Positions 1 through 64,000 of a stretch of 64,000 nucleotides of DNA are shown here, one piece after another; positions within the stretch are counted from its first letter, which is position 1; each line of letters starts with the position of its first letter. Origin of the DNA: Limnochordia bacterium (GTDB taxonomy: Bacteria > Bacillota > Limnochordia > DTU080). The notes under the pieces were generated by a model, which saw only the letters and a list, made by a program, of their open reading frames with translations, was not told where the DNA came from and made no database searches. Location: positions 256,001 through 320,000 of the forward strand of contig JBMNJG010000011.1 of assembly GCA_050951545.1 (NCBI GenBank), given 5' to 3'. The position numbers were made by a program, and so were the translations under genes.

Positions 1-299
1 TGCGCAACAGATTCCAGGAAGTCTGGTACATTACTTTGCCGTTGATGAAACCACAGCTGCTGTTCGGCGCCGTCATGGCTGTAGTCCGTTCACTTGAGGT
101 GTCGGGCGTTGCGGTTGCTTTGACGGGCCTTCCCAGCCCGCTGTATGCCACGCATACTATCATGACGCACTTGCAGGACTACGCGTTCATTCGCTTTGAG
201 ATGGGCTATGCATCAGCCATTTCGGTGGTGCTCTTCTTGATGATGTTCGGTCTGTCTCGCTTCTTTATGCGTGTGCTTTCGACGAAGGGCGAGTACTAG
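1..299 (+). CDS. Carbohydrate ABC transporter permease, 5'-truncated by the window edge
   Basis: C-terminal motifs ITLPLMKPQLLF and RFEMGYASAISVVLF, typical of MalF/UgpA-type permeases. Confidence 0.85.
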   Translation, partial: RNRFQEVWYITLPLMKPQLLFGAVMAVVRSLEVSGVAVALTGLPSPLYATHTIMTHLQDYAFIRFEMGYASAISVVLFLMMFGLSRFFMRVLSTKGEY

Positions 300-322
300 T
301 TGACAAAGGGAGGTTTGCGCCG

Positions 323-1192
323 ATGGCTGCTGCAATGCCGCGTCTGAGAAGGCGGAGACTGAAAGGAGAGCCTATTGGTGTCTATGTGGTACTGACACTG
401 ATGGCTCTGGTCATGATCATGCCGATGTACCTGATGACCATTAACGCGTTCAAGCCGCTGGAAGAGCTCTTCCTCTTTCCGCCGCGCTATTACGTGATGA
501 ATCCCACGTTGAACAACTTTACCGATCTCTTGATCGCGACTGGTGCGGCGTGGGTGCCCTTTTCTCGGTATCTGTTTAACAGCTTGTTCATCACGATTAC
601 GGTCGTTACGCTGCACGTGCTTATCGCTTGCATGTGCGCTTACCCGCTGGCCAAATCAAAGGCACCTGGGGTTACAGTGATGTTCAACCTGGTGGTTGCC
701 TCGCTGATGTTCTCGCCTACGGTGACGAACATTCCGCGATACCTCATCATCAACCGCCTGGGCATCATCGACACCTACTGGGCACTGATCTTGCCGGGTA
801 TCGCTGGGTCTTTCGGCACGTTCTTGATGAAGCAGTTTCTGGAACAAGTGCCAAATGAGCTGATGGAAGCAGCCCGAATTGACGGGGCGAGCGAATGGGT
901 GATGTTCTGGCGGTTGATCATGCCCATGTCTCGGCCAGCTTGGGCGACCTTGACGATCTTCGCCTGGATTAGCAGCTGGAATGATGAGTGGGGTCCGCTA
1001 GTGTTCACAAGGTCGGAAGCGATGAAGACTCTACCGCTGGCGATCCACACCATGTTTTCCGGATCGAACGCAATCGCCCGCGCAGGAGCAAGCGCTGCGG
1101 CTGGGTTGCTGCAGACGGCCCCCACGATCATTTTGTTCCTGTTACTGCAGAAGCGTGTCATTTCTACGATGGCTCACGCGGGTATCAAGTAA
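323..1192 (+). CDS. Carbohydrate ABC transporter permease (MalG-like)
   Basis: EAA motif ELMEAARIDGASEW, several TM helices, SD GGGAGG upstream. Confidence 0.92.
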   Translation: MAAAMPRLRRRRLKGEPIGVYVVLTLMALVMIMPMYLMTINAFKPLEELFLFPPRYYVMNPTLNNFTDLLIATGAAWVPFSRYLFNSLFITITVVTLHVLIACMCAYPLAKSKAPGVTVMFNLVVASLMFSPTVTNIPRYLIINRLGIIDTYWALILPGIAGSFGTFLMKQFLEQVPNELMEAARIDGASEWVMFWRLIMPMSRPAWATLTIFAWISSWNDEWGPLVFTRSEAMKTLPLAIHTMFSGSNAIARAGASAAAGLLQTAPTIILFLLLQKRVISTMAHAGIK

Positions 1193-1240
1193 CGGGATCA
1201 GTGGGTGGAATGCCATGTCTTCATGTGCTTCTGAAAGGGT

Positions 1241-3304
1241 GTGTCAACCGTGGTAAAGAGATGGCTGTGGGTAGCTACGGTGCTTGCAGTGGCTGTTGCT
1301 GCCGCGACATGTATCATGCCGGGAGCTGAGGCCCGCCGCATCGGCCTTTACTTCCAGCAAGGAATAGGGATCTTCCCTTCCCAACTGGGATATGTGTACC
1401 ATCGTGACTTCGGGCTGGAACTCGAGATGGATGGGCCACAAGACATGTTCTTGTCGCACGATAAGACGCTGTATCTTGTGGACACCGGAAACAACCGCAT
1501 CCTGAAGGTCGATATGTTTGGGGAGCTGCTGGCTGAGTTTGGCAAAGGCCCGGACTTGGAGATGGAGCATCGGCTGAAGAAGCCACAGGGCGTGTTCGTC
1601 AATGAGTTTGACGAAGTGATCGTCGCTGACACGGACAATAAGCGCATCGTCATCTACAACCCTGATGGTACAATGCAGAAGATCATCCCCCAGCCGGACT
1701 CCGTCTTGCTGGGAGAGGACTTCCACTATCAGCCGACCAAGGTCATTCAGGACCGGCGCGGATATTTGTACGTGGCCAACTCCAACGACTATCGAGGGTT
1801 GATCCTGCTTGACACGAACGGAGCGTTCCGCGGCTTCTTTGCCCCGAACCGCGTGCCCTTTAGCATGCGCAGGATCATCATCAACATGTTTGCCACTGAG
1901 GCGCAGAAAGAGAAGCTGTCGAAGACGTTGCCCACACCGCACTCCAACATGATCATCGACCAGTACGGGTACATCTACTCGTCGACAGTCTACGACCGCA
2001 AGAATCAGATCAAGAAGCTCAACAGCGTAGGTAAGGACGTTCTCAACAGTTCGGACTACGTCTATGGATACACGTTCCGCCGCGGCAGTCAGTACGTCCA
2101 GCCGAACTTCGTGGACCTCACCGTGAACGAGAAGGGTATCATGTCTGCGCTAGACTCTCAGAACGGCTGGATCTATCAGTATGACCAAGACCGAAACTTG
2201 CTGTTGATGTTCGGTGGTAAGGGCGAGGAAAAGGGGTATTTCGGTTACCCCACCAGCATTGTTGGAGATGACGAAGGGTATCTCTACATTCTGGACAAGG
2301 ATCGGAACAACATTCAGGTGTTTCGGCCGACCCAGTTTGCAGGATTGGTTCATGGAGCAAGTGAGCTCTATGTAGACGGTCGTTACGAAGAGGCAGCCGG
2401 ACCGTGGCGAGAGGTCATCAAGTATAACACGAATTACTCGCTGGCATGGTCAGGCATTGGTAAAGCCTTTATGAAGTTGGAGGAGTACGACAAGGCCCTG
2501 CAAGCCTACCACTATGCACGAGACCGCGAGGGGTATTCCGAGGCGTTCGCTGAGCTTCGGCATGCCTGGGTACGGAGCAATTTCGGACTGAACGTGACGC
2601 TGATTATCGCTCTGATCTTCGCTATTGCTGGGGCGATCAAGGGGCTGCAGTGGATCTACCGACAGCCCTGGGAAGAGAGCGGCATTGTGGTACGTACGGT
2701 GCAGACATTGCTTAAGGTCATGTTCCGCCCGGCAGAGGGTTTCTGGGATCTGAAGGTAGGAAAAAAAGGAAACCCGCTTGTTGGGGCAGTGTTGATGATA
2801 TTGATGTTTGCAGTGCGTGTCTTTGACATTCAATGCAAGAGCTATCAGATCGCCAGCGTCGACCCAAAGGATGTCAGCCTGTTCTTGGAGATAGCGCGTA
2901 TCTTCGGTGTCTGGATCGTTTGGGGTGTCGCCAACTACGGAGTAGGCGCGATCTTTGAGGGTGAAGGTTTCTTCCGTGATGTGATGACCGCTGCAGCCTA
3001 TAGCATGGGTCCGTACCTCCTGTTCACGTGGCCGTTGACTCTGTTCTCCCATGTGTTGACCCGAGCGGAGAAAGGCTACATCGACTTCTTCTTCAACATC
3101 ATTGTGTACTGGAGCCTGGCCCTCGTGATTCTGTCGGTAAGGCACGTGCACAACTTCAACTTCAGAGTCACGGTAACGACGACTGCGCTATCCGTTTTTG
3201 GGATGTTCATCATCGTAGGTGTGCTAGGGCTGATGTGGGTGCTAACCGATCAGTTGGTGACGTTTATTCAGGAGATGGTGGTTGAAATTGCCATCCGAGC
3301 GTAG
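1241..3304 (+). CDS. Membrane-anchored NHL beta-propeller + TPR + C-terminal Yip1-like multi-TM protein
   Basis: NHL repeats (LYLVDTGNNRI, VIVADTDNKRI, LYILDKDRNNIQVF), TPR (AWSGIGKAFMKLEEYDKAL), Yip1-like MFRPAEGFWDLK followed by about 5 TM helices. Confidence 0.8.
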   Translation: MSTVVKRWLWVATVLAVAVAAATCIMPGAEARRIGLYFQQGIGIFPSQLGYVYHRDFGLELEMDGPQDMFLSHDKTLYLVDTGNNRILKVDMFGELLAEFGKGPDLEMEHRLKKPQGVFVNEFDEVIVADTDNKRIVIYNPDGTMQKIIPQPDSVLLGEDFHYQPTKVIQDRRGYLYVANSNDYRGLILLDTNGAFRGFFAPNRVPFSMRRIIINMFATEAQKEKLSKTLPTPHSNMIIDQYGYIYSSTVYDRKNQIKKLNSVGKDVLNSSDYVYGYTFRRGSQYVQPNFVDLTVNEKGIMSALDSQNGWIYQYDQDRNLLLMFGGKGEEKGYFGYPTSIVGDDEGYLYILDKDRNNIQVFRPTQFAGLVHGASELYVDGRYEEAAGPWREVIKYNTNYSLAWSGIGKAFMKLEEYDKALQAYHYARDREGYSEAFAELRHAWVRSNFGLNVTLIIALIFAIAGAIKGLQWIYRQPWEESGIVVRTVQTLLKVMFRPAEGFWDLKVGKKGNPLVGAVLMILMFAVRVFDIQCKSYQIASVDPKDVSLFLEIARIFGVWIVWGVANYGVGAIFEGEGFFRDVMTAAAYSMGPYLLFTWPLTLFSHVLTRAEKGYIDFFFNIIVYWSLALVILSVRHVHNFNFRVTVTTTALSVFGMFIIVGVLGLMWVLTDQLVTFIQEMVVEIAIRA

Positions 3305-3355
3305 GCATGGAGGCCGTGACTTTTGTTGTCGACTTGCGCTGAGGAGGCCGTGTTT

Positions 3356-5596
3356 ATGAGACACAGTAGGTGGCTTGTAGCATGTGGGTTGGTGATAATC
3401 GTATTCCTTGCCTTGGCGCCCTTGGTGGGTGCACAGGGATTTGGATTTGGCAACTTGTTTGGGGGTTTTTTCGGGGCTGAAGAAGAGGAAGAGGAAGAGC
3501 CCACGGTTGCTGCTGACGGTATTCCTCTGGGTTTCAGCTTGGTGGCTGAGAATCGCAATCTAGAGCTATTTCTGGATGCAGACGAGGGACAGCTGCTGGT
3601 CCGGGATAAGCGGACAGAGGCCATATGGCGCACGAACCCGGATCTTGAAAAGACGAAGATGTCGGTTGGACAGCTATGGGAGAAACACTTGCGCTCACAG
3701 GTCATCATTCAGTACACGGATGACAAGAAGCGCAACAAGAAGACAACGAACAACGTAGACCAGCAGGCTATCGTGACCTACGAGCCTATCCCGCGTGGTG
3801 TGCGTGTGGTCTTCCATATGCAAGCCTTGGGTTTTCAGATCCCTGTTGAGTACCGTCTGGGTGAGAACTACATGGAGGCGCGTATCCCCGACGATCTCTT
3901 GCTGGAGACGTCCACGTATGCGCTGGTAACCATAGAACTGGTTCCGTTCTTCGGAGCAGCTACTGACGACGATACCGGGTATATGGTTATCCCGGATAGC
4001 TCAGGTGCTGTCACGTACTTCAAGAAGGAGCACCCGCGTTATGCGCGGCAATTCCAGGAGTTCGCCTACGGGCCTGACGAAGTGCGCTTCTACGGTATGC
4101 GCGACTTCTTCATCGCCTTTAACCAAGCGCGACGGCAGGTGTTTGGGCCCTACTTCGGGTTGGTTAACGGTTCGCAGGCCTTTCTCGGACTGGTGACCGA
4201 GGGTGACTTCGACGTTAAGATCAACGCCGCGCCTAGCGGGTATATAGTCGATTTCTACCGAGCTAGCGCCGAGTTTCAGGTGCGTAAGGAGTACTCAGCC
4301 TTTCTAGCCCGTACGCGCCAGGTGCAAACCACAGAGAGTAGGCGCATTGGCACGGATCGCGCAGTGCGCTGGTATCTGTTGACGGACGAGGACGCCAACT
4401 ACGTGGGTATGGCCAACACCTACCGCGACTACCTCAAGGAGAAGTACAATGTGGTTGGGCGTCTGGGATTGAAAGACGATGTAGCGCCAATCCACATTCG
4501 TTTGACGAACGCTGTGTTAAAGGGTGGTCTGATTCTTGACGAACTGATCAAGATGACCACTTTCGATCAGGCGCGCACGATTGTTGAGAGTCTCCAGGCC
4601 TCTGGGGTCAACAACATGGACGTGACCTTGGTAGGGTGGACACAGAAAGGTGTAGACGGCATCGTTCCGCGCCACTGGCCTCCTGAAAGAGCTTTGGGCG
4701 GGGCAACTGCCCTGAGTGACTTCGCTCACTGGGCTACTGAGCGAGGTGTCGACGTCTTCTTGGAGGACAACTTCCTGGATGCCAACCAAAACAACGGGGG
4801 GTTCTCTCCGCGCAATGATGTCGTGCGTACAGCAGCGAAAACTCCTGTTCACTCGGGACGACGCTTCTTGATCTCGCCAGTCGTGGCGTATACTAAGTTT
4901 GGGCGGGAATACATCCCGAAGATGGCCGATCTCGGGGTCGCAGGTTTGGACCTTAAGAAATTGGGCGAATTGCTCATCTACGATCGCAACGACACGGCTC
5001 GGGCCGAGCGAGCTGATACAGCGGCGGCTTGGCTGAACATCGCGGCACTGGCCAGGAAACTGATGGGCCGGGTGTCCGTACAAGGCGGTAACGCCTTCTT
5101 CTTGGCGGTTGCAGACAAGGTGACTAATGCTCCAATCGACGAGAGCACCCACGTGTTTGTCGATCACTCCATTCCGTTCTATCAAATCGTGGTGCATGGC
5201 CTTGTTCCGGTCTATGGCTACCCCAGTAACCTGCGAAATGACCCTCGCAAGGAGTACTTGCGTATGGTGGAGTATGGCATGTTGCCAATGTTTGAGCTGA
5301 CCTACGAAGACTCCGCTCTACTACGTGATACCTCGTATGCCATGCTGTTCAGCTCGCAGTTTGACACATGGGTTGACACGGTGAAGGAGGAGTTCGAGGC
5401 AGTCAACGTAGGCATGGGAATGTTGCAGCGCTTGTCTATCGTAGCCCACGGCCAGATCGCGCCGAACGTGTTTGAGACGGGGTATGAGGATGGCACCAAC
5501 GTCATCGTCAACTATAACGATTACCCGTATGTGTCGGACTCAGTGACGGTTCCTGCGCTCGACTATCTCATTATCAAGGGAGGGCGTAGCTCGTGA
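3356..5596 (+). CDS. Exported DUF5696-family protein (putative glycoside-hydrolase-like fold)
   Basis: Signal peptide; motifs GYMVIPDSSGA, MTTFDQA, IPFYQIVVHG, GTNVIVNYN; ATG 3356 follows SD GAGGAGG. Confidence 0.75.
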   Translation: MRHSRWLVACGLVIIVFLALAPLVGAQGFGFGNLFGGFFGAEEEEEEEPTVAADGIPLGFSLVAENRNLELFLDADEGQLLVRDKRTEAIWRTNPDLEKTKMSVGQLWEKHLRSQVIIQYTDDKKRNKKTTNNVDQQAIVTYEPIPRGVRVVFHMQALGFQIPVEYRLGENYMEARIPDDLLLETSTYALVTIELVPFFGAATDDDTGYMVIPDSSGAVTYFKKEHPRYARQFQEFAYGPDEVRFYGMRDFFIAFNQARRQVFGPYFGLVNGSQAFLGLVTEGDFDVKINAAPSGYIVDFYRASAEFQVRKEYSAFLARTRQVQTTESRRIGTDRAVRWYLLTDEDANYVGMANTYRDYLKEKYNVVGRLGLKDDVAPIHIRLTNAVLKGGLILDELIKMTTFDQARTIVESLQASGVNNMDVTLVGWTQKGVDGIVPRHWPPERALGGATALSDFAHWATERGVDVFLEDNFLDANQNNGGFSPRNDVVRTAAKTPVHSGRRFLISPVVAYTKFGREYIPKMADLGVAGLDLKKLGELLIYDRNDTARAERADTAAAWLNIAALARKLMGRVSVQGGNAFFLAVADKVTNAPIDESTHVFVDHSIPFYQIVVHGLVPVYGYPSNLRNDPRKEYLRMVEYGMLPMFELTYEDSALLRDTSYAMLFSSQFDTWVDTVKEEFEAVNVGMGMLQRLSIVAHGQIAPNVFETGYEDGTNVIVNYNDYPYVSDSVTVPALDYLIIKGGRSS

Positions 5597-6468
5597 AGAT
5601 TACTCTGAACCAGCGTCGAGCGTTGACAGGCTTTGTGTTTATCGCTCCGTGGTTTGTCGGTTTCCTGCTCTTCATGGCTAAGCCATTCATCGACTCGTTC
5701 TGGATCAGCTTTAACACGGTCGACATGATGGCGGGCTTTTCGCTGAAGTGGGTGGGTTTCCAGAACTACGTTGAGGCGTTCACGATCGATGAACGTTTTG
5801 TGCCTACGTTGATTCGAGCAGTCCGCGACATGTGTGTCAACGTTCCTGTGATCTTGGTGTTTGCCTTGTTCACTGCTTTCCTGACTAACCAGGAGCTTAT
5901 CGGGCGAGCATTCTTCCGGGGCGTGTTCTTCCTTCCAGTGGTTATCGCTTCCGGACTGGTCGTTCAGCAGCTGTTTGCTCAAGGCGCGGGACGTATCGCA
6001 GGGCAGTCACAGACTATGGCCATGATTGACGTGCCGGGGCTCATCTACATGTATCTAGGGCCTGCGGCTCAGATCGTGAATGACCTGCTCAACCGGATTG
6101 TACTGGTGCTGTGGTCGTCCGGGATCCAGATCTTGCTGTATCTTGCAGGCCTACAGGGCATTTCGGGCAGCCTCTATGAAGCGGCTCGCTGCGATGGTGC
6201 TACGGACTGGGAGCTATTCTGGAAGATCACCTTGCCGATGCTCTCCCCGATCCTGTTGGTGAATGTCATTTTCTCGATTGTCGACTCGTTTACCGACCGG
6301 TTCAATCCGATGCTTGACTTGATCAAGAACTACGCCTTCACGGGCCAGTTTCGATTGGGCTACGCTGCAGCCGCGGGATGGGTCTACTTCCTGGTGATCT
6401 TTCTCATCATCCTGGTGGTTGTTCTCTCATCTAGGCGTTGGGTGTTCTACGCTGGCGAGCGAGACTAG
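5593..6468 (+). CDS. Carbohydrate ABC transporter permease (MalF-like)
   Basis: LAGLQGISGSLYEAARCDGA motif; overlaps the upstream stop (GTGA). Confidence 0.92.
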   Translation: MKITLNQRRALTGFVFIAPWFVGFLLFMAKPFIDSFWISFNTVDMMAGFSLKWVGFQNYVEAFTIDERFVPTLIRAVRDMCVNVPVILVFALFTAFLTNQELIGRAFFRGVFFLPVVIASGLVVQQLFAQGAGRIAGQSQTMAMIDVPGLIYMYLGPAAQIVNDLLNRIVLVLWSSGIQILLYLAGLQGISGSLYEAARCDGATDWELFWKITLPMLSPILLVNVIFSIVDSFTDRFNPMLDLIKNYAFTGQFRLGYAAAAGWVYFLVIFLIILVVVLSSRRWVFYAGERD

Positions 6469-6516
6469 GTTATAGAATGGCGTAGTGCCGCAGTCCGACT
6501 GAGGAGGGCACATGTA

Positions 6517-7455
6517 ATGGCGAAAATACTGGAGGACCTGAGGGGCAGGACGGTTGACGCTCCCTGGTTTTTGATCTACCGGCGGCGTACGGAGAGTTTG
6601 TTCTTCCGGCTGTTGATGTACTTGATCTTGATCAACATCGCGTTTACCTTTCTGTACCCGGTTTTGTACATGGTCTCAACAAGCATGATGACCATCGAGG
6701 ATTTTGTGGACCCGGCGGTCTACTGGATTCCGAGAACGGTCAACTGGGACAATTTCAAGCTGGCCTATCTAGGTATGCGATATGAGATTGCCCTAAAGAA
6801 CAGCTTGATCATTGCCCTCGTAGCGGCATTCGGACAGTTGGTGTCATGTTCGATGGCTGGCTACGGTTTCGGGCGGATCCAGTTCCCGGGCCGGGAGTTT
6901 CTGTTCATGCTTGTGATCTTCACCTTCATCGTACCGCCACAGACGATTATTGTGCCGTTGTTCATTTTGTACCGTAAGTTGGGATGGATTGACACCTACT
7001 ACCCCTTTACGGTGCCCACGTTCTTTGCGGCAGGTCTGCGGGGGCCGTTGTTTGTGGTCATCTTCCGACAGTTCTTCCGGCGGCAGCCCTGGGAGTTGGA
7101 GGATGCAGCTCGCGTTGACGGTTGCGGTCCGATACGGACCTTCTTCAAGATCATGCTTCCGTTGTCGAAGCCAGCGCTTGTGGTGACGTTTCTGTTCTCA
7201 TTGGTTTGGCACTGGAATGACTTCTACGAGCCTATGATGTATTTGATGAAGCCGCAGAACTTCACGGTGCCGCTGCGCCTATCAATTCTGCAGTCTTCCC
7301 TGAATGAGGTTACGGGTGGTCAGGCGGGTGAGTTCTTCAATGAACCACTCATCATGGCGGCGTGTTTACTGGTAGTGATTCCGCCGCTAATCCTGTATCT
7401 GTTCTTCCAGCGTCACTTTGTGGAGTCCATCGAGCGTACTGGCTTGGTCGACTAA
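6517..7455 (+). CDS. Carbohydrate ABC transporter permease (MalG-like)
   Basis: ELEDAARVDGC motif, WHWNDFY, TM helices. Confidence 0.92.
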   Translation: MAKILEDLRGRTVDAPWFLIYRRRTESLFFRLLMYLILINIAFTFLYPVLYMVSTSMMTIEDFVDPAVYWIPRTVNWDNFKLAYLGMRYEIALKNSLIIALVAAFGQLVSCSMAGYGFGRIQFPGREFLFMLVIFTFIVPPQTIIVPLFILYRKLGWIDTYYPFTVPTFFAAGLRGPLFVVIFRQFFRRQPWELEDAARVDGCGPIRTFFKIMLPLSKPALVVTFLFSLVWHWNDFYEPMMYLMKPQNFTVPLRLSILQSSLNEVTGGQAGEFFNEPLIMAACLLVVIPPLILYLFFQRHFVESIERTGLVD

Positions 7456-7465
7456 GAATGCGAGG

Positions 7466-7492
7466 AAACGCCGACCGTTGCGGTCGGCGTTT
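7466..7492 (+). terminator. Intrinsic terminator hairpin ending the ABC operon
   Basis: 12-bp stem AAACGCCGACCG-TTG-CGGTCGGCGTTT. Confidence 0.7.
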
Positions 7493-7521
7493 GCGCGATA
7501 GGGCCGTCGATAGCGCTCGTG

Positions 7522-7530
7522 TGGTATAAT
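7522..7530 (+). promoter_or_regulatory. Extended -10 sigmaA promoter for the pan operon
   Basis: TGGTATAAT about 40 nt before the GTG at 7571. Confidence 0.55.
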
Positions 7531-7570
7531 CAGCCTGAGTGTGCCTTGTTCTTGTCGTGGAGGTGCTCAG

Positions 7571-8449
7571 GTGGGCACGAGCGTCAGTTTTGTAGGGGCA
7601 GGCCGGGTCGGCTCGAGCTTGGCCCGGTCGCTGCGTACACGGGGTTTCAAGATCGGTGCGCTTGTCTGCCGAACGCTAGCGCGGGCAGAAGAGGCGGCCT
7701 TGGCGGTCGGCGGGGGCGGCGCATCTACTGAGTTAGGTGACGCTGCCGCAGCCGACATCGTTTTTCTTACGGTTCCTGATAGCGCCATCGAAAGGGTCTG
7801 CATGGATCTCGCAGCTCGCGGCATGTGGCGGGGCGAGCATACTGTTGTGCATTGTAGTGGGGCGCTAAGTCTAGGCGTGCTGCAGGCGGCGGCGGATCAA
7901 GGGGCGGCGGTGCTCTCGCTGCACCCTATGCAAAGCGTCGCCGATCCAATATCCGGAGCGGCAAGCATGGTCGGCTCCTTTTTTGGAGTGGAGGGTTGCC
8001 AGCGAGGGCTCGCTGTAGGTGAGATGCTCGTCCATGCGTTGGGCGGGCGCGCTTTGCGTATTGCGCCAGGAGGCAAAGCGGCCTATCATGCGGCTGCGGT
8101 CATGGTGAGCAACTACCTTGTGGCGCTGATGGATATGGGTTGTGACTTGCTTGTTCAGGCTGGCCTGCCGCGTACGGAAGCCTCGGCCGCGCTGTTACCT
8201 TTGGCCAGCGGGACGTTGGCGAACATTCTTAATCAGGGGATACCCGCGGCTCTCACTGGGCCTATTGAGCGCGGTGATGCGACAACGGTAGCTCGGCATT
8301 TGCATGTGTTAGGTGAGCACGGCGAATTGCGGGAGATCTACTCGCTACTGGGGGGAAGGCTGGTACAGCTTGCCACGCAGAAGGGGAGTGCAAGTCAGGA
8401 GGATCTGGCCGCGATAGCCGCTCTGCTTGGGCGCGAAACCAATCTTTGA
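7571..8449 (+). CDS. Rossmann-like/DUF2520 oxidoreductase, probable ketopantoate reductase (PanG-type)
   Basis: VGAGRVG, HCSGA, LHPMQS, YHAAAV, LTGPIERGD; lies directly before panB. Confidence 0.8.
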   Translation: MGTSVSFVGAGRVGSSLARSLRTRGFKIGALVCRTLARAEEAALAVGGGGASTELGDAAAADIVFLTVPDSAIERVCMDLAARGMWRGEHTVVHCSGALSLGVLQAAADQGAAVLSLHPMQSVADPISGAASMVGSFFGVEGCQRGLAVGEMLVHALGGRALRIAPGGKAAYHAAAVMVSNYLVALMDMGCDLLVQAGLPRTEASAALLPLASGTLANILNQGIPAALTGPIERGDATTVARHLHVLGEHGELREIYSLLGGRLVQLATQKGSASQEDLAAIAALLGRETNL

Positions 8450-8465
8450 AGGACGGGTGATCGGA

Positions 8466-9305
8466 ATGGATGCAGCAACACGCAAGGTTCGGGTTCCGGA
8501 TTTCGTGGCGATGAAGGCTCGCGGCGAGCGGATCACTATGTTAACCGCATATGATTACACTATGGCGCGCCTTCTCGATGCGGGTGGGGTTGATTCGATC
8601 CTGGTCGGCGATTCAGTGGGGAACGTGCAGCTGGGTTACTCGACCACTTTGCCAGTAACTATGGAAGACATGCTGCATCACACTCGCGCCGTGAGTCGAG
8701 GTGTTCAGCGGGCTCTGGTCATTGCTGACATGCCCTTTCTTTCCTTTCAGGTTGATCCGCTGGAGGCTGTAAGAAATGCTGGCCGCTTTCTGCAAGAGGG
8801 AGGGGCCGATGCGGTGAAGCTCGAGGGTGGGCAGGCAGTTCTGCCTGCTGTTCGCCATATGGTGCAGATAGGTATTCCTGTGGTTGGTCACTTGGGGCTC
8901 ACTCCCCAGTCGGTTCATCAGTTTGGTGGGTTTAAGGTGCAGGCGAAGACTGAGGACGCTGCGAAAGCGCTGATGGCAGATGCTTTGGCACTAGAGGAGG
9001 CGGGTGCCTTTTGCATAGTCCTGGAGAGCGTTCCCGTAGACGTCGCGGCTGCGGTAACGCAGAGACTACGCATCCCGACAATAGGCATCGGGGCGGGTGT
9101 GACGTGTGATGGGCAGGTGCTGGTCTGCTACGATGCGCTAGGGATGTTTGATGACTTCAAGCCCAGATTCGTCAAACGGTTCGCTAATCTGGGCAATGAG
9201 ATTCGGCGCGCCGTAGCGACCTACTGCAGTGAGGTGCGCGATGGCACGTTCCCCGACGCTGAGCATTCCTACGGTTCTTCGCAGAAGAGGACGGAGGGGA
9301 AGTAG
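8466..9305 (+). CDS. panB: 3-methyl-2-oxobutanoate hydroxymethyltransferase
   Basis: MLTAYD, ILVGDS, VKLEGG, GHLGLTPQS, CDGQVLV. Confidence 0.97.
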   Translation: MDAATRKVRVPDFVAMKARGERITMLTAYDYTMARLLDAGGVDSILVGDSVGNVQLGYSTTLPVTMEDMLHHTRAVSRGVQRALVIADMPFLSFQVDPLEAVRNAGRFLQEGGADAVKLEGGQAVLPAVRHMVQIGIPVVGHLGLTPQSVHQFGGFKVQAKTEDAAKALMADALALEEAGAFCIVLESVPVDVAAAVTQRLRIPTIGIGAGVTCDGQVLVCYDALGMFDDFKPRFVKRFANLGNEIRRAVATYCSEVRDGTFPDAEHSYGSSQKRTEGK

Positions 9306-9307
9306 TC

Positions 9308-10171
9308 GTGCGGATCGTACACACGATCGAGGACGTTCGCAATGCAGTGGCCGAAGCCCGGGGCCAAGGGCTCAAGATAGGCCTGGTTCCCACCATGGGT
9401 GCCTTGCACGATGGGCACGGCAGCTTGATCGAGGCCGCTCGAGCTCAATGTGGGTATGTAGTGGCGAGCGTATTTGTGAACCCACTTCAGTTCGGGCCTG
9501 CCGAGGACTATGCAAAGTACCCGCGTACACTTGGCGAGGATGCTGCCTACTGCGAGAAGAGAGGGGCGGATCTGGTATTTGCACCAGAGGTACGGGAGAT
9601 GTATCCCTCTCCGTCATTGACTTTCGTGACAGTTGACAAGATTACCGACACGCTTTGCGGCGCTTCGCGACCGGGACATTTCCGTGGAGTCGCCACAGTG
9701 GTCACCAAGCTGTTTCACATTGTCTTACCTGATGTGGCCTACTTCGGTCAGAAGGATGCACAACAGGCAGCCGTGCTGAAGCGTATGGTGAGCGACCTCA
9801 ATTTCCCGCTGAAGATTGCCATAGTGCCTACGTTTCGCGAGCCTGATGGCCTGGCGACGAGTTCGCGCAACCGCTATCTGTCCCCGGACGACCGCCGGGC
9901 TGCACTGGTCTTGCATCGCACGCTGCGGGGGGCTATGTCGCTGCTGCAGGACGGTGAACGAGAGGCCGAGGTCATTCGCTCATATCTGCGGGCGGGCATT
10001 GAAGCGGAGCCTCGGGCCGAGTTGGACTATGCTGATGTTGTCGACCCTGACACTATGCATGCGGTGACAGGCGTGATTGGGCATGATGTTCTCTTGGTCG
10101 TGGCTGCTTACTTCGCAGGCACGCGCCTGATTGATAACATGCCCTTCTCATTCGCCCAAGAGGTGAGATGA
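9308..10171 (+). CDS. panC: Pantoate-beta-alanine ligase
   Basis: [36 protein letters not shown]. Confidence 0.97.
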
Positions 10172-10542
10172 CTGTGTTGCGGATGATGTGTAAATCGAAG
10201 ATCCACCGAGCCACGGTGACGGATGCCAACCTCAACTATACGGGCAGCATCACGATCGATGAGAGTCTACTGGCCGCGGCCGATATCCTGCCTCAAGAGA
10301 GGGTGCAAGTGGTCAACGTCACGAATGGTGCACGTTTCGAGACCTATGTCATCGCCGGGCCCGCGGGGCGAGGTGACATTTGCCTGAATGGCGCCGCTGC
10401 TCGGTTGGTGCAGGTAGGCGATGTAGTGATCATCATCTCCTACGCACTTATGGGCCCTGAGGAGACCCGGTTGCACAGCATGCGAGTGGTGCATGTTGAT
10501 GGCGACAACAGAATTGTTGAGAGCGGAGGTGCTCATGGATGA
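10168..10542 (+). CDS. panD: Aspartate 1-decarboxylase
   Basis: [18 protein letters not shown] autocleavage site, LNGAAARL. Confidence 0.97.
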
Positions 10543-11345
10543 AGCTCTGTTTCTCGACCCTCGGTTGCCCTGATTGGTCTTGGAGCCGTGTGGTAGAGGC
10601 AGCTCCGCGCATGGGCTACGATGGTTTGGAGATCCGCGGTATTCAAGGTGAGATGCATTTGCCTAAGGCGGAGCCGTTCCTTCCTCACAACATCGGTAAC
10701 ACGATGGCGGATTTGGCCAAGCGGGGGCTGAGTATCGCTTGTTTGGGCGCCTCGAGTCATTTCCACGGGCCCAACGTGGATGAGAACGTGAAAGAGGCCA
10801 AGGCGTATGTGGACCTAGCGGTGCGGTTGCGTGTACGCTACGTACGGGTGTTTGGTGACAAGATACCAGACCCCGCCAAAAAGGAGCAGACGCTGCAGCG
10901 GGTGGCCGCGTCCTTGCGTGAGTTGGGCGAGTATGCTGCTCCTCAGGGAGTGCGCATACTCATCGAGACCCACGGTGATTTCTCACGTTCCCAGGATCTT
11001 CTGGATGTCTTAGAGCGCGTCGATAACCCGTACGTCGGTGTGCTGTGGGACGCGCATCATCCCTATCGCTTCTGTGGCGAGGCACTGGCTGACACTTTCG
11101 CGCAGCTGGGGAAGTACGTATTTCACGTACATCTCAAGGACTCTGTCACGACGGCGGATGGCATTCGCTATTGCCTGCCCGGCGAAGGCGATGTGCCCCT
11201 GAGGAAAGTGATTGAGTTGCTTCGATCCGGTGCCTACCAGGGATGGTTGAGTTTCGAGTGGGAGAAGCGGTGGCACCCGGAGCTGGAGGAGCCGGAGGTC
11301 GCGTTGCCTGCGTTTGCGCGCGTGATGCGTGATCTGTTGAATTGA
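10539..11345 (+). CDS. Sugar phosphate isomerase/epimerase (xylose-isomerase-like TIM barrel)
   Basis: [34 protein letters not shown]. Confidence 0.85.
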
Positions 11346-11399
11346 GACGGGGTGTCCGCAAAAGGGCTGTCACTTGATTCTTAGGGAGTGGGAGGGCAC

Positions 11400-12965
11400 A
11401 TGGCGTACTTGATCGGTGTGGATGTCGGTACTTCTGGCACAAAAAGCTTGCTTATCGATGCTGAAGGCCGTGTCTACGCCAGCAGATCCGCTGGCTATCG
11501 TCTACACCAGCCTCAACTTGGGTGGGCTGAGCAGTCTGCTGAGGACTGGTGGCAGGCCACGTGCAGCACCATTCGACAGCTTCTTGAAGAGACCGGAACA
11601 AGCCCGCATGACGTGGTTGCGGTGGGCTTCTCAGGTCAGATGCATGGCTCCGTCTTTCTAGATAAGGAGGGCCACGTCATCCGTCCACCGCTGCTGTGGT
11701 GTGATGTGCGGACTGCGGCCGAATGCCGCGAGATTACGTCTGTGGTGGGAGAACGGCAGCTGATCGAGTCCACCTCTAACCCGGCTTTGGAAGGGTTCAC
11801 GGCCCCTAAGCTGCTTTGGTTGCGCAACCACGAGCCCGTCAACTACGCCAAGCTGGCACATGTGTTGCTGCCCAAAGATTATGTATGTTACCGACTGACG
11901 GGCGAACTTGCTACTGAAGTCTCCGACGCGGCGGGAACCCTTCTGTTTGATGTGGCGCATCGCAGCTGGTCCCAGGAAGTCCTGCGTGCTCTGGATATTG
12001 ACCCAGCGATCTTGCCTCGGGTGATGGAATCGGTAGAGGTTCGGGGTCTCGTCAGCGAGGCTGGTGCTCAGGCCACCGGATTGGCAGTCGGTACCAAAGT
12101 CGTGGGCGGAGGTGCAGACAACGCTTGTGGCGCAGTGGGTGCGGGCATTGTCCGGGAGGGCCGTTTTCTTTCGAGCATCGGCTCTTCTGGGGTGATACTC
12201 GCCCATACCGAAACGCCGCGCTTGGATCCTTCTGCTCGGGTACATACCTTTAACCATGCGGTTCCTGGGCGTTGGTATCTGATGGGGGTCATGCTGGCGG
12301 CTGGGTTGAGCCTGCGCTGGTTCCGTGACGAGATGGGCCCAATGGAAAAGCGGATCGAACAGGAGATAGGCCTAGACGCCTACGACCTCTTGGGGCTGCA
12401 GGCAGCCAAGAGTCCCCCAGGAAGTCGGGGGTTGGTGTTCCTGCCCTATCTCAATGGTGAGCGGACACCGCATGCTGATGCAGACGCCCGGGGGGTGCTC
12501 TTTGGTCTGTCTAGTGCTCACACTCGGGGGGATGTCATTCGGGCCATCATGGAGGGTGTGACCTTTGGGCTGCGTGACTCGGTGGAGATTATGCGGGACA
12601 TGGGGCTTTCTTTTGACCGGCTAAGGGTACTCGGTGGCGGGGCACGTTCACCGCTGTGGGTGCAGATGCAGGCAGATGTGTTCCAGACTACGGTGGAGAG
12701 GTTGCAGGTTGATGAGGGACCTGCATATGGGGCAGCTCTGCTCGCAGGCGTAGGAGCTGACCTGTTCGCCAGTGTCGCCGAAGCAGCGGAGTCGACCGTA
12801 CGTGTTGGAGACGTGCTAGAGCCAAATCCGGCAAACAAGGGGCGCTACGACGATATGTTCGGCCTCTATAGGGCTCTTTATCCTGCCTTGCGGGAGGGTT
12901 ATGCTGCTGCCGCTCGCCTTTCGCGGCGACCGTCGCCTGCGCACAAGGGGTGGAGGAATACATGA
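11400..12965 (+). CDS. xylB: Xylulokinase (FGGY family)
   Basis: GVDVGTSGTK, FSGQMHG, PYLNGERTPH. Confidence 0.85.
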   Translation: MAYLIGVDVGTSGTKSLLIDAEGRVYASRSAGYRLHQPQLGWAEQSAEDWWQATCSTIRQLLEETGTSPHDVVAVGFSGQMHGSVFLDKEGHVIRPPLLWCDVRTAAECREITSVVGERQLIESTSNPALEGFTAPKLLWLRNHEPVNYAKLAHVLLPKDYVCYRLTGELATEVSDAAGTLLFDVAHRSWSQEVLRALDIDPAILPRVMESVEVRGLVSEAGAQATGLAVGTKVVGGGADNACGAVGAGIVREGRFLSSIGSSGVILAHTETPRLDPSARVHTFNHAVPGRWYLMGVMLAAGLSLRWFRDEMGPMEKRIEQEIGLDAYDLLGLQAAKSPPGSRGLVFLPYLNGERTPHADADARGVLFGLSSAHTRGDVIRAIMEGVTFGLRDSVEIMRDMGLSFDRLRVLGGGARSPLWVQMQADVFQTTVERLQVDEGPAYGAALLAGVGADLFASVAEAAESTVRVGDVLEPNPANKGRYDDMFGLYRALYPALREGYAAAARLSRRPSPAHKGWRNT

Positions 12966-14509
12966 TGTACATGCTCGGTATTGATATCGGAACTACGAAC
13001 TGGAAGGTCGTGGCATACGCGCCAGACGGGGTGGCTGTAGCGCGCTGGTCGTGCCCAGCACGCACGGAACGTCAGTCAGGCGGCTGGGCGGTTTACGAAC
13101 CCGATGCGATCTGGGACGCTGTGTGTGCTGGTATCCGTGAGGTTGTCGCGCAGTTGGCAGCGCGAAACGAATCGCCTGAGGCCATCGCTTCAGTGGCAGT
13201 AACTAGCGTGGGCGAGAGCGGTCTATTTCTCGATGGTGCTGGGCAGGCGCTGTGTCCGGCCATCGCCTGGTTTGATCCGCGAACACAGGAGATCAATCGC
13301 TTCTGGACAGACCAGGTAGGAAGCCAGACGGTCTATGAGGTGACAGGCTTTCCGCCGCAGTACATAGCCAGCCTGAATAAGATGATGTGGATCAAAGAGG
13401 CACAGCCCGACGTCTATGCGAAAGCGCGGCGTTGGCTGTGTATCGCAGATTATGTCGCCTTTCGACTATGCGGCGAGGCAGTGATGGATTATTCGCTCGC
13501 TTCGCGTACTATGGCTTTTGATATCCGTCAGCGCTGCTGGTCGGAGAGTCTTCTCTCTCTTGCCGGCATCCCAGTCGGCTTGATGCCAGAACTGGCTTCT
13601 TCGGGAACTAGACTGGCAACGGTCCACAAGCGGGCGCAGGAAGAGACTGGACTATCTGCGCGTACTGTGGTAGCAACAGGGGGGCACGATCACATATGCG
13701 GAGCCCTCGCGGTGGGAGTCTGTGAGCCCGGACAGTGTCTCGACTCGCTGGGAACGGCAGAGGCCATTCTCCTCACTTTGGATCGCCCAGTGCTGAGCCC
13801 CGAGCTCATGGAGTCGGGGTTCGCCCTCGGATGCCATACAGCCCCTGACCGCTACTACCTTATTGCAGCGATGCAGTCTGCTGGTGGCACGGTGGAGTGG
13901 CTCTGTGAGAGCCTAGGTGAGACAGAGGCCCTGCGTGCTGCAGGTGACAAGGGGAAGCTGTATGGGCTCTTGATGCAGGAGGCTGCCAAGTCTCCTGCAG
14001 GCAGTGAGGGTCTGCTTTTCCTACCGCATCTTTTGGGTTCGGTCTGTCCAACCAATGAGGCGGCCCGCGGTGCGTGGGTAGGGTTACAGTCACGCCATCG
14101 CCGGGCGCATTTGCTACGCTCTGCGGTAGAGGGCTTGGCCCACGAGTCGTTCCTGAACGTGTCGCGCATGGAGCACCTAAGTGGGATGAAGGGCGATGCC
14201 GTCGTTGTCATCGGCGGCGGTACCCGCAACGGTCTCTGGATGCAGGCCAAGGCTGATGTAGCACAACGCCCCTTACATGTGCCTCTCACCGATGAGGCGA
14301 CTACGCTAGGTGCTGCGATCTTGGGGGGCGTGGCCGCAGAGCTACACCGTGATGTACAGGCGGCCTTAGAGGCTGTGCAGCTCGAGGAGCGGGTAGTGAT
14401 CCCCGACTCAGAGCTTGCTGAGGTGTATAGTCGGGCGCAGGCCGCCTTCGCTAGGATGTATCCAGGGCTCATCAGTGTGTTTGGCGCCTTGGCAGAAGGC
14501 GCAAGGTAA
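12962..14509 (+). CDS. Second FGGY carbohydrate kinase (fuculo/xylulo-kinase-like)
   Basis: GIDIGTT, WFDPRT, DYSLASRT, GGHDH. Confidence 0.85.
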   Translation: MMYMLGIDIGTTNWKVVAYAPDGVAVARWSCPARTERQSGGWAVYEPDAIWDAVCAGIREVVAQLAARNESPEAIASVAVTSVGESGLFLDGAGQALCPAIAWFDPRTQEINRFWTDQVGSQTVYEVTGFPPQYIASLNKMMWIKEAQPDVYAKARRWLCIADYVAFRLCGEAVMDYSLASRTMAFDIRQRCWSESLLSLAGIPVGLMPELASSGTRLATVHKRAQEETGLSARTVVATGGHDHICGALAVGVCEPGQCLDSLGTAEAILLTLDRPVLSPELMESGFALGCHTAPDRYYLIAAMQSAGGTVEWLCESLGETEALRAAGDKGKLYGLLMQEAAKSPAGSEGLLFLPHLLGSVCPTNEAARGAWVGLQSRHRRAHLLRSAVEGLAHESFLNVSRMEHLSGMKGDAVVVIGGGTRNGLWMQAKADVAQRPLHVPLTDEATTLGAAILGGVAAELHRDVQAALEAVQLEERVVIPDSELAEVYSRAQAAFARMYPGLISVFGALAEGAR

Positions 14510-16943
14510 CGATGGCGTGGGGCCCAAACCTCACGGTTAAGTGCTGAGGGTCGTGACACTCCAAGGCCTTCAGGGGGGTTTCATCGAGGCTGGCCACGTG
14601 CGCGCTTGCCACAGGCCAGCCTGTGGTCAGCTTGCCATTGATGGCCTCGCTCGTGGGGTTATAGGCGCGTATAATAACCGCTTGCTGGTCCTCGCTGCGT
14701 TTGACAGCGCTAAGAAGTAGCGGAGCAGGCTCCAGCCCAGCGATGCTGAAGGCAGTGAGTCCGCCGCGATGATCACCAAGTTCTTGAGCCGACAAGGCGC
14801 CAGGGCTCGCGCAGAACTCCCATGCCGTGCGGAATGCTTTCTGCCACGTGCCCGAATGGGGGATCAGCGCGTAGTCAAACTCGAGAACTTGCGGTGCCTG
14901 TAAGACAGCGGCGTCGGCTCTCACCGCCCGCAGAAGCGTCAAGGCGATTGTTCCAGCTGGCGTAGGTTTGATCTCGTACTCATGCAGTCCACGGCTAGCC
15001 ACCATGAGCCCATGGCTCTTGCCACTGATATCCACGAACTCGCCTTTAGGCATGCTCCTTCGTCCGTGATGTGGCGTATGGCGCGAGTGTGCTTCGCTCA
15101 GACGTTCCACCACGTCAAAGGGTTGGGCCACCCAGCATCGGCCAGCGGCGATGTTTGATGAGAACAGGACGCGCAGCCGGTGATCTCTCGAGCGGTTGAC
15201 CACACGGGTGCGGATGTCGATGCGCGCTACATCGCGGCGCAGTGTAACGTAGGACGTGACTTCGCTCATGGTGCGGGTATCGGAGCGGGGGTCCTTAAAG
15301 GCATGCAGGTCGGCGGGCAGATCCAGGTTGTGTTGCACCTGTACTGTACTGGAGAAAACTCCGTTTTCTATGATGGAGACCTGGGCGGGGGCGGCATAGG
15401 TCGTGATGATGCGGTCTTGCTCCGGCGGCGCATACTGATGTAGCGAGCCAGCATCGCCGCTATCCTCGAAGACATTGCAGTTGTCGTAGGTGATTCCAGT
15501 CCGTTTGTCTTCGATGCGCAGCGCTCCGTTAGCTTTCACACTGACGCGCAGAAAGCGATTCTCCAATGTGTTGCCAGCGGCCAGTGATTCGCCCACAAAG
15601 TACGGGCGGGTAGTAGAGGGTAAGACCTCGAAACGGCGGAACCCCATCGGCGGCAGTTCTGGGGCTGCAAAGGAGATGGTAAACTGGCGCGAGTTGCGCG
15701 TGGGCGTAGGCTCTACGCGATGGAGCTGATAGGGCACAGTCTCCCCCGTATCGGAACGCAGCTGCAGGTAAGGGCTCTGGGTTGGCATCCTCACCTGCAC
15801 GGTAATGACCTCGCTTCGGGGCCAGTTGAGTGGGTTTACTACCCACAGTGATGTGGACTCGTCGTTACCAGGGTTACAGACGGTCGTCGCCTCATGAGCA
15901 GGGGTACCAGCGATCGCGGCGAGGTGATCACGGGCAATGATCTCTGCCAGATCCTTGCTGCATTCGGCCCGTACCCGCATGTGACGATAGGTTGAATCTC
16001 CCTGGCACCCACCCCCTGCATCGCGCGTCTGGTTCTGCAGAAGATACACCCATGCCTTTTCTAGGTAGGGTGCAGGGTAGGTAGCCCCCTGTAACCACGC
16101 AGCAGTGGCCCAAGGCTCCGCCCAGCGCTCCAGAAGCAGTGTGGCGCTCCAAGAGATCAGCCGCAGATCCGGCCACACGGTGGTATGTCCGCAGGCTACA
16201 TGGGAGCGGCGACTAGCATCTTCGTGGTCAGTGAAGACGCTCAGTTCTCCCACCTGGAGGTCTTTGCTTACTTCCGGCAGGATCTCTTCAACTAATGAGC
16301 CACGGACCATCACGTGGGACTGGGCTGACCTCTCCAGAACGTTCGGAACGTCTGCGGCCATGGCGTTCAGAAGAAGACAGGGCACACGGCCAGCGTATTG
16401 CGATGCCTGTGAGATGCTGGTTATTTCAGGCAGCTGCACGAAAAGCAGTTCGCTACCGTCCACACCATGCCAACGTTGCGCTTGAAACGTGGATGTGGGC
16501 ACACATGCGGTATGAATGCCAAATCCACGTAGAATCTGGGGCAGCTGACTGCTGTAGAGGGGAGATGGCAGCAGAATGCATACTGTGGGATGACACCCGA
16601 ATGCCTTTGCCCGAGCTGCACCCAGGAGCAGATTACGCACAAGGCATTCGCCCGAGGCGAGGGAAGATGCCGGAGCGGCGTACCAGGGTCCAAGCCAGAT
16701 CTGATTGGAGTCTACACAGGCTCGTACCTGTTTGGCAGCTTGCGGATGCATCTGAAGGTAGATATCAGTGAGATCGCCAGTGCCATCGATATGTAGGGGC
16801 CCTCGCACTTCTGTCTCCTCCAGGGCCTTCAATAGAGCGTCTAGGCGTTTGGCCCATGTATAGGCCAGCTTCATGCGACTTTTCTGGGCGCCATGGTCCC
16901 AAGGTAACCAGGGAATGATACGAATGGTGAGCAATTCTGCCAC
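14472..16943 (-). CDS. GH38 alpha-mannosidase-like protein lacking canonical catalytic residues
   Basis: GPWY, GECLVRNLLLG, SQLPQIL, DHRLRVLF, IALTLLRAV, LLSAVKRSED identify GH38; the Zn and nucleophile motifs are degenerate. Confidence 0.75.
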   Translation of the reverse strand: MAELLTIRIIPWLPWDHGAQKSRMKLAYTWAKRLDALLKALEETEVRGPLHIDGTGDLTDIYLQMHPQAAKQVRACVDSNQIWLGPWYAAPASSLASGECLVRNLLLGAARAKAFGCHPTVCILLPSPLYSSQLPQILRGFGIHTACVPTSTFQAQRWHGVDGSELLFVQLPEITSISQASQYAGRVPCLLLNAMAADVPNVLERSAQSHVMVRGSLVEEILPEVSKDLQVGELSVFTDHEDASRRSHVACGHTTVWPDLRLISWSATLLLERWAEPWATAAWLQGATYPAPYLEKAWVYLLQNQTRDAGGGCQGDSTYRHMRVRAECSKDLAEIIARDHLAAIAGTPAHEATTVCNPGNDESTSLWVVNPLNWPRSEVITVQVRMPTQSPYLQLRSDTGETVPYQLHRVEPTPTRNSRQFTISFAAPELPPMGFRRFEVLPSTTRPYFVGESLAAGNTLENRFLRVSVKANGALRIEDKRTGITYDNCNVFEDSGDAGSLHQYAPPEQDRIITTYAAPAQVSIIENGVFSSTVQVQHNLDLPADLHAFKDPRSDTRTMSEVTSYVTLRRDVARIDIRTRVVNRSRDHRLRVLFSSNIAAGRCWVAQPFDVVERLSEAHSRHTPHHGRRSMPKGEFVDISGKSHGLMVASRGLHEYEIKPTPAGTIALTLLRAVRADAAVLQAPQVLEFDYALIPHSGTWQKAFRTAWEFCASPGALSAQELGDHRGGLTAFSIAGLEPAPLLLSAVKRSEDQQAVIIRAYNPTSEAINGKLTTGWPVASAHVASLDETPLKALECHDPQHLTVRFGPHAIVTLRLLPRRQTH

Positions 16944-17105
16944 CCGCTTCTATAGGTACGTACGCGAAGACCCGAGATGAATCGGCCTCATGCCTAGATT
17001 CTTCGCTCGCGTCGTCACGTATCCCTTTTTCGCAACTGGCAGGGATGCAAGGGGGTAGGCACGTATCATGCTATAGCAGGGCAGCCTTGAGCGAGGTGTT
17101 GGGAA

Positions 17106-17291
17106 GTGGCAAAAGAGAGATCTGGTGTAACGCGTCGGCTCCGCAAGGGATGGTTCATGAGTGATGTGGAGCGGCGGGCGCGCGAGTTTCAGTATGCAGC
17201 GGAACGCGGATACTCAGGCTCTGAGACTGAGCCTGCCAAGAGTCCGGAGCAGCTGCTTGATGAGATCGAGGGGGAAGACGAACGACGGTAG
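17106..17291 (+). CDS. Small charged hypothetical protein
   Basis: SD-like GAGGTG before GTG; fills the gap divergent from the GH38 gene. Confidence 0.45.
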   Translation: MAKERSGVTRRLRKGWFMSDVERRAREFQYAAERGYSGSETEPAKSPEQLLDEIEGEDERR

Positions 17292-17301
17292 GGGGATGAC
17301 C

Positions 17302-17985
17302 ATGGAGATGCCTACTGGAGCGGCGTGCTATTTTGATCTGGTGGGATACACTCACAGGAAGCTCTTTGCTGATTGTCTGCATGTCTGGGAGGTGTTGCCC
17401 AAACTCCCTGCGTACATTGAGTCTTGCCTGCAACCAGCTCTTTGCGGTACGGTGATGGAGGGTGCGTGGGTTGGGCCGCGGGTGTATCTGGGGGCTGGCT
17501 CCACGGTTGAGCCGGGGGCGATGGTCAAAGGACCAGCGATCATTGGCTCAGGTACAGTGATCAGGCACGGTGCTTATCTGCGGGAGTACTGCTTGATCGG
17601 TGATGGTTGCGTGGTGGGTCACGCCAGCGAAATCAAGGGCAGTATCATGTTGGATGGCAGCCAGGCCGCTCATTTCAACTATGTGGGCGACAGCGTGTTG
17701 GGCCATGGTGTGAATCTGGGTGCAGGCGTGAAGCTGTCCAACTTCAAAAACGACGGCGGGATCATCCAGGTGATCGTAGGGGAGAAAAAGTGGTCCACGG
17801 GATTGCGTAAGTTCGGGGCCATTGTCGGAGACCGCGTGGCGTTGGGCTGCAACTGCGTCACAAGCCCCGGCAGCCTCATCGGGCGTGATAGCTCAGTATA
17901 CGCGAATCTGGTCGTGCGAGGGTACATTCCTCCCCGGAGCATAGTCAAGCTGCGGCAGGTGCAAGAGATTGCTCCCCGGCGATAA
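17302..17985 (+). CDS. Hexapeptide-repeat (LbH) acyltransferase, GlmU C-terminal-like
   Basis: GPAIIG, HFNYVGDSVLG, NLGAG, TGLRKFGAIVGD; no nucleotidyltransferase domain. Confidence 0.85.
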   Translation: MEMPTGAACYFDLVGYTHRKLFADCLHVWEVLPKLPAYIESCLQPALCGTVMEGAWVGPRVYLGAGSTVEPGAMVKGPAIIGSGTVIRHGAYLREYCLIGDGCVVGHASEIKGSIMLDGSQAAHFNYVGDSVLGHGVNLGAGVKLSNFKNDGGIIQVIVGEKKWSTGLRKFGAIVGDRVALGCNCVTSPGSLIGRDSSVYANLVVRGYIPPRSIVKLRQVQEIAPRR

Positions 17986-18583
17986 GCAAAGGTCACAAGA
18001 GGTTCTCCAGAGGTTCTTGCTGCAAGAGGGGATTGAGGTTCCCTGGCATATGCTGTGGGTAGACCCTATTCGCCAGCGACTCAGTGCCTTATGTTATGTA
18101 CAGCGCGGCGATCAAGTCCTGATGCTGCAAAGACGCAAACAGCCTTTCTCCGGGTATTGGACCGCACCGGGCGGCAAGCTCGAACCCGGAGAAGATCCGA
18201 GACAAGCCATCAGGCGCGAGATACAAGAAGAAACAGGTCTTCACCTGCGCTCTGCTAATCTGCAGCTCGTGGTGTCCGAGAGATCGCCGGACCCCCTGTA
18301 CAACTGGTTGCTCTTCGTCTTTCGCAGCGAAGATGCCGCAGGACAGTTGACTGAGTGTCAGGAGGGCTTGCTGCGCTGGGTACCCCTAACGGAGCTAGCG
18401 ACACTGAAGAGAGTGACTATCGACAGCCTCTTACTTCCGTTTGTGTACGACGATCGAAAACGCTACATCATTCATGTCGTCTTTGAACATCCCCCTGAGG
18501 GCGAGATTGTGCGGACAGAGGCTTTTTCGAGACAGTCAGCGCATGCGAGTTCGGGGGGCCGCCGACATGCCCGCACAGAGTAA
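17969..18583 (+). CDS. NUDIX hydrolase (8-oxo-dGTPase-like); start uncertain
   Basis: Nudix box GGKLEPGEDPRQAIRREIQEETGL. Confidence 0.88.
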   Translation: MLPGDKQRSQEVLQRFLLQEGIEVPWHMLWVDPIRQRLSALCYVQRGDQVLMLQRRKQPFSGYWTAPGGKLEPGEDPRQAIRREIQEETGLHLRSANLQLVVSERSPDPLYNWLLFVFRSEDAAGQLTECQEGLLRWVPLTELATLKRVTIDSLLLPFVYDDRKRYIIHVVFEHPPEGEIVRTEAFSRQSAHASSGGRRHARTE

Positions 18584-18591
18584 CATGATTC
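18557..18591 (+). repeat. Leader motif, copy A (before the comFA RBS)
   Basis: GGCCGCCGACATGCCCGCACAGAGTAACATGATTC; 32/35 identical to 59909-59943. Confidence 0.85.
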
Positions 18592-18609
18592 GCTAGGGGA
18601 GAGGGAAGC

Positions 18610-20421
18610 GTGATTCGCTACTGCGTGTGGGTGTCGACAGGATCTTTGGAACCTGCACCCACGCTTCCTCCTCTTCATTCCTATAATGCTCACTGGGGGA
18701 TCTCCTGTGACCCCCATGTGGAGAGAGCCCTGCTCTCACGTGGCAGCACACTACGATTCGTGACGCCTTTTTTGCCACTGTGGTTGGCCGAGATTGCTTC
18801 CCGATACGCAAGTGGTGCAGGCGGATGCGGGGGCGGCTGGCGAGTATGGTTGGCGAGAAGAAGAGTCCGCCGGCTACTAGCGGTCTGGGGCCGCCAAAGT
18901 GCGTGGCGCCAGTTGGATCTTCTTTCCTATGCGCATGTTCCAGCTCAGGGGGAGCTCCTCGTTCCGGAGAGAGCTACGGCCATTCTTGGCATTCTGGCAA
19001 ATCGGCAGCTCCTTGAGCATGAACTGGTCGCCGCTTGGCGAGCGCGGGCCCTGGGCCCCCATGCTCCTTCCGCCTCTGATGTGCAGCAGCTGCTGCTAGC
19101 AGGTCTCGTGGTGCGCAAGGCAGCTGTTGGCCTAGGCTCTTTTGGTCGCTTTGAGTGTCGGCGCTGCGGGAGCCACGAATCTGTTGCCATAGTGCAGTGC
19201 GCGGTGTGTGGGGGCGAATGTCCAGAGTGCCGCGACTGCCTTTCGCTAGGGGTGTCGCGCGGCTGTTCTGCACTGTTGACGACTGCCTCCGATGTGTTGG
19301 CATGGACCGATGCGAGAGCTCGGTCCACGAGTTGCTCTGCTCCGACCTACCATCTGCCTTTTGCACTGTCGCCAGCGCAGGAGAGTGCGGCGGATGAGAT
19401 CCAACAGGCGATGCATGAGGGGGTACGCCATGTGTTGGTGTGGGCGGCTTGCGGGGCTGGCAAGACGGAAGTAGTCTTTGAAGCTATCGCGGAAGCATTG
19501 GCCCGCCGAGGTCGCGTGCTTATAGCGACCCCACGGCGGGATGTGGCTGCAGAGCTCTGCGAGCGACTTCAGTCTGCCTTTGGTGCTGAGGTGGTCGCAG
19601 GTCTCTATGGTGGAGTGACGCAGAAGTATCCTGATGCACCTGTGCTGGTAGCCACCACCCACCAAGCCGTACGTTTCGCAGGACAGTTTCAGCTTCTGGT
19701 ATTTGATGAGTGCGATGCTTTTCCCTACACTGACAGCCCGTTGCTACAGAGAGCAATCGCTCGTCTGGCGGCGCGGGCTGGCTGTTTTGTGCAGATGACG
19801 GCGACCCCAACGCAGCGACAGATGCGTCAAGCTCGCTTGCCTGGCTCCCGCCTGATCCATATCCCGGCTCGCTACCATGGGTATCCTCTACCAGTACCCG
19901 TTGTCTGCGAGGACTCACGGCTTAAGCAGTGGCCTGGGCGGCAGGTACCAGCATGTCTGGGCGAAGCACTTGTGCAGACAGAGGAAGATGGGGCGCAACT
20001 TCTGATTTTCGTGCCCCGCCGAGCGTTGGTAGAGCCCGTAGTCAGTGCGATAAAGAGTGTCGGTTATCGGCGAGTCATGGGTGTACACTCGCGCTCACAT
20101 AGGCGTGATGCGGTGCGAGAGGCCTTAGCAGCGGGTGCCCTGGATGTAGCCGTCTCTACAACAGTCTTCGAACGAGGACTGACTTTTCCAACAGCCAATG
20201 TCGCTGTTCTTTTCGCTGATGCCGAAGAGGTGTTCGATGCTGCAACCTTGATACAGATGGCTGGCAGGGTTGGCCGCACCGCCCAAAGACCCATGGGCCG
20301 GGTCTGGTTTCTGTGCACCAGACCAAGCCGACAGATGCGAGATGCCTGCCAGGCGATTGAGGAGCTAAACATTATGGCTGAGGAGCGGGGACTGCTGACA
20401 GCTTGCCACTCATGCCCCTAG
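18610..20421 (+). CDS. comFA: ComFA competence DExD-box helicase with Zn-finger N-terminal region
   Basis: CxxC clusters, VWAACGAGKTE, ATPRRDV, FDECDAFPY, MTATP, QMAGRVGR. Confidence 0.88.
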   Translation: MIRYCVWVSTGSLEPAPTLPPLHSYNAHWGISCDPHVERALLSRGSTLRFVTPFLPLWLAEIASRYASGAGGCGGGWRVWLARRRVRRLLAVWGRQSAWRQLDLLSYAHVPAQGELLVPERATAILGILANRQLLEHELVAAWRARALGPHAPSASDVQQLLLAGLVVRKAAVGLGSFGRFECRRCGSHESVAIVQCAVCGGECPECRDCLSLGVSRGCSALLTTASDVLAWTDARARSTSCSAPTYHLPFALSPAQESAADEIQQAMHEGVRHVLVWAACGAGKTEVVFEAIAEALARRGRVLIATPRRDVAAELCERLQSAFGAEVVAGLYGGVTQKYPDAPVLVATTHQAVRFAGQFQLLVFDECDAFPYTDSPLLQRAIARLAARAGCFVQMTATPTQRQMRQARLPGSRLIHIPARYHGYPLPVPVVCEDSRLKQWPGRQVPACLGEALVQTEEDGAQLLIFVPRRALVEPVVSAIKSVGYRRVMGVHSRSHRRDAVREALAAGALDVAVSTTVFERGLTFPTANVAVLFADAEEVFDAATLIQMAGRVGRTAQRPMGRVWFLCTRPSRQMRDACQAIEELNIMAEERGLLTACHSCP

Positions 20422-20474
20422 GGGCTTATGATGAAAAGGCACGGGCCATGCTGTAGGGTAACGGAGGTCTTCCT

Positions 20475-21263
20475 ATGCGTCTGTTGCGGACCCTCGCCAT
20501 GGAGGCAACGTATCTGCTCTTCGCAACCCCTAGGCCCTGCTATCTGTGTGGTTGTGCGCTACCGCCCCCCATCTTGCCGTGGGCGTCTCTCGTGGGTGAT
20601 GTACGTGCACTGTTTTGCGAGAAGTGCCATGCCTGCATTCCCTGGGTTGTGCCGCCCCGGTGTGACGAATGTGGCCGGCCGGGGTCACAGGCCGGGCTAT
20701 GCCGACTGTGTCGCAGGAGGGCGAGACGGCTGAAGGGGCGGAGCCTAGCTGTCTACACCGGTGTCATCAAGCGACTACTGGCAGATCTCAAGTTCAGAGG
20801 AGTGCGGGAGGTGGCCGAGCCGTTGGGCTATCTCACTGGCGTCGCTGCCTCTGAAGTGGTGAAGGATTGGCGCTCACTAGTCATTGTGCCAATACCACTT
20901 CACAGCGAGCGCCTCATTGAGCGAGGGTTCAATCAGGCAGAGCTGTTGGCTGCAGGTGTAGCTCGCGTGCTTGGCCGTCCTATGTGGACGGGCGCTCTTG
21001 AGCGTAGTAGGGCCACGGCGACACAGAGTACGCTCTCCGCTACAGAACGTTGGAGAAATATGGAAGGGGCTTTTGTGGCTCCCCTACCGGGGCAGGTGGC
21101 ACACAGACGCTTTCTTCTGATTGATGATGTGTATACTACTGGAGCTACGATCTCTGCAGCGGCTGCGGCGTTGATGCGGGTAGGTGCCGCAGAGGTACGC
21201 TTTGCCACAGTCGCGGTTGCAGTAGCTATGACGGATGTGCTAGACTGGGCGGGTGATCAATAA
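20475..21263 (+). CDS. comFC: ComFC / ComF amidophosphoribosyltransferase-like protein
   Basis: Double Zn ribbon, [23 protein letters not shown]. Confidence 0.92.
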
Positions 21264-21357
21264 GAGGAAAACGGCGAATAGTACCGAAGTGGATCCGGCA
21301 GTGACGGATCGCTTCAGCCCCATCGGCTGCTGTAGTCTCGCCCAAGGAGGGACCTAC

Positions 21358-21576
21358 ATGCTCGTGCTCACGCGCAAGCGCGATGAGAGCATCTTCATCG
21401 GTGACAATATCAAAATCACGGTTGTTGACGTTCGCGGCGATCAAGTAAAAATTGGCATAGATGCTCCTAGACACGTGCCCGTGCATCGGGAAGAGGTGTA
21501 TAAGGAGATTCAGGAAGAAACACGACAGGCTGGCTCAGGGGCGCTCGATCCAAAGCAAAGCCTTGCCCGACACTAG
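21358..21576 (+). CDS. csrA: Carbon storage regulator CsrA
   Basis: [33 protein letters not shown]; SD AAGGAGG. Confidence 0.96.
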
Positions 21577-21605
21577 CTTGGCATCGAATCAAGAGTTCTC
21601 ATGGT

Positions 21606-21641
21606 AACGGCTTGTGGTCGCCGCGGCAACCACAAGCCGTT
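21606..21641 (+). terminator. Terminator after csrA
   Basis: AACGGCTTGTGGT / ACCACAAGCCGTT 13-bp stem. Confidence 0.75.
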
Positions 21642-21691
21642 TGACTTCTCTGGTAAAGGTCGCTGTTGCATCCTGTTTCCTCTCGTTTGTC

Positions 21692-21720
21692 TTGCGGTGG
21701 CGTAACTAGGGAAGTATAAT
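21692..21720 (+). promoter_or_regulatory. sigmaA promoter for the raiA-motif RNA
   Basis: TTGCGG-N17-TATAAT; predicted start near 21727 coincides with the 5' strand of the closing stem. Confidence 0.75.
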
Positions 21721-21726
21721 GGATTC

Positions 21727-21928
21727 GCCGTCACTCGTCCAGGTCTGTGGTTGAAAGTCGAGGCCAGCCGTAGGCGAAACGACCCACGTAAGGCAACCTA
21801 AAAAACGCGTGTTGCCGAGCATGGTGCGGCTTAGAGTAAGACCTGTTGTTTGCGTCGTGCGTACCACGAGTACCGGTAGCGACAGGCGGATGTGGGGGCA
21901 AAGACCAGGTCAGCTGTACGGTGACGGC
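21727..21928 (+). ncRNA. raiA motif RNA
   Basis: Conserved blocks GTGGTTGAAAGTCGA.GCCAG.CG.AGGC.AAACGA.CCACGTAAG, GAGCATGGTGCGGCTTAG, GTGGGG.CAAAGACCAGGTCA; closing stem GCCGTCAC/GTGACGGC; canonical comFC-to-hpf context. Confidence 0.9.
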
Positions 21929-21977
21929 ATGTTGCTGGAGGTCTGCATGGGGCCAGCGGAAGCGAGGGATCGGACCA

Positions 21978-22277
21978 GTGCCATTTGTCGACAAAACACT
22001 GAAATGCAAGGATTGCGACCAGGAATTTGTTTTTACTGCCGGTGAGCAGGCTTTTTACGAGGAAAAAGGGTTTCAGAATGAGCCGACGCGTTGTCGCGAC
22101 TGTCGCGGCGCGCGCAAACGTGAACGTAATACCGGGAGCTTTCGCGGCAACGGCCAGACAAGACAGCTTTACGCAGTGATTTGCGCAGAGTGCGGTGCGG
22201 AGACCCAGGTGCCTTTCCAGCCTAGGGGCGACCGGCCCGTCTACTGCCGCGACTGTTTTCAGGCGAGGAACAGCTAG
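21978..22277 (+). CDS. Zinc-ribbon protein with CxxC-x17-CxxC domain
   Basis: DKTLKCKDC..FVFTAGEQAFY..PTRCRDCR; CAECG..VPFQP..PVYCRDCF. Confidence 0.92.
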   Translation: MPFVDKTLKCKDCDQEFVFTAGEQAFYEEKGFQNEPTRCRDCRGARKRERNTGSFRGNGQTRQLYAVICAECGAETQVPFQPRGDRPVYCRDCFQARNS

Positions 22278-22308
22278 ATCATCGGGGATCCAAGGCGCGG
22301 TAAGGGCG

Positions 22309-22343
22309 GCCCGCTTTGCACAAAAGCGGGCTATTCTTCTTTC
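22309..22343 (+). terminator. Terminator after the zinc-ribbon gene
   Basis: GCCCGCTTT/AAAGCGGGC stem plus T-rich tail. Confidence 0.65.
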
Positions 22344-22439
22344 TGGCTAGGCGGTTTTTCCAGGAGTTATGTTGCGCGTCCAGAAATATACTAGTGCCGC
22401 CGTGCGTTGTGCGAGCGCCAAGCGAAGGGGATGACAGCT

Positions 22440-22997
22440 ATGGCAGAGACAGGAACCATGCGCATCGCAGTCACGGGAAAGAATCTTGAGATCACACAAG
22501 CACTGCGTGAGTACTCTGAGAAGAAGGTGCGCAAACTCATTAAGTTCTTTCGCGGCGGTGAGGTGGGCGCTGAGATGCTGCTTAGTGTACAGCGCGAGGC
22601 GCACATTGCGGAACTCACGGTGCATCTGAACGGGCTTCTGTTGCGTGCAGAGAGTCGCACTTTCGACATGTATGCCAGTATCGACGAGGCTGTGGATCGC
22701 GTGGAACAGCAGTTGCGCAAGTATAAGACGCGCATTCAGCGACGGCTGCAAGAGAGTCCGCGCAAGGATCTCACACCTGATATCCATGTGGCAGGGTCCG
22801 AGGAAAGCGAAGAGGTTCCGCCGGTGGTGGTGCGAACCAAACGGTTTGCGATGAAGCCGATGGACGTCGAAGAGGCGATTATGCAGATGGAGTTGCTCGG
22901 GCACGACTTCTTTGTCTTTACCCACAGCTCCAATGAGAGCATTAATGTGGTGTACCGGCGGCGCGACGGCAACTACGGCTTGATTGAGCCTCAGTAA
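22440..22997 (+). CDS. hpf: Long ribosome hibernation promoting factor (HPF/RaiA)
   Basis: GKNLEITQALREY, DMYASIDEA, PMDVEEAIMQMELLGHDFFVF, VYRRRDGNYGLIEP. Confidence 0.96.
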   Translation: MAETGTMRIAVTGKNLEITQALREYSEKKVRKLIKFFRGGEVGAEMLLSVQREAHIAELTVHLNGLLLRAESRTFDMYASIDEAVDRVEQQLRKYKTRIQRRLQESPRKDLTPDIHVAGSEESEEVPPVVVRTKRFAMKPMDVEEAIMQMELLGHDFFVFTHSSNESINVVYRRRDGNYGLIEPQ

Positions 22998-23023
22998 GTC
23001 GTGATTGATTGACGGTTCTTCGT

Positions 23024-23050
23024 GACCCGGCCCTGCAGGGCCGGGTCTTC
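23024..23050. terminator. Terminator between convergent genes
   Basis: GACCCGGCCC-TGCA-GGGCCGGGTC. Confidence 0.7.
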
Positions 23051-23080
23051 ACTATGTAGTTGGCAGCAGATTATGAGTTA

Positions 23081-23590
23081 CTATTGCGGTTTGCTTTCAG
23101 GAGGGACGCCATTCGGATCATCGGTAAGAAAGAAAGCGTCGAAACGAGCTTTGATCTCGCCGTGAGAGGCCTTCAACTGGTGTGTGCCCTTCTTCAGATC
23201 ATAGGATGCGATTTTCACCCACTCGTAGACGCCTGTTGTGGAGGGCCATTTTCTGCTCCATGGTGCATTACCCACGGTGACATAGGCTGCATCGGAATTA
23301 CCATCTGGACCGAAAAGACGCGCCCACAACTGGTAGGTATCATCCGCAGGAACTGATACTTCGATCTCGGCCAGTGCCACAGGAGACCGGGTATCTTGGC
23401 CTACTGGCACATGGATGTATCTGCCGCCAAACGCTTCTCCGTCGGCAGCTACTACCATATCTGAGGCTAGGGTCATGTCTTCGGCTTCGACAAGTACGCT
23501 GAATTCGGAGGCGAGAGCTGCGCTTTGGAGCATTGCCGCTATCAACAGCGTAAGACAGAGTACTACTGAGCTTTGCATGTTCCGAACCAT
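23081..23590 (-). CDS. Small exported beta-sandwich, CBM-like protein
   Basis: Signal peptide ending ALA-S; VEAED, YQLWAR, YEWVK, LKKGTHQL, FDAFFLT. Confidence 0.6.
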   Translation of the reverse strand: MVRNMQSSVVLCLTLLIAAMLQSAALASEFSVLVEAEDMTLASDMVVAADGEAFGGRYIHVPVGQDTRSPVALAEIEVSVPADDTYQLWARLFGPDGNSDAAYVTVGNAPWSRKWPSTTGVYEWVKIASYDLKKGTHQLKASHGEIKARFDAFFLTDDPNGVPPESKPQ

Positions 23591-23918
23591 AACAGAGTGC
23601 CCCCTTGTGTAAGGTAATTGATAAGATAAACCCATCGCAGGATCGCGATATCAGTAAGACTATATGACGTTGAAGCGCATTTACCTTTTTTTCCCTCGCC
23701 CGACGATGCCGGATGGCGCCTTTGGCAGCTTCTGGCCGTGGCGTCTCCTTGTTGGGCGGATGCTGCCATGCTATACTATTGGCGACAAATGAAGAGTACG
23801 CGCACAGGCGCCCGACCGGAAGCAGGCTGGGTACAGTAGGTGTCCCGGTGGCTTATCTATTGTGCAGCATTGGCGAATGCTGGTGATCGCCTAGAGACGA
23901 TCTGCAAAGGGGTAGTAT

Positions 23919-26612
23919 ATGCTCGGGCTCATACGCAGAATGTTCGACACGAACGCCAAAGAGGTACGGAGACTGCAGGAGCGGACTCTGGCCATTAATG
24001 CTATAGAGTCAGAAACAAAGGCACTGACTGATTCCGATCTACGGGCAAGGAAAGATGAGTTCCGCTCGCGCTTGGATAATGGCGCTGATCTGGACGATCT
24101 CTTGCCCGAAGCTTTCGCTGTGGTGAGGGAGGCAGCCTGGCGTGCCATCGGGCAGCGTCACTATGATGTGCAGCTGATGGGCGGCATTGTGTTGCATGAG
24201 GGCCGCATTGCGGAGATGAAGACTGGCGAAGGCAAAACCCTGGTGGCGACCTTGCCGGTCTATCTCAATGCTCTTGTTGGTCGTGGAGTGCATGTGATCA
24301 CAGTTAACGATTACCTCGCTCGTCGAGACGCGGAATGGATGGGACGCATCTACCGCTCCCTGGGCCTATCCGTAGGCTGTATTGTGCATGGACTTGACTT
24401 CGCTATGCGTCGACAGGCCTATAGCTGCGACGTAACCTATGGCACAAACAATGAGTTTGGTTTTGACTACTTGCGTGACAACATGGTCATGCATCCTGAG
24501 CAAAGAGTACAGAGACAGCTGCACTACGCGATTGTGGACGAGGTAGACAACATCCTGATCGACGAAGCGCGTACGCCACTTATCATTTCGGGTCAGGCCG
24601 AGGAATCTACGGATCATTACTATCGCTTCGCGCAGCTCGTCCCTCGTCTGAAGCGCGATGTGGACTACACGGTCGAAGAGAAGACGCGTCAGGTCGCGAT
24701 CAGCGAAGAGGGTGTGGAGAAACTCGAGCAGTGGCTGGGAGTGAACATGTTTGACGAGGCTCACTTTGAGCTCACGCACTATATGCAACAGGCATTGCGG
24801 GCACACACTCTCTATCAGAAAGACCGAGACTACGTCGTCAAAGACGGGAAAGTGACTATTGTCGATGAGTTCACCGGGCGTCTAATGCTGGGGCGCCGCT
24901 ATAGCGATGGTCTGCATCAGGCCATCGAAGCCAAAGAGGGCGTGCGTATCGAACATGAGTCGCAGACGCTAGCTTCTATCACGTTCCAGAACTACTTCCG
25001 CATGTATGAGAAACTCGCCGGCATGACTGGTACGGCGGAGACGGAAGAGGCCGAGTTTCGCAAGATCTATGGCATGGATGTGGTGGTTATTCCCACCAAC
25101 ATGCCGCTGATTCGCCAAGACCACGCTGATCTAGTCTATAAGACGGAGATGGCCAAGTTCGAAGCGATCGTGGATGAGATTGCTCAGTGGCACCAAGAGG
25201 GTAGGCCAGTCTTGGTCGGTACTATCTCCATTGAGAAATCAGAGAAGCTGAGTGACATGCTCTCTCGGCGAGGCATCAAGCATCAAGTTCTCAATGCCAA
25301 GCATCACGAGAAAGAGGCAGAGATCATCGCTCAGGCGGGGCGGCTCGGAGCAGTCACCATTGCCACGAATATGGCGGGACGGGGCACTGACATTCTGCTG
25401 GGGGGCAACCCAGAATTCTTAGCCAAGCAGCGTTTGCGACAAGCGGGCATCGCGCCCGAGATTGAGGCCCAGATAGGCGAGCCTACAGCGGGTGACGAGC
25501 CGGAGGTACTGGCGGCGCGGGATATGTTCCAGAAGCTCCTCGAAGAGTGCAAAGGTGAGACCGATCTCGAGAAAGAGCAAGTGATCCAGCGAGGTGGCTT
25601 GCACATCATTGGCTCAGAACGCCATGAGAGTCGCCGCATTGACAACCAGCTTCGGGGGCGCTCAGGCCGACAGGGCGACCCAGGATCCTCGCGCTTTTAC
25701 GTCTCACTAGAAGACGACTTGATGCGCCTGTTCGGGTCAGAACGGGTCTCCTCTATCATGGACCGTCTAGGATGGGAAGACGATCAGCCCATTGAGCATG
25801 GCCAGATCACTCGGACCATTGAGAACGCTCAGCGTAAGGTGGAAGCTTACCACTTCGATATCCGCGAGCAAGTGCTAAAGTATGACGACGTACTGAACAA
25901 GCAGCGCGAAGTGATCTACGAGATGCGCCGTCACGTGCTCAACGGTGAAGACATGCGCGAGCGAATTCAAGGCATGATGCATCAAGCGATAGGCACTATG
26001 GTTGCGGAAACGTGCAGCGAGAAGGTGCATCATGAGGAATGGGACCGCGATGGACTGCTCGAGCGTCTGAATGATCTAGTCGCTGGAGATCCAGGAATCT
26101 CGGTGGATGATCTGCGTATATCCGACCGAGACGGCATCGAGGAGATCCTGCTCGAGAAGGCCGAAGCTGCCTACGCCGCTCGGCAAACGACGATAGGCGC
26201 TGAGCAATTGCGTGAGCTAGAGCGCATGATCCTCCTACATGTGGTCGACACCAAGTGGATGGATCATCTGCGAAACATGGAAGACTTGCGACAGGGCATC
26301 GGTTTGCGGGCTTACGCGCAGCAAGATCCGCTGCTCGAGTACCAGTTTGAGAGCTTCCAAATGTTTCAGGCGATGATGCATGCGGTACAAGACGACGTGT
26401 TACGGTACCTGTTTCGTGTACAGGTGGCGGGCCGAGATGCCCAGCGCGAGCAGGAAGAGCGTCAGAAGGCTGCGCAAAGACTGCTCTCGGTTCAGACCAA
26501 CCGCGATGGTGACGATGCCGCACGGCCTAGGCGGGTAGGCGCCAAGGTGGGCCGTAACGATCCGTGTCCGTGTGGTTCCGGCAAGAAGTATAAGCGATGC
26601 TGTGGAGCTTAG
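23919..26612 (+). CDS. secA: Preprotein translocase subunit SecA
   Basis: [40 protein letters not shown]-terminal SEC-C motif. Confidence 0.99.
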
Positions 26613-26660
26613 TAGATGCTACACTTTGTGACGGATCTTGTGGAAAGGGTGACGCAAGCG

Positions 26661-27786
26661 GTGTATGACGTATCGCAGCTAAGGGAGAGTCTGCAGAGCC
26701 AGCGGCAGCGTCTGGCTGAAATGAAGGTGTATCTTTGACGTAGCAGCTGCGCAACAGAGTCTGGAGCGGCTCGAAGAGGTAATGGGATCTCCTGAGTTCT
26801 GGAGCAATCAGGACGAGGCACAGAAGGTGGTTCGCGAGGCTAGCCTGCTGAAGCAGCGCATTGAGAGCTGGAGTGCTGTCCGCGTTGAACAGGAGGATGT
26901 AGAGATCCTTCTGGAACTGGCGGAGGAAGAAGACGACGATCAGGCATGGCAAGAGGTTGCCGAAGCACTCGAGAAGCTCACCGCAGGGATTGATCACCTC
27001 GAGCTGTCTAGTCTGCTCAACGGGAAGTACGATGGGGCTAACGCACTGCTATCCATCCATCCCGGGGCCGGGGGCACCGAGTCGCAGGACTGGGCTCAGA
27101 TGCTGCTTCGCATGTACAGCCGATGGGCCGAAGAACAGGAGTATCAGGTTGAGACATTGGATTACCTCCCCGGCGATGAAGCAGGGATTAAGAGCGTGAC
27201 CCTGCATATCAAGGGGCTCAATGCCTTCGGTTATCTGCAGGCAGAGAAGGGAGTGCATCGGCTGGTGCGCATTTCGCCTTTCGACGCATCCGGCCGCAGA
27301 CATACCTCGTTCGCGTCGGTGGACGTCATGCCCGAGGTCGACGATCTTGGTGAGATTGAGATTGACCTCGGCGATCTGAAGATTGACACTTTCCGTTCCA
27401 GTGGTGCGGGTGGACAGCATGTCAACAAGACAGAGTCAGCCATACGGTTGACGCACATTCCAACCGGAATTGTGGTCTCGTGCCAAAGCGAGCGTTCGCA
27501 GCACTCCAATCGTGAAGCGGCCATGCGCGTGTTGCGGGCCAAACTACTGGAGCGCAAAATCCAGGATCAGGAGGCCAAACTGGCAGAGATTCGTGGCGAG
27601 CAACGAGAGATTGCTTGGGGTAGTCAGATCCGTTCGTACGTGTTCTGTCCTTACACCATGGTGAAGGATCACCGGACGGATATGGAAGTCGGAAACGTGG
27701 AAGCTGTGATGGACGGAGAGATCAGCCCCTTCATCGAAGCTTATCTGCAGTGGAAGGCCCGTGGGCGAGGGCAGGTCACATCATAG
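26661..27786 (+). CDS. prfB: Peptide chain release factor 2, translated via a +1 programmed frameshift
   Basis: Frame 1 GTG 26661 to CTT-TGA-C (26733-26739); +1 GAC is in frame with the 26782 ORF carrying SPF and GGQ. Confidence 0.95.
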
Positions 27787-27808
27787 TGAATGAGGGGCGC
27801 TCAAGGCC

Positions 27809-28594
27809 ATGATGCAGGAAAAGAAGATTCCCTGGGGGGGAGGCTGGCCGATGCGCAGCGCGATCGCCTTGCTGGTAGCGCTGATGGTAGCGTTTGGGGG
27901 TAGCCAGGCTTTTCTGCCGCGTATGGTAGAGCAGCGCCTCGCGATTGGCATCGGCAAGTCAATGGGTCCTGCGGAACGCGTGAGCGTGCAGGTGATGGCT
28001 TTTCCTGCTCTTCAGCTTCTGGCTGGCCGGCTGCAGCGCTTGACGGTGGATGTGCGTCAGGTTGAACTTGATGGGTTGAAGGTGGAGGCGTTTCTCGTTG
28101 ATGCCCAGAATCTAGTGATCGACGCCCAGAAGCTTCGGCGTGGAGAAGGAGTCCAAGTGCGGGCGGCTGACTCATTGCGTGTGAGTGCAGTGATCGCAGA
28201 AGAGGATCTTAACGCCTTTTTCTGGTCCAAGCTCGATCCGTCGCGGGCGTTCAGTATTGAGTTGGAACCCGATGTGGCGCGGCTACGGGGGAGTGTGAGC
28301 TTTCTCGGCCACAGCATCGGTCTCACTGTGAACGGACATTTCGAGGTAGTACAGCCCACACAGGTTAGCTTCGTCGTAGATGAGGTGAAGGTGGAGAAGA
28401 TGAGCCTGCCACGCTTTCTGATGGAAAGCCTGGCTAAGCGCTGGTCTGTCCAGATTGATCTGGCTCAGTCAGCCGTGCCCCTGGAGATCAGCGATGTGAG
28501 AGTGGGGCGGGAGCGTTTGTTCATCTATGGTCGGCGTCCAGCTGATCTTCCTCATGCAGGTGCACAGGGAGACGCTGTAAATGTAGGGAGATGA
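27809..28594 (+). CDS. DUF2993/LmeA-like membrane-anchored protein
   Basis: N-terminal TM, AFPALQLLAGRLQRL, EEDLNAFF. Confidence 0.7.
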   Translation: MMQEKKIPWGGGWPMRSAIALLVALMVAFGGSQAFLPRMVEQRLAIGIGKSMGPAERVSVQVMAFPALQLLAGRLQRLTVDVRQVELDGLKVEAFLVDAQNLVIDAQKLRRGEGVQVRAADSLRVSAVIAEEDLNAFFWSKLDPSRAFSIELEPDVARLRGSVSFLGHSIGLTVNGHFEVVQPTQVSFVVDEVKVEKMSLPRFLMESLAKRWSVQIDLAQSAVPLEISDVRVGRERLFIYGRRPADLPHAGAQGDAVNVGR

Positions 28595-30634
28595 GTGGCG
28601 ATGGCGAATCCGCTGAGACGCGTCTATGCAGTCATCATGCTTCTTTCGGTGCTATCTGCGGCCGGGATCGCGGTTTCCCGCTTGTCGGTAGAGCGGGCGA
28701 ACAACACTGTCGGGATCATGGTGGACTACTATGCGACGCGTGATCTAAGCGCCCAGACTAGCAGGTCGCTTTCTGAGACACTTCAGGCGCTCAAAGAGGC
28801 AGGGGCCTGGGGAGTTGGGCTTGAGGAATTGACGGTGGACCGAGCGGCACGCGAAGGCCTGTTAATGCTCTTTGACGGGCTGGAAGCTGGGCCAGCGTTG
28901 CAGGCCATGGGCTTAGGCGTACTGCCTGTGCGGGAGTCCAGCGCTTATGTCGTCTGGTGGCCAGCTACGACGCCACAGTGGTTTGCTCATGCCCTGAGGA
29001 TGCATCTATGGCCCTGGGCGCAGGAGACTGCAAATGGCCGGGGGCTGCTTGTCTGGGAGATCCCTGCAGGCGATCCGGGAGAAGGTCAGGCCAACCGGCC
29101 AGTAGTCGCAGCAACGGTGGGTAACCTGGGTCTAGGATTGTCAGAGACAGCCGTGCGCCTTATTCGGCAGGCCGGGCTGCAAGTGATACCTCGATTCCGA
29201 CATGATCCCACGCTGAACGAGCAGCAGGTGCGATGGCGGCTGAGGCAGGTCGATTCGCCCCTCTACGACGGGGTGCCGGTCGTCTTCGCTGGTCAGAGAA
29301 TTCCTGGCTCACCCGACCTGTTGCCGGAGTGGATCTCAGGTCTTCAGACGAGGCGTCTACCGCTGGGCTTGATTGAGTTTGCGCCGCAACCCGGTGACAA
29401 GGAGCTGGCGAGGGCTCTGGGGTACCAGGGCATCAGATTGCACACTATCAACGCTCTGGAGTTGCTCAAGATCGATCCGCAAGTTGCTGTAGAGAGATGG
29501 CGGCGGGCGGTAAGGGAACGCGATGTGCGTCTATTGTACGTGCGGCCGCTACCAGCCCAGAACCCCTTTGTGAAACGTAGTGTCGACGAGTCCATACCGC
29601 CGGAAGTGATCTTGATGCAAAGGAATCTGGAGTATGTGCAGCAGATCGCTCAGGCAGTTCGCAGGGATGGTTTTGGCATAGGAAGACCAGCACCATTCCG
29701 TCCGTTGGTCTATCCGTGGCTGCTGCTATGTTTTGCGGCAGCAGGGATTGCTCTGGGGAGTTGGTTGCTGTTGGCTCGCGCCGTGTACCTGCCAGAGGGG
29801 TATGGCCCTTGGTTGGCGGCTGGCGTGGCAGTTGTTTTCGCCGTCGGTTACCTTTTGGGCTACGGCTCGTTGCTGTGTAAGGTCTTGGCTCTGGTAGCCG
29901 CGGTGATCTTTCCTACTCTAGGGATAAAGTGGGCCAGTGATGTGGCCGGCGCCCGCCACGGAGTCCTGAAAGGATACTGGCTGGCGAGCGCAGTCTCCTT
30001 GCTTGGTGCGCTGCATGTGGTGGCCATGCTCAGTGACGTACGCTTCATGCTGAAAGTAGACCAGTTTGTCGGCGTCAAGCTGGCGCATGTGGCTCCGCCA
30101 GCTCTTATTGTGTTGGGCATTTTGCTTGGGCCGTTGCCGCTTGCCCTGGGGCGGGGTGGCGATGGCTGGCAGAAGCTGCGCAATCTGGCCGCGACGCAGG
30201 TGCCCGTCAGAATCCTGGGCGGTGTGGCACTGATTGGGCTAGTGGGCTTGGTATATGTCATGCGTACTGGCAACGACCTTTTGCCCGTCCTTACGCTCGA
30301 GCAGGCCGTGAGGCGACTGCTGGAAGGGTGGCTGGTCGTGAGACCGCGGAGTAAGGAGTTGTTCTTTGGACACCCGTTGCTGGTCGCGGCCTTGCATCAG
30401 AAAGGGTTGGGGCGGCGTAGAGTGGGAGCGTGGCTGATGGTCGGCGCTGTGATAGGCCAACTCTCTATCTTGAATACCTTCTCGCACATCCACACCCCGT
30501 TGCTGGTGAGCATGTGGCGCACCCTGTTGGGCCTTGTGCTCGGGTTTGCTTTGGGCTGGGGTGTGGTAAGGCCTGTGGTAGCCTGGTTCGTGGCCAGAGT
30601 AGGCGAGGGAAGACGGAGCGAGATAGGTGCCTGA
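28595..30634 (+). CDS. DUF5693 family membrane protein
   Basis: RAVRERDVRLLYVRP, FVGVKLAH, RPRSKELFFGHP, NTFSHIHTP. Confidence 0.85.
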   Translation: MAMANPLRRVYAVIMLLSVLSAAGIAVSRLSVERANNTVGIMVDYYATRDLSAQTSRSLSETLQALKEAGAWGVGLEELTVDRAAREGLLMLFDGLEAGPALQAMGLGVLPVRESSAYVVWWPATTPQWFAHALRMHLWPWAQETANGRGLLVWEIPAGDPGEGQANRPVVAATVGNLGLGLSETAVRLIRQAGLQVIPRFRHDPTLNEQQVRWRLRQVDSPLYDGVPVVFAGQRIPGSPDLLPEWISGLQTRRLPLGLIEFAPQPGDKELARALGYQGIRLHTINALELLKIDPQVAVERWRRAVRERDVRLLYVRPLPAQNPFVKRSVDESIPPEVILMQRNLEYVQQIAQAVRRDGFGIGRPAPFRPLVYPWLLLCFAAAGIALGSWLLLARAVYLPEGYGPWLAAGVAVVFAVGYLLGYGSLLCKVLALVAAVIFPTLGIKWASDVAGARHGVLKGYWLASAVSLLGALHVVAMLSDVRFMLKVDQFVGVKLAHVAPPALIVLGILLGPLPLALGRGGDGWQKLRNLAATQVPVRILGGVALIGLVGLVYVMRTGNDLLPVLTLEQAVRRLLEGWLVVRPRSKELFFGHPLLVAALHQKGLGRRRVGAWLMVGAVIGQLSILNTFSHIHTPLLVSMWRTLLGLVLGFALGWGVVRPVVAWFVARVGEGRRSEIGA

Positions 30635-31802
30635 GGTGCCAGGCGGTCCTCGGATCGTTGTTTCGGGCTACTACGGGTTTGGCAACATCGGTGATGAGGC
30701 GTTGTTGGCCGGACTGCTGACAGGCATGCGCGAGGCGGCCCCAGAGGTGTCGCCAGTGGTCTTGAGTGCGGATCCGACTGCGACCACTGCCGTACACGGT
30801 GTGGAGGCGGTGAATCGTAGTAGCCTCTCACTGGTCTGGCGTGCATTGCACAACTCACAAGGGCTGTTGAGTGGCGGCGGAAGTCTTCTCCAGGATGTGA
30901 CGAGTAGGCGTAGCATCTACTACTATTTGTCGGTAATGGCCCTGGCGCAGCTTCTACGCCGTCCTTACTGTCTCTATGGTCAAGGGATAGGTCCTATCGG
31001 GAGGTCTGCAGCTCAATGGGCGACGCGTCTCGTGTTGCAGGGGAGCCGCGGAGTCTGGGTGCGTGACAGAGCGTCATTAACGCTGGTTAGGGAGCTTGGA
31101 GCGAGGCCAGTGCAGCTATCAGTTGTGGGCGACCCTGCCTTCTTGCTGCCGCCAGTCTCCAGTGGCGAGGCAGATGCGCTAGGCCCGGCTGATGGACAGC
31201 GCCCCGTCTGGGTGATCGCCGTGCGTCCTTGGGGGGACGAAGCGGGTTGGTTACCCAATCTGGTGACAGCTCTCGGCAAGGCAGCGACAGAAGCCGAAGC
31301 CTCACTTGTTTTTTTGCCTATGCATCAGAGAACAGACGCTATCCTGTCCGAGAAGATGGCCCAGCAGATCCGCAATGTGTACGGCGTGCCAGTTGACGTG
31401 GCAGAGGCATGTTCTTTTCACGGGGCGCGTCAGCTACTTGCATGCGCTGACATGGTACTAGCCATGCGCTTGCACGCGCTCATGCTGGCGGTGGCCAGTG
31501 TGGTACCGAGTGTGGCGATCAGCTATGACCCCAAGGTGGAGGCTTTTGCCTCGGAAGTTGGCTTGCCTTGGATCGCGTTGGGTGCCCTTAAGGCGTCATC
31601 AGGGGCCTGTCAGCTGCGCCAGATGATCGTCGCGGCTTGGCGAGCGAGTCAAGAGGTCACTTGCCAGTTAAAGAGGCATGCTGGAGAGCAGCGAAAAGCT
31701 GCCAGTCAAGGCCTTGTGGCGGCATTAGGTGCACTCGGGGTGATCCCGGATCGGCCGAAGGAGAGGGCGGGGCAGAGTGGGACAAGGTGTGACCGAACGT
31801 GA
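30627..31802 (+). CDS. csaB: Polysaccharide pyruvyl transferase CsaB
   Basis: SGYYGFGNIGDEA, GGGSLLQDVTS, GQGIGPI, MRLHAL, SYDPKV. Confidence 0.92.
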   Translation: MPEVPGGPRIVVSGYYGFGNIGDEALLAGLLTGMREAAPEVSPVVLSADPTATTAVHGVEAVNRSSLSLVWRALHNSQGLLSGGGSLLQDVTSRRSIYYYLSVMALAQLLRRPYCLYGQGIGPIGRSAAQWATRLVLQGSRGVWVRDRASLTLVRELGARPVQLSVVGDPAFLLPPVSSGEADALGPADGQRPVWVIAVRPWGDEAGWLPNLVTALGKAATEAEASLVFLPMHQRTDAILSEKMAQQIRNVYGVPVDVAEACSFHGARQLLACADMVLAMRLHALMLAVASVVPSVAISYDPKVEAFASEVGLPWIALGALKASSGACQLRQMIVAAWRASQEVTCQLKRHAGEQRKAASQGLVAALGALGVIPDRPKERAGQSGTRCDRT

Positions 31803-32553
31803 TACGGCAAGCGTGCTAGGCGTCGCTGTAGATCGCTTGTCGATGCGCGGAGCTATATCGAGAGTCGGTTCTCTGATAATGAGGGAAGGCCGTGAGCAGC
31901 AGGGATACGAGACGGCTCATGTGGTGACTGCCAACAGTGAGATCATCATGATGGCCAAAGAGCAGTCTGATTTCGCGGAGATCCTTGCGCGAGCGGCGCT
32001 TGTCGTGCCAGATGGGATTGGCGTGGTCTGGGCAGCACGACTCTTAGGCGATCGTCTGCCCGAACGCGTGGCTGGTATCGATCTTATGGATGAAGTACTC
32101 GCTGTGTGTGCCAACCGTGGCTGGCGTCCCTTCTTTCTCGGGGCAGCTCCAGGGGTGGCTGAAGAGGCGGTTAGCGCGCTGAAGCAGCGCTTTCCTGGAC
32201 TTCAGATCGCTGGCGTGCATCATGGCTACTTTGATGCCACTGAAGAAGCAGCCGTGCTGGAGATGATTACCCTAGCCTCTCCAGATTTGCTGCTGGTCGC
32301 CATGGGGGCACCTCGTCAGGAGTATTGGATCGCTCGCCACCGCGCTGAACTCAGGGTTCCCGTGGCCGTGGGTGTTGGCGGCAGCTTGGATGTCTGGGCA
32401 GGACGCTCCTCTCGGGCTCCTGGTTGGATGAGGGAGATCGGTCTGGAATGGGCCTATCGCCTGATGCGGCAGCCGCGCCGGCTGCTGCGCATGACGGCCT
32501 TGCCCCGCTTTGCGATGACCGTGCTATGGCACAGATGGTCTGGCAAGCCGTAG
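31777..32553 (+). CDS. tagA: WecB/TagA/CpsF glycosyltransferase
   Basis: VPDGIGVV, ERVAGID, AMGAPRQE, GVGGSLD, GLEWAYRL. Confidence 0.88.
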   Translation: MGQGVTERDTASVLGVAVDRLSMRGAISRVGSLIMREGREQQGYETAHVVTANSEIIMMAKEQSDFAEILARAALVVPDGIGVVWAARLLGDRLPERVAGIDLMDEVLAVCANRGWRPFFLGAAPGVAEEAVSALKQRFPGLQIAGVHHGYFDATEEAAVLEMITLASPDLLLVAMGAPRQEYWIARHRAELRVPVAVGVGGSLDVWAGRSSRAPGWMREIGLEWAYRLMRQPRRLLRMTALPRFAMTVLWHRWSGKP

Positions 32554-32569
32554 CGGCCTGTGATCAGGG

Positions 32570-33619
32570 TTACTGCAGCCGCCCGCGGGCTGCTACATTC
32601 CAGATCTCTTCCACTCGATTCTGGCGGATGGCATGCACCTGATCGAAAAGGTTGCTCACCACACAGACGTGGTTGGGGATGATCTGCAGCCGTTGGCCTA
32701 TCTCCCAAGTCAGGGGAGCACCGGGTGATTCTACCACGCCATGCTCCTCGGACATGCGTACGATAGACGCCTGAGGAAAGCCAACAATGACTCCGTGGCC
32801 GCTGAGCCCAAGGAGGTCGGAAGAAAGCGCCTTGCTACCAGCGTCGAGGATCGCCCGATGAGCTGTAGGCCTACTGACAACCGTGGCCACGACGCGCAAA
32901 GCACAATCATCGAGGCGGGCCGCTCCCTTCTCCACTGTGTACCGATCGTGATAGATATAGGTACCAGCCCGGTGCTCGCTGAAGACCTCTGCCTCGTGAG
33001 CGTCCCACATCTGGGGAGTGCCGCCGCCGCTCACTACGGGCACGGAGAGGCCAGCCTGTGTGATGAGGCGGACCACTTCATTCATGAAATCGGTGCCTTT
33101 TGGGATGGAGGTCGGATAGGTCATCAGGCCGCCAAATTGCAGCCCCTGCGAGTCAGCAATCTGCTTGGCTAGATCAAGGGCTTCTACTGGGGTCTGAACT
33201 CCGCAGCGACCAAGCCCGGTATCGCACTCCACGAGAACAGGGAGCGGGCGACTCTCTTTCTGCATGGCCTCCGAGAGCCCGTGTACTACCGCGGGGTGGT
33301 CTGCAGTGACCGAGAGCCTGATCTGGCGAGCCAAGTCAACCAGGCGCTGCAGCTTGGCTTGGCCGACAACGTTGTACGTGACCAGGATGTCGTCGGCCAC
33401 TTGGGCCATGACCTCTGCCTCGCCCAGTTTCTGACACGTGATACCGACAGCACCTAATCTCAGCTGTAACCGTGCTAACTCGAGCAGTTTGTGTGTCTTG
33501 ATGTGTGGGCGATTCGCGATACCGTGCCGATTGCAGTACTTCTGCCAGGTCTGAAGATTGCGCTCCACGACGTCCTGATCAATGATGACAGCAGGTGTCT
33601 CGATATCGGAAACTCGCAT
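32570..33619 (-). CDS. PLP-dependent D-threonine aldolase / D-serine dehydratase-like (fold III) enzyme
   Basis: RPHIKTHK, RCGV, DAGSKAL, SEEHG, PNHVC. Confidence 0.88.
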   Translation of the reverse strand: MRVSDIETPAVIIDQDVVERNLQTWQKYCNRHGIANRPHIKTHKLLELARLQLRLGAVGITCQKLGEAEVMAQVADDILVTYNVVGQAKLQRLVDLARQIRLSVTADHPAVVHGLSEAMQKESRPLPVLVECDTGLGRCGVQTPVEALDLAKQIADSQGLQFGGLMTYPTSIPKGTDFMNEVVRLITQAGLSVPVVSGGGTPQMWDAHEAEVFSEHRAGTYIYHDRYTVEKGAARLDDCALRVVATVVSRPTAHRAILDAGSKALSSDLLGLSGHGVIVGFPQASIVRMSEEHGVVESPGAPLTWEIGQRLQIIPNHVCVVSNLFDQVHAIRQNRVEEIWNVAARGRLQ

Positions 33620-33727
33620 GTTTTGCTCCCCCTTGAGAAACCTTCTACATTGCATCATCGACATGAGCGCCTCATATGGGCGTGGCCTGTGGCGGGCTGC
33701 GGGGCACTCATGCTCTTGATCTGGAGC

Positions 33728-34447
33728 CTAGAGAGCACCTTGTACCACGCCTGACAGTATATCAACCACACCAGCCACCATGGGGTACTCCGATACGTAG
33801 TCTACGATGGCCCGCACTGCGGGAGTGCAGTTGGCCGGAGCAGCTGCCTGACCAGCGGCCTCGAGTACCGCAAGGTCATTATCGGCGTCTCCTATTGAGG
33901 TGATCTCGTCGATAGGTACGTTCTCGATCTCAGCCCACAGGGCCAAGCCCGCGTCTTTGGTTACCCCGTGAGGCACAACCTCGACTGAGCGGCCGGAGTT
34001 GAACAGCTCTATGGGCAGCCCCCGCAGTGCTTTGGCGACAGCGGAGACTAGGTCTGGTAGGTCTTCCTTATCGGGTGGGTTGACGCTGATAAGCACCTCT
34101 TTCCCAAACTCCACGACGACATCCGTGCCCTCTACGAGTTCGTGCAGTTCGGTGACGATCTCGGGCCGTTTGCGCATGAATTCCTGGGGAACGTTCGGAT
34201 GCAGGATAAGGTCCTTGGTGAGAGGGTGCATGAGCAGCGCTCCGTTCTCACAGATGCAGTAGGCCGCGACAAGCAACTGGCGGGCCAAAGCTTCTTGGAA
34301 GGCCGGAGGCCGACCAGAGCAGAGAGCGACCCGAACTTGGCCATCGCGGTTGAATGCGGCAACTTTCTCCAGATTGGTGAAATCCCACATCGCGCCTCGT
34401 GGCGGAATGAGACAGCCGTCTATATCGCAGATCACGTGTCGTACCAT
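33728..34447 (-). CDS. HAD superfamily IIB hydrolase
   Basis: DIDGCL, CSGR, ENGA, IGDADND. Confidence 0.88.
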   Translation of the reverse strand: MVRHVICDIDGCLIPPRGAMWDFTNLEKVAAFNRDGQVRVALCSGRPPAFQEALARQLLVAAYCICENGALLMHPLTKDLILHPNVPQEFMRKRPEIVTELHELVEGTDVVVEFGKEVLISVNPPDKEDLPDLVSAVAKALRGLPIELFNSGRSVEVVPHGVTKDAGLALWAEIENVPIDEITSIGDADNDLAVLEAAGQAAAPANCTPAVRAIVDYVSEYPMVAGVVDILSGVVQGAL

Positions 34448-34544
34448 TTGCTGCAGCTCCTGTCTTTAGAGTGGTAGGGCACGGCTCTTTGAGGTTCGTG
34501 GTACGTCTATTGTTGTCCTGCGTGTGTGCGAGAGGTTTCCCGAT

Positions 34545-34573
34545 TTGAAGCAACGCCGTTTTTCCGTTATAAT
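34545..34573 (+). promoter_or_regulatory. sigmaA promoter for the S41 peptidase operon
   Basis: TTGAAG-N17-TATAAT. Confidence 0.7.
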
Positions 34574-34634
34574 AAGGGGACACATTGCCCGAGCATAACG
34601 CAGTTCGGGGTGCCATAGTATCGATCGTGAAGCA

Positions 34635-35921
34635 ATGAGAGGCCGGGTGGGACGCATGACAGGACGGCGCAGGGTGTTTCTCGCCATGCTGTTGGTAACC
34701 CTCGTAGTTGGCGGTTCTCTAGCGGTAGCCCGCCAGATCGTCGCTGACGACGAAGGCAAGCCGCGCGAGGAGCTGCGCACCGTGCTTGAGGTTATCGCAC
34801 TGGTCAAGACGCAGTACGTAGATCCTGTTGAGGCCACTGAACTGCTGCGAGCGTACATTGATACGGGTTCGATTAATGGCATGTTGGCCGCCGTCCTAGA
34901 AGATCCGTACACGCGTCATCTGGATGTGCAGGCCTTTAGCCAGATGCAGATCGATACGACGGGGCATTTTGCTGGCATCGGCATCATGGTGGGTCTCAAG
35001 GACGAAAAGATCACTGTCATTGCTCCTATTGAAAACACCCCGGCACATCGGGCGGGCCTCCGAGGGGGCGACCGGATTTGCGCCATTAACTCCCGCTCCT
35101 CGGAGTTCATGTCTCTTGACGAAGCAGTAAGTCTTATGCGAGGCAAAGAGGGAACCAAGATCACACTGACCATTGAGCGAGGGAAGACTCCTCCGTTCGA
35201 GAGGTTCGACGTGACGATTATCCGAGCTGCCATTGAGGTACCGAGTGTGGCTGATGCTGTCGTGTTGCAGGGTGACGCTTGGCCTGTGACGGAACCAGTA
35301 GGTTATATTCGCCTCACGCAGTTCAGTGAGCGGAGCAGCCAGGAACTTGAAGAAGCTCTGCAGTCGATGGCCGCCAAACAGGTCAAGAGTCTGATTCTCG
35401 ATCTGCGCAACAATCCGGGCGGCCTGCTGACAGCCGCTGTAGAAGTTTCTGGGAAGTTTCTCGATGGTGGTCCCGTGGTGCATATTGTGGGACGCGACCA
35501 TGAGAAGAAAACACTGGCAGCCTTTCCCCGTGCGACCCACAGTGACCTGGCACTTGTGGTCTTGGTCAACGGCTTCAGCGCCAGCGCTTCCGAGATTGTC
35601 GCAGGTGCTCTGCAAGATAGGGGCGTCGCCACAGTAGTGGGTGAGCGTACGTTTGGCAAAGGACTGGTGCAGGTCGTCATTCCCATGCGTGATGGTTCGG
35701 CTCTGTCACTTACCTCTGCTCGTTACCAGACTGCTGGTGGCCGTTTCATTCATGAGAAGGGTATCGAACCAGACGTCGAGGTGAAACTCGATCAGCACAC
35801 ACAGGAAGCCGACGAGGGATCATCGACGCTCAGCCCAGATGACCCCCAGTTGCGCAAGGCTCTCGAGATATTGCGAGACAAGAGCGGCATTCAGAGTAGT
35901 GAGTTGAGAAGGGCCGGATGA
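34635..35921 (+). CDS. ctpA: Carboxyl-terminal processing protease (S41, PDZ)
   Basis: DPYT, GIGI, DLRNNPGG, SASASEIVAGALQD, TFGKGLVQ. Confidence 0.92.
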   Translation: MRGRVGRMTGRRRVFLAMLLVTLVVGGSLAVARQIVADDEGKPREELRTVLEVIALVKTQYVDPVEATELLRAYIDTGSINGMLAAVLEDPYTRHLDVQAFSQMQIDTTGHFAGIGIMVGLKDEKITVIAPIENTPAHRAGLRGGDRICAINSRSSEFMSLDEAVSLMRGKEGTKITLTIERGKTPPFERFDVTIIRAAIEVPSVADAVVLQGDAWPVTEPVGYIRLTQFSERSSQELEEALQSMAAKQVKSLILDLRNNPGGLLTAAVEVSGKFLDGGPVVHIVGRDHEKKTLAAFPRATHSDLALVVLVNGFSASASEIVAGALQDRGVATVVGERTFGKGLVQVVIPMRDGSALSLTSARYQTAGGRFIHEKGIEPDVEVKLDQHTQEADEGSSTLSPDDPQLRKALEILRDKSGIQSSELRRAG

Positions 35922-35989
35922 GGAGAATCTCTGGCCGCCTGCCACGGTCAGGGGTCGAGAAGGTGGCGGCGGTAAGGTAGGTTTTCGCC

Positions 35990-37231
35990 ATGGCAGATCT
36001 AATGGCAGATTCGCTGGTTACCCAGTTGTGCCGCCTCGATCTGCTGTTGCTGGCGGTGGTGGTGCTCTATCTCATCTACTGGCAGTATCTGCGTATCGGT
36101 CGCACGGAGTCAGTTCTCTATGGCCTGGCGTTGGACAATCCGCGCTTTCAGCTCGCGCAAGCCTTGGTTGCCGGGCTGGCAGGTGGCCTATTGGCCACAT
36201 TCCTGTTCGTGTGTGTGGGCATTCCTCTTTCTGGCATCGGTATCTGGTATATCTGGATGGTGGCCTTGGTTCTGGCGCTCTTCAGCCCTCGCTTCTTCTG
36301 CTTCTCGTATGCCGGAAGTCTAGTTTCTTTGGCTCACCTTGTGTGGGGCGTACCTCGTAACCTGCACGTGCCAGCGGTGCTGGCGCTGATAGGCGCACTG
36401 CATTTGGTGGAGGCCTTCTTAGTCGCTGTCAATGGGGCCGAGGGCGCAACACCTGTCTATGTACGTTCGCATCAGGGCCATGCGGTAGGAGCCTTCTTGC
36501 TGCAAAGGGCCTGGCCCATTCCTTTTCTGGCATTGGTGGCCGGCGGGCTGGGCCCAGCGCTTATGCCTGTACTTCCCTGGTGGCCGCTTATTCGGTCGGA
36601 GGCTTATGTAAGCGTGTTGGACGAGCGCTTGATCTACTCGTTGCTACCAGTCTTTGCCGCACTGGGTTACAGTGAGCTGGCAATCACTTGCAGACCGCGG
36701 GAAAAAGCACGACATACTGCTTCATTACTGGTGGTCTATGGCCTGCTCTTGCTGGCGTTGAGCGCGTGTGCTCAGCACCATGAAGGGTGGACCTTAGTCG
36801 CAATTGTCTTCGCTCCATTGGGCCATGAGGCGGTAGTCTACTGGGGTAGGCAGCGTGGAATCCGTGGCGAACCCCTTTATGTGGCCCATCGAGGGGTGAT
36901 GGTCCTGGGGGTACTGCCACAGAGCCCGGCCGCCAAGATGGGGCTTGTGGAGGGTGACGTGATTGTGCGATTCAACGACGAATGCGTCAGGAGCAAGAGC
37001 GAACTCGCAGCAGCGATGTATCCTTGGGCCATCGCTGCTCAGGTTGAGGTGAGGAACCTTTTCACGGGTCGAACCCAGACGCTGGTCTGTGAGGGCAAGG
37101 TGCCTCCTTTGGGTGCGATCTTGGCTCCAGGTCCCGATGAGCCATGCATTGTGGATCTGCGTGAACCAGGCGCGATAAGTCGCTGGTGGCGCGAGCGACG
37201 TCAGCGCTGGGCTGGAGGTCGCAGCTTTTGA
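35990..37231 (+). CDS. Membrane protein with C-terminal PDZ domain (MinJ/YvjD-like)
   Basis: PRFFCFSYAG, LHLVEA, SPAAKMGL.EGDVI; position between ctpA and uvrB. Confidence 0.75.
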   Translation: MADLMADSLVTQLCRLDLLLLAVVVLYLIYWQYLRIGRTESVLYGLALDNPRFQLAQALVAGLAGGLLATFLFVCVGIPLSGIGIWYIWMVALVLALFSPRFFCFSYAGSLVSLAHLVWGVPRNLHVPAVLALIGALHLVEAFLVAVNGAEGATPVYVRSHQGHAVGAFLLQRAWPIPFLALVAGGLGPALMPVLPWWPLIRSEAYVSVLDERLIYSLLPVFAALGYSELAITCRPREKARHTASLLVVYGLLLLALSACAQHHEGWTLVAIVFAPLGHEAVVYWGRQRGIRGEPLYVAHRGVMVLGVLPQSPAAKMGLVEGDVIVRFNDECVRSKSELAAAMYPWAIAAQVEVRNLFTGRTQTLVCEGKVPPLGAILAPGPDEPCIVDLREPGAISRWWRERRQRWAGGRSF

Positions 37232-38376
37232 GCATAGGAGCGCCATCTCCCGAGCCGCAGCGGTCACGGCGGGCGGCTATTACTGGTATCGTTGCCGTCG
37301 CGCTGCTCTTGCTGCTGGCCAAGTTGCCATCCCGGCCAACAGAGCAGACCTATTCCGCAGAGAGACCTCCGGCGCCATCGGCTAGCGAACAGAAGCGAGA
37401 GGTCGTTTCTCAACCTCAGCGTAAGGAGAAGAGTCTTCCCCCACCTTCTGTTGCCTACACACGCGGTCCAGAGGTGGTGCCGTACGCATCGGCCCCGTGC
37501 CTGGCACTGGTGATTGATGACTGGGGGTACAATTGGGATGCTGCAGAGGCTTTCCTGCAGGTTCCTGCTTCGCTGACGGCGGCGATTCTGCCCCATCTAC
37601 CTCAGTCGCAGGAGTACGCTCGTCGAGCCGCTGAAGCCGGTTTCGATGTCTTTGTGCATCTTCCGTTGGAGCCGCTAGGGAGCTATCGAGTGGATGCGGC
37701 GGGTATGATTACCACGAAGATGAGCGATACTCAGATACGCTCTGAAGTTGAGGCGGCCATTGCTGCGGTTCCCGGAGCCGTGGGTGTTAACACTCACATG
37801 GGGTCGAAAGCGACTGCTGACGCCCGGGTTATGCAGTCTGTGTTGGGTGCGGTACGCGATGCCGGGCTGATTTTTGTCGATAGTCGCACCACGTCTGGCT
37901 CTCGTGGTCACCAGGTAGCTCACGAAATGGGGCTGGCCACAGTAGAAAACAGGTTGTTCATCGACGGACGTGCCAACGTGCCGTATATAGAGGAACGCCT
38001 GCTATCTGCGGCTCACGCAGCGCAAAGAGACGGCTTTGCTGTGGCGATCGGGCACGTGCGTCCAGCTACGGTCAAGGCCCTTCTGGGTGCACTGCCCAAG
38101 ATCCGACGCATGGGTGTGCGCTTGGTGCGCGTATCCGAGCTGTTTGAGCGGACGACAGTGGCTGGTGCCTACCCTTGGGCATCACGCAGTGTGCAGCAGT
38201 CGGAACCTGCACCGGAGACAGAACTCATCGAGAGCGAGGCCCAAGGTTCCCTTGTGGCAGAGGACCGAGACCCCCCTATCCCTGAGGAGAGCGTAGAGCC
38301 AGAGAAAAAGGAAGAGCTGAGTGAGGAAGAGTCGCAGGAGATCGCGGATGTAGAGCGAAACGTGGATGAAGAGTAG
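37186..38376 (+). CDS. Divergent polysaccharide deacetylase family protein; start uncertain
   Basis: LVIDDWG, HLPLEP, NTHMGS, FVDSRT, AIGH; acidic tail. Confidence 0.88.
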   Translation: MARATSALGWRSQLLSIGAPSPEPQRSRRAAITGIVAVALLLLLAKLPSRPTEQTYSAERPPAPSASEQKREVVSQPQRKEKSLPPPSVAYTRGPEVVPYASAPCLALVIDDWGYNWDAAEAFLQVPASLTAAILPHLPQSQEYARRAAEAGFDVFVHLPLEPLGSYRVDAAGMITTKMSDTQIRSEVEAAIAAVPGAVGVNTHMGSKATADARVMQSVLGAVRDAGLIFVDSRTTSGSRGHQVAHEMGLATVENRLFIDGRANVPYIEERLLSAAHAAQRDGFAVAIGHVRPATVKALLGALPKIRRMGVRLVRVSELFERTTVAGAYPWASRSVQQSEPAPETELIESEAQGSLVAEDRDPPIPEESVEPEKKEELSEEESQEIADVERNVDEE

Positions 38377-38388
38377 AGCACTTGTTCG
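38375..38388. promoter_or_regulatory. LexA (Cheo) SOS box upstream of uvrB
   Basis: Minus strand reads CGAACAAGTGCTCT, one mismatch from GAAC-N4-GTTC. Confidence 0.65.
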
Positions 38389-38419
38389 CCAGTGTCGTGG
38401 TCATGTGTGAGGAGGCATA

Positions 38420-40444
38420 GTGATGCAAGCTCGGGAAAAGCCGAGCAGTCGGCCTTTTCAGGTCGTTTCGGAGTACACACCAGCGGGGGATCAACCGCTG
38501 GCTATCGAGCAATTGGCCGAATCCATCAACGCCGGACGGCGGTACATGACGTTGTTGGGTGCTACTGGCACAGGAAAGACCTATACCATGGCCAAGGTCA
38601 TTGAGCGCGTGCAGAAACCGACGCTGGTGATCGCTCATAACAAGACCCTGGCCGCTCAGCTTTGCAGTGAGTTTCGCTCCTTCTTTCCCCATAACGCTGT
38701 ACACTACTTCATCAGTTACTATGACTACTTCCAGCCTGAGGCTTATGTACCTCAGACAGACACCTACATCGAGAAAGACTCATCCATCAACGATGAGATC
38801 GATCGCTTGCGTCACGCTGCCACCAGTGCTCTGTTTGAGCGGCGGGATGTGTTGATCGTAGCCAGTGTCTCTTGTATCTACGGTCTAGGCTCCCCGGACG
38901 ACTATGTAGCTATGACGTTGTCTTTGCAGAACGGGGATTTTCGTGACCGCGACAAGATCTTGCGGAAGCTGGTGGGTATACAGTACATCCGCAACGATAT
39001 CGGGTTCAAGCGGGGCACTTTTCGGGTACGGGGCGATGTCATCGAAATCGTCCCGGTCTATAACGAGAACGTCATCCGTATCGAACTCTTCGGCGACGAG
39101 GTAGAGCGCATTCTGGAGCTTGATCCACTTACTGGCGAAATCGTCGCTCGGCTGGATAAGATCAGCATCTATCCGGCGACACACTACGTCACTCCCGAGG
39201 AGAAGCTCAAGGGAGCGCTAGACTCTATCGAGCAGGAGTTGGACGAGCGCGTAAGCTTCCTCAAGCGAGAAGGCAAGCTCTTGGAGGCTCAGAGAACTGA
39301 GCAGCGTACGCGCTATGATCTGGAAATGCTTCGTGAGGTGGGCTATTGTCAGGGGGTGGAGAACTATTCCCGGCATCTCGATGGGCGAGAACCCGGTCAG
39401 CCTCCCCCGACCTTGCTCGACTACTTCCCTGGTGACTTTCTCATGATTGTCGACGAGTCACATCAGACCTTGCCTCAGGTACGGGGCATGTATTTTGGCG
39501 ACCGTTCACGCAAGGAGACCTTGGTAGAGTATGGTTTTCGCTTGCCCTCTGCCTTAGATAACCGTCCCCTCACATGGGATGAGTTTGAGCGTCATATGGT
39601 TCAGGCTGTTTTCACGTCCGCCACACCCGGCCCCTACGAGCGTCAGAAGAGTGAGGCAGTGATTGAGCAGATCATTCGTCCCACAGGGCTCTTGGATCCG
39701 GAAGTGGAGGTTCGCCCAGTTGATGGGCAGATTGATGATCTGATTGATGAGATCGAACAGGTTGTGGCCCGGGGCGAGCGGGTATTGGTTACGACGCTGA
39801 CCAAGAAAATGGCCGAGGACCTTACGGACTACCTCGCCGATACTGGCATCAAAGTGCGCTATCTACACTCCGAAATCCAGAGTCTCGAGCGCGTAGAGAT
39901 CCTGCGCGACCTGCGTCTAGGCGAGTTTGACGTTCTTGTCGGCATCAACTTGCTGCGGGAGGGACTTGACTTACCGGAGGTCTCGCTGGTTGCCATTTTG
40001 GACGCGGACCGGGAGGGCTTCTTGCGCTCTGATACAGCGTTGATCCAGACCATCGGGCGAGCGGCACGCAATATTAACGGGAAAGCCATTATGTACGCTG
40101 ACACAGTTACCGAATCTATGCGACGAGCCATTGACGAAACCAATCGTCGCCGGGCGGTGCAAAGAGCACATAACGAGGCTCACGGTATCACACCCGAAAC
40201 GGTGCGCAAGGCGATCCATGAGACCATTAGGGCTGAGCGCCCCGAGGAAGAGGCAGCGCCTGAAGCAGTCACCTCTGCTCGGCAGATGCTGGCCTCGCTG
40301 GACAGCAAGCACCTCGCAGGGCACATCAAGAAACTCGAGGCAGAGATGATTGAGGCTGCTAGGCGGTTGGAGTTCGAGCGGGCAGCGGAGTTGCGCGATG
40401 AGATCGCGGAGATGCGGGAGATCCTTTTGGAGTCTACAGGTTAG
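38420..40444 (+). CDS. uvrB: Excinuclease ABC subunit B
   Basis: [37 protein letters not shown]. Confidence 0.99.
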
Positions 40445-40458
40445 ATGGGATTGAGCCT

Positions 40459-43317
40459 ATGAGCAAAGAGTTCATTCGTATTCGAGGAGCGCGCCAACAC
40501 AATCTCAAGAACATTAATGTCGATATCCCACGGGATAGGCTCGTGGTCTTTACGGGGCTATCCGGGTCAGGGAAATCTTCATTAGCTTTCGATACGATAT
40601 ACGCGGAAGGTCAGCGCCGTTACGTGGAATCACTGTCTGCCTACGCGCGCCAGTTTTTGGGGCAGATGGATAAGCCGGACGTCGATTTCATTGAGGGCTT
40701 GTCTCCAGCCATCTCGATTGACCAGAAATCGTCGAGCCGCAATCCGCGCTCTACTGTGGGTACCGTCACGGAAATCTATGATTACCTCCGTCTATTGTAC
40801 GCGCGCATCGGTAAGCCGCACTGCACGAAGTGTGGCAAGCCCATTGAGCAGCAGAGCGCAGAGCAGATAGTCAATCAGGTGATGGATCTGGGCGAGCGCA
40901 CGCGCATCCAGGTGCTGGCACCAGTGGTACGCGGCCGCAAGGGTGAGCACAAGAAACTACTGGAAGACATCCGGCGAGACGGTTTCGTGCGCGTCCGCGT
41001 GGATGGTGAGATGCACGAGATCAGTGAACAGATAGACCTCGACAAGAACAAGGCACATGACATCTCGGTGGTAGTGGACCGTATTGTGGTGCGCGAAGAT
41101 GTGCGCGGACGGCTTACGGACTCCATTGAGACAGCGCTCCAGCGGGGAGCAGGTATTGTAGTGATTGACGTGATGGATGGCCCCGAGTTGGTCTTCTCAG
41201 AGAGCTTTGCCTGTGTGGACTGTGGGGTTAGCTTTGAGGAGCTCGCTCCCCGCATGTTCTCGTTTAACAGCCCCTACGGAGCCTGCCAGACATGCGGTGG
41301 GTTGGGAGAGAAAACGGAGATCGATCCGGATCTCTTGCTCGACCCGCGCTACTCGCTGGCACAGGGAGCCATCATCCCCTGGCGCCAAAGCAGCAGCAAG
41401 TGGCTTTCCGGTGTGCTCGCTGGCGTCTGCGAGAGGTACGAGATCGACGAGAATGCTCCTTTAGCATCGCTCTCACCTGAGCAGACACAGGTGCTCCTAA
41501 ATGGAACTCAGGGTGAACAGGTCAGCTTTGACTACGTGAATCGGCAAGGCCGACAGCGTAGATTCACCACCGAGTATGAGGGCATCCTTCCGCATCTGGA
41601 GAGGCGCTATCGGGAGACGCAGAGCGAGTACATCAGGCGCGAGATCGAGCAGTACATGAGTTCGCGGCGGTGCCCTGATTGCCGGGGCAGGCGTCTGCGA
41701 CCTGAAAGCTTGGCTGTGCGCGTGGGAGATCTCAACATTATTGAGCTGACCTCCATGTCTGTCAACCGTACGGAGAGATTCCTTGCCAAACTCGTGCTGA
41801 CTGAAAGGGAGGGCCTCATCGCCCACCAGATTCTGAAGGAGGTCCGGGCGCGGCTGGCATTTCTCACCAGTGTGGGTCTGGGTTATCTCACACTGGATCG
41901 GGCTGCTGCTACGCTCTCGGGCGGCGAAGCGCAGCGCATTCGACTAGCGACACAGATTGGCTCGAGCCTTGTTGGTGTGCTCTACATTCTGGACGAGCCC
42001 AGTATCGGACTACATCAGCGTGATAACCGACGCCTGCTCGATACGCTGAAGGCCTTGCGTGATCTGGGCAATACGGTCATTGTGGTCGAGCACGATGAAG
42101 AGACGATTCGCGAGGCAGATCACGTCGTGGATATCGGCCCGGGGGCAGGGATTCACGGCGGAGAACTCGTGGCGGCGGGCACCGTGGAGGAGATCATGGC
42201 CAATCCGAAATCCGTTACGGGGCAGTATTTAAGCGCGCAACGGGCAATTCGTGTGCCGCAGACGCGCCGCACACCTAACGGGAAGTGGCTACGGGTGCTG
42301 GGAGCGCGAGAGCATAACCTGCAGCACATTGACGTAGAGATCCCCCTAGGCACGTTCGTCTGTGTGACCGGAGTCTCAGGCTCAGGCAAGAGCACTCTGG
42401 TCAATGAGATTCTCTATAAGCGTCTTGCTCGGGAGTTGAACGGAGCGAATGTGAAGCCAGGGGCGCATGAGGCGGTGGAGGGGCTAGAGCATCTGCAGAA
42501 AGTGATCAACATCGACCAATCCCCCATTGGCCGTACACCGCGCTCTAACCCAGCCACCTACACGGGCTCTTTCGATCTGGTACGCGAGCTGTACGCCGCC
42601 ACGCCTGACGCGAAGATGCGGGGCTATGCTCCTGGACGTTTCAGCTTTAACGTGAAGGGCGGACGGTGTGAGGCCTGTCGTGGTGACGGGATCATCAAGA
42701 TTGAGATGCATTTTCTTCCTGATGTTTACGTTCCCTGTGAGGTATGCGGCGGCAAGCGCTACAACCGGGAGACCCTAGCGGTGCGCTACAAGGGCAAATC
42801 CATTGCTGACGTACTGGCCATGACGGTTGAGGAGGCTTGCGATTTCTTCCGCAACATTCCCCGGCTGGCGCGCAAGCTGCAGACGCTCGTGGATGTGGGG
42901 CTCGGGTATATCGATCTGGGGCAGCCCGCCACGACCTTGTCGGGCGGAGAGGCCCAGAGGGTAAAGCTTGCCACGGAGCTCTCGCGACGAAGTAATGGCA
43001 AGACGCTGTACATTCTCGATGAGCCGACGACAGGTCTCCATATCGCCGATGTAGAGAAGCTACTTGACGTACTGGACCGTTTGGTCGAGGCTGGAGATAC
43101 AGTGCTAGTCATCGAGCATAATCTTGACGTGGTTAAGACCGCAGATTACATCATCGATTTGGGTCCCGAAGGCGGTGATGAAGGCGGCCAAGTGGTGGCT
43201 GCAGGAACACCTGAAGAGGTAGCTGCCTGTGGTACTTCTTACACGGGTCAGTTTCTTGCTCCTGTCTTGGGACTGGTGCCCGTTGGCTTGCCTGAAGCCT
43301 TGAATGGGGGCCTATGA
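40459..43317 (+). CDS. uvrA: Excinuclease ABC subunit A
   Basis: Two ABC domains ([24 protein letters not shown]) and Zn fingers. Confidence 0.99.
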
Positions 43318-43331
43318 CTGGGTGATCCATA

Positions 43332-45254
43332 ATGTCGAAGACGCCTCCCGAGGATGGTGGGCGCTCCCTTCATATTGCTGAAAAGCTAAAGTATGTGCCG
43401 GACAGGCCAGGCGTCTATCTGATGCGCAACGATGCAGGTGATGTCATCTACGTTGGCAAGGCTGTGTCGCTGCGCCATCGAGTGCGCTCCTACTTTCAGG
43501 AGAGTCGCGATGCCGGACCAAAAGTAGAGGCCATGGTCAGACATGTCGCCGACTTCGGCTACATCGTCACTGACTCTGAGATCGAGGCCCTGATTCTCGA
43601 GGCCAACCTGATCAAAGAAGAAGAACCGTGGTACAATATTCGGCTCAAGGACGACAAGAGTTATCCTTACCTCAAGATCACCGAGGAGCCTTTTCCGCGG
43701 GTCTTGGTAGTGCGCCGTCCAGATAGGCAAGATCGGGTGTTTGGGCCCTACACAGATTCGCGAGCGGTCCGCCAGACTCTGCAGTTTCTGCGCAAACTCT
43801 TCCCGTTGCGCACGTGTAACATCGATCTATCCGGCGAACGCAAGCATCGACCTTGTCTTCTGTACCATATCGGGCGCTGTGGTGCTCCTTGTGCTGGTCT
43901 GCAGTCTGAGAAGGAGTACGCGGAGCTCATCACTGAGGTAGAGCTGTTCCTGGAGGGGCGGCACGATCGTCTGCTGCCTAGTTTGGAGAAGAAGATGAAC
44001 GAAGCGGCGGCGCGCCTTGAGTTTGAGCGAGCGGCTCGGCTGCGTGATCAGATTCAAGCGATGGAAAAGGTAATCGAGCGCCAGAAGATTGTAACCAGTG
44101 CCAATGTGGACCAGGATGTACTGGGGCTAGCTCTTGCCGACGCGCTTGCTTGTGTGCAGGTCTTTTTCGTGCGCGGCGGCAAGGTAGTGGGCAGTGAGCA
44201 CTTCTTCCTCGACGTGGGCGAGGAAGAAGACCAAAGTGAGATCTTGCGCTCCTTTGTACAACAATACTACAATCAGACTCGATTCGTCCCTCAGGAGGTG
44301 TTGCTGCCGCTAGTCATTGAGTCAGGTGACGTGGTCGAGGCCTGGTTGAGCCGAAAACGAGGCGGCCGCGTTCACTTGCGTAGGCCACAGCGGGGTGAGA
44401 AGCGGCGACTCGTAGAGATGGTAAGCGAGAACGCTCGCTTGGTGCTGGCCGCACGGCAGGAACGCGCCAGCGCGCGCCAACGCCACAACGAAGCGGGTCT
44501 GCGGCAGTTGAAAGAGGTCCTAAGGTTAGTTGACCAACCTCAGCGCATTGAAGCCTATGACGTCTCTAACTTCCAGGGCAGCGACACAGTAGCCTCCATG
44601 GTCGTACTCCAAGATGGCGAACCCGTTCCCGCGGATTATCGGCGCTTTCGTATCCGGGGCGTGCAGGGGCCCGACGACTTTGCAGCTATGCGCGAGGTCG
44701 TTCAGCGCCGCTTTCAGCGGGCCCTGCGTGAGCAGCAGGAGCTTGCGGAGTTGGAGCCTGCTGTACGCGAGGATGCTCGAGCGAAAGCCAAGTTCGCGCA
44801 CCTGCCTGACCTGGTGCTGATCGATGGCGGCCGAGGTCAGCTCAATGCCGCGGTCAGCGTTCTCCGTGAGCTCGGACTCGGTGATCTTCCGGTTGTGGGA
44901 CTAGCCGAGCGGCTAGAGGAGATCTACATGCAAGATCAGCCAGACCCACTTCGTCTTCGCGAAGACTCTCCGGGCATTCATCTACTGCAACGTGCCCGAG
45001 ACGAGGCCCATCGGTTTGCTCTGGGGTATCACCGGCAGTTGCGTGATAGACGAACGCAGGCATCTTCGTTGGATGCGATTGAGGGCGTCGGCCCCGCCCG
45101 AAAGAGGGCGCTGATCAAGCATTTTGGCTCAGTCAAGGGTGTTCGGGAGGCTAGTTTGGCGGAGTTGCAGGCGGTTCCGGGGCTTCCACAGGTTGTGGCT
45201 CAGCGTATCTATGAGCAGCTGGGGCGTAATGAACGTTTGAGGCCTGGACCTTAA
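43332..45254 (+). CDS. uvrC: Excinuclease ABC subunit C
   Basis: GIY-YIG (PGVYLM..IYVGKA), IDGGRGQL, RDEAHRFA, HhH. Confidence 0.98.
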   Translation: MSKTPPEDGGRSLHIAEKLKYVPDRPGVYLMRNDAGDVIYVGKAVSLRHRVRSYFQESRDAGPKVEAMVRHVADFGYIVTDSEIEALILEANLIKEEEPWYNIRLKDDKSYPYLKITEEPFPRVLVVRRPDRQDRVFGPYTDSRAVRQTLQFLRKLFPLRTCNIDLSGERKHRPCLLYHIGRCGAPCAGLQSEKEYAELITEVELFLEGRHDRLLPSLEKKMNEAAARLEFERAARLRDQIQAMEKVIERQKIVTSANVDQDVLGLALADALACVQVFFVRGGKVVGSEHFFLDVGEEEDQSEILRSFVQQYYNQTRFVPQEVLLPLVIESGDVVEAWLSRKRGGRVHLRRPQRGEKRRLVEMVSENARLVLAARQERASARQRHNEAGLRQLKEVLRLVDQPQRIEAYDVSNFQGSDTVASMVVLQDGEPVPADYRRFRIRGVQGPDDFAAMREVVQRRFQRALREQQELAELEPAVREDARAKAKFAHLPDLVLIDGGRGQLNAAVSVLRELGLGDLPVVGLAERLEEIYMQDQPDPLRLREDSPGIHLLQRARDEAHRFALGYHRQLRDRRTQASSLDAIEGVGPARKRALIKHFGSVKGVREASLAELQAVPGLPQVVAQRIYEQLGRNERLRPGP

Positions 45255-45293
45255 AGAAATTGATATGCAACCTATGATATGTTCATTTACCTA

Positions 45294-45322
45294 TTGACAA
45301 TGATGACCATGCCAGGGATAAT
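45294..45322 (+). promoter_or_regulatory. sigmaA promoter for the DUF2089 operon
   Basis: TTGACA-N17-GATAAT. Confidence 0.8.
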
Positions 45323-45364
45323 GATGCTGCATGGATCGATCGATCAGTCATGCGGTGGGAGTAG

Positions 45365-45389
45365 CATGCCCGCACCGCACAACACGGTT
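45365..45389 (+). repeat. Leader motif, copy B (before the DUF2089 RBS)
   Basis: CATGCCCGCACCGCACAACACGGTT; 22/25 ungapped identity to 59918-59942. Confidence 0.75.
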
Positions 45390-45408
45390 TTTCTGGGAGG
45401 TAGGCGCG

Positions 45409-45813
45409 ATGCGCCAGCGGCAAGCACCAGGTAGATGCCCCGTCTGCGGAAGACCAATGCATGTCACCCGACTGGCTTGCGACTCTTGTGGCAGCGCCTT
45501 GGAAGGCACGTTCTCCGTGTGCCGCTTCTGCCAGCTCTCTCCCGAACAGCAGGGGTTTGTGGAGGCCTTCTTGCTCAGCCGAGGCAACATTCGTGAGATG
45601 GAGCGCGTATTGGGTGTCTCCTACCCCACGGTGCGCAGTCGCCTGGACGGAGTGATTGAGGCATTGGGGCATGAGGCGAGCCAGGACCGCGATGCTGAGG
45701 CGGAAGAGCAGAAGAGACGGCAGGTACTCGAGGCCTTGGACAAAGGCGAGTTATCGCCGCAGGAGGCTATCAAGCAGTTGAGGGAGACGACGGGGACTGA
45801 TGGAAGTGGGTAG
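45409..45813 (+). CDS. DUF2089 Zn-ribbon/HTH protein
   Basis: CPVCG..CDSC, GNIREMERVLGVSYPTVRSRL, C-terminal SHOCT-like helix. Confidence 0.9.
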   Translation: MRQRQAPGRCPVCGRPMHVTRLACDSCGSALEGTFSVCRFCQLSPEQQGFVEAFLLSRGNIREMERVLGVSYPTVRSRLDGVIEALGHEASQDRDAEAEEQKRRQVLEALDKGELSPQEAIKQLRETTGTDGSG

Positions 45814-45846
45814 TCGCTTAGCACTGGTGAAAGGGGTTGGCCAGGT

Positions 45847-46191
45847 ATGACCCAGGAGCGCATGCAGATCCTTCGGATGTTGGAGGAAGGCAAGATTAAG
45901 GCAGAAGAGGCCGAACAGCTGCTGTCTACCGTAGAGCAGAGTCAGGTACCGAGCCCGGCGCGCAGGAAGTTTCTGCGGGTGCGTGTAGTTGACGGCCAGG
46001 ATACCAAGGTGAATGTGAACATCCCTATCTCCCTGGCGAGGGTGGCCTTCCGCTTTATCCCCAGCAAGATTCTTGCAGAGAATCCAGAACTTGATCTAAA
46101 TGCTTTTGTGCGAGAGATCGAGGCTGGGGCAGAAGGCAAGCTGGTGGAGGTACAAGATGGTAGCACTACCGTAGAGATCTTCGTAGGCTGA
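45847..46191 (+). CDS. YvlB/LiaX N-terminal (SHOCT-like) domain protein
   Basis: ERMQILRMLEEGKIKAEEAEQLL, KVNVNIPISL. Confidence 0.8.
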   Translation: MTQERMQILRMLEEGKIKAEEAEQLLSTVEQSQVPSPARRKFLRVRVVDGQDTKVNVNIPISLARVAFRFIPSKILAENPELDLNAFVREIEAGAEGKLVEVQDGSTTVEIFVG

Positions 46192-46259
46192 TGTGCTGTG
46201 CCAGTCACAGATCTCGGCGGGTGAGGGTCCTCTGATGGCACGGGGACCCTCAACTGCTA

Positions 46260-46736
46260 TTGTCGAAGATGCAACGTGGAGAAGTTTCCATAGGGTTCGA
46301 TAGGAGGCGAGGGCTATTGCGTCTGACACTCAAGAACAGCTTCGTAGTAGTGTATGTGAAGAGAAAGCAGTGGCGCTTCCCCCTTTTGCTGCCTATCTCG
46401 TTACCGCTCCTTCAGGAACTTCTTCGGGCGCTAAAAACCATCCTCTGGCTCATAGGAGGCGCCACGGGAGACAGGGGGTGGTGCGTGCTGCGGGCTGGCG
46501 GCGATGCGTTGCGCCGACAGCGGTGGTTGCTGCAGGAGCAAAGCTCGCTGCTGGTGAACTTCCTGTCAGACGGGAGAGGGAGTGCTCTTAGTGCGTGGCC
46601 CGAAGAAGAAGCCGGAAAACGGGGTCGCTGGTTGGTGGTGATGGAGCGCGCTCTCGAGGATCTTCGGCGCCTGGGGCCTTTCTGCCTGGTCCGCGCGGAG
46701 ACAGCCGAAGTGAAGGTCGTGGTGCGATTAATCTGA
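46260..46736 (+). CDS. Hypothetical protein
   Basis: Fills an operon gap; FPLLLPISL and the C-terminal VKVVVRLI echo the architecture of the preceding protein. Confidence 0.5.
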   Translation: MSKMQRGEVSIGFDRRRGLLRLTLKNSFVVVYVKRKQWRFPLLLPISLPLLQELLRALKTILWLIGGATGDRGWCVLRAGGDALRRQRWLLQEQSSLLVNFLSDGRGSALSAWPEEEAGKRGRWLVVMERALEDLRRLGPFCLVRAETAEVKVVVRLI

Positions 46737-46765
46737 GGATGTATCTTTGGAGGAGGTAGGCAGCG

Positions 46766-47110
46766 ATGCGAGGGATTGTGGTTCGTTGGCTCATTAACAC
46801 CGCAGCCCTATTGGCGACAGCGAGTCTGATCAAAGGCATTGAGGTCCGAGGCGTGTGGGGTGCTCTGATAGCCGCAGGGGTGTTGGGTATTGTAAATGCG
46901 TTTATTCGGCCTGTCTTGGTTTTGCTGACGTTACCCTTTAACATCCTCACTCTAGGGTTGCTCACGTTTGTGATCAACGGCTTCATGTTACTGCTTGTGG
47001 CCAAGGTCGTGGATGGCTTCGTGGTTCAGGGCTTCTGGGCAGCGGTGATAGGTAGTCTTCTACTAAGCCTGATCAGCGGCATCATCAGCATGGTGGTGAC
47101 GGATCGGTAA
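46766..47110 (+). CDS. YvlD-like 4-TM phage-holin-family membrane protein
   Basis: NAFIRPVLVLLTLPFNILTLGL. Confidence 0.9.
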   Translation: MRGIVVRWLINTAALLATASLIKGIEVRGVWGALIAAGVLGIVNAFIRPVLVLLTLPFNILTLGLLTFVINGFMLLLVAKVVDGFVVQGFWAAVIGSLLLSLISGIISMVVTDR

Positions 47111-47919
47111 TGCGTGCTTTTGCTCCAGTGCGTTTGCTTGCTCTTGATCTCGATGACACGTTGCTTACCGAGGAGTTGAGCATCCCTCGCTCAGTAGTCT
47201 CTGCAATCGCCGCGGCCCGTGACAAGGGCGTACAGGTGGTTGTGGCCACGGGGCGCATGTTTCGGTCAGCGTTGCCCTATGCTCGTACGGCTGAGGTGGA
47301 CGGGCCCCTCATAACCTACAACGGGGCGCTAGTGCGTGCGCTGGATGGGCGGACGCTATCGCATCATCCAGTACCGATGGCAGAGGCCCAGGAGTTGGCT
47401 CTTCTCGCTGCGGAACATGGGCTGTGCCTGAATTTCTACATAGATGACGAGTTGTACGTCTCCTGCATGGATGAACGGGCGGAGTACTACCATACGATCT
47501 CAGGTGTGCCTGCACACGTTGAGCCTGATCTCTGCCGTATTCTCACGGATGCTCCCACCAAGGCACTGATTGTGGATGACCCTCCGCTCGCTGATGCATG
47601 GCGAGCCCGTTTGACCTGTCACTTTGGCGAGCGTCTGTCGGTTACCACATCTAAGCCTCGCTTTGTGGAGATCATGGCACCAGGAGTCTCCAAGGGCGTG
47701 GCCTTGGCGGAGCTGGCTGCTTCATTACGAATCGAACCCGGCAATGTAATGGCTGTCGGTGATAGCTTCAACGATCTGTCTATGCTCGCTTTCGCGGGGA
47801 TCAGCGTGGCCATGGGTAACGCCGATCCCGCGATCCAGGAACAGGTTGACTACGTTGTGGCCAGCAGTCAGCAAGGGGGAGTAGCGGAGGCGATCTCGCG
47901 GTTTATTCTTACATCGTGA
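47110..47919 (+). CDS. Cof-type HAD-IIB hydrolase
   Basis: DLDDTLL, ATGR, SKGVAL, GDSFND, AMGNA. Confidence 0.92.
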   Translation: MRAFAPVRLLALDLDDTLLTEELSIPRSVVSAIAAARDKGVQVVVATGRMFRSALPYARTAEVDGPLITYNGALVRALDGRTLSHHPVPMAEAQELALLAAEHGLCLNFYIDDELYVSCMDERAEYYHTISGVPAHVEPDLCRILTDAPTKALIVDDPPLADAWRARLTCHFGERLSVTTSKPRFVEIMAPGVSKGVALAELAASLRIEPGNVMAVGDSFNDLSMLAFAGISVAMGNADPAIQEQVDYVVASSQQGGVAEAISRFILTS

Positions 47920-47929
47920 CCGTATGCGG

Positions 47930-48175
47930 CTAGCGCCTGGCGTTGGTGATAGTAGCCACCATGGACACCTCGCCAGTTCCGTCGCGGCATGCTCGCTCAA
48001 ATAGGCGCTGCAAAGCCGAGAAGATCTCTTCTGCCTCTCCCTGCATCTCGGTATTCACTGGACCCACCGCGAAGTTCACTGCGTTGTTGTCGTTGAGCTC
48101 CCCCAGGGAAGCGTTGATCACTTGGTCGGCGTTTTCCGCTTCGATAGGGTAGAGGGCGACCTGGGCTAGGAGCAT
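47930..48175 (-). CDS. YkoF/thiamine-binding-like small protein
   Basis: AQVALYPI..VGPVNTEMQG..VSMVATITN; SD CAGGAGG. Confidence 0.75.
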   Translation of the reverse strand: MLLAQVALYPIEAENADQVINASLGELNDNNAVNFAVGPVNTEMQGEAEEIFSALQRLFERACRDGTGEVSMVATITNARR

Positions 48176-48634
48176 GATGTGCACCTCCTGATATGCGTTG
48201 TTCCTCTCGTAGTGTGACCCAATGGTGATGATGTGCATGCAGGCCCCCTTTGCGAGTATGGTCTTGGCAGCCCAAGCTCTGAGCAACATTGATGGTCGCT
48301 CTTCCTTTGGTGAGCATGTGGAAGCGATGACGCACGCCGTGAAAAACGGAGCAAGGAAGGGCTTGGCAGCACTGGAAGAATCTAAACGTTAGGAAACGGC
48401 AGGAAGTCACTGAAAAGAGCGGGAATTAACATGTGAGCGTGATGGGCCAGATGCACGAGCTCTGCGGCCACTTTTTGTAGCGGCAAAAGATGACTAACGT
48501 AGTCAGTTAGCAGGGCTCACTCTGGCGTCGCATCGGCCAGCAATGATCAAGGATTTGCCGTAGGTTGCAGTAGGATCACGAGCAAGTAGACGTAGCCTAG
48601 TCGCAGCAAGTACCAAAGGGGGATGCAATACACT

Positions 48635-49966
48635 ATGAAGAGAATCGCGATGGTGTTGGTCTCGGCGCTGGCCGTTGCGGTAACGGTTCCAGTCTTGGCG
48701 ACTGAAGTAAGCATTCAAGACGGCAAGTTGTCTGCTGGATTCACCGTGCTCAACGGTGATACTGGCACGCTGAAGGCTGAATCAAATGCAGAGGTTCAGT
48801 TGGCGGCCAGTGAAGAAGGCGGCTGGTCGGCTCAAGCCAAGTTGGAGAATCTAACGGCAACTCCTTTGCTAGGGGAGTACCGGGTGGAGTTTCACGACCC
48901 GTTGTTCCGCATCACGGCGTGGGGTAAGGGTCACGAAACCTCTGACCAAGCGGATCCGTTCGAGTTCGTGAAATCAGTAAAGAAGCATGATGGTGATTTC
49001 AAGGTACGGGCAGACGTCGGTCCGCTAACCGTCGACCTGGACGATGCCAGCAACTTCCATCTCTTTGCAGAACAGGCCATTGGCGAGCATACCCTTGGCG
49101 TAGCCGCACAGAATCAGCTGCCCTTGCGTAACGGTGTCACCGCTGTCGGCTACGGCAAGACTCAGGCAGCTGGCTTGGATGTAACTGGTGCCTTGGGTAT
49201 GACGGTGAAGGAAGGCGTGACGGATGAGAACATCGGTTACGGTGTGAGGGCTCAGGCTCCCATCGTTCCGGGTGTGACTGGCGCCGTGATCTACACCAGC
49301 CAACCGAGGAACTTCGTCAACGGCAGAAACCGCGACGAACTGAAGATAGAAGCTGAACATGAAAGCGCTCTGGTGCGGATCAATGGTTCGTATGCCAGAG
49401 CGGTACAGGCCGATGATAGGCAATTCGACGACGAGGTCATCGAAGCTGTCGGGGACTGGCGGTCTCGTGAAGGAAACCCGGACTGGGACGATCAGTTCGA
49501 GAGCGACCAGTACTTTGAGAACGTCGCTCCCGCCTTCCAGGTCCGAGTAAAGCAGACGCGCGACAACAGCCAGCCCACCCATGAGCTGACTGTAAAGGGT
49601 ACTATGCCAGTCGTCGCTGGTCGCATGTGGGTAAACGGCAGTCTGATCCATGTCGCAGACAAGGATGCTGATCTGAACGCTCAAGTCAGCAACTTGGCAG
49701 AGACTGGAACTGTTGCTTTGGCAGGTACCGCACGGCACACAACATTTCAGGCCGACGGCTATGTCCAGGCTACACAGAAGCTGAGCCTAGAGCCAGGCAT
49801 GTTGTATGTAACCGCAGGTACTGCAGGTGATTACCTCAAGCTGGGTGCCAAGGCAGGTTACCAGGTAGCTCCCTCAGGCAGACTGACAGCGGAGTACGCG
49901 CAGGACTACCTGAAGAGGAAGGGGAATGATAGTAGACTGGGAGTAGGCTTTGAGGTAGCGTTCTAG
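48635..49966 (+). CDS. Predicted outer-membrane beta-barrel protein 1
   Basis: Signal peptide, amphipathic beta-strands, C-terminal RLGVGFEVAF beta-signal. Confidence 0.7.
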   Translation: MKRIAMVLVSALAVAVTVPVLATEVSIQDGKLSAGFTVLNGDTGTLKAESNAEVQLAASEEGGWSAQAKLENLTATPLLGEYRVEFHDPLFRITAWGKGHETSDQADPFEFVKSVKKHDGDFKVRADVGPLTVDLDDASNFHLFAEQAIGEHTLGVAAQNQLPLRNGVTAVGYGKTQAAGLDVTGALGMTVKEGVTDENIGYGVRAQAPIVPGVTGAVIYTSQPRNFVNGRNRDELKIEAEHESALVRINGSYARAVQADDRQFDDEVIEAVGDWRSREGNPDWDDQFESDQYFENVAPAFQVRVKQTRDNSQPTHELTVKGTMPVVAGRMWVNGSLIHVADKDADLNAQVSNLAETGTVALAGTARHTTFQADGYVQATQKLSLEPGMLYVTAGTAGDYLKLGAKAGYQVAPSGRLTAEYAQDYLKRKGNDSRLGVGFEVAF

Positions 49967-49993
49967 GCCCTTCTGCCCGTGCAGATAAGGCAT

Positions 49994-50037
49994 GAGAGGC
50001 GACAGAGCACCTGTTGGAGGGTGCTCTGTCGCCTCTC
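49994..50037 (+). terminator. 18-bp hairpin after barrel gene 1
   Basis: GAGAGGCGACAGAGCACC / GGTGCTCTGTCGCCTCTC. Confidence 0.7.
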
Positions 50038-50579
50038 TGGCAGTCGGCGCCGGAAAGGCGGACTGCGGCGTTCTCTTCAGTACGGGCATTTTTACCCACG
50101 GTCTTTTCCAGTTGCGGAGAAGGATTCCCCTTGATAGACGGTGAATATGAGCTTCACCAACCTAGTAAGAGAGGTATCCTGCGCTATTACAGAGAAAATG
50201 TCCCGCGGTTTGGGAAGGTAATGGCGAGGACAGGAGTAATATTACTAGGGCTACGGCCGTGCATGGTGCATAGCTAGTAGATAAGGAACCAATCACACAA
50301 CGGCATACGCTCGGTAGGATCTACGTCGGAGGAAGGAGGTGTCACCCACAGTTAGACGTCGATCCGCTAAACACCGGGTTATGTACGGAAGGCATGGGGA
50401 AAAGGCTCTGTTTATCGTATTCCGATCGGGCGAAGGTAACAAAGGAGACTTCTCCTGTACGGATACACTAGCAGCAGAGTCGCTAGAACACAGGCCTTCC
50501 GAGTTTAGAGAAGAACTGTTGGGTATCGATGGTGTTCGTTATAGAATCACGAACGCAAGAAAGACAGGAGGAGTGTCAG

Positions 50580-51992
50580 ATGAAGTCGTCTTTGGTACGC
50601 AGGTCCACAGTGCTCGCTTTGGCTCTGGTCCTGGTGGCCTGCACGGGCGCGTTTGCGGCCACTATGGGCGTAGACGTTAGCACCACCCTCAGGGTGCAGA
50701 GTGCAGCCACTGATAAGCTCCTACCGCTTACTCTGGCAACAGAAACTCATGCTCTGCGCTTCCGCGCTGCCGATTCCGGCAAGTGGCTTCTGCACCTTGA
50801 TGGGGCTGCCACAGCTGCGAAAGGTGGGTTTTCCTGGAACCGTCCGTCGTTTCGGGCGCAGATCGTCACCCCGCCACGCACGTGGGACCTTTGGGGCGGT
50901 GGCTACAACCTTGGCGGTGCTAAGGCTGACCCGGCTGAGCTGATCGTCATGGGTAGCCTGGGTACGCGTCCGCTCGTTTGGGGCGGTATGGCGAACGCTG
51001 TTTCTGCTGGTCAGATGAAGATCCGCACCAGCTTCAATGTAGCTGATGTGAACATCACCACTGATGTGCACCAGCTTGCTACGGCTCGTACCAACGTTGA
51101 GGCTTACGGTGACTACAAACTCGACGCAGCTACCGTGGGCGGTGTGCTCCGTACTGCTTTCGACGCAGATCCGAAGAAGAATACCACTGGCCTGGTAGGC
51201 TTTGTGAAGACTGATCTGTCTGGCGTCCAGGTTGGCGCTTCCGCCGGTGTGCGTTTTGGTGACTCTGTCAGTGGCGACAACCTCGCCTTTGGCGTTAACG
51301 CTGAGACCAAGCTGCAGGATGGGCAGTTTGTCCTTTCCGGCGATTTTGTGAACAGACAGAAGAACTTCTACGAGCCCGACGCTCAGGATGCAGGTTTCCA
51401 GAACGGCAATGAGCGGTTCAAGAATATCGCGGCTGGCAGTGCTACTGCCGAGGGTAGCCTCCTACGGCTTACCGGGACGTGGCTTGGCGAGGCCAACAAG
51501 GGTGCGAATCCTCTCACAGCCATCAATGCTACCGCCGAGAGTGCTGCTGGTCTGAAGGGCCCAGCGTTCCAGGCGATCGTGCAGCGGACGAAGGATGCCA
51601 CACCCAATCCGCAGACCATTGTCGCTGCTCGCGCTGGCACCCGTATCCTACCGAACAACTTCTGGGTGGTCGGACAGGTGAAGGTGACCAAGGACACAGA
51701 CGGTGTGACAGCGGTCTCCGGTGTGACTGGCAAAGAGAGCCGCACCGATATCGATGGTCGTGTGCGTTACAACCTCGCTGATGTGGGTCTGAACAGCTGG
51801 TTCTTGCTCGGGCATTTCCAGAACCAGTCGGCGAACGATGGTACCAGCACCGGCACCAGCAATACGCTCAAGGCAGAGCTGATCTACAGTGCTGGTAAGG
51901 TAAAGCTGACAAGTGGTATCTCCACTGTCAAGAACTCGAGCGCAACGAAGGCTGCCAACTCGCTGTACGCCCAGTTCCAGATCAACATGTAG
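50580..51992 (+). CDS. Predicted outer-membrane beta-barrel protein 2
   Basis: Signal peptide ending AFA, beta-rich, C-terminal SLYAQFQINM; SD AGGAGG. Confidence 0.65.
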   Translation: MKSSLVRRSTVLALALVLVACTGAFAATMGVDVSTTLRVQSAATDKLLPLTLATETHALRFRAADSGKWLLHLDGAATAAKGGFSWNRPSFRAQIVTPPRTWDLWGGGYNLGGAKADPAELIVMGSLGTRPLVWGGMANAVSAGQMKIRTSFNVADVNITTDVHQLATARTNVEAYGDYKLDAATVGGVLRTAFDADPKKNTTGLVGFVKTDLSGVQVGASAGVRFGDSVSGDNLAFGVNAETKLQDGQFVLSGDFVNRQKNFYEPDAQDAGFQNGNERFKNIAAGSATAEGSLLRLTGTWLGEANKGANPLTAINATAESAAGLKGPAFQAIVQRTKDATPNPQTIVAARAGTRILPNNFWVVGQVKVTKDTDGVTAVSGVTGKESRTDIDGRVRYNLADVGLNSWFLLGHFQNQSANDGTSTGTSNTLKAELIYSAGKVKLTSGISTVKNSSATKAANSLYAQFQINM

Positions 51993-52037
51993 GTCAAGCG
52001 ATATCTGGTATAGCACTTCGCTATACGAGGTAGATGT

Positions 52038-52071
52038 GGAGAAGAGTCCGGCTGTAGCCGGGCTCTTTTCC
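52038..52071 (+). terminator. Terminator after barrel gene 2
   Basis: GAAGAGTCCGGCT-GT-AGCCGGGCTCTTTT. Confidence 0.7.
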
Positions 52072-52149
52072 GCTTACTGATGCCTATACCCCTACCCCTG
52101 CAGGAGAGTGCTCTTCGGCGGCGAAGGTTAGAGTGACTGACGGGGAGAG

Positions 52150-53721
52150 GTGAGGCCCGTGGCGTATAGTAGGGAAAACCACAAGGGCCAGTTGCGGCTG
52201 GGTTGCCTTCCATTGGTGATGCTTCTCGTTGGAATCTTCTGCGCCAAACAGGCTGGGGCAGCCGTGCAAGTGCCCTTGCCTGAAGCCATGGAGGTCCGTG
52301 GGGCGGTAACCCTAGAGGTGGCCCGGAGGCGAGGCCCGCTCGTGTTGGACGTACAGCCGGAAGTCGTGTGGCGGGCTCGGACCGCCGACAAGTCTGTGGA
52401 GATGCAGGCCTTGTGGGACGGGGAGGGGGCTAAGCCGGGGCCCTATCTTGCGAGCATCGGCATGGAGGGCATCGAGGTTTCTGTCTGGGGCAGGGAATAC
52501 CGCCAGCCGCGTTGGGCTGATGGGCAGGGCTTGGTGGCCCTAGTGGGGACAGAGCATGAGGGACCTCGCCTCCGGGTGGAGCATGGTACCTGGGGGTTTG
52601 ATCATAGCAGAGAGCGGACTGGTGTGCGCTGGGAACGCGTCGGGGGGATCTCCTCGGGAGGGGAGGTCAAGGCCGGGGTGCTCGTGGTGGCTGGGCAGCC
52701 GCCCTCTGAGCCGGAGGATAACGAGTCAGATTGGGGCGATGCCGCGGATGACGAGGGGGGCACTGGTGGAGAGGTGGATGCTCCCGCAGCCGAAAGCGCC
52801 CGCAGTGTTGAGCGCGGAGTGCTGTATGGTACATACCAGGGGGGCGCGTGGCGCTTGCAGGGCGCGCTGGCTGGGGCAGTGGAGGAGGAGGCTGACGGGG
52901 GGCTGTGCCTCGCGCAGGGAGTTGAGGCGCGCTACGCCTCCCCTGGTTGGCGGGTGGAGCTCAAACAGGCCTATCGGGAGGCTGGGTACGCGAAGAGCGA
53001 TGCCCCCGCTAAAGGTATGGCTCAGTGGAGCGTGACGCGTGCCAACGGTCGATTGGGGGCGAAAGTCTCTTGCCGTAGCGATTGGGCCGATGATGCGGCA
53101 GCTAGCCGAACGTGGGTCTTGAGCGTGGGAGGGCGCGCGGGAATGTCAGTTACCAGGCTGGGGGCGCTTTACACTCAGTACCAAGTGAAGCGTGTGAAGA
53201 GCCCGGCCTGGCGGGTGCATCTGCAATGGAAGGTAGGAGAGGTGGGTTGCTCGCTACCTGCAGACTACCCTTGGCTGTGGCCCGATCGAGCGGTGCAGCG
53301 TTGGCAAGGTAGCGTGGAGACCCTGTGGCCCCTAGGAGTTGCGGGTGGCCTTGGAGTGCGCATCTGCGTGGCCGAGGCCAAAAACGGGCGTCTGAACTGG
53401 TCCTATCCGCTCTTTGGTGAAGGGAAAGCTCTGACTATGCAGTCCCATAGCGCGCTCAAGTGCGAAGCGCTCTGGATTCGGGAGGGAGGGCCAGGGCGGC
53501 GCTTCCTGGCGGAGCTCATGTATGCCGAGGAGGTGAAGCACAACCTCACCGCCTATGAATCACCCCGGGCTACCTACTGGGCTTGGCGGCCGAGCTGGGA
53601 GCGCGAGTTGGCAGAACGTGTGAAGCTTACCTTGGCGGCAGGAGTGCTTATGGCGCAGGAGTATAGCGGGGCTCATGTCGAAGAAGTAATGCATCTTCTG
53701 CAGCTAAAGATCGTCCTGTAA
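52150..53721 (+). CDS. Predicted divergent beta-barrel protein 3
   Basis: Signal-like segment, Trp-rich strands, VWG...WAD motif shared with barrels 1 and 2, C-terminal LLQLKIVL. Confidence 0.5.
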   Translation: MRPVAYSRENHKGQLRLGCLPLVMLLVGIFCAKQAGAAVQVPLPEAMEVRGAVTLEVARRRGPLVLDVQPEVVWRARTADKSVEMQALWDGEGAKPGPYLASIGMEGIEVSVWGREYRQPRWADGQGLVALVGTEHEGPRLRVEHGTWGFDHSRERTGVRWERVGGISSGGEVKAGVLVVAGQPPSEPEDNESDWGDAADDEGGTGGEVDAPAAESARSVERGVLYGTYQGGAWRLQGALAGAVEEEADGGLCLAQGVEARYASPGWRVELKQAYREAGYAKSDAPAKGMAQWSVTRANGRLGAKVSCRSDWADDAAASRTWVLSVGGRAGMSVTRLGALYTQYQVKRVKSPAWRVHLQWKVGEVGCSLPADYPWLWPDRAVQRWQGSVETLWPLGVAGGLGVRICVAEAKNGRLNWSYPLFGEGKALTMQSHSALKCEALWIREGGPGRRFLAELMYAEEVKHNLTAYESPRATYWAWRPSWERELAERVKLTLAAGVLMAQEYSGAHVEEVMHLLQLKIVL

Positions 53722-53917
53722 ACCGTACGCATATGGCAGGAGCCTAGGCAGTGTTGGCGAATACTTCACAGAAAGGTGTGGGTAGGTCTTATCAGCCCAC
53801 GGCGAGCTACCCGCGGGCTACCCGTAGCCGCCTGGTAGTAGTGCCCCGGTAGGGCTCATATCCGGGGGCACCAGCTATGAGTCCGGCCCTCAGCGGCCGC
53901 AAAAAGGAGGCCACACA

Positions 53918-55024
53918 GTGGCACAGGTGATTCTGCAGCATGTCACTAAGCGTTTCGGAAACGTAGTAGCGGTTAACGATGCGACCCTCGAGGTTCGCGA
54001 CAAGGAGTTTATGGTACTGGTAGGGCCGTCCGGGTGTGGAAAGTCGACGACTCTGCGAATGGTCGCGGGTTTGGAGGATCTCACCGAGGGCAATATCTAC
54101 ATCGGCGAGACGCTGGTCAATGATATCCCCCCCAAGGACCGTGACATCGCCATGGTCTTCCAGAACTACGCTCTGTACCCACACATGGACGTCTACAACA
54201 ACATGGCGTTCGGCCTTAAGCTGCGTAAGGTTCCCAAGGCCGAGATTGACCGCCGTGTCAAAGAAGGCGCCCGTATGCTGGGTATCGAGAACTTGCTTGA
54301 CCGCAAGCCCAAGGCTCTCTCAGGAGGTCAGCGGCAGCGTGTAGCGGTTGGCCGGGCTATCGTGCGTGAACCCAAGGTCTTCCTTATGGACGAGCCCCTT
54401 TCTAACCTTGACGCCAAGCTGCGCGTGCAGATGCGCGCTGAGCTTTCGAAGCTGCACGCCCGTTTGCAGACCACAGCCATCTACGTCACCCACGACCAGA
54501 CCGAAGCTATGACCATGGGCGACCGGATCTGTGTCCTCAAAGACGGAGTGATTCAGCAGGTTGGTGCGCCTCTAGAGATCTATAACCATCCTGCCAACAT
54601 GTTTGTGGCTGGTTTTATTGGCAGCCCGCCAATGAACTTCATTGAGGGAGTGCTCAAGAGAAGTGGGGAGGATTTCCTCTTTGATACGGGTGTATTCAAG
54701 CTAGCCTTAGACCCTGAAAGAAGCCGTGAGATTCGGAACCTAGCGGCCTACGTAGACAAGGACGTTGTCCTTGGTATCCGGCCTGAGGACATCAGCGATG
54801 GCAAGCTTGAGCCCGGAGCTGGCTCGAATTCGGTTGTGGCGATGGTCGATGTAACCGAGCTCATGGGTGCTGAGATTCTTGTCTATCTATCCAAAGGTGA
54901 GGCGCAGTTCATCGCTCGAGTGGATCCGCAGAGCGAGGCCACCGATGGCGAGGAGCATCCCATGACCTTTAACATGAAGAAGATTCACCTCTTCGACAAG
55001 GATACAGAGCAGACTATAAATTAG
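53918..55024 (+). CDS. msmX: Multiple-sugar ABC transporter ATPase (MsmX/MalK/UgpC)
   Basis: GPSGCGKS, LSGGQRQRVA, DEPLSNLDAKLR, C-terminal TOBE domain. Confidence 0.93.
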   Translation: MAQVILQHVTKRFGNVVAVNDATLEVRDKEFMVLVGPSGCGKSTTLRMVAGLEDLTEGNIYIGETLVNDIPPKDRDIAMVFQNYALYPHMDVYNNMAFGLKLRKVPKAEIDRRVKEGARMLGIENLLDRKPKALSGGQRQRVAVGRAIVREPKVFLMDEPLSNLDAKLRVQMRAELSKLHARLQTTAIYVTHDQTEAMTMGDRICVLKDGVIQQVGAPLEIYNHPANMFVAGFIGSPPMNFIEGVLKRSGEDFLFDTGVFKLALDPERSREIRNLAAYVDKDVVLGIRPEDISDGKLEPGAGSNSVVAMVDVTELMGAEILVYLSKGEAQFIARVDPQSEATDGEEHPMTFNMKKIHLFDKDTEQTIN

Positions 55025-55041
55025 AACGTCCGAAAGGGCTC

Positions 55042-55088
55042 TAAGTGAGAGAAAGAGCCGGGATCTTCCCGGCTCTTTCTCTCACTTA
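55042..55088. terminator. 22-bp perfect inverted repeat after msmX
   Basis: TAAGTGAGAGAAAGAGCCGGGA-TCT-TCCCGGCTCTTTCTCTCACTTA. Confidence 0.75.
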
Positions 55089-55129
55089 ACAGTGTCTGTG
55101 CTCATTTTCGACCAGGGGGATTGTCGTAG

Positions 55130-56098
55130 ATGACCGAGCAACCGATAGCGATTGGTGTCGATGTAGGTGGCACGACGTTCAGTGTAGCCTTGGTATCAGC
55201 GCAAGGCAGGATCTTGCGTTCAGACGAAGGGGAGACCTTGGCCGCCCAGGGAGCAGAGGTTGTGATAGGCCGGATCACGGAGTCTATCAGACGTCTTCTG
55301 AAGGAGGCGGCGTTAGCGCCATCGGCCTTGGCTGGTATCGGAATGGGTATCCCTGGGTTGCATGATCGGGAGCAGGGGGTGGTGATCACCTCTCCTAACC
55401 TGAAGTGGGAGGGCGTGCCCGTTCGCGATCTGGTCTGCGGTGCTATAGATACAGAGTTCTACATGGACGGCGATGTACGTGTAGCGGCTGTCGGTGAGAG
55501 GTACTTCGGCGCGGCTGCCAATTGCGAAAACTTCATCTTCATTACCTTGGGGACTGGTATTGGTTCGGGCATCTTCATTGATGGCAAGCTCTATCGAGGT
55601 CCAAACGGATATGCCGGAGAGGTAGGGCATCAGACGATTGTGGAACATGGTCCTCTGTGCGGCTGCGGCAACTATGGTTGCGTAGAGGCTCTAGCTGGTA
55701 ATAAGGGCATTGTCCGTCGTGCGCAACAGGCGCTGGAGAAAGAAGAGGCCCCTATTTTGATGCAGGAGATCGATGGCGATACTTCGCGGATTACCCCCGC
55801 AGCACTCTACCGCGCTGCTATGGCGGGATGCCACCTTTCCCATCGAGTTCTCGCGGACACCGGACGTTGTGTGGGCACCGCCATGGCCAATCTGGTGAAC
55901 GTGCTCAACCCACAGAAGATCATCGTGGGCGGAGGGGTAGCCCAAGCTGGCGAGATGATACTTGGGCCTTTGCGGGAGACAATAGATGACAGATCGATGG
56001 GTCCCAACGCAGCGGCTGTGGAGGTTCTTCCCGCCATGCTCGGCAACAGGGCCGGGGTGTTGGGTGCTGCAGCTATGGCATTGTTTGATCTCGCGTAG
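55130..56098 (+). CDS. ROK family sugar kinase (glucokinase-like)
   Basis: GVDVGGT, TLGTGIGSG, GEVGH, CGCGNYGCVE. Confidence 0.92.
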   Translation: MTEQPIAIGVDVGGTTFSVALVSAQGRILRSDEGETLAAQGAEVVIGRITESIRRLLKEAALAPSALAGIGMGIPGLHDREQGVVITSPNLKWEGVPVRDLVCGAIDTEFYMDGDVRVAAVGERYFGAAANCENFIFITLGTGIGSGIFIDGKLYRGPNGYAGEVGHQTIVEHGPLCGCGNYGCVEALAGNKGIVRRAQQALEKEEAPILMQEIDGDTSRITPAALYRAAMAGCHLSHRVLADTGRCVGTAMANLVNVLNPQKIIVGGGVAQAGEMILGPLRETIDDRSMGPNAAAVEVLPAMLGNRAGVLGAAAMALFDLA

Positions 56099-56132
56099 GT
56101 AGCGAATGGCTAGCCATCAGGGAGGGAATACG

Positions 56133-57203
56133 ATGTCTGATGCCAGAAGGCTTGATGATCAGGGTTGGCTGAGACAGATTGATCTGAGCGATATGCTTGG
56201 TCTAGTGGAGGTACTGCCCCAACAGTGTCGCGAAGCGGAGCGCATAGCTCGCAGTATGCCTTTGCCGCACTGGAACGGTGTCCAACACATTTTGGTGGTG
56301 GGGATGGGCGGTTCGGCCATTGGTGGAGACTTCGTGCGGGCATTGGCGAACGAGCAATGCAGCGTGCCCGTGAGTGTGCATCGCAGTGACACACTCCCTC
56401 GCTGGGTGGGAAGGCAATGCTTGGTTGTGGCAGCTAGCTACTCAGGCAACACGGAGGAGACTCTCGCTGCCTACGCGGAAGCCAAACGACGGCAGGCACG
56501 TCTTATGGCTATTACCACTGGTGGTGAGCTTGCAGCGCTGGCAGCGAACGATGACTGTCCCATTGTTCGAATACCCGGAGGTCTACCACCACGGGCTGCC
56601 ATCGGTTACTCGTTCGTGCCCTTGCTTGTGTTGTGTGAGCGGCTTGGCCTCTTGCCTGCCCAGGGCGAGGCCCTGGCAGAGATGTTCGAGGTCCTAGAGA
56701 AACAACGCGCCCTCTATGGACGCCAGAGCCCATCCTCACAGAATCCAGCGAAGGCTCTGGCAGCGGCACTAGTGGGCTATGCACCAGTGGTGCTCGGTTC
56801 AGAAGGCTGCAGCGGCGTGGCTGCGTATCGATGGAAGTGTCAGTTCAACGAGAACAGCAAGGCACCTGCTTTCTGGAACGTTTTCCCAGAGCTCACCCAC
56901 AATGAGACGGTGGGATGGGAAAAGGCAGATGAGGTGCTGCAACGGCTGCATGTGGTGCTGTTGCGCGACACTCGCGATAGTGAGCGCAGCACTTGTCGCA
57001 TTGACGTAGCCACACAGATCATGGGCAGGAAGGCAGAGGGGATCACGGAGTTTTGGGCTGAAGGTGATTCGTCGGTGGCACGCCTGTTTTCGTTGGTCTA
57101 TCCTGGAGACTTCGTAACCACGTATCTGGCGCTTCTCTATGGGGTCGATCCGACTCCAATTCAGGCCATTGACTTCCTAAAGGAGGAGCTCAAGAAGCGG
57201 TAG
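56133..57203 (+). CDS. Bifunctional phosphoglucose/phosphomannose isomerase
   Basis: GMGGSAIGG, SYSGNTEET, QFNENSK, PELTHNE. Confidence 0.92.
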   Translation: MSDARRLDDQGWLRQIDLSDMLGLVEVLPQQCREAERIARSMPLPHWNGVQHILVVGMGGSAIGGDFVRALANEQCSVPVSVHRSDTLPRWVGRQCLVVAASYSGNTEETLAAYAEAKRRQARLMAITTGGELAALAANDDCPIVRIPGGLPPRAAIGYSFVPLLVLCERLGLLPAQGEALAEMFEVLEKQRALYGRQSPSSQNPAKALAAALVGYAPVVLGSEGCSGVAAYRWKCQFNENSKAPAFWNVFPELTHNETVGWEKADEVLQRLHVVLLRDTRDSERSTCRIDVATQIMGRKAEGITEFWAEGDSSVARLFSLVYPGDFVTTYLALLYGVDPTPIQAIDFLKEELKKR

Positions 57204-57248
57204 GATATGTGGCTGTGTCCAGCATCCGTGGGCAGAATGCAGGCGTGA

Positions 57249-57278
57249 TTGACAGGTCTTGGTGGCCAAAGGTAGAAT
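57249..57278 (+). promoter_or_regulatory. sigmaA promoter for the toxin-antitoxin operon
   Basis: TTGACA-N18-TAGAAT. Confidence 0.7.
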
Positions 57279-57331
57279 CAGGATAGATGCTTGTCCGAAA
57301 ACGTTGAAGTACGTGAAGGGGAGACAGGCAG

Positions 57332-57601
57332 GTGGCCAGGTCCCGACACATAGTTGTATCCTTGCCCGAAACACTGCTTCAGCAGCTGAAACAAGAGATT
57401 CAAGGCGCGAAAATGGGCCGAAATGAGTTCATCTGTGAGAGCGTTGAGTATTATATGGCAGAGCGCAAAAGGCGGACTGTACGCCGCCAGCTTGTTGCGG
57501 GATACCAGGAAATGGCAGCTTTGAACCTGGAACTCGCTGGGGAAGCGGAGACCGACTCCGCCTTGGGCGAGTACGAGCAGGCGCTGTCGGAGGGAGAATA
57601 G
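57332..57601 (+). CDS. ndoAI: CopG/RHH antitoxin (EndoAI/MazE-like)
   Basis: [28 protein letters not shown]; directly before the toxin. Confidence 0.85.
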
Positions 57602-57606
57602 GTGAT

Positions 57607-57957
57607 TTGGAGGTCCGGCGGGGGGACATTGTCTACGCCAACCTTAATCCGGTGATTGGCTCTGAGCAGGGCGGCACGCGTCCAGTTCTGGTGCTTCAAA
57701 ATGACATCGGAAATCGCCATAGTCCGACCACGATTGTTGCTGCCATCACGTCTCGCATTAAGAAGGCCAAGCTGCCCACTCATGTTGAGATCTGCGCTGA
57801 CGACTATGGCCTGGAGCGTGACTCAGTGATTCTGCTCGAGCAGTTGCGCACCATCGACAAGCGACGACTCAAGGAAAAGCTGGCTCATCTTGACGAAGAA
57901 AGTATGAACCGCGTGAACGAAGGTCTGATGATTAGCCTGGGGCTGACGCAGCTGTAG
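57607..57957 (+). CDS. ndoA: MazF/PemK endoribonuclease toxin (EndoA)
   Basis: [44 protein letters not shown]. Confidence 0.95.
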
Positions 57958-57989
57958 GTCATAGGTCGCTTCTGAACGTACGAGGTAAC

Positions 57990-58017
57990 GAGACTCGCAA
58001 GTTGGCGAGTCTCTTTT
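57990..58017 (+). terminator. Terminator after the toxin gene
   Basis: GAGACTCGC-AAGTTG-GCGAGTCTC-TTTT. Confidence 0.75.
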
Positions 58018-58064
58018 GTGGATCCTCGGCAAAGTGTGCCTGGGTGTGTCAGGAGGCGTGGGAT

Positions 58065-58790
58065 ATGCGTCCTTTGGTGCTGATGTCTTGCGGAATCGAC
58101 CCCGGTGGAGCGAAATTCGAGGGCAACCTAAGCTACGTGGAAGCAGTGGAGGGAGCTGGGGGGAGTGTGATGGTGGCACCTTCGCGGCTTTGCGAGGAGA
58201 CTCTGTCCGTTCTCTGCGGGCTGGCCGATAGCATTCTCTTGCCTGGTGGCAACGATATCGATCCGGCAAACTTCGGGGAAGAGCCTCGTCTAGCCAATGG
58301 TCGTGTTGAACCGGAGGTTGATGCGGTCGACATGTATCTGGCATGCTATGCCTTGCGGCACGGCAAGCCTGTTCTCGGTATCTGTCGTGGGTGCCAAGTC
58401 CTAAACGTGGCGGCTGGGGGGAGTCTGTTTCAAGATCTGCCCACCCAGTGGGAACGCGGGCAGCTGCTGCAGCACCGACAGCAAGCGCCACGCTGGCATG
58501 CCTCCCATGAGCTGCAGGTAGTTCCTGGAAGTCTGCTGGCTGGGATACTGGGCGACACGCGGCTGCGTGTAAACAGCTTCCACCATCAAGCCATTCGGAG
58601 CTGTGGTCGGGGTATGCGGGCGGTGGCTCAGGCTTCTGATGGAGTCGTAGAGGCCATCGAAGGTGAGGGCTCAGTGTTTGCCGTGGGTGTGCAGTGGCAT
58701 CCCGAAGGCATGCTTAGCCGTCATCCCCTGCAACAGCGCCTATTTGATGCATTCATCCAGGCAGGGCTCGCAGGTAAAGCTAGCGAATGA
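58065..58790 (+). CDS. Class I glutamine amidotransferase, peptidase C26 (PuuD-like)
   Basis: LPGGNDIDP, LGICRGCQ, VNSFHHQ, VQWHPE. Confidence 0.92.
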   Translation: MRPLVLMSCGIDPGGAKFEGNLSYVEAVEGAGGSVMVAPSRLCEETLSVLCGLADSILLPGGNDIDPANFGEEPRLANGRVEPEVDAVDMYLACYALRHGKPVLGICRGCQVLNVAAGGSLFQDLPTQWERGQLLQHRQQAPRWHASHELQVVPGSLLAGILGDTRLRVNSFHHQAIRSCGRGMRAVAQASDGVVEAIEGEGSVFAVGVQWHPEGMLSRHPLQQRLFDAFIQAGLAGKASE

Positions 58791-58838
58791 GGCGACCTGT
58801 GCGGGGTGCTCTAAGATGAAGTAGGAGGTGGCACCAGA

Positions 58839-59879
58839 ATGAGCGAGGTCCTGATTCATGTGACCCGAGGATCTGTTGTCGAGAGCAGGCACGCGGCGAG
58901 CGTCGTGTTGAGTGATACCTCTGGTCATGTGAGGGCATTTGCAGGGAATCCGGATCGCATAGCCTTCTGGCGTTCTGCGGCCAAGCCGCTTCAGGCGCTG
59001 CCGCTGGTGGTGGGCGGTGGTATGGAGCACTTCGGTCTGCAGGAAGATGAACTCGCAGTAATGACTGGCTCTCACTCAGGCGACGAGGTGCATGTACAGG
59101 CCGTGCAGTCCATTCTGGCGCGCATCGGTCTGAGCGAAGAGCATCTGCGCTGTGGTGCCCATCCCCCTTTGTCAAAGGCTGCTGCGGCAGAGCTTGCGCG
59201 GGCGAGGGAGTTGCCTCGCGCGGTTCACTGCAACTGCTCTGGCAAGCATGCGGGTCTGTTGGCACTTGCCCGCCTGCATGGTTGGCCAGTGGAAGGCTAC
59301 TTGGAGCTGGAGCATCCGGTGGGACAGACCGTTATGGCGACCATTGAGGCACTGACAGGGGTGCCAGCGGCGGTGATGCCTGTGGGTATCGACGGTTGCG
59401 GCTTGCCTACTGCAGCAGTGACAATTCGCGCCATCGCCACGGCTTTTGCCCGTCTCGCTGATCCGTCATCATTGCCTCCGGACTTGGGAAAGGCTGCTCT
59501 ACGGGTTACGCAGGCTATGCGCAGGTACCCTCATATGGTGGCTGGCAGCGGTCGCTTTGACACGTCCCTGATGGCCGCTACTGCAGGGCGCTTGTTCTGC
59601 AAAGGCGGAGCCGAGGGGGTACTGGCCATAGGTCTTCCCGAGCTTGGTCTCGGCCTAGCCGTGAAAGTGGAAGATGGGGGGGCACGAGCTCTGCCACCCC
59701 TAGGTGTAGACATTCTGACCCGCCTAGGCGTCCTCACTGAAGAAGAGGCTCGGTCGCTGGCTGATCTGCATCGGCCAGTGGTACGCAACACTGCAGGTAT
59801 GGTGGTGGGAAGTATCGAGGCGATAGTGCCGGAATCATTGGCTAGCGATCTGCTTTCCCTTCGACAAGATGCAGTCTAG
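58839..59879 (+). CDS. L-asparaginase II family (Rhizobium AnsA-type)
   Basis: RSAAKPLQA, SHSG, NCSGKHAG, DGCG, KGGAEG. Confidence 0.92.
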   Translation: MSEVLIHVTRGSVVESRHAASVVLSDTSGHVRAFAGNPDRIAFWRSAAKPLQALPLVVGGGMEHFGLQEDELAVMTGSHSGDEVHVQAVQSILARIGLSEEHLRCGAHPPLSKAAAAELARARELPRAVHCNCSGKHAGLLALARLHGWPVEGYLELEHPVGQTVMATIEALTGVPAAVMPVGIDGCGLPTAAVTIRAIATAFARLADPSSLPPDLGKAALRVTQAMRRYPHMVAGSGRFDTSLMAATAGRLFCKGGAEGVLAIGLPELGLGLAVKVEDGGARALPPLGVDILTRLGVLTEEEARSLADLHRPVVRNTAGMVVGSIEAIVPESLASDLLSLRQDAV

Positions 59880-59908
59880 CGCCTGTCTTCCGGGGAGTAC
59901 GCGTGGTT

Positions 59909-59943
59909 GGCCGCCGACATGCCCGCACAGCGTAACACGGTTC
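59909..59943 (+). repeat. Leader motif, copy C (before the receiver gene RBS)
   Basis: GGCCGCCGACATGCCCGCACAGCGTAACACGGTTC followed by TCGGGGAGG. Confidence 0.85.
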
Positions 59944-59953
59944 TCGGGGAGGT

Positions 59954-60337
59954 ATGTACGTGGCTACGGTTTTGCTGGCAGATGATGATCCTGCTGTGCG
60001 TGAGGTGCTTCGCGAACTGCTGCCGCTGTGCTGTGAGGAGTTCCATGTGGTGGGAGAGGCCTGTGATGGTCTACAGGCGGTTGAAATGGCTGTACAGCTG
60101 CAGCCTGATGTGATCCTTATGGATGTACGCATGCCTTTTCTTGATGGAATCGGGGCGACCCGGCGCATCAAGCAGGAGTTCGGTAGTCCTTCGGTTGTGG
60201 TTGTCTTTTCGAGTTTCCCATGGCCTGAGCTGGAAACAGCGGCTAAGGAGGCGGGGGCTATGTGCCATCTGTCCAAACCTTTCGCCATGGAAGAACTGAA
60301 GAAGGCGCTAACGGAGGCGGTAAGACGTGAGCCATGA
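59954..60337 (+). CDS. Stand-alone response regulator receiver protein (start may be GTG 59960)
   Basis: LLADDD, PDVILMDVRMP, KPF; no output domain. Confidence 0.88.
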   Translation: MYVATVLLADDDPAVREVLRELLPLCCEEFHVVGEACDGLQAVEMAVQLQPDVILMDVRMPFLDGIGATRRIKQEFGSPSVVVVFSSFPWPELETAAKEAGAMCHLSKPFAMEELKKALTEAVRREP

Positions 60338-60833
60338 ACTTGAACTTCGCGTAGGCTCGAAGCTGCACACGGTGCGTCTGGGTGAACTCCTTGGCCAAGC
60401 TGTGGGGCCGGGCGATGTGGTGGTGCTCAGCGGTCCTCTGGGGTCTGGGAAGACGGTGTTTGTGCAGGGCATGGCTCAGGGGTTGGGGGCTGACAGTTCG
60501 CAGGTGCACAGTCCAACCTTTACTCTATTGCACACATACCCGGGTCGGCTCCCTCTTTACCATTTCGACTTGTACCGTTTGGATAGTAGCGATGAGCTTC
60601 TGAGGTTAGGCTTCGATGAGTACCTGTTCGACGGCGAAGGGGTATCGGCTGTGGAATGGGGAGACAAGTTTGCGGATATGATGCCTGAACAAGCGCTGTG
60701 GGTGAGTTTTTCCACGGTTCCTGAGGAACCTAGCCAACGCTGTATCCGGTTGTCAGCTGAGGGACCGGAGGCCCGTCGTGTGCTTGAGCGTGTGAAGCAC
60801 AGGGCGCCAAAGGAAGAAGGGGGCTCGGCGTGA
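60327..60833 (+). CDS. tsaE: tRNA t6A biosynthesis ATPase TsaE
   Basis: GPLGSGKT, SPTFTL, HFDLYRL, VEWG. Confidence 0.95.
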   Translation: MSHELELRVGSKLHTVRLGELLGQAVGPGDVVVLSGPLGSGKTVFVQGMAQGLGADSSQVHSPTFTLLHTYPGRLPLYHFDLYRLDSSDELLRLGFDEYLFDGEGVSAVEWGDKFADMMPEQALWVSFSTVPEEPSQRCIRLSAEGPEARRVLERVKHRAPKEEGGSA

Positions 60834-61543
60834 GAACACTGGGTCTGGATACTTCCACGTCGAGTGGAGGAGCTGCTCTGCTGGTTGACGGCGTGGCTCG
60901 CAGCGAGTGCTCGTTTAACATGGGTGCTGTGCATTCCGAGCGTCTGTTGCCAACTATCGAGCATGTGATGCGCGATGCCAACACTACGGGCGACGAGCTT
61001 GATGTCATTGCTGTGACAGTAGGCCCGGGGTCCTTTACTGGTCTGCGTGTGGGAGTGACCACCGCCAAAGTCTTAGCCTACGGATGGAAGAAGCCTATAG
61101 TGCCAGTGAACACTCTTGAAGCGTTGGCCTGGCAGGTCGCTGGGCTGACTGGCCTAGTGGTTGCAGCGCTCAACGCCCGACGGGGTACAGCCTATGCGGC
61201 TGTGTATCGGGTGACGGCGGGAGCTAGCTCGCCCCCAGTTGTGGTGCATCCCCCAGATAACCTCCCGATGAGTCGGTTGCTGGATGAACTAGCGGATGTC
61301 AAGGAGTCCGTAGCCGTTGTTGGAGACGGACGGGCAGTCTTCTCGGAAATGATAGAAGCCTCTCTCGGTGAGCGCTGGTTACGCTTGCCCAGTGTGGCAG
61401 AGACACTTCGGCCAGCGAGTGTGGCTTCTCTAGGGAGTCTCTACTTTGAGCAAGGTGTACGCGTGAGTCCCTTCTCGCTATTGCCGACTTACCTGAGGAA
61501 AGCGGAGGCGGAGAGAAAGTGGGAAAAAGCGCACCGCCCATAG
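60830..61543 (+). CDS. tsaB: tRNA t6A biosynthesis protein TsaB
   Basis: LDTST, HSERLLP, GPGSFTGLRVG. Confidence 0.95.
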   Translation: MRTLGLDTSTSSGGAALLVDGVARSECSFNMGAVHSERLLPTIEHVMRDANTTGDELDVIAVTVGPGSFTGLRVGVTTAKVLAYGWKKPIVPVNTLEALAWQVAGLTGLVVAALNARRGTAYAAVYRVTAGASSPPVVVHPPDNLPMSRLLDELADVKESVAVVGDGRAVFSEMIEASLGERWLRLPSVAETLRPASVASLGSLYFEQGVRVSPFSLLPTYLRKAEAERKWEKAHRP

Positions 61544-62013
61544 CTATTGAACCGATGCGCCTGCGGGATCTACCCGATATTCTCAGGATTGAGAAGCTCT
61601 CGTTTACTACACCTTGGTCTAAGAACGCGTTCCTGTCGGAGCTGCTGGAGAACGATCGCGCGTTCTACCTTGTGGCCAGGATAGGGGAGCAAGCTGTTGG
61701 TTATGTGGGGGTGTGGTTGGTAGCGGGCGAGGGGCATATCACAAACGTAGCCGTACATCCGGGTTTCCGTCAGCGAGGGATCGGACGTCAGCTTATGCTG
61801 GCCATTGAGCAGCTAGCCAAGGAACGCCGAGCCCAACGGATGACGCTTGAGGTGCGTAGGTCAAACGCCGTTGCCCAGGGACTGTATCGCCAGTTAGGTT
61901 ATGTGGGAGCGGGATATCGGCGCGGCTACTATCGCGACAACAACGAGGATGCCTTGATCATGTGGAAGGAACTCTGGTATGATCTTAGTCTAGGTCCGGA
62001 GGAGAGCCAGTGA
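61519..62013 (+). CDS. rimI: RimI-type N-acetyltransferase
   Basis: HITNVAVHP, TLEVRRSN, YYRDNNEDALIM. Confidence 0.93.
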   Translation: MGKSAPPIAIEPMRLRDLPDILRIEKLSFTTPWSKNAFLSELLENDRAFYLVARIGEQAVGYVGVWLVAGEGHITNVAVHPGFRQRGIGRQLMLAIEQLAKERRAQRMTLEVRRSNAVAQGLYRQLGYVGAGYRRGYYRDNNEDALIMWKELWYDLSLGPEESQ

Positions 62014-63014
62014 AAGAGCTGGTCTTGGGAATAGAGTCGAGTTGTGACGAGACTGCGGCGAGTGTGGTGGCCGGAGGCAGACGCATTTTGTCAAATACCG
62101 TGGCCTCTCAGGTGAGTCTCCACCAGCGGTATGGTGGCGTAGTCCCCGAGATCGCCAGCCGCCGCCATGTGGAGCTCATTTTGCCAGTGATCGACACGGC
62201 ATTGCAGGAAGCTGACGTGGATATGGCGCAGGTGGCAGCCATCGCGGTCACGTACGGACCAGGGTTGGTGGGCAGCTTGCTGGTGGGTCTATCTGCGGCT
62301 AAGGCACTGGCTCTTGTCTCTGGCAAGCCCTTGGTGGGTGTCAACCATGTTGAGGCCCATATCTATGCCAACTTCATCGCTCATCCCGAACTGCAGCCGC
62401 CACTGGTTTGCCTCACGGTCTCCGGTGGACATACCGACTTGCTCTACATTCCTGAACCCGGTGCCTACACTATCTTGGGACGTACGCGGGATGATGCCGC
62501 TGGCGAGGCCTTTGACAAGGTGGGGCGGGTGATGGGTCTTCTGTACCCGGCGGGTCCGGAGATTGATGCGCTGGCGCTGCATGGCAATCCTGCTGCTGTT
62601 GCCTTGCCGCGGGGACTGACCGAGGGCCTTGATTTCAGTTTCAGCGGACTGAAGACCGCAGCGATCAATGCTTTGCACAACGCAGAGCAGAGGGGCGAAG
62701 AAATAGTCCGTGCGGATTTCGCGGCCAGCTTGCAGGAGGCGATTGTGGATGTGTTGGTAGACAAGACCATGCGTGCCGCGCACCAGACTGATGTGCCAAC
62801 GATCATCATTTCGGGCGGCGTCGCAGCAAACAGCCGACTTCGCCAGCGTCTAGGGCAGAGTGCCACTGCAGAAGGCTATCGTTTTTTCTATCCGCCAGCT
62901 GAGCTCTGTACCGATAACGCGGCGATGGTGGCTAGTGCAGGATTCTTTCGCTGGCAGCGAGGAGCAAGCGACCCGCTATCCCTCAATGTTGAGCCGGGGC
63001 TGCGCCTTAGTTGA
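62010..63014 (+). CDS. tsaD: tRNA N6-threonylcarbamoyltransferase TsaD
   Basis: GIESSCDET, GGVVPEIASRRH, SGGHT, DDAAGEAFDK, CTDNAAMV. Confidence 0.97.
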   Translation: MKELVLGIESSCDETAASVVAGGRRILSNTVASQVSLHQRYGGVVPEIASRRHVELILPVIDTALQEADVDMAQVAAIAVTYGPGLVGSLLVGLSAAKALALVSGKPLVGVNHVEAHIYANFIAHPELQPPLVCLTVSGGHTDLLYIPEPGAYTILGRTRDDAAGEAFDKVGRVMGLLYPAGPEIDALALHGNPAAVALPRGLTEGLDFSFSGLKTAAINALHNAEQRGEEIVRADFAASLQEAIVDVLVDKTMRAAHQTDVPTIIISGGVAANSRLRQRLGQSATAEGYRFFYPPAELCTDNAAMVASAGFFRWQRGASDPLSLNVEPGLRLS

Positions 63015-63099
63015 CAAGCCTAAGAAGGGCTTTGGGTCTACGCGTGGAACTTTTCACTGTTAGTGCTAGTGCATGATCCGCAGGAGGAGGAAAGCGACT

Positions 63100-64000
63100 A
63101 TGCCATCCCGTGCCGACAGCATGGGGCTGTTGGGAACTGAAACCGCCTTTGAGGTGCTTGCGGAGGTTCAGAAGCTCGAAGCGCAAGGACGCGAGATCGT
63201 GAGCTTTGCCATAGGCGAGCCTGATTTTGATACCCCCGAGAATATCAAAGAGATGGGTATCGAAGCTATCCGCAACAATCAGACCCATTACAGTCCCTCC
63301 GCCGGCCTGATGCCTCTTCGGGAGGCGATTGCTAACCATGTGGGGCAGACGCGCCGCACAAGGGTCGATCCCGAAGAAGTGGTGGTCACCCCAGGGGGCA
63401 AACCCATCATGTTCCACAGCATCTTGGCCACGGTAAATCCAGGCGACGAAGTGATCTATCCTAACCCGGGCTATCCCATCTACGAATCAGTGATTCGCTT
63501 CATCGGTGCCAAGCCTGTTCCGCTATCGCTAGACGAAGAGCGAGGCTTTTCGTTTGATGCCGATGAGCTACGGGCTAAGGTCGGTCCGAAGACGGCAATG
63601 ATCATTCTCAACTCGCCGCACAATCCGACCGGGGGTATTTTCCGACAGAGCGACCTCGAAGCCGTTGCTGAGATGGCGTTGCGCTATGATTGCTGGGTGC
63701 TCTCTGACGAGATATACTCGCGCATCGTCTTTGACGGTGAAGTGTATAGCATCTCATCCCTTCCCGACATGAAGCATCGCACCATTATTCTTGACGGTTT
63801 CTCGAAAACCTATTCTATGACTGGTTGGCGTCTGGGATATGGTGTTATGCCCAAGTCGTTGGCAGTGGATGTGACTCGTTTGGTCACAAACGTTGAGTCG
63901 TGTACGGCCACCTTTGTGCAGCTGGCTGGCATCGAAGCTCTCACTGGCCCCCAAGATGCTGTGCATCGAATGGTAGCTGAGTTCAAGGCACGCCGCAATC
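63100..64000 (+). CDS. PLP-dependent class I/II aminotransferase, 3'-truncated
   Basis: ATG 63100 after AGGAGG; IGEPDFDTP, NSPHNPTG, SDEIY, FSKTYSMTGWRLG. Confidence 0.92.
   Translation, partial: MPSRADSMGLLGTETAFEVLAEVQKLEAQGREIVSFAIGEPDFDTPENIKEMGIEAIRNNQTHYSPSAGLMPLREAIANHVGQTRRTRVDPEEVVVTPGGKPIMFHSILATVNPGDEVIYPNPGYPIYESVIRFIGAKPVPLSLDEERGFSFDADELRAKVGPKTAMIILNSPHNPTGGIFRQSDLEAVAEMALRYDCWVLSDEIYSRIVFDGEVYSISSLPDMKHRTIILDGFSKTYSMTGWRLGYGVMPKSLAVDVTRLVTNVESCTATFVQLAGIEALTGPQDAVHRMVAEFKARRN

Follow-up and report, generated by a model that had tools for sequence, protein, structure and literature searches.

The motif that recurs ahead of three genes in the window, the 64,000-nt stretch of Limnochordia bacterium DNA analysed here, is probably (we would put this at about 0.6) the conserved core of a short dispersed repeat, F1, which has been amplified in this lineage and carries a ribosome-binding site. 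We regard it as equally probable that F1 is mainly selfish or neutral repeat DNA, co-opted as translation-initiation regions, that holds no dedicated regulatory signal. The three copies are members of this dispersed repeat (88 F1 copies and 44 of a sister family, F2), and not a switch shared by three pathways.

The copies themselves were confirmed as a first-pass annotation of the window had described them. Copy A (18557-18591) and copy C (59909-59943) are identical at 32 of 35 positions, the first 22 all included, copy B (45365-45389) aligns without gaps to the corresponding stretch of copy C, with 22 of 25 positions identical, and all three lie on the + strand. When up to three mismatches were allowed, the annotation's consensus matched the window at A, B and C and nowhere else, against 0.01 expected matches, and three matches were reached in none of 100 dinucleotide-preserving shuffles. 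The motif ends 18 nt (A), 19 nt (B) and 16 nt (C) before the likely start codons (GTG 18610, ATG 45409 and GTG 59960), which agrees with the 16-19 nt previously given. Across the whole genome, too, copies are in sense orientation at a fixed spacing to the start codon. A profile of the motif detected 88 copies (E <= 0.01) in the 3.64 Mb genome; an ORF of at least 80 aa directly follows 79 of them, always in sense orientation, and for 70 of these 79 ORFs the start codon lies no more than 17 nt past the profile end. The start codons are ATG (31), GTG (31) or TTG (17), with variable spacing. On the upstream side, 51 copies come after a same-strand ORF, 31 have a divergent ORF as neighbour and six have none within 400 nt, as counted from ORF positions and strands. 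Element orientation tracks the genes and not the replication strand, the ratio by local GC skew being 58:30 for elements and 1161:525 for long ORFs. Pfam matches were obtained for 68 of the 79 downstream products, whose functions are unrelated; the genes include carA, purD, folD, leuB, leuD, transketolase, thioredoxin, recJ, rsgA, signal peptidase, fabH, rtcB, fliN, transporters and sugar enzymes. A regulon joining competence, envelope stress and t6A modification, as had been proposed from the three window copies, is not supported by such a mixture.

F1 repeats are about 40 to 190 bp long. Their left edge is usually an SD-like GGAG, found in 18 of the 31 copies that have this left end, followed by a GC-rich inverted-repeat module that varies in length and may be absent, the invariant core CATGCCCGCACAGC, a tail as at window positions 59930-59945 and an SD-like GGGAGG at the right end. 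The copies are intergenic, and in nine out of ten this right-hand SD is suitably spaced to serve a start codon. The SD is part of the repeat itself. Information content in F1 copies is high up to and through GGGGAGG and about 0 from the next base on, and 74 of the 77 tails with no more than two mismatches have an SD-like motif at most 10 nt away. The SD-like end is still present in copies located before promoters, a tRNA gene or terminators. Sister family F2, with the same tail as F1, contributes 44 more copies, 34 of them ahead of ORFs, and the tail is also shared by families F3 and F4.

Three other explanations for the leader sequences were considered and rejected. A T-rich stretch before GGAG is not a general property of leaders, as genes free of the element have no such stretch. 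Upstream ORFs or translational coupling were discarded because 30 candidates, of 6 to 59 codons and spread over frames 0, 1 and 2 (9, 8 and 13), were inconsistent in frame, length and stop. A translation enhancer acting through pairing with 16S rRNA was dismissed as well, the longest helix of nine pairs being equalled in 175-198 of 200 shuffles.

In the window, copy A of F1 extends from 18541 to 18601 (+), through an SD-like GGGGAG (18596-18601); its profile match, C11:274557-274599, corresponds to window 18557-18599. About 27 nt of it have no counterpart in either of two same-genus genomes, G001 and G002. The upstream ORF (17969..18583) owes its C-terminal codons to copy A, which also contains its TAA stop (18581..18583, +), and the orthologous ORF in G001 stops earlier. 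Downstream of copy A lies a ComFA-like DEAD/ResIII helicase gene (18610..20421, +), assigned from Pfam matches to DEAD, ResIII and Helicase_C and from atlas look-alikes named ComFA. Copy B (45362..45400, +; profile match C11:301364-301399) is a minimal, hairpin-less F1 segment that corresponds to a gap of about 34 columns in G001 and G002 and ends in the working SD, GGGAGG (45395-45400), upstream of a DUF2089 gene (45409..45813, +; Pfam DUF2089 and Zn_ribbon_DUF2089). In the three-genome alignment, the relatives have GGGGAGGAGGT directly joined to GCGCGATG (GCGCGAGTG in G002), and the GGGAG to the left of copy B (45357..45361, +) is the left part of an ancestral SD that the insertion cut in two. 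Further upstream and outside the repeat, a sigma-70-like TTGACA (45294-45299) is separated by a 17-nt spacer from GATAAT (45317-45322; whole site 45294..45322, +), and G001 and G002 retain the two hexamers. This bears out the earlier view that copy B is transcribed: located between a conserved promoter-like site and the gene, it should be within the 5' UTR. Copy C (59898..59952, +; profile match C11:315908-315952) is a short-type F1 element with an SD-like GGGGAG at its left edge (59892..59897, +), and ends in the SD GGGGAGG (59946-59952) ahead of a receiver-domain gene (59960..60337, +; Pfam Response_reg). GTG 59960 is the likely start of this gene; an in-frame ATG at 59954 is too near the SD, and the aligned position in G002 is TTG. 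A fourth, related copy belongs to F2 and lies on the - strand (33626..33727; BLAST and profile matches at C11:289627 and C11:289683). It begins past the stop of a HAD-type hydrolase ORF (33728..34447) and terminates in AAGGGGGAG, 6 nt ahead of ATG 33619, the start of a gene with Ala_racemase_N and D-ser_dehydrat domains.

The core-plus-tail pattern matched 48 times here and 0-2 times, at a chance-like level, in each of 40 relatives that include the two same-genus genomes, while the exact F1 pattern had no match in genome_contigs (185,579 species genomes) or in metagenome_contigs. Nine gene junctions were compared with G001 and G002, and at five of them, before comFA, the DUF2089 gene, carA, leuD and rsgA, these genomes lack the element. 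At three of the five (DUF2089, leuD and rsgA) the element lies within the ancestral SD, so that SD sequence is present to its left and right; the filled sites at comFA and carA lack an SD copy on the left. A small number of copies are old, being shared with the same-genus genomes: at folD, fabH and leuB the copy here is near the family consensus and the same-genus versions are diverged or partial. The receiver-gene leader could not be aligned with the same-genus genomes; the idea that G002 carries a diverged private repeat there was rejected, as this leader occurs just once in G002. The first-pass annotation had expected that copies scattered genome-wide at random positions and orientations, or a lack of conservation in orthologous leaders, would speak against a shared control element. 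Repeat copies are indeed found genome-wide, and neither same-genus genome has the element ahead of comFA or the DUF2089 gene, but positions and orientations are not random. Of the translational control element or operator that it had proposed, the orientation and spacing are real; we read them instead as properties of a dispersed repeat that carries a ribosome-binding site.

We propose that SD-like GGAG sites are where new F1 copies enter, by insertion or copy-and-paste; this would explain their position and orientation, and a usable ribosome-binding site would be restored. Within the transcript, the element would form the last part of the 5' UTR or of an intercistronic spacer, with the gene translated from the element's SD, and the hairpin of long forms may influence mRNA stability or read-through. 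A more specific scenario, which we put forward tentatively, is that the repeat spreads by using the SD itself as landing site. It would enter at GGAG in one orientation and provide a fresh SD at its right end, acting as a self-propagating 'portable ribosome-binding site'. Each insertion would leave a second SD-like motif on the left, and the gene would stay translatable owing to the fresh SD on the right. Such spread would perhaps need no transposase, just template switching between the GGAG microhomologies bracketing every copy. Alternatively, the mover could be an unrecognised protein, for example the product of the winged-helix ORF in a 2.5-kb multi-copy element. The leaders of about 4% of genes would have been replaced in this way, and gene conversion or selection would keep the copies homogeneous.

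The 2.5-kb repeat with the winged-helix ORF shares two short modules near its right end with F1, which we treat as a lead only. No mobilising enzyme was found in the assembly, which is 93.9% complete, so a mobilising partner could have been missed. A parent insertion sequence with matching ends was rejected, since the ends of 12 long-repeat families are unlike F1 and F2, giving chance matches of 10-11 nt and one 21-nt match at 90%. An IS200/IS605 or RAYT origin was also rejected: the genome has no match to the Y1 (RAYT) transposase profile PF01797, for which controls respond, and no TnpB domain, and element orientation is independent of GC skew. Target duplication beyond the shared GGAG was close to the null (89 observed, 88.4 +/- 5.3 expected, P = 0.48) in a test that has little power because GGAG is nearly constant.

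By description, the nearest known analogues appear to be Neisseria REP2 and mycobacterial MIRU. In the passages of PMC3184786 that describe them, REP2 and similar Borrelia plasmid IR sequences are, like F1, dispersed intergenic repeats with internal but no terminal inverted repeats, which lie immediately upstream of ORFs, carry a ribosome-binding site and act within the 5' UTR; the origin and mode of spread of REP2 are unexplained there. According to the same passages, REP2 is 120-150 bp long, is present in 23-26 copies and also contains a promoter and an ATG, and genes with REP2 are co-regulated upon host-cell contact (PMC3184786). F1 differs in that similarity ends right after the SD with no ATG inside, no sigma-70 promoter was found in copy C, the copies are far more numerous (88, plus 44 of F2) and the downstream functions are unrelated, F1 and REP2 being compared here by description. 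MIRU, in the account excerpted from PMC3184786, are units of 40-100 bp in 40-50 copies that are intercistronic and transcribed within operons; they are absent at homologous sites of a related species, and short direct repeats at filled sites suggest insertion. F1 resembles them in unit size and in its absence from homologous sites in a relative, and the copies that come after a same-strand ORF may likewise be intercistronic. However, the same excerpts describe MIRU as containing small ORFs whose ends overlap flanking stop and start codons, of which F1 has no consistent counterpart, and as forming tandem arrays, whereas F1 copies are mostly single.

Pneumococcal BOX elements at one time came under suspicion of a regulatory role, owing to their proximity to competence genes (PMC3049150). 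BOX elements and MITEs are described there as modular mosaics of variable length with strongly base-paired long forms, which also applies to F1, but pneumococcal repeats are enriched between convergent genes (PMC3049150), whereas F1 abuts start codons. Unlike a MITE, F1 has no terminal inverted repeats in most copies, and no insertion sequence was detected whose ends match; with recognisable inverted arms in only about 18 of 88 copies, it is not a classical MITE. REP/BIME sequences with RAYT and IS200/IS605-derived palindromes share with F1 the GC-rich hairpin modules, strand-specific placement and lack of classical terminal inverted repeats, but the present genome has neither Y1/RAYT nor TnpB, and F1 orientation tracks genes and not the replication strand. 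REPs are located mostly at gene 3' ends. Searches of open-access papers returned no description of F1 or of an SD-targeting repeat. Only a few repeats (REP2, Borrelia IR, MIRU) have been reported to carry a ribosome-binding site right at gene starts, and their route to that position is unexplained. This genome offers well over 100 copies in several related families, and comparison with sister species gives clear-cut empty and filled sites, the element lying inside an old SD at three of them; this makes the question of how a repeat finds a ribosome-binding site directly testable. For annotation, F1 cautions against taking shared leader motifs for regulons, and it helps to place start codons. 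About 130 genes have near-identical translation-initiation regions, so any factor touching that sequence would act genome-wide.

We consider it unlikely that a trans-acting RNA-binding protein or small RNA recognises the core and controls the translation or stability of about 80-130 mRNAs, which would make the repeat the signal of a post-transcriptional regulon spread by duplication. The strict sense orientation and fixed distance to the SD would be expected of such a signal, but the downstream genes have no common function and the same-genus genomes lack the element at five of nine junctions. The core is conserved more strongly than its flanks (1.4-1.8 bits, the left arm having about 0.9), which again would suit a bound factor; the part common to F1, F2 and F3 is, however, the tail alone and not the core. 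In the rpoB leader the F2 tail is nearly unchanged between G000 and G001, although these genomes are about 70% identical, yet this leader is conserved throughout and not just in the element. Old copies are consensus-like here where the orthologous ones have diverged, and copies at gene 3' ends stay sense to the upstream transcript (4/4), both in line with a trans-acting factor. Each copy inspected is sense to a flanking gene, and none is an antisense copy able to encode a complementary RNA. The stronger core conservation, the consensus-like old copies and the sense copies at 3' ends could reflect selection at the RNA level or gene conversion.

Somewhat less likely still is a structured RNA module, a hairpin with a single-stranded tail, selected as an mRNA stabiliser, processing site or insulator between cistrons. 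Long forms contain a stem of 13-14 bp with a 3' arm that extends into the beginning of the motif as originally described, but at least 11 of 14 stem pairs are found in just 28 of 88 copies, and minimal copies such as B have neither hairpin nor inverted arm. Paired changes or G-U pairs preserve the stem in some copies (e.g. C5:198552, C7:78991 and C5:229286) and the 51 copies that come after a same-strand gene would fit such a role; against this, arms form 12.2 pairs with their own partner and 11.7 with those of other copies (P = 0.049), and when five copies were folded to a consensus, the covariation term was positive (+3.76). A full-length copy folded no better than shuffled sequence (z = -0.43; 72 of 200 shuffles fold equally well or better). 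Searches against Rfam over the window returned nothing at gathering score except raiA, and at E <= 5 over 2.1 kb with three copies the sole match was a meaningless snoRNA, so no Rfam family matches the motif, in keeping with the first impression that it was not a recognised one. F1 shows neither the conserved, covarying structure nor the conservation across species that define a structured cis-regulatory RNA.

That the element is a DNA signal, whether an operator or an alternative-sigma-factor promoter, is highly improbable. It does lie at a fixed distance upstream of genes, and 31 of 88 copies are in divergent intergenic regions, which require a promoter, but this distance is fixed relative to the start codon and not to a promoter. 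Copy B is itself downstream of the conserved TTGACA-17-GATAAT, two F1 copies are located upstream of clear sigma-70-type promoters, and a sigma-70 search detected no such site in copy C. The core is not palindromic, as had been noted before, and the two F1 tail subtypes diverge at the very place that a -10 element would have to occupy.

Contigs from one RNA run, which cannot show RNA ends, covered 19 of 30 bins of a 19-kb stretch, with no listed piece spanning an element. No empty allele was seen in the contigs of three DNA runs, from which rare variants are dropped. Contigs from these three runs span the copies at L017 4176 and 14042, which are unchanged.

The motif that the first-pass annotation had described before three genes is present in the window as stated. 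Copy A (18557-18591, before comFA) and copy C (59909-59943, before the receiver gene) are identical at 32 of 35 positions, including all of the first 22, and copy B (45365-45389, before the DUF2089 gene) agrees with the core at 22 of 25 positions. Searching the window with the consensus at up to three mismatches returned these three copies only, all on the forward strand; 0.01 matches would be expected by chance, and three or more occurred in 0 of 100 shuffles. The gap to the likely start codon is 18 nt for copy A, 19 nt for copy B and 16 nt for copy C. Copy B sits 3' of a promoter-like site that is conserved in same-genus genomes, and no sigma-70-like promoter was found in copy C.

The motif proved to be the core of a dispersed repeat, which we call F1. 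A profile built from 70 seed copies detected 88 copies (E <= 0.01) in the assembly (3.64 Mb, 16 contigs, 57% G+C), in which the window corresponds to C11:256001-320000. Using our own ORF scans rather than a gene finder, we found a same-strand ORF of 80 aa or more downstream of 79 of the 88, with the start codon no more than 17 nt past the profile end in 70 of these and farther away in nine. The regularity of orientation and distance to the gene start seen in the window is therefore real and general across the genome. The proposal built on it, a regulon linking competence, envelope stress and t6A modification through a shared leader element, is unsupported: 68 of the 79 downstream products have a Pfam match (E <= 1e-5), and their functions are unrelated (carA, purD, folD, leuB, leuD, transketolase, thioredoxin and its reductase, holB, recJ, rsgA, signal peptidase, fabH, rtcB, spermidine synthase, fliN, MATE and ABC transporters, several GFO/IDH/MocA oxidoreductases and sugar enzymes). 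For the upstream side we took the largest ORF that ends within 400 nt: it runs on the element's strand in 51 of 88 cases and divergently in 31, and six copies have none, so F1 copies lie both in probable operons and behind promoters. Orientation relative to local GC skew is 58:30, compared with 1161:525 for long ORFs, and thus follows the genes, not the replication strand.

Information content reaches 1.4-1.8 bits across CATGCCCGCACAGC, drops over a G+C-rich stretch to the left of the core, rises again over the tail (the part between the core and the right-hand Shine-Dalgarno (SD) motif) and GGGGAGG, and is about zero at the first base thereafter. Because conservation runs through GGGGAGG and then collapses, the SD belongs to the repeat. 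An SD-like motif lies within 10 nt of 74 of 77 tails (tails with at most two mismatches), the SD-like end is retained in F1 copies that do not precede a gene, and genes without the element lack the T-rich stretch before GGAG. The left edge is usually SD-like as well, with GGAG in 18 of the 31 copies that have a common left end. Between this edge and the core there may be nothing, as in copy B, or a 13-14 pair stem that overlaps, through its 3' arm, the initial bases of the originally described motif and has loops of 4 to 96 nt containing further modules. The longest forms, of about 190 nt, are nested palindromes, and the shorter ones look like internal deletions of these. Among the copies that do not precede a gene, four are at the 3' ends of genes or in the gap between convergent ones, and two, at C12:352033-352179 (-) and C3:127118-127335 (-), are immediately 5' of clear TTGACA-17-TATACT promoters, one of which precedes a tRNA gene, while the other precedes a leader that resembles a SAM-I riboswitch.

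A second family, F2, differs from F1 in its body but ends in a tail and SD of the same type. We detected 44 copies genome-wide (E <= 0.01); 34 of these lie before ORFs, and one is in the window at 33626-33727 (-). At two loci F1 and F2 stand in tandem with one SD common to both. Clustering of all leaders yielded more small families with the same tail. Six leaders carry another F1-like motif, in which a CGTTAG-type tail comes after a G+C-rich arm (C1:52091-62941 and C4:55991); five of them fall in an 11-kb stretch of contig C1, which is 65 kb long. An apparent leader family at C16:153-157 kb, C6:154-157 kb and C5:1.7-2.0 kb was rejected, as these are CRISPR-like arrays with a 28-29 nt repeat.

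We compared nine junctions with two same-genus genomes, which share about 70% DNA identity with the studied one. The element is missing in these relatives before comFA, the DUF2089 gene, carA, leuD and rsgA. Alignment is clean at the DUF2089, leuD and rsgA sites, where the relatives have one SD and the studied genome has the element inside the SD, flanked on both sides by GGGAG-like sequence, with promoter and start codon unaltered. The leader of the receiver gene could not be aligned, and at folD, fabH and leuB the relatives have a diverged or partial element at the matching place. An F1-like tail stands before an oxidoreductase gene in both relatives and is missing there in the studied genome. 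One copy between convergent genes is common to the studied genome and one relative (G002), and the rpoB leader contains an F2 copy in both the studied genome and the other relative (G001). This leader, with its F2-type tail and SD, is nearly identical between C4:232805-232869 and G001 L097 1460-1530 (-) despite the overall identity of about 70%, although the element body has 27 nt extra in the studied genome. Judged by these shared copies, the family predates the genus split, and either a burst in the studied lineage or losses in the others followed. The core-plus-tail pattern has 48 matches in the studied genome and 0-2 in each of 40 relatives, the latter all mismatched and with an unrelated tail; a reversed control behaved similarly. 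With a looser tail pattern, both same-genus genomes yielded one or two true copies each, and genomes of other genera yielded none. The exact degenerate pattern had zero matches among 185,579 species (one genome each) and in metagenome contigs. The source organism, an uncultured-looking, Bacillota-like bacterium, occurs in many metagenomes, from digesters, bioreactors and landfills.

The simplest interpretation is that F1 is a lineage-amplified dispersed repeat with a ribosome-binding site at its end, which lands at or in existing SDs. Landing at SDs and ending in one would account for its position, its orientation and the SD-like motif on both edges. It would also explain why tandem units share an SD, why the genes that follow are unrelated and why sister species have empty sites. 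In mRNA, the element would form the final part of a leader or of the spacer between cistrons, and translation presumably uses the SD that it carries. The three clean sites are compatible with insertion producing a short GGAG duplication, and equally with a copy-and-paste process in which templates are switched between GGAG microhomologies; testing the flanks for correlation did not distinguish the two. Three observations speak against a purely selfish element and would allow for a trans-acting factor or for gene conversion between copies: the core is conserved better than the remainder, old copies in the studied genome (folD, fabH, leuB) are near consensus while their orthologues have drifted, and the copies at gene 3' ends remain sense to the upstream gene.

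F1 matches no Rfam family, and the upstream ORF candidates that begin past the left SD occur in all three frames with no shared length. A stem with at least 11 of 14 pairs is present in only 28 of the 88 copies, and the comparison of a copy's own arm with the arms of other copies was marginal (P = 0.049). Shuffled sequences fold as well as a full-length copy does (z = -0.43), the covariation term of a five-copy consensus fold was unfavourable, and complementarity to 16S rRNA was no greater than in shuffles.

F1 is best classed with intergenic repeats that carry a ribosome-binding site. The nearest described ones are Neisseria REP2 and similar Borrelia sequences, which are without terminal inverted repeats, have internal stem-loops, and lie immediately 5' of genes, carrying a promoter, ribosome-binding site and ATG (PMC3184786). 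F1 shares the position and the ribosome-binding site, but is without the ATG and a detectable promoter. Mycobacterial MIRUs, which are oriented, intercistronic and missing at homologous sites in a sister species (PMC3184786), are also close; MIRU-type overlapping ORFs are absent from the F1 family, which is also several times more numerous. Pneumococcal BOX elements share the modular build, and they too were at one time interpreted as regulatory motifs close to competence genes; unlike F1, they are concentrated between convergent genes (PMC3049150). We found no description of F1, nor of any SD-targeting repeat, in the open-access literature, and the SD-targeting reading is the part worth following up.

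As to a source of mobility, the genome has no Y1 transposase or TnpB, and matching ends were absent from all 12 long repeats compared with the element. A 2.5-kb element at C2:121887-124430 (L120), with about 11-15 further copies (e.g. C6:205126, C7:435471, C16:2332), may represent a novel type of mobile element, possibly linked to F1. The tail-like ACGATTTCTGGGAG lies within its last 75 nt, as does a 12-nt module that recurs in long forms of F1 and of F3, another family sharing the tail. Its sole long ORF, of 359 aa, has weak winged-helix matches, and neither a transposase family nor a PDB relative was found for it. Many of 12 copies have a -35-like TTGAC box about 10-30 nt away in the DNA adjoining the right end, often preceding a tRNA gene or gene.

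About 10-12 kb of C11 is present a second time, on contig C14. The F1 copy at C14:8868-8984 (-) has its tail-plus-SD tandemly doubled, 72 nt apart, relative to its counterpart at C11:141503-141547 (-), a difference that may reflect strain variation or an alternative assembly. Upstream of comFA, an ORF at 17969-18583 (+) extends into copy A and terminates at a TAA in the element's tail; its C-terminus therefore differs from that of the orthologue in G001, which ends about nine codons sooner. The putative comFA start, GTG at 18610 (+), is GCG in G001 and CCG in G002, with the codons after it conserved; the real start may lie elsewhere, or the relatives may use a different one. The raiA RNA motif (RF03072) at 21734-21922 (+), with 123 bits against a gathering score of 101, is the sole Rfam family to reach its gathering score in the window.
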